Shown here piece after piece: positions 1 to 64,000 of a stretch of DNA of 64,000 bases. The notes beneath the pieces were generated by a model. That model had not been told where the DNA came from, did not search any database, and was given only the letters and a program-made list of their open reading frames with translations. The translations under genes and the position numbers were made by a program. How positions within the stretch are numbered: the first letter of the stretch is position 1; every line of letters starts with the position of its first letter. This stretch comes from Pavona decussata (lineage: Eukaryota), in contig CDRNST010000088.1 in NCBI GenBank assembly GCA_977016875.1, positions 248,001-312,000 of the forward strand. Reading direction: 5' to 3'.

Positions 1-506
1 GTGCCACTGAGCTCTAATGTATTTGAGATGAAAACCTGTCATTTTTCATCTCCAATTTCAGAACTAACCCCAGAAATCTTTTTTCCTGAATCAGCAAAAA
101 AATGTAACCTTTTTTGTTGGACCAGTGATGTTGGCTGACCATAATGTTTCAAACCCTACATTTCACATCAGCTCCATATGTTCAATAAAGTACTTTATTA
201 TTCCACTATCATGTCATTTCATCAAAAATATCTGTGCGTATTATTTGTAAAACCATCAAATTAGATATATATATTTAGCTTATAAGACTGCCTCCTCCTC
301 AGAATTTCCAGTAATCAAGCCAAGTGACCAATTTACACTTGTAAGCATGAACATGTACCTGCAGGCATTTTTCTAAAAAAGTAGGTAGCTTTAATCTTGA
401 ATTAGGTGGTTATTCAGCTGCCTGCTTTATCATCTTTATCGTAGAATGCAATGCACAGTTAGACCTGAGTGGACATGCAATAATATTACTTGTTTGGTGT
501 TTGTAG

Positions 507-581
507 GAATTCCCCAGAGTCTTCACCACCTAACAGGCCTCGCAAGCCTTGTAACTGCACGAAATCACAGTGCCTCAAACT
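507..581 (+). CDS. lin54: lin54 exon (start of CXC1)
   Basis: ttgtag|...|gtaagt; [25 protein letters not shown]. Confidence 0.93.
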
Positions 582-3500
582 GTAAGTTGAAGCAGCACCC
601 TTGTTCCGTTACCGGTAATTAACTAAGTGTAGATACTGCTGAAATGATGTCTGAGATGTAACGGTATGGTGAAGCATACAATTTGTGTACATGGATGTAC
701 TTGCAGAAGTATAGTGCTCAGCAATGGTGCAGCGTTGGGAACTCTCACCTCATGCCAATATGGGCTGACATTAACATTTCACTAGATAGCTCTTTTGCCT
801 GGTAGAATCGTGAAAAACCATTGAGATATATTCTGCAGTCAACAGCACAAAAATTAATGAATATTGTACATAACCTTTGTTCCATTTTAAAACTCTTCCA
901 AAATATTCCACATGGTGAAGAATCCCTAACAAACTTGTGAGTTTCTTAAATTCGTTTCACTTGGCTTTTGCAACAAATATTGATTTGGATAAAGCTGATG
1001 GATTTCATTAGCAACTATCCCAAAAGTGCAAATCATTTCAACTATTCTTCACCAATAAAGACATAGCCATTTTCTCCACTGATTCAAAATCCAACTTGAA
1101 CTACATGTACCTCCTTGAGACAAGTTTCTTGCTAAGAATTTCCAGTGAATCAAGATTGGATTGTGCATACAAGCGTACAACCAATCAAGCATTGATTGTA
1201 AATGCAACCTGACATCAACCTGCAATCCATGAGTAAATGAGTGATCAATGCAGATCAGCAAACAAGAGCACTTACCTCACTCATGCACTTTTTTATTACA
1301 GTGTCACTGACGCTGTGTTATAGCAAAAATGGTGCACATACTGGAAATGTGAATGAGGGGGGAGTTTGGGAGAATTTGAAAGCTGATAATCTAAACCTGA
1401 GACTCATGCAACAGTATACTTATTTTAAGTAGAAATTCTCTCAAACTCTGTCAAGTGTTAGTCATTCCCTGGTCCTTTTAAATTACATGTAATCCATGAC
1501 ATTTAAGTATAACACATGGACTTTATATCTGTGTTTAAAATAGCCTTATGGAAAATGGGCACATACTGTACTGAGGATTATCAAAGCATGTGTAATTATT
1601 AGTTTGACCGAAGGACTTCAAGTTAAGATTGCAGAATAAACAAAAAGATCTAAGACAATAATACTCGCATAGTTTCAACAGATGCTTAAAAAGAAGAATG
1701 AATCTCCTTTTAACACTTGTATCTTAACTGGTTGTGACAGGTACTGCGACTGTTTTGCTAATGGGGAATTCTGCAGCAATTGTAATTGCGTGAACTGTTC
1801 TAATAATATGGATCATGAGAAGGAAAGGAGTAAAGCTATCAAGGTATGTGAACATGTGTGTGTAAGTGAATTTTTTTGCAGGCCATCTATTGATACCTGT
1901 AATATGTTATGTACACGTCTGACAGGGCTACCTTTAAAATAAGTGTCTGTTAGACTGCAATACTCAAGTGTAACTTTGAACAGATTACTGCAACTCACTG
2001 ATCAATAGATCTACATGTATAAGTAAACTCTCGTCTTGTTTTGGTTTTATTTTTAGGCTTGTTTGGAGAGAAATCCTCAGGCTTTTCATCCTAAAATTGG
2101 AAAAGGAAGGGTAATAACCACCATTTTCTTATTCTACCATATTATGCTGAGTTAAATACTTACTTCTTGCAATAAAAACATCTTTGTACACAGTTGCCTG
2201 ATTTTTTCAAACACAATTAAGAGCAAGTAATCTGTCTCATAAAATCTCTTCACTTGCAGGGCGATGCTGACAGACGGCATAATAAAGGTAACACAACTAT
2301 GTTCATGTTATTTAGTCTTGGTGGAGCTGTTTTTCATGAATGCATGGTGTGTTTGTCTTATGTTTATTTTTAACTTTTCAAACAGGCTGTCACTGTAAAC
2401 GCTCAGGTTGCCTCAAAAACTACTGTGAATGCTATGAGGTAAGGTTTTGGGTTTTACTTATTCTAAGCATGGTACAATCTATTTTAGTCCTCCAATTAGG
2501 TGTAGAATGCAACTTTGTAACATAAATGGTTACATGTAATTTGCTAAAACACAGATTTCTGAGAAGAACTAAAGCTGTGTTTACATTAATGAATGATATT
2601 GAATGCCTTTATATCAGTAAGGCTTTCATTCCAGCAGGATGTGAACCTTGACACTCAATTTAAATAAAATGTTTTCATATTGGGGTAAATTTTATGTTGG
2701 AACACTTTTTAACTCTTGAATTGACTGGGCATGCCTTGTTTGTAACATGTGTACATTTTTTGATGAGACAAGAATGTTAATCTGGTTTAGCTCTCTGGAT
2801 GAACCCCCAACAGTGTTTATACTCACACTGATTTTGGCGTGGTGTCTAGTAAAGGAACAAGTGCCGTCCGAGTACAGTTGAACTTGCATCAGTGTAAGTC
2901 AGCTACAGTGACAAGTATTTCTACAGCACTAATCCATGATAAATGGCAACTTCAAAGTTAGAATTCAGCAACACTGTACTCAAGGGGTAAGATTGTTCAC
3001 TGGAAAATCCATTTGATTTTTTTTCTCTCATATCTTTGTAGGCCAAGATTTTGTGTACAAATATCTGTAAATGCACAGGATGCAAGAATTTTGAGGAGAG
3101 TCCAGAAAGAAAAACATTAATGCACCTAGCAGATGCTGCAGGTGAGAAACAGTAACAACAAGGCCCTGTTAAGAGTAGGTGACCATGCCAGGGCCCTGTG
3201 CCTGGTCACTGAAAAGGACGTTGTTCAGACTCCTTGGTGTCCGAGGAGTCTGAACATTACATCCTTTTCAGTGACCATGCCAGGGCCCTGTGCCTGGTCA
3301 CAGAAAAGGATGTAATGTTCAGACTCCTTGGTGTCCAAGGAGCAATGGGCCTTTTGTAGCTAACAGTCGCATGGTACATGGTGTAAGTTGCGCACTGGGA
3401 CATCCGAAACAAAGTGACATCATCAGTTAAACTTGAATTTTCCTTGTTTTGCATGTCCCAATGCAAAGCCTTCTCCCCAGCATGGTGGATTTTGTAGTAT

Positions 3501-5604
3501 GTGACTGTTAGCTGCAAAGAGTCTATCGTGTTCTCGTTCATCGATTTAGCGCCCGCCATTTCATTTGCTTTGTAACAGGGAGGCACGAGGAAAAAGCATG
3601 GAACTAACAAAAAATTAATTCAGTTCAGACCATTTCCTGTGCCCAGGAACGGTCGGGCCCGAGTACTGTCCTTGGAGGTAGTGCACACGCCAGGCATGGT
3701 GCCCAGATGTTTGCTTGGCCGCTAACAAAAACAAAAAAAACTATATGCAGACTAGTGTCTGTTCCTTATTCACAAGCACCTTGTCTGAATGGGGCCTAAG
3801 GGACCCTTGCAAACGGTGATCAAAATCTTATGATAATAACTAAATGACCATGGGCACTACTCAGTACAATTTTGCTTTTTAATAACATGAAAATGCAGAG
3901 GTTTGGTCGCTGAATTTGTGTTGCTGCATGCCGCCAGGCATCTGAAGAAACAAAGAATTACCAAAAGCGATGGTCATTGGTTGTGCAATTGATGTTTTGG
4001 ATCTATTTTGTTCTCAGGAGGGTCTTGGATGTCGTCACTATTATGTTTGTAAAATGCAACCATTAGTGTGCATCCCAGACATTCATATTTTGTTGGTACT
4101 AGGGGAGGGCACATTTGAAACTTTTCCTGATTACCCTTGCTTTATTTGCGTAACAAAATCACGTTCTTTTTGATGACTTTTCTCCAGAGGTTCGCGTGAA
4201 GCAACAGAATGCTGCTCGGACCAAACTGGAGTCTCAAATAGAGGATTTGCCATCCAGACCAACCTTCTTAACTAACTCTGGAGAAAGGTTAGTGGTCTGT
4301 TCAATTTCTAGTTCAGTGCTGCTGGGTGGAATGTCATGAATATTTAAGGTGGCTGTCTATTGTTGTGGCTTTGCTGTTGCATTCTGCGCTTGGAAATATA
4401 GTCAAAGTTAATATAGGAGAATGGTTTTGAAGCCAAACGAGCTGCTTTGTTACATGTTTTTGTTAACACTTTTGGCCTTGACTGTGCAAAAACCACAATA
4501 TATTTTGAAATGTGTTGGAGCAACTGGCCAATAGAAACGTTCCTGTTAAAAATTCAGCTGTAGCGTCAACGTTAAAACAAAGGATTGTGCACGGTCGCGG
4601 CCCTTCAAACCTAAATTGCAGCACCATTGTTATCAACTTTGAACATGGCAAGGTTTCATAACCAGTCCCTCAATTAACTATGGTATAGTTTAGATACCTT
4701 GGGTATTTCGTGTAGAGGGTTGACTTTGATTTTAGATATGGTTCTGTCCAGATACGTGTACTGACTGACCGGTTAGCTCATTTGGGGTTCGAAAAGGGTA
4801 GGGGACGTAGTCCCCGGTGTGGTTGTCTATCTCTATCTCTGATTTCATAGATCTGTCTTTCACAGTTAGGTGGGTGGGTGGGTTCAATCTATGGACTGAT
4901 AGCTGCCAGTGGCGCCTTAACATGCTGACGTCCGATCTCACACCACAGAAGAATTTTCAACCACCATTAGACTATGTGATATGTGCAGTATATAAATACA
5001 TTGCCATTATCATGTACCCCGCCGGTTAACAGTGTCATTTCATTTAAATCCATTGCAGTCGTAATAGGAAATGTACTTTTTATTTTGTTTGGCGGCTTTA
5101 TAGGTGAATTGTAACAGATTTCAGTTGTGCTTTAATTTTAGACTGCCATTCTCGTTTGTGACGGATGATGTAGTGCAAGCAACATGTCAGTGTCTGCTGG
5201 CCCGAGCTGCAGATGCTGAAAATGTAAGTTTGTTTCCCTTTGTTTCACTGCTACCCTGACAACATGCAGAGATCCCTGCTATCTTCCTAGAAAAATCTTG
5301 AAGAGGAAGGTCGATGCGTGACATCCTGAAAACCGATTTACCCAATGATTCCTGGAACTTTTTTTAGTATATAGATTTAGTAAACCCACAGACTCACGAA
5401 AAATTTATCACTTTTGACGGACATTTTATTTTTTACGTCTGAAAGCCTGGAGTGGAGCACGCTAGCTAACTCTTGCGTTTCTATCGTCAGGAGGGGAACT
5501 CCCAGGCAATGGTTGAAAAGATGATTCTTGAAGAATTTGGGCGTTGCTTGTTATCAATCATTCACACAGCAAACGGAACTAAAGGCAAGTCTTGTTTCTC
5601 CTGA
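507..5604 (+). CDS. lin54: Protein lin-54 homolog (tesmin/TSO1-like CXC domain protein), 3' part of a multi-exon gene; 5' exons lie before the window
   Basis: Phase-consistent AG/GT exons 507-581, 1741-1843, 2057-2110, 2260-2287, 2386-2438, 3042-3141, 4188-4287, 5142-5223, 5491-5584 (or 5604) translate to [27 protein letters not shown]...[23 protein letters not shown]...[20 protein letters not shown]...[10 protein letters not shown]. This matches the two CXC domains and C-terminus of metazoan LIN54. Confidence 0.96.
1741..1843 (+). CDS. lin54: lin54 exon (CXC1)
   Basis: gacag|...|gtatgt; [34 protein letters not shown]. Confidence 0.95.
2057..2110 (+). CDS. lin54: lin54 exon (inter-CXC linker)
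   Basis: ttttag|...|gtaata; [18 protein letters not shown]. Confidence 0.93.
2260..2287 (+). CDS. lin54: lin54 28-nt microexon
   Basis: ttgcag|...|gtaaca; GDADRRHNK(G); needed to keep the frame. Confidence 0.9.
2386..2438 (+). CDS. lin54: lin54 exon (CXC2)
   Basis: aacag|...|gtaagg; [18 protein letters not shown]. Confidence 0.95.
3042..3141 (+). CDS. lin54: lin54 exon (end of CXC2)
   Basis: ttgtag|...|gtgaga; [33 protein letters not shown]. Confidence 0.95.
3179..3342. repeat. Self-complementary 92-bp unit present in about 1.8 tandem copies (fold-back repeat) in a lin54 intron
   Basis: Arrangement P1-B-P2-B'-P1-B-P2, with P1=gtgaccatgccagggccctgtgcctggtcac and P2=ctccttggtgtccgaggag; gtgacc starts at 3179 and 3271. 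Confidence 0.85.
4188..4287 (+). CDS. lin54: lin54 exon
   Basis: ctccag|...|gttagt; [34 protein letters not shown]. Confidence 0.92.
5142..5223 (+). CDS. lin54: lin54 exon
   Basis: ttttag|...|gtaagt; [27 protein letters not shown]. Confidence 0.92.
5491..5604 (+). CDS. lin54: lin54 last or penultimate coding exon
   Basis: cgtcag|[31 protein letters not shown]. It ends either at TGA 5602-5604 or at a GC donor AAG|GCAAGT at 5585 spliced to 5968. Confidence 0.88.
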   Translation, partial: EGNSQAMVEKMILEEFGRCLLSIIHTANGTKGKSCFS

Positions 5605-6471
5605 TATGTCTTTGTCTGGTTTGTGCTTCCTGTATTTCTTTCTTTTTTCTTTAACTTCACCTCTTTCTTTTTCTACTTCTGTGATTCTGAAATGGAAAAT
5701 CATGGTATTGATAGACTAAAAGCAGTCCCGTATTTTTCTTATGGATAGTAAAGCACGCGAGCGAGCGCGAAAATTGCATCCCGCGAGGACACACGACGCG
5801 CGCGGAGGGATGCGATTGTCTGGGTTGGTGTCAGTCCTAATAAGAAATACATCGATGATGGCTACTCTTTGAAGTTTAGCACATTTTAAAACACTTTTAA
5901 CCAAATTAGCGTGACCTTTTGAGTCAGTACAAATGAAACTTAAGTATTTTTTCATTTGTTTCAACAGAATAATCCATGCACGTGGCATGCCGATCTGTGG
6001 AATCCACATAACGTATCATCCCTAGTCGGTTTTTTTATCATTCTGTCCAGTTATAAAGGAAAGAAACTGGACAACATTGGCAGAATTTTATCTCGTATAA
6101 AGTAGTGTAAATAGAGGTTTGACAACGTTTTTGGCCTGTTTTACCATTTTGAGCATTCAGTGTATGTAAATATTGCGCTGCGCTTTGAAGTGTTGTCTTC
6201 TTCGCTCGCGTGTTGGTGAGCCGATCACCTGAACTGGGCTGGCCTTGTTTGCTGGGCGAGTTGTGCTTACCGAGATAAGTTTTAGTCCTGTGCAGTCCAG
6301 ATTTGGGAGGAGAATGCATCGAGGATTCGAGTGTTGTTTTCTAGCTTGGATTCCCGAGACAAGTTTCCGTAGGCCGTTACCGGCGATTTGGAGGCGGGAT
6401 GCATCGGCGGATTTTGCTGTTCTTACTCCATCACTTTACATGTTTATGCACCAGGGTGAGACTTCTCGATG

Positions 6472-6477
6472 AATAAA
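6472..6477 (+). terminator. Candidate polyadenylation signal of lin54
   Basis: AATAAA about 500 nt after the putative last exon acceptor at 5967, followed by GT/T-rich sequence. Confidence 0.4.
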
Positions 6478-8665
6478 TCTGTCGCGAACTCGTTTCGTTC
6501 AGGCGTGTGTTAAACACACTAGCGTACATCCGTTAGTAAATGAGCTAGCCCATCTCGTGTAATCGGCTCCGTAGATAGCCTTCCGCCCGCGCAGTCGTTT
6601 TAGGTAAGTCGCACGAATCCCCTAAAATAACCAAGTCGGAGGCTACTCTTTCGATTAATTAACAGCATTGTCGCTTTTCCTTCTTGGACAATCGGGAGTC
6701 GAATCTCGTTCTTCTGTAGGAGAACTTAGATATGAAGTTTTCTTGCACACGAGCTTTTCATGCTCCACGGGAAAAGAGGAAATGTCTTTAGTCTACACGC
6801 GTACCCGAGGGAAACCGCGGGATTCGGGACACATGGAAACGTCCGGGACGTTGAAGAAGTTTTAAGAATAGGGAATGAGGATAGTCTAGAGCGGTTTTCA
6901 AGTAACTGTCGTTAAACTAAAACCGATCACTATCGCAGCCATAACTGAGCTCCCTTTGACTCCCCAATGTCAACATGTATTCATTATCCGTACTGTTCTC
7001 CACCGGCATATTTCTTATGCTGCTAGTTAGGAGAATTTGTGCAAGCACAGGGACATTCGATCTTAAAGTGATCATTTTCTTTATTCTAAAAATAAAAATA
7101 AAGTTAAGTTCCAATTATGTGAAGGTGCATGAGGGCTTAGCGAACTCCCAACAATTACTTTGGACTGTTAAAACCGCTCCGTAAGTAATCGGACTTCTGT
7201 ACGTTATATGTATTTCAAACTCAAATCGTCGTGTTATGTTGGTGTCTATCCTTAAATAAAACCCTATAAATAGGCATGACCAAGAACATGCTGTAATTAA
7301 GCCTCTTTTTTTTTTTTTACCCCCAACACCCCCTAGCCTCCTCATCTAAAAAGGCGGAACCCAACAGGCAAATGAAATTACTTCTTGTCTTTGCCATCGC
7401 TTCACAAAGTTTCATTCGTTTCGTCTTGTAATGCCGTCCTCCCCAAGGAAAGTTTGTGTTACCTACACTGTTTGACAGGTGGTGCCGTTTGGGAGGGGTG
7501 AGGGCACGGGAGATTCGAGCGTGAAGCACGATGGGAAGGGGAAGAATAAGCAGTGTCCCAAACCTACCCTGCACGTTATACTCGAGAGGGAGGATTCCCG
7601 AGGCCACGTGACAAGAGAGTACGTGCGACCGATTATCTTTTCCCGGCTCGAAGGAAAGAAAAATAGCTAGGAAACGAGTGTATTTTCAGATTGTAATGGC
7701 TTGTCAGGCGTGGCACTTCCCCTACAGAAAGATTAAAAAAAACACGAGTACATTACGCAACCACTCTTCATAAAATAACACGACCTCCCACACTGCGTTA
7801 CACACGCGGGCTAGGTCACGTTAATACGCGTTTTTTACGCGACCAAATGCGCCGCTCGCACCTATTTTTATCATGTTAGCGGCTGGTCGATCCCGCTGTA
7901 TGACGACTGTGCGAGACAGAAGTGGAACAATACAATATCAAAACTTGTATTTAATTGAGAAACATCACTTCGACCATTAAAAAGAAGTGTCCTTGGGTTC
8001 TGTGCTACAAAAATACTTCATAAATTATTTTGATAATTAACTGATCGCTCTCGTTTATCAGTTCGTTTTCACTCTTCCGTGCACAGTGCAATCATTTCAA
8101 ACATTGTGCAATGAGAAATGTTCACAGCTACCTATGAAGCTTAAATTATCAACAAATAAAATAATACACGCTAATCTTAAATCGAGCAATGACCTACAAC
8201 AACAGAAATCGCAGAAAAAATCGCTTCATTTTTGTACAACATTAATTCGCCCGTGTAGAAAGTCTCATTAAATAACAATAGTAACATAATATCTATCTTG
8301 TCACATCTTGAAGAAAATCCACCGCTTCCAAACTGCCTCATTTACTAACTATTACACTTGACTTCTGATCAATTTGATACGAGATTTTCTTAAATTAGCA
8401 TTGTTTTTACAAAAATACTGTCAAGTGAAATTTTGATACCAAAATTTGGCTCAAAAATGAGAATTCTTTCGTTCTTTGTAGTCCACCCTTAGTTACAAAA
8501 AGGTTGACACATTCCAAATTGATTCTTATTTAAATTTCCCCCTTTCCCCTTCAACTCCATAACCGTTTCAGTATTTCAGTCCTTGTTAAGTTGGTGGAGA
8601 TTTGTCTAAACATTGGCTGAGGATTTTCTGAACCACTGCTGAAATGTAGTTCTAAGTTATCAGAT

Positions 8666-8882
8666 GAGACGGCTTTCAGTTGATTGCGGAAGGTATCATT
8701 CGCGTTTGCGTTGGTTTTGCTTTCTACGCTCTGCAATTGATTGAATTAGCAGCAAACGCATTTTCCCGCGTTTTGCTTCGAGTTCTGATTGGTTCGTTCC
8801 GTTGTTTGCGTCTTTTCATTGGCCGATTGATTGTAGCAACCGCTTTGGTTTTACGACTGCCAGCCAATTGAAAACCGTTCTG
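8666..8882. mobile_element. AGAGCGGTTTTCAA-family element copy in the Kv1 3' UTR region
   Basis: ttttcccgcg...tctgattggttc...aattgaaaaccgttct matches the 20739-21287 family. Confidence 0.55.
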
Positions 8883-8933
8883 ATAACAGAATTATCAGTT
8901 TTGCCCTGTCTTCTTCCAGGTCTCACTTTCCTT

Positions 8934-10670
8934 TCAAACATTGGTTTGATCAAGCTTGGAAAATGAGTTATGCTCTTCTTCAAGTAGTGACACGATCTCT
9001 GAGGGGTTATCTGAGTCAAAATCGATGTCTTTTTCTCGAGAACTTTTCTTTTTGTCGTTGCTGACCGAAGACTCTGAGCCATTCTCTTTCACCTCTTCTC
9101 CTTTTTCTAGCTGGACGACATTTCCGTTCCGCTTGTCATCGCTGATGCCTGTTTTCGTATGATCATTGCCATTTAGCGGTTTGAGTTCTATTTCAAGGCA
9201 TTCAGCAGAAGCCTTGCTGTTTTCAGAAGTTTTTCGAGAAGAGGCAAACACATAACTGACTTTCCTGAATTTATCATCGTCCGGATCTAACTGGCCTTGG
9301 TGTTTCAGCTTGCGACTTCTGTACTTCTTGTAAATCGTGTCAAAATTCGACACAATTACCGGCACAGGTAGGGCAATCGCTAACACACCACAAAGAGCAC
9401 AGCACGACCCAACTAGCTTGCCCCAAAGTGTCTTGGGATACATGTCTCCATAGCCGACTGTTGTCATGGTAACTAGAGCCCACCAGAATGCATCCGGGAT
9501 ACTTCGAAAGTACGATTCTTCGTCGCCATTTTCCGCGTAATAAACCATGCTGGAAAAAATGACTACACCGATAGCGAGGAAAAATATCAAAAGTCCGAGT
9601 TCACGTAAACTCTTCCTCAACGTCATGCCGAGAATTTGCAGTCCACTTGAGTGACGCGAGAGTTTAAAAATTCGAAACACACGCACAAGTCTAAGAATTC
9701 GGAGAAACGCCAGCGAAAAGTTCTGACTGTTGCTGTTCTTGAGCGCTAGCTCAACATAAAACGGCAAAATCGCCAGTAAATCAATCACGTTCAGGAAAGA
9801 ACGAACGAATACCCATTTCTGTGGACTAGCAATCAGTCGCACCAGATACTCGAACGTGAACCAGCTGATGAAAGCTATCTCAAGCTGACCGAACACTGCC
9901 TTCACTGACAGCGCATAGTCGTTATGCTCACGGATTTGCAGTTGTTTGGCGGTGTCGTTTGCAGGAATATTTTCCTCGGGTAAAACCGTGAACTCGGGCA
10001 GTGTTTCTATGCACAAAACGACAATAGACGCCACGATTACTGAAACAGACACCAACGCTAACACGCGTGCCGCTATGCTTGAATCAGGATATTCGAACAA
10101 TCTCCATAGAAACTTCTGTGCCTTCTTTTCCGGCAATTCCTGTTGCTTCTCTGGATGTTCTTCTTCGTTGAGAATGTCTTTAACCGCATTTACAGCGTAT
10201 TCGCCGAGCTCAAAGAATTGCACCTCTTCCAGTAAAATTTCCGGAGCGAGCTCGGGCGGACAGACCAATCGTCCATTTGATTGATAGAAATACAAAATTA
10301 ATTCGAACACTTGAATATTCCGATCAAAGAAATATTCGTCGTGATCCTCATCGTAGAACAGGTCTCGCTTCTCTTTGTTTCCTAGGAGAGTCGTCGGGAA
10401 CCTTTCTAATGTCTTCACATAAGTCATGTATCGGAATCCGGACACGTTCAGAACAATACGACGGCGTTTGGACGGCGCGGAGCGCTTTTTGACGTGACTT
10501 GAAAAGTTTTGTACGCCGCTATCCCCAGAAACTTCTCGATCATCACTGTCTAATTCTTGGTCGCTGTATTTTCCGTCTGCACGATCGGGAGGCACCGCTT
10601 TACTGGTTGTGATTTCCCTTTTCTTCAGCCTCAACGTGATTGCACCATGTGTACTTAAGCTCGCTCCCAT
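8934..10670 (-). CDS. Voltage-gated potassium channel, Shaker/Kv1 (KCNA-like) subunit; core coding exon, 578 aa from ATG 10670
   Basis: T1 domain (RIVLNVSG...EYFFDRN...LYFYQSNGRL), S1-S3, S4 LRILRLVRVFRIFKLSRH, pore DAFWWALVTMTTVGYGD, S6 IALPVPVIVSNF. A polypyrimidine acceptor ttttgttttgtttgtacag|GAGAAATG lies 5 nt upstream of the ATG. Confidence 0.97.
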   Translation of the reverse strand: MGASLSTHGAITLRLKKREITTSKAVPPDRADGKYSDQELDSDDREVSGDSGVQNFSSHVKKRSAPSKRRRIVLNVSGFRYMTYVKTLERFPTTLLGNKEKRDLFYDEDHDEYFFDRNIQVFELILYFYQSNGRLVCPPELAPEILLEEVQFFELGEYAVNAVKDILNEEEHPEKQQELPEKKAQKFLWRLFEYPDSSIAARVLALVSVSVIVASIVVLCIETLPEFTVLPEENIPANDTAKQLQIREHNDYALSVKAVFGQLEIAFISWFTFEYLVRLIASPQKWVFVRSFLNVIDLLAILPFYVELALKNSNSQNFSLAFLRILRLVRVFRIFKLSRHSSGLQILGMTLRKSLRELGLLIFFLAIGVVIFSSMVYYAENGDEESYFRSIPDAFWWALVTMTTVGYGDMYPKTLWGKLVGSCCALCGVLAIALPVPVIVSNFDTIYKKYRSRKLKHQGQLDPDDDKFRKVSYVFASSRKTSENSKASAECLEIELKPLNGNDHTKTGISDDKRNGNVVQLEKGEEVKENGSESSVSNDKKKSSREKDIDFDSDNPSEIVSLLEEEHNSFSKLDQTNV

Positions 10671-10888
10671 TTCTCCTGTACAAACAAAACAAAAGGACAC
10701 TAAATGAGTACAGTGTAGAGCAAATCAGAACAAAATCACTACATGCAACAGGTCTCCGACGCTTCTAACACGATACTTGTACCTAGAGCAAAATGGACAT
10801 TGTGCATTGCGGTGTTTCGCTGTACGAGGAAACTTCGCGACTCGACCGTGGACCACAGAAAAGCACAGACATCGTAGAACTTACTCAC

Positions 10889-10960
10889 CGCCGTCTCCAC
10901 ACCGAGTAAACTTAATCAGTCGCGCGTAAACAAGAAAGAATGTGTTATCATTCAGATAAC
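10889..10960 (-). other. Candidate non-coding 5' exon of the Kv1 gene (5' boundary unknown)
   Basis: Strong donor GCG|GTGAGTAAGT at 10888; no in-frame ATG upstream before a stop. Confidence 0.45.
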
Positions 10961-13900
10961 ATATGCACTGCTTCAGCTTGGGGTCAACCAGCGCTTGAGC
11001 GACACCGGTTCAAAAACTGATTAACCAAGTGAAACCCAAGCGTTTGAGTGGTTCACAACGCGTCAATCTGTCAACAATAGCCAAACTGATGAACCTTTTA
11101 TTTGCAAATTCGCAATGGTCACGCCGTCATATATGACAAAAGTCAGCTTTAGCATAAACAATTGAGGTGCATTAGATTTGAATATCGAGAACAAAACATG
11201 ATGTTGGTCCGGTCGATGCATCAAAATCCCACCACAGACAAACGTGATTTGCAAACGTGATTTCCTTCCTGTCGAGCCTCCCACGGGCTAATTTAAACCT
11301 CGGGGTTCAAATTTAAAAAATGGTAGCCTTTTTTTTTTTCCTTTAATTGAAATTCGGCCTCTTTTTGTTCATTTTATTTAATTTCGATTTTAATGGATAG
11401 CTTTGAGATCGCGTCTTCTCGTTTTCTTGAAAAGAAACAAATCCTACCTTTTTACTGTAAGTCGGTCTGAGACTGAGGCATTAGCGCAGAATATTCGGAG
11501 GCTCTGCTCTTTGGACCGTCATGTCTTATTATTAATACAATTCGTCTGACAATATGACACAAGTTTAAAAAGCATTGTCTTTCAGAGCACAAGACACTAG
11601 AAGCAAAACGTCATTGACTCTACATCTTTACACATTAGATAATAGATTTGTCAGTAAATTCAACAGTGACTCACGGAACGCTTTTTTTTTAACGCTGAAG
11701 AAAAAATTCTTGTACGTGTTGATAATTCTTTTGTTTGTGGTACCTGGATTTTTTCAGTCTCCAAGGCCCAAGACTAATTAGCCTTAAAATCGGATTTTAT
11801 TGTTTTTTCCACCAGGATTGAAGAATTAGTAGGTCCGTTGCACAACAACGCGTCAAGTAATAACAAAATGGTACGAATAAATTTTCTAAACTTTTGAAGC
11901 CGTTGGTTTTAGCGATTTTCAAGTTCCGTGCCTGGCTGGTGTAATGCTGTCACTGATATTGACTTAGCACTATGGTGTTTTAACAAATTTGCGCGCATAT
12001 TGCCAGGCTTAATGTAAGATCAGGGGGTTTAGACTTTCAATAAAGTTTTGTGCTGCATGGAATACAATTACTGGGAACAAATAGTCTTTAATCGGCACAT
12101 TGTGCTAATGAAGGCCCGCCAGTGATGCGTCAGTTTTCTGAATCGAAAAAAAGTTACTAAATGGTACGAGATGTTTAGCCGGTATTTTAACTGTTGCGCA
12201 AAAAGTTGTCTTAGGTTACTGGCCTCGGGGCAGAAAACTTATTTAAGTTACACTTGTCCAACAAAATGTGCATTTCGCGCATAAACTTTGCTTCTGAATT
12301 TTAATGACCAAAAAAATTAACAGACTAATTACTTCTGTGTATTTGACAGCCAATGCTCAGTTTAGTAAATGCCATCATATTCTGCTTTCGAATAATGCAT
12401 AACAATAAATTTTATCTCAATGTTTAGCTAAATTTGCTTGATTCATGTTCGTTTTTCAGTCCATTTTTGTGCCTCCGGTCTGTAGTACAGTAACCAAACT
12501 TTTGTTGAATGTTTAGCTTAATTTCCATGTTTAATAGCTCAAAGACAAATGCTTCTGTGACCTCCTACTAGCTTTAAGCACCTCCACAAGTATTACAAAA
12601 GGCATTCTGTTCAATTCTGTTGGGAATATAGCATTGATTTTTGAGGGATCAAATGCTTATCAAGTCCAATTTAAAAGTGGAATCTTGTTTACCAAGTTTT
12701 ATCTGTGCAAGTTCAACTGAAACTGTGATACGCATCGGCAAATTCCTTCTAGAACGTTCACTAAGACTACTATGGTGCCCCAATCCGCACTGTTATTTAA
12801 TTAAACACCGCTTGACAAGTTTGGAAGACGTGTTCTTGACTTGCTTCTTTCTAGATGTAGATCGTTGAATTCGATCTCAGAAAAGTAGTCTGACTCCTGA
12901 TAAGCGTTGAACAATGTTTTCGTTTAATTTTTTTCGTGCAAGAAACAGCACCTGCAAACTATTGCCAATGTTTTGGTACTCCTCAAAGACAATGACTCGC
13001 CATCAATCACTTAATTCTAATCATTTTGAAAAGGGGTTGAGAATATTTTGACAGCCACACACATCAAAAAATCAATAATTCACTAGTTGTTTGTTTACTG
13101 GGTTGTCTACTTGTCTGGAGATATATGTCGTTAGCGTTCGATCAGTTTTCTGTTTTTTACCGAAATAGGGTCAGAAAAGATTTCCCCACTGATTGATCCA
13201 AGTGGATGCACACAGTAGTTCAGAAATTGGCCTGTTTCACAATGAAGCACAATTCACATGGCCGGGGCACCTCTTATCCACTCATAGATCCCTTGTGGGT
13301 TAGACTAATTCCATACACTCTTTAGAAAAGTTTTTTCGTAAGTGGAAATTAAGATAAGTATTCATATAAGCGTGTGTAAGGCTCATTATCTCATCCGAAA
13401 AGAGCATGGTAGGCGGTCTCGTTCGTGAACTGGTCCAATTAAGGTTCAAAGTACGATTTACCCTCTTCCACTGCGAGGTTGTTCAGCTTAGTTCTTTGCT
13501 GAACTGGAGTTACATGATAATAATTAAATTTCTGCATGATGAATTGTTCCCTAGGCATGTAAACCAACTTTGCCATTCTGATAATGTGTTCGCGTAGCAC
13601 AGAAACTGCAAGCGACCAAGACGTGCATGATAAGGAGAAACTGAAAAATTGATGGTAATTGTACCAACCTTGGTTTAAAGTACACTGCATAACAGCACGC
13701 CAACGATGCTGCGAGTTTCACGCCGCTCGTTTCGAAGGTCATCGATAAAATTCACACAGATCAGCGCCGGGATCAAGGAAGTTTATATTTATGTCGCGTT
13801 TCACGCACGATCTGAGTGCCTTAAGTTTGTTTTCTATGCAATGCCTCTTGGGTAGTAACTGTAAGATGATCAAAAATGTCACATATGGAAAACATTTTCA

Positions 13901-14154
13901 AGCAAAACAAATTGCCTGAGGGGGTAAACATAAAAATCGACCGTGACTGGTTCTAGAGAAATGGGTAAAGCAAGCCCCAGGGTCGATAGATAAAGGCCTC
14001 TTATCTGGAGTAACTTAATTGTCCTTTCCAAGACGTTACGAGGAATGTTCTCTGTTGCTACTTAAATAGTTGATATATAGCAGAATTCTTCAGTTGGTCT
14101 CATTTGTGGCCAGTTTAACAGCTTAATTAACAATTTAATGAAGTTTTATCTCAC

Positions 14155-14284
14155 TGTCTTTCCCAGATAGCTCTAGCCTGCCTCTTTCGCACTTCCGTTT
14201 CTCGCTCTTTTCCTCGTCCACCCTCTTTTCCAAGCTTTCGTGCCTTTTTTCTGAAGAACCCTCTGAGGAGAGCAGGAGGAGCAT
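14155..14284 (-). CDS. Candidate alternative N-terminal exon A of Kv1 (MLLLLSSEGSSEKRHESLEKRVDEEKSEKRKCERGRLELSGKD)
   Basis: ATG 14284, 130 nt (43 codons+1), donor ACA|GTGAGA; phase 1, in frame with the channel acceptor; acceptor ctctttgtag| at 14335. Confidence 0.4.
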
Positions 14285-14415
14285 CTCGTTGGACTTGCGC
14301 AGTGCAAACAGTTTGCAGATGATCAATTTTCATCCTACAAAGAGGCCATATGTTTACAATGACGATACACACCTCCATAGTAATTCGGAACGCGGAATTT
14401 TTCTCTACTGTCGAC

Positions 14416-14580
14416 TTACAGTAGTGGAATCTCGATTTTTCGAAACTCCCCATTCTTCGAACCAAAAGTTGTTTCTCTTGGATTTGCTTGAGTCAGATTT
14501 TTTCCTCAGATTTTTGGAACTCCTGATTTTTCAAGCCAAATTGAGTGTCCCTAGGAGGTTCGAAAAATCGGTTTTCAGTC
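14416..14580. mobile_element. Degenerate Tc1/mariner-type MITE fragment
   Basis: Begins tacagtagtggaatctcgatttttcgaa; internal ttcgaa repeats and inverted ttcgaaaaatcg. Confidence 0.4.
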
Positions 14581-15213
14581 GTAAGGCAGCGTAGATTAAT
14601 CCTTTTACTGAAAACTTAGTTCAAGCTCGAACGGAAATTGAAATTGAAATTGAGATATTTGTTTCCTGAGTTTTGAACGGCTTGGAGACGTACCTCTGGA
14701 AGTAAAAGGTCTGGAAGGTGCATATTAATTCATCTCTCCTCTGATGCGGCGGTGGATGAAGTCTCGACTCGGGCAAAAAGTTATGGAATTGCCGTACCGC
14801 CTATGAGAAATTTTCCAATCAAACACTTCTTTTGAGAAAACGAACACTGAAAGACTCCGCGCCAGACTTGTGCCGATTACCTGCAGAGGCAGGTGTGTAC
14901 AACTCGCGGGTTCTCTAATGGTATTTTACCAGCCGTTTGACAACCGCCTCGAAAGCAATGATAAATGTCTCAACAATTCTGATTTTTGTTTCATCCAGTC
15001 AAGAGCAACGTAAGAAGAAATAATTACTTCGTAGTCTTCGTATCCTCGAGTTCTGGCGCGTGATAAGACCTCCGATTCTCCTCCTTCCGCCGGACAAACA
15101 ATGGAATTAATGCCTGTAATATGCTGTTTTTCTTGGTTATCACGGTAGACTGCACTGTTCGTGCCAAATTAAGACTGAATACCCTGTTCTAAGTTGAACC
15201 TGACCTGTGCAGG

Positions 15214-15680
15214 TTGAAACTACGTTCACGTTCTTTTTCGCGATTTGGCGTAAGACTGTGGAATGAGATACCGCGTCGTATAAGAGATTTACCTAAAAGA
15301 AAGAATTCAAAGGAGAAATTCGTACGTCGGCTTCTCCTCAATATTTTGGTAAATGAAAATGACTATATTGAAACGCCTATTATAGTACAGAAAATAGGTC
15401 TCGCTAATTAGTTGCAACTTGTTAATTTTTGCGCAATGAAAAGAAATGTGATGTAATATATTTTTTTTGTTAAAATTCGTTAAGTTTTGTTTTTAGTTAA
15501 TTTTTCGACTTTTTTTTCTTTTCTTTTTTTTGTGTGTGTGTTACTCGTGATTTCTCTACCTTCCCTAAATTCTATTTGTTCTGTCTTTGATTGTAATAAC
15601 TGTAATAATATTAATTTTATCCTAAAACAGTTGTAAGTCTGGCCCGCCTAGTTTAGCTCTCGCTACCTGCGGGCCAGTCT
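15214..15680 (+). mobile_element. 3' end of a CR1/L2/Crack-group LINE (truncated ORF2 plus 3' UTR)
   Basis: SFSRFGVRLWNEIPRRIRDL resembles the ORF2 C-terminal LWNxLP motif; followed by a T-rich UTR and terminal hairpin gcccgc...gcgggc. Confidence 0.7.
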
Positions 15681-18600
15681 CTCTTTTTTGCTAAATTTTT
15701 GAATTTTGGAATAACTTGTGAAACTCACGCCGATTTTGTCAGGTAAAATCACACTGAGACCAAATACGGATGTTTTCTCATGTATTCTTAGATCGTGTTA
15801 TGGTCTTTTTAAAGGCAACCTTGTGTTAGCTGGCATAGCTCGATTTGTTCGGATTCTTTAGTTGAAAATTTAAATCGCAGAAAATTTTAACGAACGGAAT
15901 TTATTACTCGAATTTATGGCCTGCTTCTGGCTTTAATGACATATTTACCTCCCCCCTCTCCCCCCAAAAAAGAGTAAAGGTGACATTTCGCTAAAGAAAA
16001 CGCTAGATTTTCGTCATCCTTATTTCTGAAGCGGGTAGTAAAATAAAATAATTATTTTATTATTAGATTTTCGTCACAATTTAAACCTAATTTGTGAACT
16101 GGGTAATGCCATCCGGCAGTAGCCCTGCACCTTTCAAAAGCTCTATTTTCACTGAACCCTCACAACCTGCAGCTGCATTGATTTTAGAGTTGGGAGCATC
16201 GTTCTGTTGTTCATTCTTTTGTCCTCTCGACCAACTATGAAGAAGTTTCAAACGGTGTACTTGCCCCCTTTCCGGGCAGATATGTTGCCGAAACGAACGT
16301 TCGTTGGGCCCGGGAGCAGGCGGTTCCAAAGGAAAAAGGATAAAAACTTTGAAGTCGTCGTCTTCGCATGTCGGCAAACAGATGAACTTGCAAACTCATG
16401 CTTACTTTTAACAACATCCCTGTGCGTGACAATCACCCGACACTGTTCAACTTGAATGCAGAAACGATCGACAAGGATCAAAAGGCAAATTCTCCCAATT
16501 AGTATCAAGAAAAATAACAACAATATTGGCGCTTAAAGGGTTAGCCGCCACAGGCTCCGTGAGAGAACACACCGGGTCAGCTTGCCACTACAAAATCTGG
16601 GATAATTACATCTTAGTTACGATGTAAAAACGTGTTTCATGCAGATAAAAGGCCGACCAGCAAACAGTGTACCTTTGATAAAACCTTTGATTTTGTCAAA
16701 GAGCACGGCAGTGTTTTATCTTGTGATTAATAATGTTTATTGATTTTTCACACGGTTGATATGATGTGATTTGTGACCTTTTTTTTTCCCGAGTGTGATC
16801 GGTTGCTAGTATTCTAACCAACACCAGATCATTATCTAGGAATCAATGTGTAATTTTTTTTCAGTGTGACGTAAAAATAGAACGCTATTGATGTGGTGTT
16901 GATTTTAAGACAGTCTGATTGGAAAAACGTTTGACAAAGCACCAAATACGAATTTCAGGGGCACCCAAACATTTAATGGAGAATGAGTCTTTCAACGGTT
17001 TGGTGCCATTGAACTTCAAAGGCGTGCCAAATCAGTGCATGATGGATTTCACGCTCGTCAACCAAATACGATTTCAAAGGAACATGACACTGATGTAGTG
17101 GACTGCATGGTTTTAATGCCATCAAATGTAGAAACAAAGGTCCTTGATACATGTACCAACCATACATTAGAGTGCCTTTGTTCTTTGTCAATTATGGTAC
17201 ACCTAGTAATTAGCCAGGCGCCTGCCAGGCTGGCTATCAATGGTGAATAGATCCAGTGTGGTAGCGAACATGGAAATTTTATTTATCTGAGTCTTTTACA
17301 TGTGAAGTCGAAATCTTCAGACAGTTACCGGATACACAGATTGTTTTAAGAAGAAGAGACATTAAGCTCACAGCGCCTGGAATTCCCATTAATACACGCA
17401 AAGACGGACATGGTCGAATTAATTGCGCTTTCACATTGGAGGGGTGGTCGTTGTATAAGCAAAGGGTCACGGCATACAGACATCGCCCAACTTCCACGCG
17501 AAAAAATAAAAAAACCCTTGTCAACTGAAACGATAGATTATTTGTTCTCTGCTAGCTGATCGCATAAGCCAACAGCACTGATACAAGTTTGATCCCGTTT
17601 AAACAAAACCCACGTGGCTTTTCGCGGGATTTCGCACATATTTTTGTGTCGTATGATCGGGTCGTTGGCCGTAGAAAATAAGATGGGAGTTCGAACTTTA
17701 AACTGCCTATGTTTCGAAAGTTACCAACCAGGGTAAGAGTTTAGAGTCGCTTTCTGTAAACATATTTCGGAATGCGTTTTTTTTTTTTTGATTCGTTGCT
17801 TCTCACCTAGATATATAAGGCCCTAGTTTAAAGCCTCTTGGATACAGTAGACTTGCAGTATCAGAAAATTGGAAATAATGTTAGATAAAATTGGTTCATT
17901 ACCATACACGAAATTTCAAAATAGATCAAAGAAAGTGTTCGGCAAAATGTCTTCAAAAAACTAGGGGGAAAATATGACGTTAAAAATACGAAAAAGGTGA
18001 GCTAGCATTTTCGTTAAGGTAGCAACAGCTAAGTAAAATTCGAGGTAACTTTGAGCAAGTTAAATGTTTAGCTAAAACATCCCAACAATCAAACGGTAAT
18101 AGCCTACACAAAATATTTGTTTTAAAGGACACTGACTGGATAAACTATCTGGGAGAAATTATTTTGCTAGATGTGCTTGATAGGCTGATCTGTGGTGCCC
18201 GTACGCTGAAGGTCAGTAGAGCTTGTGTAAACTTTCATTGGTATCTTTGCAACCAGAGAACTGTCTAAGGAGAGGTTCGACTGTAATAATGTTTTTTTTT
18301 TCTGTGACAATGTTATGGGCCAATGATCTCATGGCCTCGTGGCTATATTACTTCTTTTAGAATAGGATTTCTGGATGACTAAATATGAATTTAAACAATG
18401 AGCTCTGAAGATATTGTTTACCTCGTACAAATGCGGAATCGACATCGCGTTTAATCACATGCTAAAATTAGTCACATAGGTTCATTCATTATCAGCGTCT
18501 CTTTATGCAACTTAAGTTATGTGCAGTGTTTAATTTTACTTTCGCCAGTGCGAAGAAATAGTGAAGAAAATATCATACAAGCAGTTCGTTTATCAAGGCT

Positions 18601-20738
18601 ATAAAATGTCAAAATAATCCGACTATGTACCTCGGCGATTTCGACTACATCCTCGATGTCGATCGTTTATGATTGCAGTGTTTTCGTTAACGTTCGTTTG
18701 ATACGAAACATTTGTTCGACAATCACGACTTTTGACATCACGTCTGTTTCGGTAAAAATCGGTGTTATTCTTATCATTGTGGAATGAACTGAGCTAAGGC
18801 CGGTGAAAGTAAGTTACAACTTCTCTCCGTTGTTATAAGAACTTAGCTATAATATCTTGTACGTAGTACACTAAGATTTAAGGCTGGAGGAAGCTTATCG
18901 AATCAGCGCTGTTGTTGCTTTAAATGAACAGATTTTCTAATGTCTCTAATCGATGTAGATTTAATTCAGAACTGGTGTGTTAATGAGTTAGCGCACGCAT
19001 TAACCTGCTTTTCCAAGACATAAAAAGCACTGAGTCGCACATTGATTACGATAGAACGTGGTAGAGTTTGTACATGAAACTGAAAAAGTACAGTTCAGTG
19101 ATTATGCTGCATGAAGTTACTTCTAGCTTTTAAGCCTGGAGTATGCCGCGGGTCTTCAAATGGAAGCTATTGAGCAGCCAATTTCCCTGTGGAACCGATT
19201 ATTTCTCTAATTTCCGAGGTAAACTGTGGAAAGATTTAACATTTTTTCCCTTTAAAGTTGCCCGCAACGCATCCGAATTAAACCAGTAACCTTGCTAACT
19301 CGTGAATAGGAAAATATACGCACCAGGGTTAAGAAGAACACGCGAAGCACGTCTGCGCGGCTGTTGGTCCCCAGAGAAACTTTGAGTGCTCGGACTTGGG
19401 ACAAGGCGAACCGAACCGGCAATCTCTGTGTACATAGGCGCGAATTGGGGGGCGACTTTTCACGGCGGAAAAGCATAAGAGCGTCGCCTGAACACCTAAT
19501 TGCATTGCAATTTCATTTACCTTTCAAAGCGGGAGCTTTTTCTTATTCGCCTTCCAATCGCCATGTCTCTGTGGAATTCAATAGAGATCCTGGTGGATTT
19601 ATTTGTTTTGGAACAATTAAATTGTTCTTTTTGTGCTTCCATAGCTGGTCATTGTGCGGAGCAGTAGGCTATTAGCTCGCATCGTTGTGGTGGCCGTGTC
19701 AGTTCTTTTGTGTCATGGTGTCAACCATCTTGAAATAAACTATACCTTTGTCAATTTCCAGTATAATGGGTTTGTTAAATCAAGTTGTTAATCAAGATTA
19801 AGTTAAATTTAATTTGTCAAATTCAGCGCAGACTTAAAAAGACAACCGCGTGCAAAGGCTGATCATGGTTTCAGTATTTTGTCTTCTCTTTTTGAGAAAA
19901 TCACTAATTGATACCTTGCTCTTCACACAGACGGCGTTAGATAAGCACGATTCCGTTTGAAAGAAGGTATTTAGTTTAAAATCCTGTGTAGGGCCAAAAC
20001 AAGTAGAAACACCGTTTTAGGGTCACCCTTTAAAAATACTGAAGAGAACTAGCCATTTATTATTCAAGGTAAAACCAAGCTACCAAGGTAATCATTAGCA
20101 ATCTTCATAAACTCTTTATTCACTCGATCCACTTTGCGGTGGGTTCAGGATATTCATTTCTCGTTCACCTTTTAAGTGAAAGCGCGGTTGGATTTTTTAT
20201 GAATCGGGACAAAGAAATAAAACAGACGAAAACAATTTTTAAACTCCGATGTCCATCTTATAAAAAAATCATCCTCATATTAAATTTCACCATTCCCCTC
20301 CCCCTATTCTCCTTGGATTAGAAACTTTAGTTCTCACAGTATTTTTGAATTGTTTAATTAAAACCACGAAGAGACAATGAAAGTACAATGCTGAAAGACC
20401 TTTTTTTTTCAAACAACAACAACAACAACGAACAAAAAATTATAACAACAATATAGTGTTCAATCAAACTTCCCTCTCAAAACTTTGAAATGTGTTTATT
20501 TTTATCCAAGTTATAAATATTGTTACCCAACACTGCAGGTGGCAACAGATCTCTCGTCTGATATCAATGAACGGAGCATTCTTTCAAAAGTAAATTTCAT
20601 TTGAATAACATCACTGAAAAGCTATTGACCACAGTAAGGCTCTCAGGACCGTTAAGATTGTTAAAAAGGCGACTAACGCTAAGCCAGAGCTGTAAACATT
20701 TCTCAAAGTCTTGTTTCTGCTTTTATCACTTCTATTTA

Positions 20739-21287
20739 AGAGTGGTTTTCAATTGAGTGTCGTAAAACCAAACCATTCCGGCCACCAAACGGAAAAAGAT
20801 GAAGACTGGTACATTTACCCATCATCCTTAGCGTACAACCCTAAAAAACCCTAAAACTGTACAGGAAAGTTCTACAAAAACTTCGCCGACACACAAAGCT
20901 GTTTGTACAAGGACGAATTTCGCAAAAATATGGCTTTCTGTGCGCCTATAGGTTCTACTAGATTCGCAAAGTATTGTGGTAAAATGTACAGCCACCATCT
21001 TTTCCCGTACGGTGGATTCATCATTTCATGACTCTGGCCAATCGCGACGGACAGACGCAAACGGCGCGATGAACCAATCAGAACTCGAAACAAATACACG
21101 CGTAACCGGCGCCAAGCGCGGGAAAACTGTGCGAGCGAGGCGCTATTGGTTTTGGTTTCCCCCCTTGTTCCTCTTTGGTTGAAAAAGTGGCGCGAGGTTT
21201 TGTAACCAAACACAGACCGTACGTAGTAATGCAGAACTAAACCAAACCAAAAGTGTAATTTCTTGCGACACTCAATTGAAAACCGCG
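20739..21287. mobile_element. Non-autonomous TIR element (AGAGCGGTTTTCAA family)
   Basis: TIRs gtggttttcaattgagtgtcg / cgacactcaattgaaaaccgc; related copies at about 6888-7179, 8666-8882, 39825-40081 and 53960-54210 share ccaatca and ttttcccgcg motifs. Confidence 0.7.
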
Positions 21288-22319
21288 AGTTACTAATTTA
21301 TAGAAACCCGCGCTAACAAGCTATGAAAATGAATTCATAGTTGAATGTACTATTAAATGCGGCTTTGACTAGTCGAGTCAGATCCGACCAATCAGTCAAA
21401 TGGACCAAAGTAAAGCTGCGAGGCTATCATGGTTCATAAAACACAGTTTATCTGCCAAAATACAACCGATAAGAGTGATTGAAAATAAAAGGAGTGATAA
21501 GAATGGCCTCAATGTTCTTCATTTAGTTAATTAAAGAGAACCGTACACATTTCAAACTCTTCATTATAGGTCTCGGTGCAAGACGTTTCTTTGGCCGCAG
21601 GCCACTCTTATCAAAACCAAGCTAATCACTGAAAGCTAAGAATGTTAGAGATTTCCTATTTTTAATTAAAACTGTATACCGACAGTCAGAAAGAACTCGA
21701 AATTTCAAGCACTTGGGCAATATTTCCATTTGTCGTAGCACTACTTGATCGGATTATATATAAACAAGTGTGAAAAAAATTCCCATCATCTCCTTTGAAC
21801 AGAACATACGTTTTAGCTCAGCAATGAACACAAACAAAAGTCGTGTTGATTACGGGTATTTAGAGACAGATCCCGATAATCGTAGAATCTAGTTTTAATT
21901 GCCCCTCGATTGATTTAAGCTGAGGAGAGTGAAGTACATGCGCTCTTTTTACCGTCATCTGGGAATAGCACACAGAAGACACTTTTCTTAACGAACCGTC
22001 AAGTGGTTCTCCTTTTTAGATTTCTCCACAAAATTTCTTGACGTCATCACGAGCGGAACTCCGTCCGTCACGAGAATGCGCCAGCGCAATTCATGTTTTC
22101 CCGCGCTACTCGTTTCACATGAACAAATGAAAGGTTTGTGCCCTTTTGCCGTTCGCAAGAGATTCTCTCATGAAAACAATATTGAACGAGCATGTTCGCA
22201 ACCTGGAAACGTTCAAGTAGAAACATAGATGAATTGACAGAAGATGAAGGAATTACTTAACTCTTGCGTGGGATGTTTGGGTCATAATTATACAACGCAG
22301 AGTTTGGTTAAATTCTTAC

Positions 22320-22365
22320 CTACTTCCCCTACTATTTTTGCAATTCGTCCATCTGTAGCCGACAT
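22320..22365 (-). CDS. Candidate alternative N-terminal exon B of Kv1 (MSATDGRIAKIVGEV)
   Basis: ATG with A at -3, 46 nt (15 codons+1), consensus donor TAG|GTAAGA; phase 1, in frame. Confidence 0.5.
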
Positions 22366-24946
22366 ACTTCTTCTCGGCTGAAAATATGTGCGAGCAAACA
22401 TCGCGAACTTGTAAGGCTAAGCCAGACGGTGCGGTTCACGGTGAGCCAAAAGGCCTTGCGTGTAAAGTAGAAATTTAAAACAGCTAGCCCGCCGCAAAAC
22501 AACTCGATATGGCAAAAGATCAATTATTCAATAAAAATGTCACTCATCGTAATAATAACTTGCCAGCGGGAGCCGTTTTCTAGCGAAGGAATGCGACGCC
22601 CACAGGATTCCGTGTAGAAAAGATAATTTAAATTTAGCTGGAAAGACAAATCCTTTATTTCAATGTCTAAACGCTTGCCTCACTAAACAACAACTTATGC
22701 TTTTTGTTTTCAATTCTGAAGTAGTTTTCCCTTAAAACATCTGCAAGGGATAATCGGCTTGTAATGAAGATTTTTTGGACACACATGTTCCTGCGGTATC
22801 AATTTGGTACGTGTCATTGAGTAAACAGTGATTTGGTGCTCAGGCTTGCTCAGTTTATATTGTATCTTGATAAGAAAAAGGATAAAAGAAGGAGAATTCT
22901 TCCGAAAAGCATGAGATCTTTGACAATGAAAGCCACGACAAAGTAGAAAAGCGTGGATGGTAAATACCAACAGAAGTCTACCATCAGTTGAGGATAATTT
23001 AATGTGAACGTGGCATGCATTTATTAATACAAAGATAACACGACTTTCTTGGCAACGCAGTAGCGTGCAGGTGAGGCATGACATTTTAATAAAACAATTT
23101 TAAAGTAATATTTGGACAATATAAAGTGGCTTATATTCTCTCAAGATACACTCGGCTATGTACGCGCGACAGGTAACACAACGTATAATGCCATTTTCTA
23201 GTAACTCTAATAAAAAATTAATAAATAAAACAGATCGTCAGTAGCCCTGAATTAATCGGTCTGTTTTGACTAACCTAAAATGCCATGCGTTTCCTGGTGT
23301 TTTTATTAGCTATTAATGGCGCATAATTTTCAGGCAAGACCACAACGAGAATGTCGAAGATAGGAGTCCAGCACATAGTTCGTGGCTGAACCTTCGACTC
23401 AGTTGAGATGATGTATGCTTTGTTAAGGACATAGGGGTTAGTGATGAAACCATGCAGTAGTCTACGTATCTTAGATATGATGGACTTGAACTGGACTGTA
23501 AGGAAAGAAAGTTGTTGGAAAAGATAGAGAGCTATCCAGCGCAGTTACTTACTGCCAAGCCGCAAAAACTGACCTGTATGCTCTTGGGAGGACACGATTA
23601 TATTTTGATAATCATTAGAAGGTCACATTTGTAATATCTAGCTCCCAGCCATCCATCAAAACAACAATAGAATTTGTGACAAGTATTCAAGTTAGTACAT
23701 ATATACGAGTGAGCATCAGTAGCGACTGTAAAGATGCTACAGATTTGTGCGTGGCATCATTTTAATTGTACCTTCTTTGTTTTAATGTTTGTAATCCTGG
23801 TCCTGCACTTCTGCTGTAAGAACATTTCAGCAAAAATTTACATAGATTCACAAGCATAATCTCTGCCAAATTCCGTAAAGACTTTAGTCAAAACTGTTCA
23901 AGAGTGTCGAAAATGTTCTCACGTTTGTTGAAATCTTCGAGTGGGATGATGCGAGCGTTGACAGGGACCGAGACGCTTACATGTAATAATGATCAAATCC
24001 GAAGGCACAAAGTCGTAGCTGGCATGACCTAACACAAGCATAAAGCGTAGTTATTTCATAAAGAATATTACAAATAGGACATTTATAATTACGTCTATTT
24101 TCTGATCTATAGGTGAACAGGGGTTAGTTACGTAACAAAAACAAAATTTTTATTTCATACAAAGGACATTGGGTCAGATAAAGAGATGCATGCAACACGA
24201 ACTGAAGTGAAGCTGTATTCATTCCAGCTCTCATTGATTCTCGCCGCCCAAATGTAATGAGCCACAACAGACATTATTAGGGGACGGAAAAATAAGTTAT
24301 CCATATTTATGTTGCAAAAAGAACCTGAGGATGGCGTTAGCTCTCCTTTAATTAGCAATTCCGAGGTCTTTTTCAGCGACTTAATTTTTCGTCCAGTTGA
24401 CGGACTTTTATTGGCAATACGTTTTGTGCTCTGAAAAATTCCACGAATCGGCTAAACAACTCAAAATAAGCAGGGTTCGGGCATTGACAACGTTTGTCTC
24501 TAACCTGTTTTATTCTCGTTACTGTGCCATGACACTAAATTTTGGAAAAGATACGTCACAAAAAGAAAAGGAATGCTCATTACCACGGAAAATAAAAAGT
24601 CCTCTCTCTGCAACTGGATCGTAACCAGAGCAAACGGCATTCAACGGGCAACACACTGTGCTTGAACTGAATTGAATACAGGAAAAATGGGTTAAGTTAA
24701 TGACCGAGGTTATCCAGCTCAGTGCCTGAGTGAGTCTCATTTTAGTAGTCAAGGACCAAGTAACGCCAGGTCTTCTATTTCTATTGGGTCAAGCGGACTG
24801 GCTGAACTGAGAAGAGTGACGTCTTCTACTTTCGTATGAAGCAGTTAAAAGAGGAAACGTCTCCTCGCAGGCAAATTGAATGTCGCAATGTTTGTGAACT
24901 CGGCGAAGGTAGAATGAGAAAGCCACAGGGACTACACATATTCCTC

Positions 24947-25312
24947 CATATCGAAGTAGCTCTCATTGATATACCGTTCCCTAATAAGAGACTGCATTCA
25001 CGGCGAAAGCACCCTAAGTTATAAGAGTCTTGACTGGCTTAATTGATAACGAGTCTTCACTGACGAAGAGGACCTTCCATATCCAGACGTGTCTTAACTT
25101 TGGATTTCCAAGACGTTTGTGGATCCGTCGAAGATGCGGGAAAGAGAGTACTAGGACTAAACATATCATTCATATCGAAACAGCTCTATATACCGTTCCC
25201 TAACAAGAAACTACATTCACGAAAGCATGCTAGGCCATAAGAGTCTTGAACTTAGCAGATAACTAGGACCTCCCATTTTCAGACGTGTCTCGACTTACTG
25301 GGATTTCCAAAG
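24947..25312. repeat. Diverged tandem duplication (about 225-bp period)
   Basis: catatcgaa..gctct..tataccgttccctaa..aga.act.cattcacg..ataagagtcttga..cagacgtgtct..ggatttccaa occurs at about 24947 and 25171. Confidence 0.75.
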
Positions 25313-25645
25313 GCTTTTAGGAAATGTGTTAACTGGTATTCATGAAGATCTCTTGAAATCTAACGTCCTTACACTAACCGGTCTTAACTCCAGAGTGGTG
25401 GCAGAAAAAATCGGTTGTCGGTGAGATTTAAAGCGTGAAATACTGTATCGAAATTGTTACAATTTTCTCCACTCAGCAAATTAAATTTTTGGGATAATTG
25501 CTTTCAATATTCATAACACTAAAAGCTATTTTAAGAAACCGGCATCAAGTGAAATTTAGTAACAAGCAAGACTTCGATCGTGTCATGATTCACGATCTCC
25601 AAACTTAGAAGATCCTTATACAAGACATATTAACGTTCACCTTAC

Positions 25646-25739
25646 CCAATGATAATTCTGTGTATTTTGGCAACTGCTTGCTGGGGAGTAGCAATTCACA
25701 CGCGAGACAAAAACATTCGTCATGTAATGATGAAATCAT
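25646..25739 (-). CDS. Candidate alternative N-terminal exon C of Kv1 (MISSLHDECFCLACELLLPSKQLPKYTELSL)
   Basis: 94 nt (31 codons+1), donor TGG|GTAAGG; phase 1, in frame. Confidence 0.25.
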
Positions 25740-25919
25740 AATTCATGAGATCGCACCATGTGAAACAAATCCTGATTGGTTCACCTCTGTTATCGATAGC
25801 AACCTACGATCGACCAGTGAACTTAGGGAACTCCTAAGTCACATCTGTTGGCATGAGATATTGCTCGTAAATAGCACTAAGAACATCTCCTGTGATGTAG
25901 CAGATATTTGCCCTAATTA

Positions 25920-26401
25920 CTCGGGCCGTAAGGCGGACCGAGTTAAGGTTTCGGTAGCATTATCGAATTCTTTTTTCTTTTTGGGGTCGCGATGGGCCGA
26001 GGGATAAGACTTCGGGCCACGAGTTATTGTTCTCGGTCTCGTTTTTTGTACTCGGCTGGTACGAGTTACGTTTTCTGTCGTATTATCAAATTCTTTAAAT
26101 GCTCGGTCGCGTTCTTTGTTTTCGGGCCGTGAGGAGTGTTTACAAAATGCGAGCCAGACGTGCGAGGCATGAACAAAACATGCGAGGCATGCGAGGCATG
26201 AACTCTCAACCCCAACATAACTGACATAAACTGCTAACCGTAACTGGGGAGCTTTTTAAGCTAATCTAAGTGCTATTTAGGCTAACTGGAGTGCTCTTTA
26301 GGTTAACCGGAGTGTTTTTAGGCTAATCTGAGTGCCTCAAGGTTAGTTTTGTTTAACCGAAAATTTGGCAACTAAATCAGTCTATGACCTTGCGGGCCAA
26401 G
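25920..26401. mobile_element. Possible MITE with internal 9-bp and about 21-bp tandem repeats
   Basis: Imperfect TIR ctcgggccgtaagg / ccttgcgggccaag; internal (gcgaggcat) and (tttaggctaactggagtg) repeats. Confidence 0.4.
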
Positions 26402-26584
26402 ATAGAAAAAGATGTCTTACGTTTACTATAGAAAAACAATCAATGTAGAAACGGTTTCTGTCTTCAAATGAAAGGTGAATAACAAATCTTTTCCCCTGAA
26501 TTTCATTTAAAAATATAAACAGCGAAACATTGAAAAACGTACAAGGCTATAAACGTACGCGTGATGCGTAACGTTACTCTAGAT

Positions 26585-26981
26585 CCCGGGGGGGGGGGCG
26601 GGAGGGGGGTACTCAACAGATGCTTGGGTAGGGAGGTGCGGCCCGGGCGTTCAAACCCTGACCCTGTTTAAGACACCATTCTCCGATTTTCCTATCCCGT
26701 TTAATACAGAATTCAAAATTTTCAGGCCCTTTCTAAGACATTTAACCCAAAATCACACCCTGTTTAAGACTAGAATGAAATAAGAATACACCAGTTTCTT
26801 ACTGTATTTTAATGCATTGGCAATCACAATCTGTTTAAGCCATTAGGTCATGTAGGGATAGACAGAAAGTGATAAAATAGATACCCCGTTCAAGACAAAA
26901 CACCCTGAAAACCATACCCTATCGGGCCGCACGTCCCCGTTAAGGTCACATAAGGGAGTATCCCCCCCCCCCCCTCCCGGG
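26585..26981. mobile_element. MITE with G/C-run TIRs and a 7-bp target-site duplication
   Basis: CCCGGG(G)n..tactc / gagta..(C)nCCCGGG, flanked by TCTAGAT at 26578-26584 and 26982-26988. Confidence 0.85.
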
Positions 26982-27222
26982 TCTAGATCATACCGAGAAT
27001 TACGATCCGTCATTGACCCGACGTCACATACATATTAGGACCGTACAAATGGTTTCTGTTTCTAAACGAAAGGGGAAAACGTAAGGATTGAAGCCCGGGG
27101 ATAATAAAAAGCATTCGTATGACAAATGTCATTTTCCCTTGTACTTCAATCTGACTGCAAGAAATGCAATTCTATCTGGTGGTTACTTATTGCCTCACTA
27201 TATCTCTGTATCTATCTATTTG

Positions 27223-27306
27223 GTAGGCTGCAAGCAAGCTCTCTTGGGGGTGGGGGGCGGGAGGGGGAAAGAGGATCCACCCCCAAGAGAGCTTGCTCGC
27301 AGGCTA
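27223..27306. mobile_element. Short palindromic TAG(C/T)C...G(G/A)CTA hairpin element
   Basis: taggctgcaagcaagctctcttgggg / ccccaagagagcttgctcgcaggcta; similar elements at about 6576-6645, 28889-28965, 30094-30183, 32540-32592 and 38873-38993. Confidence 0.65.
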
Positions 27307-29505
27307 TCTATTTGGGGGAATTGCGCGATGCTGGAGGTTATCATTGTTAAAAGATAGTAGGCTTTACGCACCACACAGTCAAATATGGCCCGAGTATAAG
27401 CTGGAAACAGCTTCTTGTTTATATCTTAAGATTTATCTTAGATAGGATTTTGTGAATCCGGCCCAAGGACAATAAGTTTTACAACCTTCTCAAAAATCTG
27501 CTCAGTTTAAAGGGGCACCCGGACAGTCACAGAGATTTTGCTTTTATGTTAGTAAAAACTGGCCAAATTAAAAGGACCTCTTTTCTAGGATTTTGTTGTG
27601 TTAAACAGCTGTCTGTAGCCTCCGAGGCTTAAAGAAATTACCAGCATCAGTTACTAAATATCTGGCTTGAAGACTTGATTCATAAACGAATTTAGAATTT
27701 GGCCATTTTGTCAGTAAGGTAATCAGTACTCGCCGCACTATGGGAAGGTAATGTTCAATACCTTTCATTCTTGATATTTCATCCACAGACTCAAAGTAAC
27801 AACCACAATACACATTACCTAACTGGAGATTTGACTGTGGCTGAAAGTGAAACGGATAAAACTTCCAAGAGACTGACGTTGAAGAAACAATAGAAGATAG
27901 TAATTATCGTTTGAAAAAGAGAATAGTTAACTGTGACTGTTTGCAATTTGAAAATTCCTCAATAAACAAACAAACAAACAAACAAACATTAATCCAGGAA
28001 TGGAAAACCTAATGTCTAAGCCGGATGTTGAACAGACAACTTTAAAGTGAAACTGGTTGAAACCAGCTGGAAATCCTGTAGTGCGTACAGCACATTCACT
28101 GAAGCTTTACCTACACATATGTTCTTCTGCCTTCAATTCAGTCCATAATTAGGCATGAACAAATTGGATGTAGTTGCTAGAGCGACAGTCTCAACAGAGA
28201 CTTTTTTCTAGAGGTGATTTTCTAGGGGGAAAAAAGGCCCCGTTTTCCCTCGGCTGGGTCGTAATTGATAGTACCTGCAAACATTGCCCAGTTTTCCTTT
28301 TTTTTCGGATTTTCCAAATCATAAATTTTGTTCATCTAGTTTTTTTCTTTTTTTTTTTTAATTCTTGGTTCTCGATTGAAAACAAAATACCAATTGCTCC
28401 ATTTCCATAAATATTCAGTGTCACTAAATTAACTACTCAGAAATTAAAACCTTAAAAACAACTGAAAAATAATAAAACTTGACATATGTATAAGTATGTT
28501 ATGCATTCCGTGATCACTTTGACACATCGGCACATTTCACGGCCGTTGTTCCCCAAACTATAAATCCTAGTTTTAACCCTTTGGTTCACGTTGTAGCCTG
28601 TCGAATGATCTTGGGTTCTCAGAGAAAATATTTTATTTAACAAAATAGCCTCCCTTAACTTAACTGGCGGTATTGTTTCTTTGGAAGGCTTAAAGATTTG
28701 GTTGCGAACCAGCAAGGAAAAGTTAAAAAGACAACAAACCCTAAACCTGGAACAAGAGGTACGTGACATACAGATCCGACGAAAGTAGAGATTCCAAGGA
28801 GCTGAGGGCAGGCTGTCAGTGAACAAGAAATATCACGGGGTGGGGGTGGGGGACTGGGAGAGACAGCATCCCACGCAAGGATGTGAGATAGTCTGAAATA
28901 TCAGCCGTCTCCTCCCCCTAACCCACAGGGAGCGCGGGGGAGGAGACGGCGGACATTGCAGACTAGGATGAGTGACAATTCCCTTAGTCACTTCATCCAT
29001 GATAAGAACACGTTAAAAACTGCAAAAGCCGTGAACGAAGATCCTGCTTGCTTGTACGTTGGATAACATCTTAACTTGAAGAAGGCTGGTTTGGCCGGCC
29101 GAGATATTGTTTTAAAATATATTACGTTGCGTCAGCTTTGCAGTTGTCTTTGGACTTCTCATCGTCTATGATAAGAAAACCGGAAACAAACGCTAACCGC
29201 ATAGGGTCTTATAGGTTATCTATAGGTTATTTATAAGAGGGAGAGAAAATGTTTTTCAACGTTTAGGATTTATAGTAATTGTTGTTCTTGGAGCAATTTC
29301 CTAGCGTTTGAATGCGTATAAACAGTGATAGGGTCCCCTCGTCAGGCCCTGACGTCACATAAATATCTAATGCTTGCGGTTTTGAAACCGGTAAGTTTAA
29401 TACTTGCATTGTTGTTAAGCGAAATATAAATCAATATGAATAATACTCACTACGAGCCTACATTGCCGAATTAATCGATTGAAAATGGGAAAAGACACGC
29501 CTCAC

Positions 29506-29620
29506 CGTTGGTTGAATTCTCCAGTACTTTGCCATCTTCACTCGTGTTTTCTCCTCCTAAGGTAGCCATTTCTTCGCAAATCGTCGCAACGCCACGGAAG
29601 CTTTTTCGATTTAAAAACAT
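29506..29620 (-). CDS. Candidate alternative N-terminal exon D of Kv1 (MFLNRKSFRGVATICEE-MATLGGENTSEDGKVLENSTN)
   Basis: In-frame ATGs at 29620 and 29569 (gaaATGg), donor ACG|GTGAGG at 29505; phase 1, in frame; possible acceptor ttcacag| at 29682. Confidence 0.5.
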
Positions 29621-29835
29621 GACGTCTCTTAACAACGAGGTAGATGATTCATTCAATGAATCTACGTTTGTGTTCGTGTAACTGTGAATGGCCAATAATC
29701 TTGAATATTAGGATTGAGCAAACTTTGCGCACTCAAGACAAATGTCCCGACTCAATGGCGGAAATATTACGACAAATATATATACCACAACCCTTGCTCC
29801 GGAACTGAGACTAAGGTATCACTTTCAAGGATGAA

Positions 29836-30340
29836 CCGGGGGGGTGGAGGGGTACTCCCATATATAAGCTATATTGGTATATGCCGATGTGGAGTATGGT
29901 TTTCAAGAAGTTTAGTCTGGGATAGGGAATCACGGAAATCAGAGAGTTTTGGTCTAGAATAGGATATCACTTTCCAGGAAACTGATCAACCACTTGAAGA
30001 ATTTAATCTAGACTGGGTTGTTTCCCGGAAATTGACACTTTTTTTGCTGTACACGTAGAAAGATTTTGTTTCCTGACTGGACTGTGGTAGTGATAGCCTC
30101 TCACGCAGTCGGCGTTTTTTAGGGGACTCCTGTTGTAGGAAAAGGTAATACGAGTCCCCTGAAAACGACTGCGTGGAGGGCTATGATAGTGACAGAGTTT
30201 CTGGAAAATAGCGAGTCGGAGAAAGGGTAGGGATTTTTGGTCTTTAGTCTAGTATACGGTTGCAAATGCAGCTGAACTTGCTCTGGTTTAGGGAAAGGGT
30301 TTCACCCCCACCCAAAAATGTTTAGAGTACCCCCTTCCCC
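29836..30340. mobile_element. Older MITE with related ggggtactc/gagtacccc TIRs, carrying a nested hairpin element at 30094-30183
   Basis: ccggggg..ggggtactccc ... gagtaccccc; nested tagcc..acgcagtc..aggggactc / gagtcccct..gactgcgt..ggcta. Confidence 0.65.
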
Positions 30341-30877
30341 CAAGCTGGCCACAAATCACATGGTTCCTTTTCGACCTAGTGATATCATTACTAGTACCGT
30401 ACCTTAAGTCCAAACCTCGACATAAAAATACCGAGTTTCGAGTTGGTAAAATATGATACAGTATCAAGCTAGCAAACAGTATGTGTACCATTGAGGATCG
30501 AACCCAGAGATTTTTCGGTGCGAAAATGCCTGTTGCGCGTGCAGGTCGATAAGGGGCCACGAGTGGCGACAGGCACCAGGCACGTTCTAGTTCTGTAGCG
30601 CGATCTGTCATCTCCTATATTTTAAAAACAACAACTGAAACAGATGGCAACTGTACACTCCCGGAATTAAACCTTGCCCTGCGTAATCTAGATCTGGCTC
30701 TAACGTCTTAATGGTGATATATCAATTCTAATGAAAGCTGCACTGTAAGCAGTATTTTGTTGTGACGTTTTTCATCGTCCGCGTCCGCGTTTATGGTATT
30801 TATATTGCGCTAGTTTTTATATATAAAAAAGGACAGTAAGTTTTTCTAATTTAACTATAAAAGTTAACGTTAAAAGA

Positions 30878-30916
30878 GAACGACGTTTCGACCGTCCGAC
30901 GGTCATTTTCAAGTTC
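30878..30916 (-). ncRNA. Second identical minimal hammerhead ribozyme motif
   Basis: Exact reverse complement of 32046-32084. Confidence 0.75.
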
Positions 30917-31095
30917 AAAATGAGAAGTAAAATATGTGTTTATATACAATTGTGAGAAAACTAATGAGATGCTGACTTAAAAAGCTCTAAGATATTCACA
31001 TCTAAACAATATCAAAAATAATAGCGTGAATGATAAATACAAAGGAACGCTAAAAACGATAAAAGGTATTTAAAAGGTATTTAAAAGTGAAATAA

Positions 31096-31663
31096 TTAAA
31101 CAAATAACTTCGCGCGGATAGAGTCGCATTGTTTGTTCAGTTTCGGCTTTAGGTCGCGAATAAACAACATCTCGAAGATCAAGCAGTCGAGTTTGCTCTG
31201 ACACTTTCTCAGGATTCTGAAGTTGCTTTTAATGGTCTCTGGATCCTGTCCATGCTCGTCCTTTACATGATTGCCAATTGCAGATCGTTTGTGTTCCTCC
31301 ACACGTTGATGCAAGTGTCGACTCGTGAAGCCAACATAGTCTGCATCGCACAGACCACATTTGAAATAATAAACAACGTTTTGTTGATTCACAATGGGAG
31401 GTTTATGTTCCTTTGGTTTGATTTTGCTCTTAATCTTCTGACTTGTGTAGACAGGATGGACATCAGCATCGATCTTTCGGCTGAGATCATTAAGTTGGTG
31501 TCTTACCGCGTTCGCCGATTTCTGGTCTTTGAAAGGTAGGACGATTCTGACGAGAGCTCGTTCGTCGGATACCCGTTGTTCAGGACATGCATTCTCAGTA
31601 ACTTTCGTTTCAATAAAATGTGTGATGGCGTTCTCTACGACGGTTTCAGGATAATGCAAGCGA
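31096..31663 (-). pseudogene. Truncated Penelope ORF (GIY-YIG endonuclease domain, RT missing)
   Basis: VVY..C..C...YVG.T.R.L..R..EH, conserved E and LN motifs; no native start. Confidence 0.85.
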
Positions 31664-32045
31664 GAAATAGTAAATGTAAACGACGAGCATGGACAGGATC
31701 CAGAGACCATGGACAGGATCCAGAGACCATTAAAAGCAACTTCAGAATCCTGAGAAAGTGTCAGAGCAAACTCGACTGCTTGATCTTCGAGATGTTGTTT
31801 ATTCGCGACCTAAAGCCGAAACTGAACAAACAATGCGACTCGATCCGCGCGAAGTTATTTGTTTAATTATTTCACTTTTAAATACCTTTTAAATACCTTT
31901 TATCGTTTTTAGCGTTCCTTTGTATTTATCATTCACGCTATTATTTTTGATATTGTTTAGATGTGAATATCTTAGAGCTTTTTAAGTCAGCATCTCATTA
32001 GTTTTCTCACAATTGTATATAAACACATATTTTACTTCTCATTTT

Positions 32046-32084
32046 GAACTTGAAAATGACCGTCGGACGGTCGAAACGTCGTTC
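32046..32084 (+). ncRNA. Minimal type I hammerhead ribozyme motif (U3-A8 variant) in the Penelope pLTR
   Basis: GAAC-UUGAAAA-U-GACCG(UCGGA)CGGUC-GAAAC-GUC-GUUC: stem I GAAC/GUUC, stem II GACCG/CGGUC, palindromic ACGU stem III; predicted cleavage after C32080. Confidence 0.75.
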
Positions 32085-35000
32085 TCTTTTAAGGTTAACT
32101 TTTATAGTTAAATCAATTTCGAAAAACTTGTTGATTCTTAGTTTTTCTTAGACATGTTTTAAAAACCTTTTCCGGCCACATTTGTGCGTTTTCATTCTTT
32201 CTTTGAAACAAGCCACACTTGAACAATTGGAGAAGGTCGATTTTTTTTTTACCATTTTACGAGTGAATGAAAGGCCAAACTGTGCCTGAAACACTTCTAA
32301 TAAATGAATAAATAATAAATGCCTTTATTCATTCAACCGTAGAGTACATATTGAAAGGTTACAGAATAGATATAAGAACATCAGTAATAGTAAAACAAGC
32401 AAAATCAAGCGTAATACAAGACAGAAACAGAAAGAACGTATTATACTACAAACTTATGCTTAACCCTTTAACCTTTTTTGTTCGATTTATCGCTCGCCGG
32501 CGAACGATAATTTTACTCGCTCGGTACAAGTAGTCCAAGTAGTCTGAAATGTCAGCCGTCTCCTCCCCCTAACCCCTGTCCTCCCCCGACTAGGTACAAG
32601 AAGAGAAGAGCCTCAGTGTCAGAAAACAAACAATCCCAGATACAACGTTTGAAAGAAGAGGCTTCTGGTATTGGCAAGTCACAAGGAGTGCTTTTAACGT
32701 TCTCTGGTAATTTCTAGTAAACTTAATATCTTCAAGGTAGTTTAATGCAAGAAAAACATAGGTTAAAAATGCGACATGCTCACTGTGTGATCTGCCTGTG
32801 AAACAAATCATTCATCGCATGCAACCCTCAGTTTGCCAATTATAGTGAAATATCGTGCCATAGATGTGGAGGGCAATGAAAGGGTTCCAGTTTAAATTCT
32901 CAAGCTACAGCCTGACAACATAATGCAATTTTCCTAGTTTAATCAGGACCAAAAAAGTGGAATATTTGACCTTGTAACTCCATGGGGGGCCAGCTATCAA
33001 TGTAAACACAGAAAGAAAACGATGTGTTGTTGTTGACAGTTCCTATCGCTATAATGTTACAAAATCAACCCAGAACAAGGCGAACTCAAAAACATGCGAA
33101 TAAAACGAAGTTTTTAAAAAGGGTTAAACATTGTTCTCTTGAAGTATCCTTTTTCAATGTGATTTCGATATCATAAATGTGTGCCAAGCGCGAGGCCAGA
33201 ATTTCCGAAGATATCCGAATAATTCCGAAGATTGCCGAGGACAAAAAAGGTACAGTACCAATGCGTTTGGAGAGTTTTAAATCAGACCGACGGCAGCGAT
33301 ACAACGTGATTTATATGAACTGAACTTAATCAAATAGTATATCTTATAGCAATTTACTTTGGTCTGTTTGGTTATCAGTTTGTCCACTAAAAAAATAACA
33401 CAGATCAGTTGTGACTCACAGAGAAGTTAGACAATGGTGTGCATGTTCCTGACCGGGTCCTGAACCAGTGAGATCCACAGATAGTGGAGACATGCAGGGT
33501 TTGTATTAAGCTACAAGTTTTTTTCTTCTTACCTTTCAACTCGGTCGAAATCAGTCAATAGTAATGGCAAAATTAATAAAACTCGTAGGCTCGAACAGCC
33601 CAGTTGTTGCCGGCCTGAGGTCAAGTAAACAACTTTGTAATTATCTCCTGCTTTGCACTGTGACATAAAACATGATGTGCTAGAAATGAGGGCATTTAAT
33701 CCAATTAGTAGTTCAAAACCACTCACACATTTCCGACTTTGTGTAGGACGCATATCCGCAACATCCTTGGCATACTTGCGATCAAAAATGTAAACAAATA
33801 AACAAACAAATTTGGAGCAGACGAGAACACACGTAATACGATGGTACCTCGCGCTCTAGTAGTTCTCATAACCAGGAGGGAATCACTCCTGTCTTTACTT
33901 AAATAGCCAGACTTGAGAATTTAATCCGCAGATTCAAATCTGAATAGTTTCAATACAAATAATCGCTCTCAGGAACTTTATCGTTTGTTTTCAAAATGAT
34001 AACCGGGTTAAGGATCTAATGACTCTGATAAATACCTTTTTATTACTTTTCTTATGGGATTATAGGAATGATCACGGACTCTCTGGAACTTGGAGCATGA
34101 GAAACCGGTTTAGGGGTCTCATAAGTCAGATGATTGCCTTTTAGGCAAATTGGCCACCATAAAGAGATTCTAGTGCTAACGCTCGAATCTCTCAATGGTG
34201 GCCAACACCTTTAGTTATCAACTCTTTTGATAAATGAAACATTAGCACTTAAACTTAACATTAAACTTTAAACTTACCTTAAACTTACCTCGCGCGCTTT
34301 TTGTATGACTGTGACGAACAAGTCAGACAACCCTGTGAAAGTTTGATGTGAAATTGATTGCGAATTCGAGGAGACCTACAGTCGTTTAAGCAAACTGAAG
34401 AACAACAAGAATGATCCTACTATGATCAGTAAAAACAGTGATATCACTGGGATCAGTTACTGATCACTCAGTGAAATGTACAAACGTGTAAATAAAACAA
34501 AATTCTCCGCGGTCCGCAAAAATTTGTTACTCGCACATATGCTTTCCTAAAAAAATGTGTGCTCCACTTTAGACTCAGCGTAGGCCTTTATCACCAGCTC
34601 CATACCGCAAGTCAATTAGGTAGTGCTTCTAAACCAAGGCATTAATTTTTGTTACTTAAGTTGAGCCAGTCTTGGAGAAATTCAGTTTTTTTTTTCTCCA
34701 CAACTGAGCTCTGTTATATTTGGAATGGCTAGAATGATCCCTACATCTATCGTGCCAACAATCTTTCCTTATCAAAAATACTTGATACCGCAAACCTCCG
34801 AAAAAACACCAGTTTGAAAACAAAACTTTGGAGTATACGATAGGAGATAGCTGTGCTCGTAGGCTGAACGAAGAGCAATTAAAAAGAGGATCGGAACCGG
34901 TTTCCTTTCGAGAAGAAGTTATAAAAAGCGGAAGGAAAGTCTTCAGGACATTTTCAGTATTTCGATTACAATTTGGCAACATGACCGCAAAAGAAACACT

Positions 35001-36191
35001 TGCATCTGCGACTTCATAATTTTGTTTCTCAGATACACTGGTTAAGTGGATTAACCGGCTTTTGCTGCTCGTTGTAAATTCATTTAGATATCGATAGATG
35101 ATTATCATTTTCACTGAAGCTGACTTGCTAGACTGTCCAATAAGAATGAACACTTAATTTAACAAACAATGAGCACCGCTTCTGCAATTCTGGTTGACAA
35201 AATTCGGCCGCATTTCGTCCAAAATACTACTGTCGCGTCCGAGTAGCACGAGTATTCTCGAGCATTTGGCAAGTACTTCGATACTCGTTACGTCTGCAAT
35301 CTCTTAATCATACACGGAAAGAATTCTTTGTACATGGGATTCCAACCAAATGTCCATCAACTGGTGACATGTGGCTTTTAAACTTGACACATTTATAACC
35401 TCCACTTCCGCCTCCTTTCGGCGTTGGACATGCAAAAAAACTAGGTAGAAGTCGATCAAGCGAGAAGCAATTAGCCTTTTTGCCTCTTTAAAGAGGCGTT
35501 GAGCGACTGATTAATTGCGTTGTTGTGTAGCTTTTCCTATGAACAGGCTCCCAAGCGGGGTATAGGGCGAAAAGAAAAAGCGGCAAGCCGGGCCCACCCC
35601 TCCGAGCTCGATTTTTGTCCTCGCCCCCTTCCTTTTTCGAAAATAAATTTTGAAACAACAACCGGAAGTTAACTTTACGGAAAGTTATGTTACGCGCGCG
35701 GATTGATTGACAGCTTCTAATAAAAGACTCCGGATTTAAGGGGAAAGTGCTGACGCCTTGGAAAAAATCTAGTGTGGATGTTTTGTCGTTTTTTACGGGA
35801 CTTTTATCAATGGGAATCTGGACTTTCTTTGGAATTAGGATTGGGAAAATTTAGGAACCTAAGGAGAAACAGGAGCCTGTTCACAGACTAGTTGTTATGC
35901 AGATATATCTTGAGCATGAGAAGTCATAATTAAGAAAAAATATTGCCGTCGAAGGAAATCTTTATTTCAATAATAATAATTTATACCGTGAGCGCCTTCC
36001 GCTTCACAAGTGTGATGCAGAAGCAAGAGCCTTTATTTGGGACGGAAATATGGGGGGATGTTTGCTTGACATATGCCAGTTTTATTCGGGGCAGATTGCG
36101 TCACGTCACACAATCTGACGAATCCCAAAGCAGCGATCGAAGATATCTGATGGAATTTAAGTTATAACAGCTTATAGCCGAGTATACTAGC

Positions 36192-36668
36192 ATTCATGCC
36201 AACTCTCCCGGATTATCCGGGAGTCCTTCCGGATACGGAACGAATCTCCCGGTCTCCCGTACGGGTGACTAAACCTCCCGGATAAAAGCTACTTTGCGTC
36301 TTATTTGTATGATAGTCTAGTATTTCAACTTAAATTTTCTGTAAATTTAAGAAACATCGTCTCATGGGCGCATTTGCATACCTTTTTTTACCCAATCTTC
36401 CACAAACTGTGACGGAAACCAAAGAAAAGACGCTTTTAATTTATCATTATTGCAATATAAGCGACTGTTTGATTGGATATAAACGTTCAACCAAAAAGCA
36501 AGACAACCAAAGAGCAGGACAAAAAAGCTCTACTTTCGTGCGAATTTTGTGCCAATGGGGGGAGGGGGGGGAGAGTTAAGTGCATCAGTTTTGTTTGGGG
36601 GGGGGGGGGGGGGGGCTCAGAAGATAAAAATCTCCAGATTTCAGATCTTCAGAGGTTAGCATCTCTGT
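36192..36668. mobile_element. Possible hAT-like MITE
   Basis: Imperfect TIR catgccaactctccc / gaggttagcatctctg; subterminal tctcccgg and tctccag repeats. Confidence 0.4.
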
Positions 36669-37310
36669 ACTAGTAGCGGCCGAAAAGCTGAAGAATGCTT
36701 GCAGAAATCGAAAGCATGCTAAGCAATGGTTACTGATACTTGATACTGATAATGGTCAATCTCACAGACCTCGAAACATTAGGAAACGGTCTTGTCTGTG
36801 GCTTTGTTCGAAAAGTATGTGACCGTAATTTTCTTTAAATTCGTCTCACGGATAGCTTGCGTAGGCGGTGGTATCGTTCACGCTAAGGCAAACATTTGCG
36901 GCTCCTCCGAGCCCCACGGTTCCGCTGCAAATAACCTTTCTATGCAAACAATCACAGCTCTACAGGCCGCCTTCTGAACTATTGCGCGTCGGTGTGCGCG
37001 CGCATTCAAAATCGAACGTTATATTTACGCGAGTGACGTTTTGCTGTTAATTAGAGCGTTGCGTGAACAATGCTCTGATTTGGTTTTCATTTTAGGCGCG
37101 GTAGGCTGAGGGATCTCTGCGACTCAGGTTGCTATCAAATTAATCACTAAAGTGACTTGGTTTAACTGTTCCAACTCATCAGTTGAAAATGGATAATGGC
37201 TTTGAAAGAAACAACAAGACACAATTCTGGAAAAATCACCTCCGTAAACTGGAAGTCATAAGAAAACGAATACTGTACGATCTGGGACAGTGAGTGGTAG
37301 TTGATCAGTA

Positions 37311-38058
37311 ATGTCTATTATATTCAAATCAAAGATTCCACCTTGGGCAGACGTGTTTCCACAGATAAAGGACATTGTTGAAAATCCAATGGAAACTCCA
37401 TTCTGTGTGAGCATTCCTTATGGTTTCCAACTTCAGAAGGAGATCTGGAATCCAGAGCAACTGCGAGTGGTACTTCATGTAAACACTGGGTCTGGACACA
37501 GCTTTCTATTACACTATGGCGTTGGAAAGAAGAACGAAATCAACATCTGGAACTTGACCAAGGACCAACAACCTGGAAATTCAACAAATGCTTTCCAAAC
37601 CATCTCCACAGATCTCAAGTTTTTGCACATCTTGTTTTTACAGAGGCGGTGGATTTATGTCATGTACTGTACGGATCTGACGATGAGGATTTTCAGCGCC
37701 AAGTTCCATTCCCTTTCGACCACAGTCGTGAATAGAACTGTGCTCAGTCTCGCTTACAATGAAATAAGGGATGAGATCATAACTGGGATTGCTGGCGGAG
37801 TAATGACGTGGAAGTTCCCGATTGGTCAAACGGATCCCTTAATACCTGGCCAGTTAATAAGCTGTTCTTTTACGCCGCTTGATTGGGTGATGTCAATGAC
37901 ACTGGACAGCACATCGAAGCGGATACTAGCGATATCAGATGTTAGAATTTCCATGATAGATATTGCGAGTCACAGAGAAAGGTGTTTCTTTCACAAGAAG
38001 TGCGACATTTCCTTTACAACATGTGTGTTCTACAACCCTGCAAGTTACTTCATAACAG
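37311..38058 (+). CDS. WDR87: WDR87-like coding exon 1
   Basis: ATG 37311, 249 codons+1, donor CAG|GTATGG. Confidence 0.88.
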
Positions 38059-39594
38059 GTATGGGAAAAATGGAAATGTGATCTTATAGTTACGATAAAA
38101 ATTTGATGAACTTTTTCTTTGAATTTCTCCAAGAATTACCGATGGTTGGAGAAGCTATATCAAACACTTAACATCCGATATCAAACAAAGGCGGAGAGAG
38201 GGGGATCTAAGAAAAGACATAAGGCGTAAAATGCCTTTTCCCCTAGGAAGTCAGAAGTGTGTTTGGTGAAGGTGGGGGGGGGGGGGGGGGGACGGGAGGT
38301 TAGAAAAGTATCACGTTTCATAAAGAGAAAACTAGAAAACATTGATTTCACAAAAAAAGTCCAAGTTATCTTTCCACAAGTACTCAGTTGAAAATTGGCC
38401 AAATAAGAGATGCCGTCACATTAAAAGTCCAATTTTCACTATACCGAAGATAGATGATTCTTGCACTTTGAACCACGTATAATGGTTATTTCACATATTT
38501 GATTTTACTCACGACAACGAAAAAAAATGCATTCTACGAGTCATAAAATATGAGACTTTATGGCTCAAGAAATCATCTTATCTTTTCTAACAGGTGACAA
38601 AAATGGATCAATTAGAGCCTGGAGCACGAGTCTAAACAGCTTTCCAATGGTAACACAGTTTCTAGGTAAGTTAAAAGTGTTACATGTTCTGGTCATAATA
38701 CTTTCAGTAACCACAGGCTAAACAGAATTCAATGCATTGACGTTTAAAGAACAAACAACATCAGAACAAAGCAAAATGGAACAAGGAAAAGTAAATAAAA
38801 AAGCAACCTTACTTGACGTATTCCTTTTGAAGTAAATGTATAAACTGAATAAACAAAAAAATGGCGGTTTGTAATGGCCTCGCCCACGTAGAGATTCTTG
38901 GTTTTGGCTCGTTAAGTCACGCACTCCACCCTCGTCGTTCTTGGAGAGGAGTGCGTGACGTGACTAGCCAAAGAATGTCTTCGTTGGAGGCTACTAATGG
39001 CCCGGTGTTTAATGAGATAGGACAATGATAATTCTTTTTTTTACTTCACCTAAAACGTATTTTGAAATGCTTTTAAATTTCAACTACAGGCCACACTGCT
39101 GCCATCACCAAACTCTTGGTGCACCCCAACGAGCCCCTCCTCATTTCCAGTTCCCTGGACAAAACTATCCGATTGTGGAACCTCGACACTTGCACTCAAA
39201 CGTTCAGACTGGAAACTGGTGAAGAAATCATTGAAATGGAACTACTCAGCAGTGATCTGCTCTATTATCACTCTCGCCATCATGTGAAAATCTGGAGTCT
39301 GAACTTATTTCACAGTCTCTTTACCAGTCTCAGCTCACGCATTAGGAAATGGAAAAGAGTAAAATGCCCTGGGTACCCCGCTAGAGTTTTACTCCATGCT
39401 GAGGATGGTGGGGTGCGGCTTGTGTCTCCTGTTCATGGTTATGAGCTCACCACTGTGTTGCCCATAACAACCATGACAGCGGACATTGTTGATGTGGCTC
39501 ATGACCCGAGACAAGAGAAGATTTATCTGGTGCTTAGTACCAGGGAGGTCCTAGTATTTGAGAGTGATACCAACCCATGCTGGTAAGAACCATC

Positions 39595-39625
<31 letters not shown>

Positions 39626-42600
39626 ATTATTATCTATAATGTGATCAACATTTTGCAACATTGGGCTAAAAGGTATCGATAGTAACAGTAAGGCCTGCAT
39701 CCTGCAAAGGAATGAATTACGAGCTTGCCAAAACCGAATAAAAGTACACGGAACAAACCGAAAACAAAGTTTGCAAAGTAATAGGAATGACAAATCACTT
39801 CTGCAGTCTTAACAAGCAAGGAGTTAGAACGGTTTTCAATAGGGTGTCGAACATAATTTCCGTTACTTTTGTTTTTGCTTCAGTGCACCGTGATTGGTTA
39901 AAAAAAATCGCGTCAAACCAATAGTGACTTGACGGCGTGTTTTCCCGCACTTGAGGCAGTTTACTTGTATAATGTTATTTACTTCGAGTGTTGATTGGTT
40001 CGTTGTTATGTTTACGTTTTTTGTGTTTGGTTAGAGTGCTTACATGGTTTTGGTTTTACGACGCTCAGTTGCATGGCGAAAACAACCCCTCTTTCGACTT
40101 GTCTGATCAGACTGATCACTTAGATCAGATTGACATGTACAGTCAAAGCTTGGCATCATCATCATCAACTAATGTGGAACTCTTCATTCGTCTCCGTTCA
40201 GGCTGTCGGAGAGCCAGTCTCTACGATAATCCTTTAAGGGCTAATGCTTTATTAATGATACGTAAATTATATAAGAAAAACTGGTACGTTGTAAGCCGCG
40301 GATAAAGAACCCTGCTAGCACAGGTTGTAATTTTGTTATAAGGATTGTTTTGTGGCAATTCGGTTACAACTTCGTCAAAAATGTGTATTGTATAAGTTAA
40401 GGTCAATTAAAATAGCTCGAAAGTCGATATTGTAAAAAGACGTTTTAAAGATTGAACAAAACCCTTGTCAAGCGCTAACATAAAACATGTGAGGCGTCGG
40501 TGGTATAGTGGTGAGCATAGCTGCCTTCCAAGCAGTTGACCCGGGTTCGATTCCCGGCCGACGCAGTTCCCTTTTCGTTTTTTTTTTTTTTCTTAACTGA
40601 TTTTCCTGAACAGGATGAAGCATTTTTAAATTTGACGCCTCACTCTCTTTTGGCCTGTAAGTCGGTCAGTTCCAGACTCTTCCTTGGTTTTTCCGCTGAC
40701 TCGGGTTTTTCCAGCAACGAAATTCTGATTTAAAACTGTAGAGTTATTATTCACATGTATTAAATGCAACCAGATTCAAAACTTCGAGATATCTAGCAGG
40801 GGTTATTTAGCGCTGGTACGAAAGTGAAATGTATAATTTCTACACCCACCTCGAAAGTAAATTGCTGTCTCGGTATGTATTCACCAAAAATTCTGACCAT
40901 ATTCTTTTCTTTTTTCTGAAACCTTGTGAGAGATAGAAACAGATTGCGACAAATTGTTTGCGTCTTTCTATGATTCGGTGTCTCAGCGCTTTCTTTTTTA
41001 ACAATATATGAGATACCACGTTTCGGCCCTTTACGGGATGAATAACTGACATAAAACGCAGCTGTACTATCTGTCGTTTTCTAGTAGTGCTCGGAATCAT
41101 GTTAATATTTGGAAATATTGAACGGTGGCTATTACAAAAGTTTCTCATTGAGTGATTTTTCCCCAGTGCCCATCAATTGTGGGCTGCCGAGTGCCCGGAT
41201 GAAGGAGTCTGTAGCCTAGCCATGATGAATGCAGAGTTCGCTCTGGATGAAAATCAAATTCCTTTAAAGTCAGGATTACTGTTCGCTGGACACTACAATG
41301 GACAAATATCACTGGTCAGCAGTAAAGGTGACGTCGGATTAGGACATTGTACTCCTGTAATTACACCTTTCAAAAACAATGGAATAAAATTTCGGCGTCA
41401 CACGATAAGAACTATTCATAATTTATCTTTCTCCTTACAAGGAAGCAAACAAATTAACAATCAAATAAAGAACAACAACAGACTGCTTTAACTCTGTAGT
41501 TACTCCAGATAGCCCCCCCTCCCCCTCCCTTTTTTAAATAATTAATTAAGCATCATAACTGTACTGTGACTGAAAGTTTTTTTTTTTTGGAGAGTGGATG
41601 GGGGGGGGGGGGGGGCGGTGGAATAAAGCTTGTTGTATTGTATTGCATCTGTTTCAATGCGCTCGCGTATACTAGTAACGATTTTTCCAATAGGCTCCCA
41701 CATTATTGTTTACTTTTTTTTCGATGCAGTGGTAGACTACATTGCAGTATCTACAAAAGTTTTGCATATTGCGATGAACTTGCGTCTTCTTGAGAGTCCA
41801 TTTGATGACATAGACTTAATTACAGGAGTTAAGATTTATCTGACGTGAAGAGAGCTAATGTATATTTTTATTTCCTTTCAGATGCCTACATGAAAGAAAA
41901 CGTTCAAGCCCATCAAGGCGAGGTTACGTTTCTAAGAGTTTCAGCTTCATTGACCGAGTCACGTGACAATCTTGCATCGCATGACCACCTAGTTTCGTGC
42001 GGTACTGACTGCACCGTCAGGATATGGCAACTTATCCATCGGGAAGTCAGTTACGTGTCAATCCAACAAATGGCTCTTGTGAAATTGCTTCAGCTGCCAA
42101 GAGACCTGGAAATGGCGGGCAACACCTTATGTATGGCCATGGCAGATAACAACGTCGTCATGTGCAGGTGAAGGTTTGGCTTCGTCCATCCTCATATCTC
42201 TCTACTTTAATAAACTAATCGCCAGACACTGAGGGCTCAGTGATACACTCGAGGTTTGCTACCATGTACTCTGACGAAGGTTTTGCTAGAAAACTCACCT
42301 TCGTTGCCTTCGGCACCCAAGAAACGGAGCTTGAAGCGAGATACATTCCAAAGCAGAATAGGGAGTAAAAATTGTGCTTATCTGACTGTAAGCCATCAAA
42401 ATAGTCTTTCAAAATCTTTCTAATATCTGTCTCATGTCCATGTAGCGTAACGATGCAACTAATAATTTAATTTCATGTTCTAAAGTACTTCCTTTGGGCT
42501 AGCCTACCACTTATGACTGAATTCGTCTCTTCTCCACACAATGTTTTCTTAACTTCTTCTCTTTGCTCGAGCTATTTTGCAGTTGACAAAAATTTGTACT

Positions 42601-45600
42601 GATCATTGGAAAAACGGTTAAAAGTTTAGAACGTACAGCCGGTTTGAACTGTTGAGGTTGAAAACATTGCGCAAAGAAGAATGTAGTCTTCCTCATAATA
42701 AAACTGATGAACGCGTTGACCGTCGATCTACTTAGGTTTTGGTTGATATTTCGTTACATTTTTCTGGCCTCGTATATCAGTCGTGATATTGAAACTAATT
42801 TGTGTAGGCTGCTTTCACAAGCTTCGACGCTGCGCGCAAAAAGGAAAGAAACATATGCATCGAGCGCGAACAGAGATCTGTTGTTAGGTACAACTTCCGG
42901 TCTCGAGGGAGTCCGCAATAAAGGGAGTTGACTGTACATGGGTAAAATACAAAAAGAGAAGCACCTCCGACGGGATTCGAACCCACAGTCTTCGGCTTCT
43001 CCGGACTAGGAGGCCGACGCCTTATCCATTAGGCCACGGAGGCAACTGTGGAAGCTCTGAAATTAAAAAAATAATTGTTATCTAAATTTTCGTTAAAATT
43101 TGAAATATCAAAACACCTCTTTGCCCCCGTTTTTCCTCGTCGCCTCTGTGGCCTAATGGATAAGGCGTCGGCCTCCTAGTCCGGAGAAGCCGAAGACTGC
43201 GGGTTCGAATCCCGTCGGAGGTGTTCCCTTTTTTTATTCACTATCGCATGTTAGCGACAAAAACAACAGCAAAAACAAGAAAAGCGACAACAAGAAACAA
43301 CAATAACAGCAACAACGTTATTTTGCTTTAAGAAATTACAAAACGAAGTGCGATCTCTGCAGTGACTAAGTTTTTGAGTCCCATGCGCACAACAGATCAA
43401 TCAGCTAACGACTTTCATCTTTTGGCAGTTCGTCAAGAGTTGAATTCGTCAATGGCCCTTTTTTGAAAGTATGGTAGACGTACCGTACTTGATCTTAGAT
43501 AATTCAAGCATTTAGTTTTTAATATAAAAAGTAGTCTGAGAAAGATTCCCGAGTATTGATTTGATAACACTTTGCAACCTCTTCTGTTCCATCAGAGTGC
43601 GAGAAGAAAACAATTGTGGAGCCAATGTGTTCAACACAGTTAAAAAGACTCACGAGTTTTTAACCCATTCCAGAGACGAAGGACACTCCGCACCTATTAA
43701 TGGGGTAAGAAAAATATGCGAGGCAGCGCACTATACCACAAACAACACCGACACACAATAAGAACAGCAACACTGAACAAGAACAGCATCAAATCAACAA
43801 AACGCCTTTACACTGTTTCGTTCTCGTCCTGAACTGCAATTTAAAAATGACGATGAGCATTACTTGATTTTAACTGAGAGCCTTTATGTTTTGGGTGAGC
43901 CAGCGTGAGTGCAATGGTCTTCGGACCTCATCCTAGGGGGAGGAGAACAATGCCAAATGTGTGTGTTCACACAGCAAAAACCAAAACATCCTCCAAACTA
44001 TCTGCCATGCGGACTTACACAATCGAGTCAGTAGGCCAATGAAAGAGACGGAGCAACAAGTATCTCAGACTACGGACACAAACAAAAACGTCACAGACAA
44101 GCAAAGAAGACAAGTGGAGATAATCCGAAGAGGGCGACTCACCAAACACTATCTCTAGACAGTCAAGCACTACACAAATGGTGCACTGGAGAGAAGGTGG
44201 AATGTGCGGTAAAGAGGAAGGAAGATTAGACCGGTCCAGGTCTGAACGCCGGAAAGTAGACGGGACGGCAATTGGTCAGTTGATTTGTCAGCATCCGCCA
44301 GTAGCCGAGCCGATTGTGGTCATATTCCAGAACCTGCAGAGAATGCTTACCGAAGTCAACATACCGCAACAACACTGAGTTATGATGACGCACCGACTGT
44401 TGACAGGCGGCATACATATCGATGGGACATGAGGAGGGTAAAGAGGGTCGGATACGTCCGGAAGATCAAATAGCAAAGGTGGTAAAAAGAAGCATGGCAA
44501 GTACCAGAGCTAGACTTAGAACAGAACTCTACCGCTCCATGGAGGTAACATTTTCCATAACAACCCGACCAACTTTCATGGAACGGGACATCCTTGTTGA
44601 GGGTCATCTTGACTACACCGTGACGACTGTCATGGTACAACTCGAGGAAACTCTTGTGTTGGCTAAACGTAATGGAGTGTACCTCACCATATCATGCAAA
44701 GGATCCACCAACAACACCAGCAGTAACCTTAGCACGGACAGTCGTGGAGATAAACCAAACGCGATTTACGCTCAACGAACAACGCTCAAAGGAGACGACT
44801 TGGAGGGACGAACACAAACTTGAGTGGTCTTGTAGGTTCCAAGGACGGCACAATTACGTAGGAACGGGATGACCTTGGTCTTATCCATGGATCGAGGCAG
44901 CTCAGCAAGGATGGCTAACGCCCCCACTGATCGATATAAACTCTCCGGGAAGAAGGCTACGAAGCAGTTAGGGTACTGGCCAAATTCGGTATTATAAAAA
45001 AAGTGAAAAACAAGACTTGAAAAATTAAGCCGTGTTCAACGCGGAGTGAACCTAGATGGATAACCGATGTGGCGGCCCAAAATTAGTGATAGAAATCACC
45101 AAAAATAGTCTGAGCCAAAGTCCATAAATCAACTCTTGTCGTAAAGGAAAAGACGAGAAAACTCCACCCAAAATGTCTGGGCCTCCGGTCATACTCTCAC
45201 GATTACATCCAGGCACTGATAGAAATTAGTTTCTTTCAGGGGTGTACGCGAAAAGTGAGTTTTATCTAGCACTAAAAAGCCAATTTACTATTGTGTTAGA
45301 CGGGTCTTTTGGATAAGAATGACAACCTTCTGAGACTCTTGAGTTTTAACTCAAAACTCGGTAAAACTGTAATTTAAACATTACATTATGGCGTGCACTA
45401 TTCTGTGAACATAGCATTATACAGGTCGGCTACACTAGAAAGAGACTCATTGATTTTGTTTCTTTATTCTCTCAAAAACAGCTCACGTGCTGCTCGACGC
45501 TTGGTTTATTTGCAACATCAAGTGAGGACCAATGCGTTAAAATTTGGAATTGTGACAACCAGTTAGTGAGAGAGATGTGTTTTGACGAGTCATTGTGCGG

Positions 45601-48600
45601 TGTGTGCTTCGCAAACTCACGTGGAGACATTCTAGTGGGTTTTCAATCCCACATCAGCTTGGTAACCATTCTGAACTACTTGCCACTACCATATTTGGAA
45701 ATTCTGTCCACGACGCATTTCGATAACGACCAGTTTGAAGACCATGTGCAATTTGATGATTTGTTGAAGTTTTGGTACGATCCTGAACGTGTTCCCAGGA
45801 TGCCTCTTGAGGCTAGCAAGCGAAGGCCACTCGAACCACCAGAAGTAAAAATGCCCAAGAAGAAGAAAAAGGTACAAGTTTAAATTTCAAGACTGTTTAT
45901 TTGCTGAATCTTTAACCTTTTTCTTTCAGACGGTTACAAGAAGGGCTGATAATACGATAATAATTTGATTTTTTTGTCATTTTTCTGCGGTGTCTCAGTT
46001 AATGATACAGGGCCATAAAGAAGCTAAAAAAAATACCATTTATACATACTTACTCTTCTTCCCAACCTAATCAAGTGGCTTTTTTGGTCAGCAAGAACGT
46101 CCCGTCCAGTATTTTACAAAGAAATCTTTTGATCTGCTTGCAGAAGGAAACAGTTCATGTAAGACAAAAAACAGAAGAGGAGGAGGTGATGGATCTGTTC
46201 CAGAAAAGAAGAGCATCTAGAAGGTTGTCCACTCAGGTGCGAATATCATTTGTGCTACCACGATTTAACATGATTTCATTCTCGTGGGTTATTGCAACTA
46301 AGAAAGTTTGACTGGACCTTTGAAAGAGTGTTTCTGTCGAGGAAATACTGATTGGTTGTTGCTGCCAGGAATTTTCTACGATGTTCTACTGACAAATTTC
46401 AGCCCTAGAGAAGTAAAGCTTCGAGGTGTTTTCAAGGTGTTGCGATACAGTTTTTGAGGAACCATATCCCACTTCTTAAACCTTTTAGCCCTCTCCGATA
46501 TCGTTCGTTGCGAAAATTACACCAGTTTTGTTTTTAATTTACACCAGTTATTGGTTTGTATTGAAGTTTGTCAGGATTGATATTTAAGTAAAATCGGTAA
46601 GGTTGATTTGTATGCCATTTGGGTGTCATCTGCATAGGTGTTGACTTACAATTACGAAGGGGGACTGTGCACATCGTTAAAATGGTTGAGGAAAAGTAGG
46701 GGCCCAAGAATGCCGATAGTGAGCTCGGCTTTACCGTTTTTGTTATTTCATTATACTGTTTCGTAATTTGTTAGATAGAGTTTAGGTTAACACCACATAG
46801 GCAAAGAATGTCTATCATGTTTGCTTGTAAAATGTATGTCTTTTGACGTCTACCTTCTTTATGTTCAAAGTTATTGAAGAACATTTTTGTCAACCCAAGA
46901 CGGCATGCATAAGTTGGCTTTATTTTCTTTATTGTATCACCCATACCAGTTTTAACTGATAAGTTATGGTAATGCTTTGAAGAGAGATCGAGGTAATGTT
47001 TTCTCAGATTGTGAGGTACTTACTGATTTTGTGCAACCGCGGTGATGTTATCCTTCAGGTTCATGTGATGATGGCTCTAAGACGACTTTCTGCCCACACG
47101 CCTTCAAACGCAACCCTCGCTAAAATAGTTAACGCATGGAAGGTAACCGTAAAAAAAGTGATTTCTCACAATATAATATGACAACCGAAAAAAGCATTAA
47201 GATGTTGGCCAGAAAAAAATATTCATGGCACCTAATTATTCATCACTAGGGACCTAAGCATTTCTTTTCAACCTGTTTTGGGATAAACAACCAATCAAAA
47301 AGGCGTAATTTGCATCCAAGAAATTAAAGTAATAATGACAGATCATCTCAAATGAAGAAGGACAAATTTATCTTGTCCTCTGATTTCGCTTAGCAAACAA
47401 AGTATCCGATTTGCAGAAAGTGTAGTAAGTGAAGAGCACCCATAATTTTACACTAGGTTGCAAATAAGGTATGACAAAAAGTAAGTACCTTAACGAGGAT
47501 TATTAAAAACTGGATCATTGTATTATGCAATTCCAGGGATTTGATTGGCCAAGCGGCCATGGTATATGAGACATTATACCATCCCCGTGAAAAAGTGACC
47601 ACTAAATTGATGACCGATGACCCTTTTGCCTGGCTGATTATCATAACACCTATTCTTGTTTCAGCAACAAGTAAAAAGCGAGTCTTCGAAAAAGACGAAG
47701 CCCCACGATGAAGAAGTTGAGCCTCCACTGTCCACTGAGCCTGAGCCCGCTAAAGTGTACTGGCCATGCGCACCAGATGGATATATTCCTAATTCTGTTG
47801 TTCGCAAACGGGTCAAACCAAGAAAACCACCATCAAGGCTAATAGCCCGGACGAAACGCCCAGAACAGAAAAAGAAAAAGGTGATAGAAAAAGAAGAAGA
47901 GGATGACGAACAAATATCGAAAATTTTAGGTATGTTTTTGCGCTCGCCTCAGAACCAAGAACCTTTCAATAACTATGAACATTCTACTGAAAGTGATCGA
48001 GGAGGTTTTTGCAGTAGTGATGTTTATCACGCTGGACAATATGGTTCTAATTTCGAGGTTTGTGGACGGAACCCTCATGTGTGACCAGTTAAGTGATAGC
48101 TGTCGTGGAGTACTTTTCTGTGGTGTCTTTTTCCTTGTTTTCATTACTATAAAAATGTTAACTATTGGAATTAAATTTGTTTGGTAATTTTGAAATGTCA
48201 ATTGTATTTACATTAACTCACCAACTTGAAAATTTCAGGCCATAGTTAATCATGACACCCCACAAATAGAATACAATGACTAAATTTTCTTTAAGATTTC
48301 TGGACACTTTGGAAAACAATGCAGGCAGAACACGTGAAAAAGACGATTAAAGAAGAGGGCTCCAAGAAAAAAGATAAAGGAAGTGAAGGAAGAAAGCGAA
48401 GGAGAGTTTCTCAGCCAGCTTCCTCTTCCAAGTTAGGGCGTCGATTAACGCCAAGAGCTAAAGCGCCACTAAACATCAGGTAGGAAAATCACAGTATTAC
48501 TTATGCATCAGTCAATTCCAGCTGTGCCCATCCCCTTCCCGGGCCGACCCCCGGGAATTAGGATATTTTGAAAATAAGCTGGCAAATGCCCCACAACCGG

Positions 48601-51600
48601 GGCAAAACGTTGTTCAAATGCCCCGGGGTAGGGGCTCAAAAATGTTTTGTTTTCTTCCTTTCTCGACTTATTTGCAATAAAATCTAAGGTAATTCAGGCC
48701 AAATTTAGTCCCAGTTAAGTCTTGTTTCCCGTATGCAGTGCCAAATAGGTCATTGTGCAGCTCTAGCATCCCATTTGCGTTCTATCTAGACGTATTCCAG
48801 AAGAAACTTACTGAATTTGCCAATGAATTGGTCATTAGAAGAAGCAAAAATGTTATAAGGTAAAAAAAGAGAGATGGTCAAATGCCCCGGGGTAATTGGG
48901 TGGAAGGCTAATGCCCGACCCCCGGGATGGACAGTGCGGGAAAATGCCCCACTACTGCCCGGGGGGATGGGCACAGCTGGAATTGACTGATGCATTAACT
49001 AAACTGGATCTGTATACTATCATAACATCAAAAAATCTTAAAAAATATCAACTACTAGCAAATAAACTTTGTGTTGCAACCTGTCTCCACAAGTTATTTT
49101 ATTTTCTCCTTCTTTTTTATACGTGTCTTTAAAGCGGTCCTTTTCGGACTTTACAGAGTTGTTTTGTTGATGCATTGCACTTGCTGTTGTAAGTTACAAT
49201 TCAAATTAAATGATGGCTCGACAAAAGAGTAGAATACAAATAACTCGGAAACCATGAAACGATCTATATGATCGCAACGTTTCCGTTATTGGTTCAGCTA
49301 TTCAAACTGAAATATAACGTACAGACTGAAACTGAACTTTCACAGAAATGACAGATGGCCCGTAGGTATAACTAAAGACAACCAGCTTGTGAGTTGAAAC
49401 GAAAGTAGCTTGCCGGCTTGATGGACAGCTTCCAGAGCTGTATATCCCAGTTTTTTTCAAGAACAGTGTGATATTATCTGTTCTTGAGTGAGGCTTCTGC
49501 TTCCTGTGGGCTTCCAATCTCAGCTGGTTAGACGGTGATCGTGATCTGATTAGGTAGTGGTGGATTCAAATTCAGCAGACTTCAACGTTTTTTCTTGTTC
49601 TTGGTAATACAAATTTTCCTTCCAAGGCTAGCAAGCCTGGAGAATGCGATGGGCAGTTAGTCCTCGTCTTAGCATTATGGTATACACTTAAAATCACATT
49701 CTATTTCCTGTTTATCCCTTTTCGTTGTATGCTTTTGGGTCAAGCTACCATAATAATCTGTTCATAATGACTAGGGTCAGTCAAATAACCGCCGGTACCT
49801 TGAATGAGCGTCCGAGGCATTTACCTAAGTTTCGATAAGTTAAGCCCGGGGCTCCTTTTGATAACAGAATCAGTTTTGACTCTGACCGTGTATCACCCTG
49901 ACATAAATAAATAAGATTGTACGTATGCATGTAAGATGTATCCTGAGTATAGTTTCTTGACAAAAGCCTATTGTTGGACTAACAATAGACTATTGTTGAG
50001 AAACAATTCTTAAGATATATCGTTTGGAGGAGAGCTTCCTTGAATCCAACCTCAGTCCAGCGATTAATTGCCCAGAGGCGAAAGCCCGAGGAGACCATTA
50101 TTGAAGGTTGTGCGTATATATACAAAATGTATTTACAGTCAGAATATACAGTTTGTATACCAGATGAAATCTCGATTTGCTCAAACAGGGGCCGTATGGA
50201 ATCGTTGGGTAATGATGACGTTTCATCACTGAACGCCCGCATGGAATCGTTGGGTAATGATGACGTATCATTACAGAACGCCCGCAAGTATTTAGTGGGT
50301 AATGATTGTGACGTCACAATGACAGGGTTAGCAGTAAATGAAAAATCCCTACGCGTGTTTTGGCTTCTGTCACACGTCAAGCGACTTCAAGCTGCTTACG
50401 TTACCCTCGTCTTTCACAGAGTTTTCACTAAGCGGTTTACGTTTACTTTGCTTGTGCTAAGTAACATAACTAATACGATGAGAAAAACTTTGAGCGATCG
50501 GTTTTTGTAATAGGTCGGTAAAAACTGACAATCAGGGGCTTCCTTTCGGATGATTTGAAATAGGCTCAGTGATCCGACATCACTCAAATTACAGTGAATC
50601 CAAAGAGCTGGTAATGTGGATCATTGCTCAAAGTGGTACAATAATCTGAGTAGTCCAGATCAATGACCACAGATCCTCAACCGCATCATCTAAAAAGAAC
50701 TCTATAGTCACTTTTAAACAACTACTTTACAACAATGCAAAAACCATTGAGACAACTCTTTCGCACAGTTTTCCAACTTTTTAAAGCTTTTTCACAGCGG
50801 GGGCAGCTGTAGTGTCAACTATTACTAGTTAAGAAGATACTGAGCATTGCCACTACGGCCAATTGTCTTTTAGATGGATCATGTTCTAACAGGTGGCCCT
50901 CTTTGTACTCCAGTCTTGTACTTTAATTTAGCTCCATCTTTGAAGAGGGACGTCTTTCTGAGGCAGTTAATTCTCCAACCTGGATTACACTCGATCGCAG
51001 GTTCTCCGTAACCTATCTTTGTTTTTTAGAAAGAACTCAGTTTCTCCTTTCCAGATAACAGGATCATTATTTCATTTCAGTGAAGGATTAGATGAAGAAG
51101 AAGAAGAAAAAGAAGAAGAAGAAGAAATGGAGGAAATAGAAGAGGAAGAAACGGAACCGGAAGTAAATGACGAGGAAGAGGAAGAGGAGGACTTCTACGA
51201 AGATGTCAGCGAGGAGAGTAGCTATGAGGGGTCTGGAGCCGATTTTCTGGAAACACCGGAAGAAATGGACGAGGAGAGTGAAGAAGAGGAAACGATGTTT
51301 ATTGACAACGATGAGTCATCTCCAAGTGAAAGTGAAAGTACGGCGAGTGTCATGAAGGTAAAAATTCGAGCAATGTTCTGAGAAAATGGATGGTGTTCAT
51401 GGACATACGGTAACAGTAAATGAGAGATCATCGCAGGTATATACGCAAATTGAGTAGTTGCAAAAAGAAAGCCTGAACAGGTTGATACCGGTGCAATGCA
51501 CTACCAGCGCTGTCAAGCCAGCCGAGAGCTGTTCATTTTGTTTGTTTACCGTAAGAGATCTATTAAACCTTCCGGGGAACTTATTTATTGGTAGGCCTCA

Positions 51601-54600
51601 AGAAGTGGTGAGTGGCTTAAATCACGGTTTTTGGGAAAAAGCTGAGTTAGCTTTTCCAAAATGTTTCCTCACAACTGACCGAAGCACAACAATATTGGAT
51701 CGTTTATCAAAGCTGTTGTAACATGTGTTATTGACTAGGGACCCCACGGAATTCCGGGTCCCTGACTGTTTTCTTGGGCCACCCCGCAGACTGTTTTGGT
51801 GGCCATGTTTGAGTTCAGTGCGAGAGTACGTGTTGGACAGTTTTCACTTCGTTTCTTTCTTGAAAATATTTAAAGTTAAGGTTTAGAACTGCGTTAGAGG
51901 CTGATTTACAACAAAAGCGTCATTTTTGGCTTGGCACAATAGTACTACTACACATTGAAAACCAGGATATCCTATCGACACCTGGCCATTGATAAGCCTG
52001 AGATCTGTGCTTTCTCACATGGAAAGGGGTGGGGGTGGGGGTTAAAGAGGCGGGGCCTTGAAAGTCTGACCTTTAAATAAGGGGATGACTGGAGATGGGG
52101 CTGAATAGAGAGGAGACAGGGGGATTAACAGGGCTTTTACAGCATACCCGTGAGGCTGAAGATGATCGTAGCTAGTTTAGTAGTTTGGGTGCTTCCTTTT
52201 TGCAACAGCGGACATTACTGTGATGGTCTCTCATTTGTTATTCTTTTGCCCATAGTTAAAAAATATGACATTTCATATATATTTCATTTCCACTTTAAGC
52301 GACGAAACGTTTCTATATATATCACAAGACAAACGGCAATGTTCTTTGTAGTAAGATTTATTCAGGTAATCAGATATATGTAAGGCCTTGCGTATGACTA
52401 CTGGCGTGGTCAGCGTGCATTCTTTCCGGCTCATAAACAGAAAAGAAAATATACCTATGACAGGCTAACTATTCACACAAAAACGTACTTCAGCAAGAGA
52501 AAATGACACTATTCAAACAGTTTACCAGCAGCTATTATCTACAATAATTCCCGATGAACTGTTTCAAAAGCGGAAAAACATAAGTTTGAATCCTCTGACA
52601 ATTTGAAGAATCAGTTAAGTCGATGCGTGCACGCTTTTTAAATATTTTTTCATTCCACCTTCAGCTTGAAATCAAATCATCGGAGTTATCTTTATTGACT
52701 CGAATCACTCATAAGAAGTGGTACCCCAAGATAGCACAAAGGAGACTTGTTGCTGCCACAGTTGAAGAGGTTATAGATAACATGCTGGTAGCTATGCCAA
52801 AAATGAATAGTTTGGAGGCGATCCAGGATATCTGTGAAGAGTTCAAGAACGTTGAAAGGTAGGGGAGATAGCAATTTCTACAATGAACAAGCATACAACA
52901 AATAAGAATATTATGGTTGGCCCTATGACGGAAAAAAGCAACAGAGGTGTTTTCAGTTGGCCCTATTTTTGAATAAGAACATATAGTTATGCACAAAATT
53001 TCTCGTGTTAGAGATTTATGAGGTTACCGGTATACAAATTGAATACTGAATATCGGTGTGTGAGCAAACGATTTGCAGATAATTCTCCAAATTTACCCGT
53101 AACACGACAGAAATCCACGATTTAGTCAAATTCCTGAAGATGGCCAGTCGAACCGGACCTAATATCTATTCAAACCATAAAAAAACTCTTTTGGCATACT
53201 TAAAATCCCCAGTTCATTGTGGTGCGTCGGTGGTATGGTGGCCATTTTCCTGAATTTGCCAAGAATCTTTTTTAATATCTTTAAATCACTGATTTGCCCT
53301 TATCATCAGTGTAACAAGCAAAAAAGAGGTTTCAGGTCAAAAACTCATCTGATTGAAAGATTGAACCCGTTAACTCAATACTCCGTCACTTTAAAACGTA
53401 TCTTGAATCGACTTATAACATTAACAAAGAGAAGAAAAATTGACGAGCTGAATTCTTAAAATTCTAAATGTAAATTCTTGCCCGACATTAGCTTGTTTTC
53501 TATATCATATAAAAGAGTTACATTCTCTCAGTGCTGTTTGATAACTTTATTTTTAATGTCAACTATGTTCTTTGTCAATTCTTTTTGCACACTTGTCTTT
53601 CTCTTTTAACTTCTCAACATGACTTTTCTACGGAAGAGAGTTTGGTATTCCAGAAGACAAAAAGGTACAAATGCAAAATCAGCTCATTAAACTGAGTTAT
53701 CACAAGGATGCCGAAACCCGTCGGGCAGGAGTCTGGGCTCTAGGCGAGATGGAAGTACAGCGTCACGATGCTCACCTGGCTGTCGTGCGCAGACTCATAG
53801 ATAATGACGAGAAAACCAGAGAGGAGGCTAAAACTGTTCTAAAGAATCTGACAGGTATCAACATAAGACTGGTAAATTAGAAACGTTAAAACGTCTTGCC
53901 CAAGAGGTACGAGACGAGTACTTTGTGATACTGGGATCATCGTTACCTTTTTCTTTTGGATAGAGCAGTTGCTTTGGCCTTACTTTGCTTCGCTTATGAT
54001 TGGTTGGCAAAGACAATTTTGCATATTTTGTCAACCAATGAGAAGCCAAACCAACACCAACCGTGTCTTATCGTGTCTTGGTCGTACGCGTTTTCCCGCG
54101 TTTTACGCCGGCTACATTTGATTGGTTTATTGCGCCGTTTACTTCGCTTGTGATTGGTCAAAGTATTTACTTCGTTTTTGTTTTAACGGAATTCAATTTA
54201 AAACCGCTCTGATCTAGTTGTTACTGACCATTCCCACTGAATGATTTTTGGATAATTTTTGGTTATTAAAATGATTAGCAACTGGGGCTGATGGATATAG
54301 GAAATATTTGTAGCGGGAAAAGATTTACACTACTCTTGTGAAAGCGATTAAACCATTGAAGGTCACCCTAAACAGTCCTTCTCAGGACTACAATCACCCG
54401 GATGATCATAATTTACGTACTTATTACATGACTCCTGGGTTCAAACCGTTTACGGTTTGAAGGGATTCAGAACGTAAATTCAACAAAGAGTGGCATTCGA
54501 CAAGTTCAATGGCGTCGATCTGTCGCACATAGCACATTTTGCACAATTGCTTTCTATTACATTATTAGGTGTAGACACTATGGAAGGACTAACCAACCTC

Positions 54601-57600
54601 TTGATGGACATGGGAGTAGTTCATTTCAACCTCCCTTGTAATGACAACGCCGTCTTACTGGAGCTGGCGGCTCGACTCAGACGAGAAAGAGAGAAAAAGA
54701 AGGCAAAAATGACAGACATGGCAGATGATGAGGAATCTCTCTTGGACGATCTGAGGTCTACAATGAGAAGAAGGCCATTCAAAGCTAAGCTCAGACACCC
54801 CAAAACCATGGTAAAAGACATTACAACAGTCTACGATATGTGTATGGACGAGTCAGTAACCTTGGGGCCGGATTTACTTAGCCTAATGTTTAAAAAAATT
54901 CCTTTGATCAACAGCTTAACTTTCTTGGCAAAGTGTTTTCTGAAGCACAGTACGGTTAACGGCCAGATACCTCTTCCAGTTCGATATTTAAGAGAAATAC
55001 GTGCTCTGGGTACAAAATTCCTTCAATCAAATTAAATCAATCGCTTCCAAAATGAAACGTGCATGCCTGCATCCCACTCACCGCATTAGTATGCTGGAAA
55101 CAAATTAGAGAATACCTCACAGAGACTTGATGAAAACCAATGGTTTATTATTGCGAAATTTGTGAGACCGTGCTATGGGAGATAAAATTTTTCAGGTTGA
55201 AAGAAAATTTCTTTCTAGCAATGTAGTTATCAATTGGTTTTGTATCTGGTGGTTTTGAGATTTTTAAAAGAATTTTCTTATTTTCTTCTCCACAACAGAA
55301 CAGACGGTTGAGGAATACTCCCAGAAGTGGCCACCGCAGGCCTTCTATTTTAGACGAGCCAGCATCCCTGTCAAACACAGACAGGCTTAAGAATACCCTG
55401 AAAAGATCAAAGTTTGGCTGCAAGCTGCTGCAGAAAATGCAGCCTTTTAGACAAGACATTATCCCAGGCTACACTCCGCCGTCAAGCAAAGAAATGGAAA
55501 TTGGGGTAAGATCAGTTTTGTGGATTTCGCTCGTAAGAGTATCATTGTTGGTCACTCAGGCAGTCTGCCACAGTGTTGAACATTTAAAAGCTTTTTAAAG
55601 ATTAAAATCATTGATTTTTGGCTTTTTTTTACGAATTTGAAACCAGACTGAGATCAGAAAAGAACTTATTGCCCAATGTTAGGTTATTTTCACGAATTTG
55701 AGGCCAAAAGGGAGTGAACGTATCTCTCCATTTTTGACTATTTTCACGCTTTTATATAAAGGAAAATACAGGGAGATGTAAAGAATCAACCATAAGAGGA
55801 CACAGAAAAAATCTGAGCCCCAGATGGAATTCGAACCTACGATCCTCCGTGTTCTAGATCGGATGCTCTAACCTCTGAGCTACTGAGGGCAAGGGTCATT
55901 TTTGTGGGTTGGAGTTACAAACCGCATCACGCGGTCACGCGGTCACGCGGTCACGCGGTCCATCACGATTTTGAGACCAGAAAAATTAGAACTATGTTTT
56001 ATTTTTGTCTATTTTTCCCGAATCTGAGACAGAAAGAATTGAACTTATTGCTCGATATTTAGCTTTTTTAACGAATTTGGTCCAAGAAGGAGTGAACTTA
56101 TTGTCCGATTTTTTTGGCTATTTTCACGGATTTAAGACTAGAATGGATTGAACTTCTTGCTCGATTGTTTGGTATTTTCTTGAATCTGAGACCAGAAAGG
56201 AGTGCACTTATTGCTCGATTTTGGCCTAATGTCACGAATTTGAGTCCAAAAATCATCGCGCGCAACTAGTAGCAGTAAAGGTGTATACCGTTATAGAAAT
56301 CATCACCATACGATCCTAAGCATCGTACAGGAATCGAACAGAAAATTTTGTACTTTTGAAGGGATAAAATGGAAGGCAGTTGAGGTTTACTCAACTAAAT
56401 GACTTTACAGCAAACGAACACAGCTGATTTGCAATTAGGTCAACACACACCAGCGAACCGAATTCGCCAAGAAAACAACTTACGAAGACTGAAGCAAAGG
56501 TTGTTTCAGGTCGATTTTCCGGAGAATCCGTGATTGAATACTTGTCTTCCAATAGCCTCAATACATCAGAAATATCTTAGGCGAATCTCTTTCTATTCTT
56601 ATCTAGCGGTAGAGTTTACCGAACGCCCATATTTTCGACATTATTGCTGGTCTGTCTACATTTTCTTTCTTTGTGTTGAGTCACGTATGTTAATCCATTT
56701 TAATTATGTCAATTTCTTTGCATTAATTATTCTATTGCTTCTTTTCCTGTTGGTTAATAACGATGACGCCACTCGCTTCTGATTGGTTTGCCATCAAGCT
56801 ATTGTTATTTGCCTATATAAGTGGGACACCACCCGGATGGTTTGGGCGGAATCAGTAAACCTGACACACAGCATACAGAATCAACCCTCCTCTTTTGTTA
56901 TTCATAGAACCCAATGATTTCCATAGTACATTACTATGCAATACGCAATACAATGATCTTTCCATCCAATCACGCTTCAATAAAACAAAACACAAAACAA
57001 CACGAGACAAGGACAACAAAATAGGACACAACGCAAGCATAACAAAATGACAAAACATTCCTACTCAACACAACACAAGAAACAAAAAACAAAGAAAACA
57101 TACCTACTTAACAAAACACTACACAACACCAGAGAATACAATAGGACAAAAGACTAGACAACACAACATATAATGATACGATACGGTACGGTGCGATGCG
57201 AAGCGATACTCAATTTAAAATCCGGACACTGCTTTTCAAAATGTTTTGGATGTCAAATGTTTCATAAGGATTTCGAAACCATTTTAGTTTCCTCGCAACA
57301 GATCTGTCTCTTGCTCGATTTTTTCACGGATATGAGACCACGCCGGTTTTTCTTACGAATTTGAGGCTAACAAGGAGTGAATTTACGGCTTCATTTTGGC
57401 CTTTTTCACGGATTTTAAACGAACTTAGGTCTTGATTTCTAGCTATTCTCACAAATTTGAAACTAAACAGCAGTGAACTTCTTGTTCGATCTCTGGCTAT
57501 ATTCAGCCAGAAGTATGAACTTTTTGCCCGATTTTTAGCTATTTTGACAAATTTGAAGACTAGAGAAAATTGACTTATTTCCCAATTTTTGCCTATTTTC

Positions 57601-60600
57601 GCGAATTGGAGTCCAAAAAGAGTGAACTAGTTGCTCGATTTTGCTATTGTCACCAGTTTGAGACTCGAAAGGAATGTACTTATCTCTCGATTTGGGAGTA
57701 TTTCCTCGATTTTGAGACAGAAAGGATTCCATTTTTGGCCATTTCCACAAAGTTGAAAGGAGAAAGGAAACATCTTATCTCTCGATTTTTGGCTATCTTC
57801 CTGAATTTGAGACAGAAACTGGATTGAACTTATTACTCCATTATTGGTCATTGTCAAGAATTTGACAGCAGAAAGGATAGAACTCATCTCTCCATTGACT
57901 TTTGGCTATTTTCATGAATTTGGGGCCTGAAAGGAATGAACATATCTCTCTATGTTTTTCTATTTTCACGAATTTGAGAAGAGAAAGGCAGGAACTTCTT
58001 TCTCGAATTTTGGACATTTTCGCGACATTGAGACGAGAAAAAGTTCAACTATTGCTCGATTTTGACGAACTATTTTCACGAGACCAGTGATGAGTGACCT
58101 TATTCATCGATTTTTGTCTATTTTCCCGAATTTGAGACAGGAAGGATTGAACTTATTACTCCATTTTTGGCCATTGTCATGAATTTGACAGCAGAAAGGA
58201 TGCTAGAACTCATCTCTCGATTTTTGACTATTTTTATGAATTTGAAAGGAGAAAGTTATGAACTTATCTCTCGATTTTTGGCTAAATTCCCGAATTTGAG
58301 GCAGAAAGGATTAAACTTAAGCCATTTTCACGAATTTGAGAACTGAAAGGAATAAACTTTTTTCTCGATGTTTGGTAATCTTCAAGGAATTTAAATCAGC
58401 AAGGAATGAACTTATTGCGGATGTTTAGCTATTTTCACTAATCGTTGAAACAAGATTGGAGTGAACTTATATTCCTTGATTTTACGCCATTTTCAAGAAA
58501 GTTTACACAAGAAAAAATTGAGTTATTGCTCGGTTCTTGGCTATTTTCATGAATGAGTGTACAGACAGGACAGAACTTAATAATTCATTTTTGGTTATTT
58601 TTTACGAGTTTGATACCAGAAAGGGAAGACATTATTGCCCAATTTTAGGCTATTTTCACGAATTTGAGAGGAGAGAGGAATTAACTTATCTCTTGATTTT
58701 TGGCTATTTTCACGAATTCGAGACCAGAAAGGAATGAACTTATCTCTAGATTTTTGGCTATTTTTACGAATTTGTAGAAGGGAAAGCAGTGAACTTCTTC
58801 CTTTTCCTTTTACGACATTGAGACCAGCAGAAGTTCAACTTGTTGCTCGATTTTTGGCTATTTTCGTGAATTTGTGAACAGACAGAACAGAACTTTTATA
58901 AAAACACAGATTGTGCTGCAACAAATAACAAACTTATTTTTGAAAACATTGATATAGATACGCTGATTTTAACTTCTAGCTCTACTGTTAATCTCCAATT
59001 CCGTCATCCAGCTTTCCTATGCAAACTTAAGGGGAAATGTTATCAGCTTAACACACTAATGATACAGAATGTCTGGGATTGTTGTTGCTCGCTGAGCGGC
59101 CTGTTCAAGTATTTTAAGACTTTGTGCACTACGAATTGATATTTGTAATTCGTAATGAACAAAATCTTAAAATACTGGTCAAAGACTGGGATTATGGCTT
59201 GATATAAACGCCGTTTATCTGAAGTACTTCCATCTTCACTCAATTTCATGAAACCAGAACATATTTTTTTGTTGTAGTTGTTTTAATTTTTTGTCAACAT
59301 ATTATCTAAATCCTTGAAAGTTTTGAACTAGAGAACATCAAGTTAAGAGCAACTCGACAAGACTCTGTAATATGGAAATCAAAGTCGGTAGCAACAGTTG
59401 ACAAGCAGGAATCAATGTCGTTCTCTTATTGTCTGGAGCAGTCTTTCAATTAGCGAGAACACGCCAGCCAGAACGGTCAGTTCGTGAACGGAGTGCGCCA
59501 TTTTTTAAGGTTGGGATCTACAAATTCTTCAAAATTGCATAATCACAGAAATGTATGTGCCATTTTCAAGGCGTTCGAGTAACTGGCGTTTAACCAAGCC
59601 TTTAGTTAAAATTGGGAATTCTGTTCACGAAATGACCAGTCTGGCCTGCCATTTCTGACACGGAAAGCGCCCTTAGCCAACAATTTGGTGGCACGCAGAG
59701 CCGGTGATTGACCAATTGAACGTACTGAACAATGTACCACATGACACTACTTGGAGATCTTGGAGTGACTAATTAAAAAAGTCATTTTACATAGGCAACG
59801 TGGTCTAGCGGTTAGCTCGCCAGATGCAATCTAGGGGAACGGGTTGTAGTCGCGCTCTAACCACTTGGATTTAATGTTTCACGGCAGCCCCCTAGGTCAT
59901 GCTTAGTAAATCTCCGCGTGTTCTGTCTCCACCAGCTGTGTTTTTTAATAGTACTATGTTCAGCTTTTCGTATCTCGTTCAGTAATTTAGTCTCCCGGCT
60001 CAATTAGCACTGCATTGCTAAGTACCTTGACACTGAAATAAAGGTATCATCATTATTATCATTGCTCAAACAAGATTCATTTCTTTTTTCTTTCTTCTTT
60101 CTTTCCTTTTTTTGTTTTTGTTGTTTTTTTTTTTTTTTGCTGCTGCTACTGCTACTGCTTAGGGCAGTCCACAGGCTGAGCACGACGTAACTGATAAAAT
60201 ACAGCGAGGTAAGAAAACTGAGTAACGAGTTCGTTTGTTTGGGTGACGTGCAAAGGAATCTAAAACCTTGTCTGAACAAGGTTGCGTAGTGTAAACAGCG
60301 TTGTAGATGATAAATGTTGACGTAGATGTAGATAACTTATCTGGTATTTTCGTGTTTTTATATCCTGCGAATATTTTCCATGTACAATGTTTTAACTGGT
60401 AAGTTCTTCTGGGAGAAACTGTAGAATTATAGTTCTTGATCTTTTTTTTGATCTTCGTATTCATCAGTAAAAACACTAGAATCTTTGGTTTCTATCATTG
60501 CCTGGTTAAAACCGAGTTAAAAGTAATGGTCAGGAAGGTTTTCTTTTGCGGGAGCACCACCTCGAAATGTTAATTACCTCAAAACATTTGAAACAATGGG

Positions 60601-63600
60601 AAACTGCTTTATTTTGTGCATGTCATTCAAAGTGAAAAATAAGGCCAGATAACGTACGCAATAGAAAATAATGTTAAGTAATAACGTAGCAGGGGCGCAT
60701 CAAAGGAACGGAATGATTTAGCTCCATTCCTTCCTTCAGAAAGATGCAAGAATTTGAGAACAAATGTCTATTTCTTGGTGTAAGCAGCATAGCAGTAGTA
60801 GGTGTTTGTTTTCGTCGGTAATCATTCCAGAAGGATAAGGGTTATTTTACTCTTATTATTTTTCGACTCCGCAGACTGTTTGGTGATCTCAAGTGATAGA
60901 GAGACTGTTAAATCTTTGGAAAGTGCAGACGACAGAAAAGAAATTGACACCGCCGTGGACAGTCCAGGTAATTTAGCGATTCCGTGGATGATCGACTCAG
61001 ACTCTACAGTTTTCATTACAAGTTAAACTTTGCCTGCCACCAAAAGGCAAGTCATTGGCGACAAGAATCAAAAAACAACTTTTCAAGCGTTTCTGAATTT
61101 CTAACGTCCAAAAGTTCAAATGTCCAAATAAATAGGCATTCCAGCATTAAATGTCCAATCGTGTATTGTATTGCATTGTATTGTATTGTATTGTATTGTA
61201 TTGTATTGTATTGTATTGTATTGTATTGTATCACATTATTGTACTTAAATTTGTAACTGAGGCTTCAGTCGTATTAATTGCACTGCCATGATAAGTTGCC
61301 TTTCTGAACAAAAAAATTGATGGTAGGTAAATTAGAAATCAACATCTTCCATGTTATCTGGATTCTCGGAGACTCAGCTAGTCGAGTGAAAGGGAAAATC
61401 CTTTCCCCCGACTAATATAAATAGCTTCTGGCTCTCCGGGGACGTGTTATCTGTCGATTTTTTTTTAAATTCCTTTCAACATTGTGGCCTCACACCGATT
61501 TGTAACACCCAGGAACCGTGTTGCGTCAGTCACCTGATATGTACTCAAGTTTAAACTTAGCCTTTTCGTTTTGTACATACTCACATCAGATCGCAACAAA
61601 GGAAGGACACAAGAATGTCTGACAAGCCCTATTTGGATTGAACAAGAACCCAGACAAGGGCCATGCCAAAAGTTCATCGATGATAAAGCTACTACCCAAG
61701 CTTCAGACAACCAAAGCTTAGGACTTCTATCTCTACCGCAAGTCTTCAAGGTGATGGACTGCTTGGGATTAAACCGACGAAAAGCTATGTTACTGCTGCT
61801 CAAAATGAAGCGTACCAAAAGGATCATTCCACTGGCAACAGTACAGGAAGATAATACTACTCAGGAGTATTACAGTGTAGTGGATTTAATGGACCTAATT
61901 TGTCAGCTACCTCCATTCGATGAAGTGCTGGAAAATTTAGCGCGAAAGGCTTCAAGGAGTAAAGGGGAGATCTTGCTGAATATGCGAGGTCTTTTTCGCT
62001 CTGAATCTTTGAGTGTCATTGAAAGGGGAGACTACGCTGTCATAAATGGTCTTGGAAGACTTCCTTTGAGGTATCAAGAACTTCTATTAACGCTCAGAAA
62101 TGAAGTGCTTCGGAACATCGAAGGATTGTTTGGAAACGCAGAATCGTTGGCGTCAGGTAGAACTGGGGTGGCGAGGAAATTCAATAGTGTCGTTGAAGGC
62201 ATCCTCGGGTTCTGTGCCATATTGGAGCCTGATACGGAAGACGAAGATCTGTTTTTCTCTGATCCATCACAGGAAACGTGGGGGCAATACATAGGCCCAA
62301 GGACATCACTACAGATTGATACTGCTAGGCAGGTTGGTTCTAGTCTACGAGCATTCCCTTATTTTTCTTCGGGATAGTAAAGCGAGCGAACCGTGTGAGC
62401 GCGCAAAAAATTGCTTGCTGCGAGGAGACCAGTTCAGACGCCATCAGGTGAGCCCGTGAGCCCAGTACATGCAGCGGTCACTTTCGTTAGATAACGTTGA
62501 TGATGATGACCCGACGCTTTATATTTCCTTGATTGAAAGGTAGATAAGCATTCTCTGTGATGGGTCTACCCGCGTCAGGCGTCGCCTTTCTAAGGCGATG
62601 TAATAACTGTTGGTTTTAAATCATGATATTTGTATCAATTTTTAGTTCAAACTGGGTGCTGTCTTGGTTATCGTATGTTTGTTGTCGTCATTGGCTATCC
62701 TCCGTGCGACAAGTAAATCCTGAGCATTGCAGCAGTATTGTTCTGACCAATTTTATAATAAGGTCTTCGACTTCATCACAAAGGGCGAAGTTTTCATTCT
62801 TTTGCAATGTTTCCTAATGTCATTTTTTTAATAGAAAAAGGATGAGGACATTCTGCCAATTTTTGTTCAGCCATCACTTCAACATTGTTTGGGTCCAGGC
62901 ACTCACGGCCAACGACTGCTCAAATCCACGATAATCAGAGCAAAGACGCTTAGTGACTCCCGGCTGCAGTCTTCACGGCAAACACAGGACTTTGTAGTCA
63001 CGTCACTCCCACATAGGCTGTCTATTCACACAGGTGAAGCTTTCATATTCTTCTTCTTTTTTTAATTTTTGTTTTGTTAATTAGGAAAGCAGCTAATTGA
63101 TTCATCTAAGCGGCCGTGAATGAAATTTGAATGGAAACTTCCTGGTGATGCCATAACCAAGTTGCAAGAAGGCAAGGCCTTGGTTTCCAAAAGCGTTTTT
63201 CCGATAATCATTCCGAAATGTCAGAGGTCTGAATTTGGCCATTTTTTTAAAAAATTTGATCGTTCTACTTTCATTTGCTAGCAAATAATATATACAAAAA
63301 TACTCTCTGAATAGATCAGGTGACCTCCCAGCTGCTAAGGACCTGGGGCTGGCTTCAAGAAGCCCTCCTAAGTTAAGAAATGTCCTTAGTATTGTTTGTT
63401 TGTAATTACGTTTTGTTGCCATAACAATAGACATTTGTTAAGAAAGAATACTCAGGATATATCTCAACTAAGAAGGCCTTCGTGACGGCATTAGTGTCAC
63501 GACAAAAAGAATACTGCTATTGATCAAAATGCGTCACGTGACGCAACATGCCCCAACTAAAACTGTGACATGTCACATGATATTCCTCAGTTTTCAAAGC

Positions 63601-63867
63601 TTGACCTACTTCAATGTCACAAAAGATATTATATTATTTGAAATTTTCGAGATGGCACTTTACCGAAGGGGTATACGAGTACAGCAACAAAACCTCTCGA
63701 AATGGGTACTTGAAAACGCTAAAAATCGGAGCTTTTCCTCCCGTGAGGCGAACAGCTTTGCCCTCGGGAAACTACTCGCTCCTCAGTACGGAGAATTTGA
63801 ACAGACATCCGTGCACATTTTGCGCCAAAACAAAGTTATTTCGTTCCTGGGAACAGGGTTGATGAAG
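37311..63867 (+). CDS. WDR87: WD repeat-containing protein 87-like (WDR87/WDR97 family), 21 or more exons, over 1700 aa, incomplete at the 3' end
   Basis: Phase-consistent exons 37311-38058, 38594-38665, 39090-39582, 41167-41327, 41882-42167, 43596-43704, 45482-45871, 46144-46236, 47059-47142, 47665-47929, 48296-48479, 51081-51357, 52665-52858, 53637-53854, 54569-54810, 55299-55505, 60163-60208, 60875-60967, 61590-62332, 62835-63033, 63626-63867. WD40 repeats (GH..ITKL...SSSLDKTIRLWN). Motifs IPPW, YCTDLTMRIF, EDGGVRLVSPVHG, EVLVFESDTNPC and VCFANSRGDILV resemble human WDR87 as I recall it; Lys/Glu-rich tracts and a HEAT-like repeat follow. Confidence 0.82.
38594..38665 (+). CDS. WDR87: WDR87-like exon 2
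   Basis: aacag|GDKNGSIRAWSTSLNSFPMVTQFL|gtaagt. Confidence 0.88.
39090..39582 (+). CDS. WDR87: WDR87-like exon 3 (WD40)
   Basis: tacag|GHTAAITKLLVHPNEPLLISSSLDKTIRLWN...DTNPC|gtaaga. Confidence 0.9.
39596..39627. repeat. (AAAT)n microsatellite
   Basis: About 8 tetramer copies just after the exon 3 donor. Confidence 0.9.
40494..40565 (+). tRNA. tRNA-Gly (anticodon TCC)
   Basis: 72 nt; GCGTCGG/CCGACGC acceptor stem, GCTGC-CTTCCAA-GCAGT anticodon arm, GGTTCGATTCC B box, downstream oligo-T. Confidence 0.97.
41167..41327 (+). CDS. WDR87: WDR87-like exon 4
   Basis: ccccag|AHQLWAAE...GLLFAGHYNGQISLVSSK|gtgacg. Confidence 0.85.
41882..42167 (+). CDS. WDR87: WDR87-like exon 5 (WD40)
   Basis: tttcag|...AHQGEVT...SCGTDCTVRIW...|gtgaag. 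Confidence 0.88.
42962..43043 (-). tRNA. tRNA-Arg (anticodon CCT) with 9-nt intron
   Basis: GCCTCCGTGGCCTAATGGATAAGGCGTCGGCCTCCTA-gtccggaga-AGCCGAAGACTGTGGGTTCGAATCCCGTCGGAGGTG; TTTT terminator downstream. Confidence 0.9.
43142..43223 (+). tRNA. tRNA-Arg (anticodon CCT) with 9-nt intron (43179-43187)
   Basis: Same as the minus-strand copy except 2 exon substitutions; 73 nt after intron removal; oligo-T terminator from 43229. Confidence 0.92.
43596..43704 (+). CDS. WDR87: WDR87-like exon 6
   Basis: catcag|VREENN...EGHSAPING|gtaaga. Confidence 0.82.
43879..44960. mobile_element. About 1.1-kb GC-richer insertion, probable decayed transposon
   Basis: Composition shift; agcctt/aaggct ends and loosely inverted subterminal blocks; no recognisable protein. 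Confidence 0.3.
45482..45871 (+). CDS. WDR87: WDR87-like exon 7 (WD40)
   Basis: aacag|LTCCSTLGLFATSSEDQCVKIWN...VCFANSRGDILVGF...PKKKKK|gtacaa. Confidence 0.88.
46144..46236 (+). CDS. WDR87: WDR87-like exon 8
   Basis: ttgcag|93 nt, phase 0-0|gtgcga. Confidence 0.75.
46440..46715 (-). mobile_element. Degenerate LINE reverse transcriptase fragment
   Basis: Minus strand reads ILGPLLFL..ND...YADDTQ...LNINPDK, RT motifs of CR1/L2-group elements. Confidence 0.8.
47059..47142 (+). CDS. WDR87: WDR87-like exon 9
   Basis: cttcag|84 nt, phase 0-0|gtaacc. Confidence 0.7.
47665..47929 (+). CDS. WDR87: WDR87-like exon 10
   Basis: tttcag|...WPCAPDGYIPNSVVR...|gtatgt. Confidence 0.82.
48296..48479 (+). 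CDS. WDR87: WDR87-like exon 11
   Basis: tttaag|phase 1-2, open, Lys/Arg-rich|gtagga. Confidence 0.75.
48504..48994. mobile_element. PIF/Harbinger-type MITE
   Basis: Perfect 32-bp TIR tgcatcagtcaattccagctgtgcccatcccc, TTA on both sides, internal caaatgcccc repeats. Confidence 0.9.
50196..50316. repeat. 45-bp tandem repeat (about 2.6 copies) within a probable repeat element at about 49980-50510
   Basis: atggaatcgttgggtaatgatgacgt..cat.ac.gaacgcccgc at 50196 and 50241, partial copy at 50286. Confidence 0.8.
51081..51357 (+). CDS. WDR87: WDR87-like exon 12 (Glu-rich acidic tract)
   Basis: tttcag|EGLDEEEEEKEEEEEM...|gtaaaa. Confidence 0.8.
52665..52858 (+). CDS. WDR87: WDR87-like exon 13
   Basis: cttcag|LEIKSSELS...EEFKNVE|gtaggg. 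Confidence 0.8.
53637..53854 (+). CDS. WDR87: WDR87-like exon 14 (HEAT-like repeat)
   Basis: RRAGVWALGEM...LIDNDEKTREEAKTVLKNL; donor CAG|GTATCA; AAG acceptor inferred from phase. Confidence 0.78.
54569..54810 (+). CDS. WDR87: WDR87-like exon 15
   Basis: attag|GVDTMEGL...HPKTM|gtaaaa. Confidence 0.75.
55299..55505 (+). CDS. WDR87: WDR87-like exon 16
   Basis: caacag|207 nt, phase 0-0|gtaaga. Confidence 0.72.
55610..58895. repeat. Diverged 54-bp minisatellite, interrupted by a SINE and a roughly 1-kb insertion
   Basis: Consensus gaacttatctctcgatttttggctattttcacgaatttgagaccagaaaggaat; period 54 (aacttatc at 58683 and 58737); blocks at about 55610-55750, 55965-56250 and 57300-58895. Confidence 0.9.
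55780..55960 (-). mobile_element. tRNA-derived SINE-like element
   Basis: Minus strand cagtagctcagaggttagagca (A box)...gtaggttcgaattcc (B box); adjacent (cacgcggt)4. Confidence 0.7.
59793..59945 (+). mobile_element. Degenerate tRNA-derived SINE
   Basis: ggcaacgtggtctagcggttag A-box-like head and decayed B box; other decayed heads at about 715-770, 49518-49585 and 51470-51535. Confidence 0.45.
60163..60208 (+). CDS. WDR87: WDR87-like exon 17
   Basis: gcttag|46 nt, phase 0-1|gtaaga; bridges phase between exons 16 and 18. Confidence 0.65.
60875..60967 (+). CDS. WDR87: WDR87-like exon 18
   Basis: ccgcag|93 nt, phase 1-1|gtaatt. Confidence 0.65.
61163..61231. repeat. (TTGTA)n microsatellite
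   Basis: About 13 copies of a pentamer. Confidence 0.95.
61590..62332 (+). CDS. WDR87: WDR87-like exon 19 (large)
   Basis: Inside a 268-codon ORF; catcag| ... CAG|GTTGGT; phase 1-0. Confidence 0.72.
62835..63033 (+). CDS. WDR87: WDR87-like exon 20
   Basis: taatag|KKDEDILP...SIHT|gtgaag; open, phase 0-1. Confidence 0.62.
63626..63867 (+). CDS. WDR87: WDR87-like exon 21 (acceptor uncertain)
   Basis: Within ORF 63520-63966; weak AAG acceptor chosen by phase; donor AAG|GTTAGC. Confidence 0.45.
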
Positions 63868-64000
63868 GTTAGCGTTTGTACCACTAGCCTGCGTGGTCAG
63901 GTGTTCCTCGATGACTGCGCCGCCACCAGTCTGCAAGGACAGACGCCATTGTTAACCTCCTTTTGACTTGATCGCGCTATCCTTGCAATGTCGCGGCCGA

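Follow-up and report, generated by a model that had tools for sequence, protein, structure and literature searches.

In Drosophila Shaker, a Kv1 gene, mutually exclusive N-terminal exons (ShA, ShB, ShH37, and others) are joined to a common core, and according to Kamb 1988 and Timpe 1988, as cited in PMC3519636, these alternative 5′ exons set the rate of N-type inactivation. The cnidarian channel NvShak5 of Nematostella inactivates with a tau(inact) of 14.1 ms at +60 mV, and fast inactivation is lost when residues 2 to 58 are deleted, indicating an N-type mechanism (PMC3519636). No splice variants of cnidarian Shakers were reported in that study, and splicing was not seen as an important source of diversity (PMC3519636), while a genome-scale survey from 2023 treated splicing without detailed examination (PMC9989356). 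Here, our results support the presence of a conserved battery of small ATG-bearing alternative 5′ coding exons ahead of an apparently intronless Shaker exon in the coral Pavona decussata. The window is the whole stretch of 64,000 nucleotides that was analyzed (contig CDRNST010000088.1, positions 248,001 to 312,000), and all positions below are counted from its first letter. The coral gene resembles Drosophila Shaker in being a Kv1 gene with several N-terminal exons, predicted to be mutually exclusive, on a common core, but the Drosophila core has multiple exons and alternative 3′ ends whereas the coral core is one exon, and the N-terminal peptides of the two have no sequence similarity.

The core of the coral channel is encoded by a single feature, identified from the sequence, the open reading frame, Pfam, and RNA contigs:

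8934 to 10675, minus strand, main exon of the Kv1/Shaker channel

The coding sequence runs from the ATG at 10670 to the stop at 8934 and encodes 578 amino acids, with a T1 tetramerization domain (Pfam BTB_2, PF02214, E 2.4e-23, residues 72 to 160), a six-transmembrane voltage-gated core (Ion_trans, PF00520, E 1.8e-52), an Arg/Lys-repeat S4 (RILRLVRVFRIFKLSRH), and the pore signature TMTTVGYGDM. The named relatives that it matches are shaker-related tsha2, KCNA1/2/3/7, and insect Shaker and not Shab, Shal, or Shaw. The best match in Nematostella is NvShak5 (RefSeq tsha2 isoforms X1 to X4; 58% identity over 90% of the query). Judged from its sequence, the channel is the stony-coral ortholog of NvShak5 in the Kv1/Shaker subfamily, since the supplementary NvShak5 sequence of PMC3519636 begins with MGANLGGHTGRQQITLQPRSKAV, as does the part that the Nematostella isoforms have in common. 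The initial annotation had placed a splice acceptor 5 nt before the ATG, and it is indeed present (tttgtacag/GAGAAATG), giving an exon start at 10675, with the colinear match of RNA contigs to the main exon stopping at 10674/10675. NvShak5 shares with the coral channel the GE/MGA(N/S)L junction, the one large exon, the acceptor 5 nt before the ATG, and upstream G/GT exons, but its published clone and physiology are those of the unextended form only.

The best explanation of the locus, and one that we consider likely, is that the NvShak5 ortholog has one main exon, at least one noncoding 5′ exon, and at least five alternative 5′ coding exons that share the acceptor at 10675. In the window, these exons are spread over about 19 kb upstream and are, from distal to proximal, D, A, B, E, and C, followed by the main exon:

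29620 to 29506, minus strand, coding part of exon D (ATG 29620 or 29569, ending ...SEDGKVLENSTN, last base G, donor GTGAGG)
22401 to 22320, minus strand, coding part of exon A (conserved ATG 22401, MFARTYFQPRRSMSATDGRIAKIVGEV, last base G, donor GTAAGA)
19435 to 19324, minus strand, coding part of exon B (ATG 19435, 37 amino acids ending ...RRRASRVLLNP, last base G, donor GTGCGT)
13690 to 13669, minus strand, coding part of exon E (ATG 13690, MQCTLNQ, last base G, donor GTTGGT)
10807 to 10783, minus strand, coding part of exon C (ATG 10807, MHNVHFAL, last base G, donor GTACAA)

Each of the five has its own ATG, ends in phase 1 with a G, and is open to the main ATG without an in-frame stop. Because of this phase and terminal G, each is predicted to yield ...Gly-Glu-Met-Gly-Ala at the acceptor, and the predicted products are variable peptides of 7 to 38 residues followed by the common Gly-Glu-Met-Gly-Ala-Ser-Leu-Ser, with the short exons C and E adding 10 and 9 residues, respectively. 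When the isoform classes of relatives were searched for, every one of classes A to E had a single top match. It lay on the strand of the channel at a GT site in phase 1, was first among 3,700 to 5,100 sites, and scored 1.6 to 2.9 times as high as the runner-up.

The individual exons are conserved in different ways. For exon C (rank 1 of 4821 sites, 28.3 versus 15.3), the predicted product starts MHNVHFAL-GE-MGASLS, and the corresponding RefSeq and Logan isoforms of relatives are MHNAHITL, MHNVYYIL, MHNANIQL, and MHNAHISL; in 5 species, no variation is seen in the ATGCACAATG core, at the CTAG/GTA boundary, or in a few further columns. The exon E peptide (rank 1 of 5080, 35.5 versus 21.5) is identical at 7/7 residues to the Montipora isoform MQCTLNQ and reads MQCYLNQ in Pocillopora and Stylophora, its GTTGGT donor is kept in Pocillopora, and it has 100% identity over 81 nt with the congener that was used for frame comparison, which is 85 to 94% identical to the window at the DNA level. 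Exon B has a score of 78 against Montipora isoform X1 (rank 1 of 3924, 40.7 versus 14), is found at an equivalent relative position in Pocillopora and Montipora, and, in the congener, lacks 3 nt without loss of frame and has two synonymous changes. The ends of the sea anemone isoforms of class B are ...KILTTP (Nematostella) and ...RVLTRP, compared with ...RVLLNP in the window. Exon A (score 81; rank 1 of 3711, 37.5 versus 20) has counterparts in Montipora (MFTRTYFQPSKNRSLSADGRIAKVVRNV), Acropora, Pocillopora (MFSRTYVRHKRKMSQTDGRIASVI), and the transcript P0192 (MSLTDGHIARIVGGV). It had been proposed to span 22365 to 22320, and the exon is real, but 22365 is a second in-frame ATG and the start is the conserved one at 22401. 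The frames and donors of exons A and C are kept in the congener. Exon D, compared in a donor-anchored way with acroporid D exons (...GGKLMEDTAD and ...NGKLLPDSAN), was likewise first (rank 1 of 3924, 28.7 versus 14.0) and lies 7.2 kb upstream of A in the window versus 7.4 kb in Montipora, where D is the most distal exon. In the congener, MICEEMATLGGKNMGEDGKLLENSTN and the donor of exon D are kept but ATG 29620 is not, and there are 4 nonsynonymous and 2 synonymous changes. A D-like exon was searched for in Pocillopora and was not found.

RNA contigs of Pavona decussata were compared over positions 10200 to 16199 only, a range that covers exons C and E, the donor at 10889, and a candidate at 14284 to 14155, with A, B, and D lying outside. 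They define one intron:

10676 to 10782, minus strand, intron from exon C to the main exon (107 nt, GT..AG, joint in RNA contigs)

The joint of 10783 to 10675 is found in the main transcript contig of runs X1, X5, and X6 (one contig each, depth of 25 to 32), where the alignment passes from 10674 to 10782 (cut +1), skipping 107 letters with the ends CT..AC on the plus strand. The splicing of exon C to the main exon in contigs of three runs shows that this exon is in use in Pavona decussata. A spliced joint into 10675 had been called for by the initial annotation, but the one present comes from an exon absent from its list. A contig of run X8 runs 243 letters past 10676 that match nowhere in 10200 to 16199. 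RNA depth over exon E was zero in four runs, and no splice joint from 10889 was seen in the contigs of this range.

The claim that alternative ATG-bearing 5′ exons feed the acceptor at 10675 agrees with the isoforms of relatives, which differ only upstream of ...GE/MGA. RefSeq, whose isoforms are automated models, lists 2 to 7 per species in Montipora, Acropora, Pocillopora, Stylophora, Actinia, and Nematostella, all identical after the junction and different before it. Classes C, D, and A are in addition carried by Logan and JGI transcript contigs of relatives, which are spliced and therefore cannot derive from genomic DNA. The exon order is D-A-B-E-C-main in Montipora genomic DNA and A-B-E-C-main in Pocillopora verrucosa, and Nematostella has three alternative exons over 22 kb, all G/GT, with the acceptor 5 nt before the ATG. 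No class in any species, from Nematostella to corals, departs from phase 1 and the terminal G. Montipora capricornis and M. foliosa, Acropora spp., Pocillopora verrucosa and P. damicornis, and Stylophora pistillata thus resemble the window in the order of A to E, the phase, and the Gly-Glu junction, but their RefSeq sets are automated models from other genera with 76 to 79% protein identity, and in the window species RNA backs class C alone. Among the species examined, classes C, E, and A are confined to stony corals and D to Acroporidae and this lineage; Nematostella classes G and H have no recognizable counterpart in the window, class F of Acropora palmata was sought there and not found, and the collections searched hold no isoform annotation for Pavona decussata. 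These sequence comparisons show that sea anemones and stony corals share the design and that it is not an invention of this locus, contrary to the suggestion of an independent origin here. Nor is the cassette hidden in general, as had been stated, because automated annotation of relatives already lists it.

The initial annotation started from four ATG-initiated, stop-free, phase-1 segments ending at 14155, 22320, 25646, and 29506. All four are present in the sequence, and those at 22320 and 29506 are homologous to relatives' exons and conserved in related corals, but the other two are disrupted in the congener:

14284 to 14155, minus strand, rejected candidate (MLLLLSSEGSSEK...)
25739 to 25646, minus strand, rejected candidate (MISSLHDECFCLAC...)

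In the congener, the first is frameshifted by the loss of 1 nt in codon 3 and by several more indels whose lengths are not divisible by three. It matches no isoform class, has an RNA depth of 0 in four runs, and ends in an A that would give Arg where the conserved residue is Gly. A dispersed repeat of about 150 nt adjoins it at 14576 to 14421. In the second, codon 4 is changed from TCA to TAA in the congener with no other in-frame ATG, and its sequence is unique, with no match to any isoform class. We reject both as coding exons and regard them as chance open reading frames. The pattern by which the segments had been picked (a frame open from an ATG to a GTRAG donor in phase 1) is not above chance as a signal: the minus strand from 10676 to 29900 has 24 GTRAG donors, 8 of which have a phase-1 ATG open reading frame of at least 10 amino acids, compared with 6/28 on the plus strand as a control, and block shuffles gave a mean of 3.9 (standard deviation, 2.1), with at least 4 in 54% of shuffles. 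The three real exons that it overlooked have non-GTRAG donors, at 10783 (GTACAA), 13669 (GTTGGT), and 19324 (GTGCGT). This lack of statistical power and the breakage of 2/4 candidates in the congener would suit a scenario in which all upstream mini-open reading frames are due to chance and the gene has a single noncoding 5′ exon. We nevertheless find this scenario extremely improbable: five exons match isoform-specific exons of relatives, each at rank 1 well ahead of the next site and all in conserved order, relatives have spliced transcripts, and the spliced exon C contig of Pavona decussata itself has an in-frame ATG.

Two further conserved elements upstream of the main exon are noncoding:

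10889 to 10977, minus strand, conserved noncoding 5′ exon segment (donor GCG/GTGAGTAAG, open frame without an in-frame ATG)
12485 to 12619, minus strand, conserved noncoding island (75% identity to Pocillopora and 82% to Montipora, frame not conserved)

A noncoding donor had been noted at 10888/10889, and GTGAGT does follow 10889 and is conserved in five species, among them the congener, L009, Montipora (GTGTGT), and Pocillopora. An island from 10977 to 10881 is conserved with Pocillopora, and a low-depth RNA contig spans 10895 to 11083. The segment has no in-frame ATG, and its use would therefore yield the unextended MGASLS protein; transcripts from noncoding exons should in general begin there. 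The donors at 10889 and 10783 (exon C) may be two donors of one first exon, the island at 12485 to 12619 is possibly another noncoding first exon or a promoter element, and most of the alternative exons probably have their own promoter.

The noncoding exon at 10889 is one reason to consider that the upstream exons could be alternative promoters and 5′ untranslated regions only, which would govern the place and time of expression, with the protein always made from MGASLS and the upstream ATGs being incidental or translational regulators. The context of the main ATG is strong (A at −3 and G at +4), there is hardly any variation in the MG or in the ball-like MGA(S/N)L..HGAITLRLKK segment, NvShak5 cloned from the main ATG works and shows N-type inactivation (PMC3519636), and the default of Gnomon is the longest open reading frame. 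We still judge this explanation quite unlikely, as a scanning ribosome would meet the upstream ATG first, and the phase, the terminal G, and the absence of in-frame stops between each class's own ATG and the main ATG hold throughout. The peptides themselves are conserved (MQC(T/Y)LNQ, MHN....L, DGRIA, and RRR(A/S)SRVL..P), and exon B changes in the congener only by an in-frame indel and synonymously, whereas the truly noncoding exon at 10889 loses its frame in Montipora through a 2-nt indel. We infer that translation starts at the upstream ATGs of the coding exons, with leaky scanning to ATG 10670 being possible.

It is plausible that the choice of exon swaps inactivation peptides, because the ortholog NvShak5 shows N-type inactivation that needs residues 2 to 58 of the unextended form. 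At the unextended coral N-terminus, RLKKR comes after an uncharged tip (MGASLSTHGAITL), with very little variation across corals; this is a likeness to an inactivation ball only. An added peptide ahead of it should alter or bury the ball and would remove the N-terminal Gly required for any myristoylation, and through these changes exon choice would tune inactivation kinetics or membrane tethering. Our fuller reading, that five to seven N-terminal exons have been kept since before the split of anemones and corals, that they reshape or mask the ball and disable a possible myristoylation site, and that the arrangement is convergent with that of Drosophila Shaker, is possible rather than probable and is put forward tentatively. 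Alternatively, extended N-termini may be made with a main role other than ball tuning, such as loss of myristoylation, the PKA-type RRRAS of exon B, Cys 3 of exon E, or subcellular targeting or partner binding, which we find doubtful. MGASLS fits the loose N-myristoylation pattern, but this pattern (G-x-x-x-[STAGCN]) is very common; RRRAS or RRRSS is conserved in exon B of complex corals, but Pocillopora has LRKLS instead; and MQC is conserved in exon E. Such roles would also be compatible with an effect on inactivation, because the N-terminus of the ortholog is the inactivation domain.

In conclusion, the only functional study of cnidarian Shakers played down splicing (PMC3519636), and this locus and its relatives show otherwise, with deeply conserved alternative N-termini in the NvShak5 ortholog directly before the segment responsible for N-type inactivation. 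For "intronless" cnidarian channel genes, the locus shows that small coding exons can lie far away and have donors that look weak; they were detectable here via homology and not via donor consensus. Exon choice at the N-terminus of a Kv1 gene would here have a second case, probably an independent one, and if our tentative reading of these exons is true, the published view that cnidarian Shaker diversity arose by gene duplication alone would be overturned.

Upstream of the Shaker (Kv1) main exon in Pavona decussata we find an architecture of alternative 5' coding exons, A to E, which are conserved in relatives and one of which is seen spliced to the main exon in RNA. The channel open reading frame encodes 578 amino acids (minus strand, ATG at 10670, stop at 8934), is preceded by ...tttgtttgtacag-GAGAAATG, and carries BTB_2/T1 (2.4e-23) and Ion_trans (1.8e-52) domains in Pfam. 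Protein searches gave Shaker/KCNA channels as its named relatives and orthologues at 97% to 58% identity. Judging from best hits, a common junction motif and the structure of the gene, we take the Nematostella orthologue to be NvShak5. The orthologues come with sets of RefSeq isoforms (Montipora X1-X6, Acropora up to X7, Pocillopora X1-X4, Stylophora X2-X3, Actinia X1-X5 and Nematostella X1-X4), all identical from ...GE-MGA(S/N/T)L on and differing only upstream, where their peptides sort into recurring classes.

Table. N-terminal classes among the orthologues.
Class A: MF(T/S)R(T/A)Y...DGRIA...; Montipora, Acropora, Pocillopora
Class B: ...RRRSSRVL(V/L)SP; Montipora, Acropora; sea-anemone ends ...KILTTP or ...RVLTRP
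Class C: MHNAHITL, MHNVYYIL or MHNANIQL; Montipora, Acropora, Pocillopora, Stylophora
Class D: M...FRALK(R/K)SL..(D/G)GKL(L/M).D(S/T)A(N/D); acroporids
Class E: MQC(T/Y)LNQ; Montipora, Pocillopora, Stylophora
No extension: start at MGA...; several species

Transcript support that does not depend on gene models exists for classes C, D and A, whose spliced forms are encoded by short Logan and JGI contigs (2.2-2.9 kb). Other Logan/ENA "proteins" with long N-termini were merely read-through of the intron pyrimidine tract on genomic contigs, and P0178 (L009) was rejected as a transcript because it proved to be genomic DNA from a relative, colinear and 95.6% identical. Locus L001 is not independent, since it comes from the window's own assembly (100% identity).

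Every phase-1 GT site on both strands of the window was scanned with donor-anchored, ungapped scoring, exon by exon, and each of the five classes gave one standout match, on the channel strand:

Last base 29506, minus strand: exon D, donor GTGAGG, anchored score 28.7 (runner-up 14.0; 3924 sites)
Last base 22320, minus strand: exon A, donor GTAAGA, anchored score 37.5 (runner-up 20; 3711 sites)
Last base 19324, minus strand: exon B, donor GTGCGT, anchored score 40.7 (runner-up 14; 3924 sites)
Last base 13669, minus strand: exon E, donor GTTGGT, anchored score 35.5 (runner-up 21.5; 5080 sites)
Last base 10783, minus strand: exon C, donor GTACAA, anchored score 28.3 (runner-up 15.3; 4821 sites)

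The last base is G in all five, and the junction codon is therefore GGA (Gly), followed by GAA ATG. Gapped local alignment of class D to the window gave a score of 26, which is not significant, and the assignment of exon D is settled only by the donor-anchored test together with synteny. No convincing match in the window was found for Acropora palmata class F, Nematostella classes G and H, or the remaining Actinia-only N-termini.

The initial annotation had proposed four alternative N-terminal exons, chosen for an ATG, an open frame and a phase-1 GTRAG donor. All four mini-ORFs are present, ATG-initiated and without stops, each ending one base into a codon ahead of its donor:

Last base 14155, minus strand: candidate 1, donor GTGAGA
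Last base 22320, minus strand: candidate 2, donor GTAAGA
Last base 25646, minus strand: candidate 3, donor GTAAGG
Last base 29506, minus strand: candidate 4, donor GTGAGG

Chance yields about the same count, however. The minus strand of 10676-29900 holds 24 GTRAG sites, 8 of them with a phase-1 ATG-ORF of at least 10 aa, against 6 of 28 on the plus-strand control, and block shuffles gave 3.9 ± 2.1 qualifying sites, with at least 4 in 54% of shuffles. We therefore dropped this pattern as evidence, since it is unable to separate true exons from noise. Two of the four proposals stood, those at 22320 and 29506 matching isoform classes A and D, while those at 14155 and 25646 are broken in a close relative (the congener) and match no class. 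Candidate 1 has a 1-nt deletion in its third codon there and several more frameshifting indels, and its RNA depth in the four Pavona decussata runs is zero; in candidate 3, codon 4 is changed from TCA to TAA, with no other in-frame ATG. For candidate 2 the exon is real, but its start is the conserved ATG at 22401 (MFARTYFQP...), 36 nt upstream of the one proposed. Exons B, C and E had been missed because their donors are not GTRAG.

The exon order in the window is D (29.5 kb), A (22.3), B (19.3), E (13.7), C (10.8) and the acceptor at 10675. Montipora genomic DNA has the order D-A-B-E-C-main, with D upstream and 7.4 kb from A (7.2 kb in the window), and Pocillopora verrucosa has A-B-E-C-main, where no D-like exon was found. 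The Nematostella NvShak5 locus spreads three alternative exons across 22 kb, all three ending in G before GT, with the acceptor 5 nt ahead of the ATG. Isoform X1 of that species (P0171) carries 19 additional residues (AVLLENEVQSYSKDLLRQR) between the class B and main exons, joined by Arg-Glu and not Gly-Glu, and so points to an internal cassette exon there besides the alternative first exons.

In the congener, an ENA contig followed as far as the point matching 39.9 kb in the window, the protein is 97% identical and the DNA of the region 85-94% identical. Exon E is 100% identical across 81 nt, exon B shows two synonymous changes and a 3-nt deletion that keeps the frame, and exon C a single Ala-to-Val change. 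Exon A retains its frame and donor (MFTRTYFQPRKKMAATDGRIAKIVQEV), and exon D retains ...MATLGGKNMGEDGKLLENSTN and its donor but not the ATG at 29620. The common acceptor (L004, about 18675, equivalent of window 10676-10678) reads AAG for CAG (ttgtaAAG-GAGAAATG), with the AG kept and the -3 base altered.

The 5' region of the channel is probably bounded by the first exon of a divergent syntenic neighbour, a 256-aa ORF (37311-38081, plus strand) without a Pfam match that has 75% DNA identity to L003 361-1112, a block some 2 kb upstream of the channel gene in Pocillopora verrucosa; the island 38061-37310 was for this reason rejected as a channel exon. Between exon D and this neighbour, a segment of 1.29 kb (30850-32139) is missing in the congener, whose contig runs through the site without a break (L005, reverse complement 7187-7197). 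Its 204-aa ORF on the minus strand (31096-31710) matches GIY-YIG weakly (E 5e-4, short of the Pfam cut-off), and the segment is apparently a fragment of a Penelope-like retroelement whose insertion is polymorphic.

The main rival explanation is that the upstream exons matter only as promoters or UTRs. The locus does have at least one conserved non-coding exon. The donor claimed at 10888 was confirmed as GTGAGT directly after 10889, and it is conserved in five species across which its reading frame is not. It is a genuine non-coding donor and may provide the first exon that contains C with an alternative 5' splice site. An island of about 90-130 nt (12485-12619, minus strand; core GCTAGTAGGAGGTCAC...CATTTG...AACATG) is 75% identical in Pocillopora and 82% in Montipora. 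We rejected it as a sixth coding exon (MEIKLNIQQKF-G in the window) and treat it as non-coding because its phase and final base are conserved in neither genus; it may serve the channel gene as a regulatory element or as a further first exon without coding sequence. Exons B and E each have a comparable island upstream, at 19631-19552 and 13917-13827 respectively. In contrast to the 10889 exon, exons A to E have strictly conserved phase, terminal G and peptide motifs, which argues against a role as promoters or UTRs alone.

Four Pavona decussata runs (X1, X5, X6 and X8; X1 and X5 from one sample, X6 from another) proved to be RNA on alignment to 10200-16199. In X1, X5 and X6 the main contigs for the channel (depth 25-32) leave out exactly 10676-10782, a gap bounded by GT..AG on the minus strand, and extend 30-57 nt into exon C past the joint; they therefore carry its in-frame upstream ATG, with a predicted protein start of MHNVHFAL-GE-MGASLS. 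Within this interval the expected joint into 10675 thus exists, but from 10783, which had not been listed, and not from 14155, where depth is zero. No joint from 10889 and no coverage of exon E were seen in the four runs on 10200-16199, and two low-depth RNA pieces cover 10660-10811 (unspliced) and 10895-11083. In X8 the contig matches as far as 10676, and its next 243 letters lie nowhere in 10200-16199; they could derive from a distal exon, whether A, B, D or another. A dispersed repeat of about 150 nt (14421-14576; at least 332 first-look candidates in the 602-Mb genome, 81-89% identity) accounts for a depth spike of RNA contigs in bin 14400-14599, and 15200-16199 holds more high-copy repeats.

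Drosophila Shaker is the classic example of alternative N-terminal exons setting N-type inactivation. The isoforms are already in the automated RefSeq annotation of relatives, and the window locus is therefore not a new principle; they are unannotated in this species and undescribed in the literature, where our search found no published description of such N-terminal isoforms and no mention of NvShak5 in the other papers searched. Jegla et al. (2012; PMC3519636) could clone no cnidarian Shaker splice variants and judged alternative splicing seemingly unimportant, and a 2023 survey did not look at splicing in detail (PMC9989356). The suggestion that the system evolved independently at this locus holds at most relative to Bilateria, the design being ancestral within Hexacorallia.

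NvShak5 inactivates with a tau of 14.1 ms at +60 mV and a steady-state V50 of -59 mV, and fast inactivation is lost without residues 2-58, making it N-type (PMC3519636). The ball would be the conserved N-terminus of the unextended form, MGASLSTHGAITL and then RLKKR, and each alternative exon would set 9-40 added residues ahead of it, the junction Gly-Glu included. The extensions differ in character, D being acidic, A aromatic and basic, and B containing RRRAS. Any extension would also take away the N-terminal Gly of a myristoylation-like MGxxxS motif, and the added peptide should alter or mask the ball.

Follow-up and report, generated by a model that had tools for sequence, protein, structure and literature searches.

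Two hammerhead motifs lie on opposite strands of the window, by which we mean the whole stretch of 64,000 nucleotides of Pavona decussata DNA that was analyzed. Very probably, they mark a single insertion of a canonical Penelope-like element (PLE), which left two 5'-truncated copies head to head, each ending in a minimal type I hammerhead with a U3-A8 core. The first-pass annotation had also assigned the motifs to minimal type I hammerheads of a PLE, and as far as sequence can tell this assignment is supported by a PLE endonuclease in the flanking ORF and by covariation of the stems and of the 3-8 pair. The same annotation had called the motifs non-canonical, a label that we dropped since U3-A8, the extra nucleotide and the palindrome are all published hallmarks of PLE hammerheads (PMC4209133).

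Anatomy of the locus and identity of the element

The features of the locus are listed in Table 1. Its inverted-repeat arms (30849–31257 and 31705–32113, 409 nt each with 3 mismatches) had been described as pLTR arms. This description had to be replaced; instead of being LTR-like flanks of an intact element, the arms appear to belong to two 5'-truncated copies that arose in one insertion event. The stretch between the arms carries the left arm onward as the minus-strand ORF, and the locus has neither a reverse transcriptase nor a promoter-bearing upstream copy. The short 3' end of the minus-strand copy was the same as in other family copies, and the plus-strand copy, whose ORF ends at 31866, contained a 20-bp tandem duplication (31685–31724). 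In family copies the hammerhead was located ~180 nt past the ORF stop, with ~30 or 55 nt separating it from the 3' end, depending on which of the two ends is present.

Table 1. Features of the paired PLE insertion (window coordinates).
Feature	Position	Strand	Basis or remark
Target-site duplication, left copy, AGTTTTTCT (9 bp)	30839–30847	.	Same 9 bp recur just outside the other end
Longer 5'-truncated PLE copy, short 3' end without tail	30849–31667	-	Inverted-repeat arm; family contigs diverge at 30850 and 31667
Minimal hammerhead, copy 1	30878–30916	-	Predicted C17 at 30882, predicted cut between 30882 and 30881; sequence search and fold
PLE ORF remnant: linker and C-terminal GIY-YIG endonuclease, C-x2-C...H-x-H	31096–31667	-	Translation; stop codon at 31096–31098
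Filler of six bases where the two copies meet head to head	31668–31673	.	Family homology of the minus copy stops at 31667; arm of the plus copy begins at 31674
Shorter 5'-truncated PLE copy	31674–32137	+	ORF end, 3' UTR, hammerhead and tail
Minimal hammerhead, copy 2	32046–32084	+	Identical to copy 1; predicted cut 3' of C32080; sequence search and fold
PLE 'tail', 24-nt extension at one insertion end only	32114–32137	+	Likewise in 9/9 family pairs examined
Target-site duplication, right copy, AGTTTTTCT	32140–32148	.	Direct repeat of the left copy

The ORF of the window matched the Pfam GIY-YIG domain with an E value of 4.8e-4 and 20.8 bits, slightly below the cut-off of 22.6. In L031, a copy of 2.36 kb from another part of the genome, the same protein runs on into a reverse transcriptase that matched Pfam RVT_1 and contained the motifs PDKG and YGLPKTHK; this copy is decayed too, with one stop codon and with YVDH replacing YVDD. 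By its predicted protein, the element is a PLE of the canonical clades, combining a reverse transcriptase with PLE motifs and, at the C-terminus, a GIY-YIG endonuclease with the CCHH motif. The presence of CCHH excludes the Hydra clade. The CX2-5CxxC linker motif was not seen in the ~100 residues preceding GIY-YIG, which favors Penelope/Poseidon over Neptune/Nematis, an assignment that follows the PLE clade description in PMC8557442 and not a tree. A candidate for the 5' part of the element, L031:1630-2830, was rejected because it is a repeat of 1.2 kb that is unrelated to the PLE and occurs hundreds of times in the genome; this repeat sits between the two PLE arms of that locus, and its copies were 94–99% identical (331 candidates at first look). 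At another locus (L032:3566-7591, minus strand), an intact-looking 1341-aa gag-pol ORF of an LTR retrotransposon, with aspartyl protease, reverse transcriptase and RNase H, was observed between two hammerhead copies of the window's PLE family that are 8.9 kb apart.

The 31-nt hammerhead core occurred in 209 copies with no more than 3 mismatches in the 602-Mb genome, compared with 0 for the control pattern, and at least 100 of these copies were identical. Among the 100 copies listed, we found 23 adjacent pairs in the minus/plus orientation, with the hammerheads outermost, and none in the plus/minus orientation; about half of the listed copies belonged to such pairs. Spacings within the listed pairs ranged from 138 to 3986 bp and were all different, suggesting that every pair was a separate insertion event. 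In all 9 pairs examined, one end stopped ~30 nt past stem I and the other had a further extension of ~24 nt. Target-site duplications in family pairs were 9–12 bp in length and enclosed the whole pair. Besides, only 4 family copies reached the 5' region of the element. It has been described that PLE insertions are heavily truncated at the 5' end, lie next to an inverted copy that is likewise 5'-truncated, and bear a tail of 30–40 bp at one end only (PMC8557442). Judged from its sequence features, the insertion in the window carries this signature, including heavy 5' truncation, the adjacent inverted copy, the tail at one end and the target-site duplication.

Among the 100 listed copies of this hammerhead family, no direct-repeat (tandem) source copies at unit spacing were found. 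A tandem array of another family was observed at G000:C2:3460327-3470923 (plus strand), with at least 6 units ~2.1 kb apart, each having a U3-A8 minimal hammerhead with stem II GGAGUC/GACUCC. This direct arrangement is thought to suit dimeric cleavage, and the array is a candidate source locus.

Poseidon of Anolis carolinensis (PAc) has been reported to cleave and extend both target strands, and its reverse transcription starts at two adjacent internal sites, which define the 'tail' (Frangieh et al. 2024, PMC11167929). An enzyme of this type, with two strands cleaved and extended and two start sites for reverse transcription, would explain why the insertions are head to head and tailed at one end. 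By their match to published PLE insertions (PMC8557442, PMC11167929), the opposite-strand ribozymes are probably a by-product of PLE integration and not a matter of ribozyme design. According to this model, the PLE endonuclease would cut both target strands and reverse transcription would prime from both, beginning at one of two internal sites so that either the short end or the tailed end is produced; this would leave a pair of inverted cDNAs, both truncated at the 5' end, with a target-site duplication on either side. The strict minus/plus orientation and the single tailed end support PLE priming from both target strands. Twin priming of L1 is similar in that a single integration leaves two 5'-truncated cDNA segments, inverted relative to each other and bounded by target-site duplications. 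In L1, the parts joined are the inverted 5' part and the direct 3' part of one copy, whereas here both segments are 3' ends, so that both outer ends share the terminal sequence.

The inverted pair might itself be functional, either as a hairpin-forming non-autonomous element or as a source of small RNAs, with the two ribozymes acting together. This possibility draws on the 99% complementarity of the arms, on the very stable hairpin predicted for the whole unit (-834.5 kcal/mol) and on the many genomic copies that are paired. However, both the spacing and the truncation points vary by locus and a separate target-site duplication flanks every pair, and such a variable architecture suggests independent integration products and not copies of one unit. 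Also, about half of the listed copies were without a listed identical partner within 4 kb (a partner with >3 mismatches would be unlisted), and the ribozyme is predicted to be unable to fold inside the hairpin. We consider a functional pair very unlikely and retain an insertion by-product as the explanation. In the predicted fold, 39 of 39 bases of the sense hammerhead were paired with the antisense arm, in agreement with an earlier proposal that any transcript of the locus would carry one sense and one antisense copy, so that cleavage would be blocked or need a trans partner. With no reverse transcriptase and no promoter-bearing upstream copy, the element at 30849–32137 is dead, and read-through RNA would sequester the ribozyme in a long hairpin of 409 bp.

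Hammerhead core and its covariation

Both motifs are 39 nt in length and identical, the minus-strand one being the exact reverse complement of the plus-strand one. The sequence that had been claimed for them, GAAC-UUGAAAA-U-GACCG-UCGGA-CGGUC-GAAAC-GUC-GUUC, was found exactly on both strands by sequence search, and the further claims of one extra U before stem II and of a stem III limited to the palindrome ACGU could be read directly. Stem I is GAAC/GUUC, and stem II is GACCG(U)/(A)CGGUC, with 5–6 bp and G10.1-C11.1 as the closing pair. The core UUGAAAA corresponds to U3 U4 G5 A6 A7 A8 A9, after which the U is bulged; 3' of stem II come G12 A13 A14 (GAAA), the palindrome A15.1 C15.2 G16.2 U16.1, and C17. 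Direct reading gave the consensus base at all core positions but 3 and 8 (U4 G5 A6 N7 A9, G12 A13 A14, A15.1-U16.1 and H17). A search with the 31-nt core returned 2 matches in the window and 0 in 100 shuffles. At 21614 (minus strand), the window has one more pattern match, which has neither stem I nor stem II and was rejected as a chance match.

We also considered whether the two motifs themselves could be a chance resemblance, in which an ordinary GC-rich hairpin of the 3' UTR beside A-rich sequence looks like a hammerhead without being one. The minimum-energy fold of the monomer consisted of stems I and II, and two results would fit such a resemblance: the fold energy was no better than that of shuffled sequences (z = -0.38), and Rfam gave no hammerhead match at either window motif, at the gathering threshold or at E≤10. 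However, Rfam was also without a match on canonical-core minimal hammerheads from the same genome, which suggests that the miss was caused by the absence of a stem III hairpin in the minimal architecture and not by U3-A8 alone. Besides, the other 11 positions of the core are all in place, as are H17 and the pair A15.1-U16.1, and the architecture was found thousands of times, with covariation both of the stems and of the 3-8 pair, compared with 65–181 matches for reversed-pattern controls. A chance resemblance is thus extremely unlikely, and the two motifs are treated below as hammerheads.

Combinations at positions 3 and 8 were counted genome-wide using the motif form N-UGA-N-N-A ... GAAACGUC, with the reversed pattern as control. 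The counts were 2707 for U3/A8 (control 181), 2183 for C3/G8 (control 65), 295 for C3/A8 (control 81) and 229 for U3/G8 (control 83). They tally copies rather than independent events; C-G may have given way to U-A only once or a few times, and long ago. Most of the mixed matches (C-A and U-G) were visibly single-base variants of abundant paired families, representing decay. The dominance of the paired combinations argues for the earlier suggestion that U3-A8 is a compensatory replacement of C3-G8, and the genome-wide covariation at 3/8 supports the published 3-8 pair. U3-A8 was at least as common in this coral as the canonical core with the same GAAACGUC box, which may be a new observation.

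Covariation of stems I and II and of the 3-8 pair across genomic copies, set beforehand as a test of the motif, was seen between families. The U3-A8 class contained at least 12 families, whose stem II sequences differ and compensate; G10.1-C11.1 and the bulged U were present in all of them. A second U-A family had CUC/GAG as stem I, compared with GAAC/GUUC in the window family. In an alignment of 9 families, 87.8% of cells were paired versus 60.3% after shuffling, and the covariation score was 0.79 versus no more than 0.24 in slid controls; 9 of the 10 stem pairs were altered on both sides, with G-C invariant at 10.1-11.1. This stem evidence is independent of sequence retrieval, because the stems were absent from the search patterns. 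It is possible, if somewhat doubtful, that U3-A8 represents the core of a long-lived and diversified PLE hammerhead lineage in this genome, with at least 12 families and ~2700 copies.

Variation was also observed within the window family. In one copy (G000:C6:1460000-1460030, plus strand), changes on both sides had turned a G-C pair of stem II into A-U; the G-U intermediate of that pair was present in two others (C4:1708179 and C7:595975). Both stem II changes are CpG transitions and may reflect decay and not selection. A canonical-core PLE hammerhead at L043:389-421 (minus strand) had the stem III palindrome ACAUGU in place of ACGU, which corresponds to the type of 2-nt palindromic insertion described for Drosophila PLEs.

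Dimeric pairing, RNA-library contigs and the role of the ribozyme

ACGU is unable to fold back on itself, so that stem III requires a second copy, with which the palindrome would form a double hammerhead. This pairing was predicted to be geometrically feasible and sterically nested. With nearest-neighbor energies, the double hammerhead had -22.3 kcal/mol compared with 2 x -10.3 kcal/mol for like-paired monomers, a gain of only ~1.7, and there was no gain at all over two monomers at their minimum free energy (2 x -11.1). The marginal gain predicted for the dimer is consistent with the published weak, dimer-only cleavage (PMC4209133) and with the protein-assisted hammerhead of Anolis (PMC11167929). 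The best dimer of RNAcofold was a stem II duplex, a solution open to any hairpin, and was rejected as uninformative. Following the literature, the substrate in source elements would be multimeric or tandem transcripts, to be cut after C17 by a ribozyme that would probably act as a dimer with help from the element's protein.

All 21 sequencing runs were in the form of assembled contigs, which cannot show RNA ends. Contigs of two libraries recorded as RNA, and of two others guessed to be RNA, covered the element and not the unique flanks of the window, suggesting that they were derived from other family copies. Several of these contigs ran uncut through the predicted site and the tail into other flanks (records 9 and 14 of X10 and record 23 of X9 are from libraries recorded as RNA), as read from contigs, which hide RNA ends. 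Uncut family sequence is present in the RNA libraries, with DNA carry-over as a possible source. Runs X9, X10 and X13, which are metatranscriptomes labelled microbial mat, contained this coral PLE family at 95–99% identity, pointing to nucleic acid of the coral or a close relative in those samples.

These uncut contigs bear on the question of whether the ribozyme has any role. The sequence could be that of a real hammerhead and still be a passenger, kept in the inherited 3' region with no role in retrotransposition, or a parasite. In Anolis, the PAc hammerhead cleaves only with protein assistance and is dispensable for insertion in vitro, where ribozyme-dead mutants inserted normally, and none of the RNA-seq reads stopped at the cleavage site (PMC11167929). 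Similarly, Naiad PLEs thrive without hammerheads, and parasitism was raised by the authors of that study (PMC8557442). The contigs uncut across the site in the present data fit the same view. However, at least 20 families with diversified stems have kept the Watson-Crick 3-8 pair and G10.1-C11.1 fixed, and few matches have an unpaired 3/8 combination, most of these differing from a paired family by a single base. This pattern indicates that the catalytic fold is kept by purifying selection in those lineages from which new families arise, and we regard a mere passenger as unlikely. If cleavage of the U3-A8 RNAs takes place in protein-assisted dimers, perhaps in trans between transcripts of the many dispersed identical copies, the families would provide a natural mutational data set for the 3-8 tertiary pair and also a system for testing the role of the ribozyme in PLE transposition.

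Relation to known systems and other features of the window

The minimal hammerhead ribozymes of PLEs (min-HHRs) were defined by Cervera and de la Pena in 2014 (PMC4209133), who reported U3-A8 covariation (~1300 hits in Schistosoma mansoni), an additional nucleotide between A9 and G10.1, a conserved G10.1-C11.1 pair, palindromic positions 15.2-16.2, opposite-strand pairs 100–700 bp apart, and poor cleavage in vitro, even of dimers. The U3-A8 min-HHR of Cercyon from S. mansoni (PMC4209133) shares with the window motif its type I architecture without a stem III hairpin, its location in terminal repeats and its opposite-strand pairs. In contrast, the host here is a coral and not a flatworm, and the window family is young and nearly invariant, with its at least 100 identical copies. 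The hammerhead of PAc also differs from that of the window, as it has C3-G8 and overlaps the start of the ORF, whereas the window hammerhead has U3-A8 and follows the stop codon (PMC11167929). In its account of the stony coral Acropora millepora, the 2020 report of de la Pena et al. (PMC7229834) gave more than 6000 type I hammerheads, mostly minimal and PLE/Terminon-like; the focus of that account is on canonical, efficiently cleaving hammerheads of retrozyme repeats of 220–240 bp, which are unlike the window motif.

Since the architecture, U3-A8, the bulge, the dependence on dimers and the opposite-strand pairs have all been published, nothing here is considered new in kind. Only two points may be new, namely how common U3-A8 is in this coral and the particular young family that was identified. 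These results have little import for general ribozyme biology. They are of use for annotation, in that Rfam models miss motifs of this kind, of which the genome has ~5000, each an exact marker of the 3' end of a PLE insertion.

Several features unrelated to the hammerheads were also observed in the window. A full-model match to Rfam RF00485, the potassium-channel RNA editing signal, was found at 9345-9458 on the minus strand (85.4 bits, E value 3.5e-16); the conservation behind this match may be that of a coding sequence or that of an editing hairpin. In addition, Rfam identified four tRNA genes, at 40494-40565 (plus strand), 42962-43043 (minus), 43142-43223 (plus) and 55816-55889 (minus), the second and third of which, 82 nt each, form a divergent pair ~100 bp apart.
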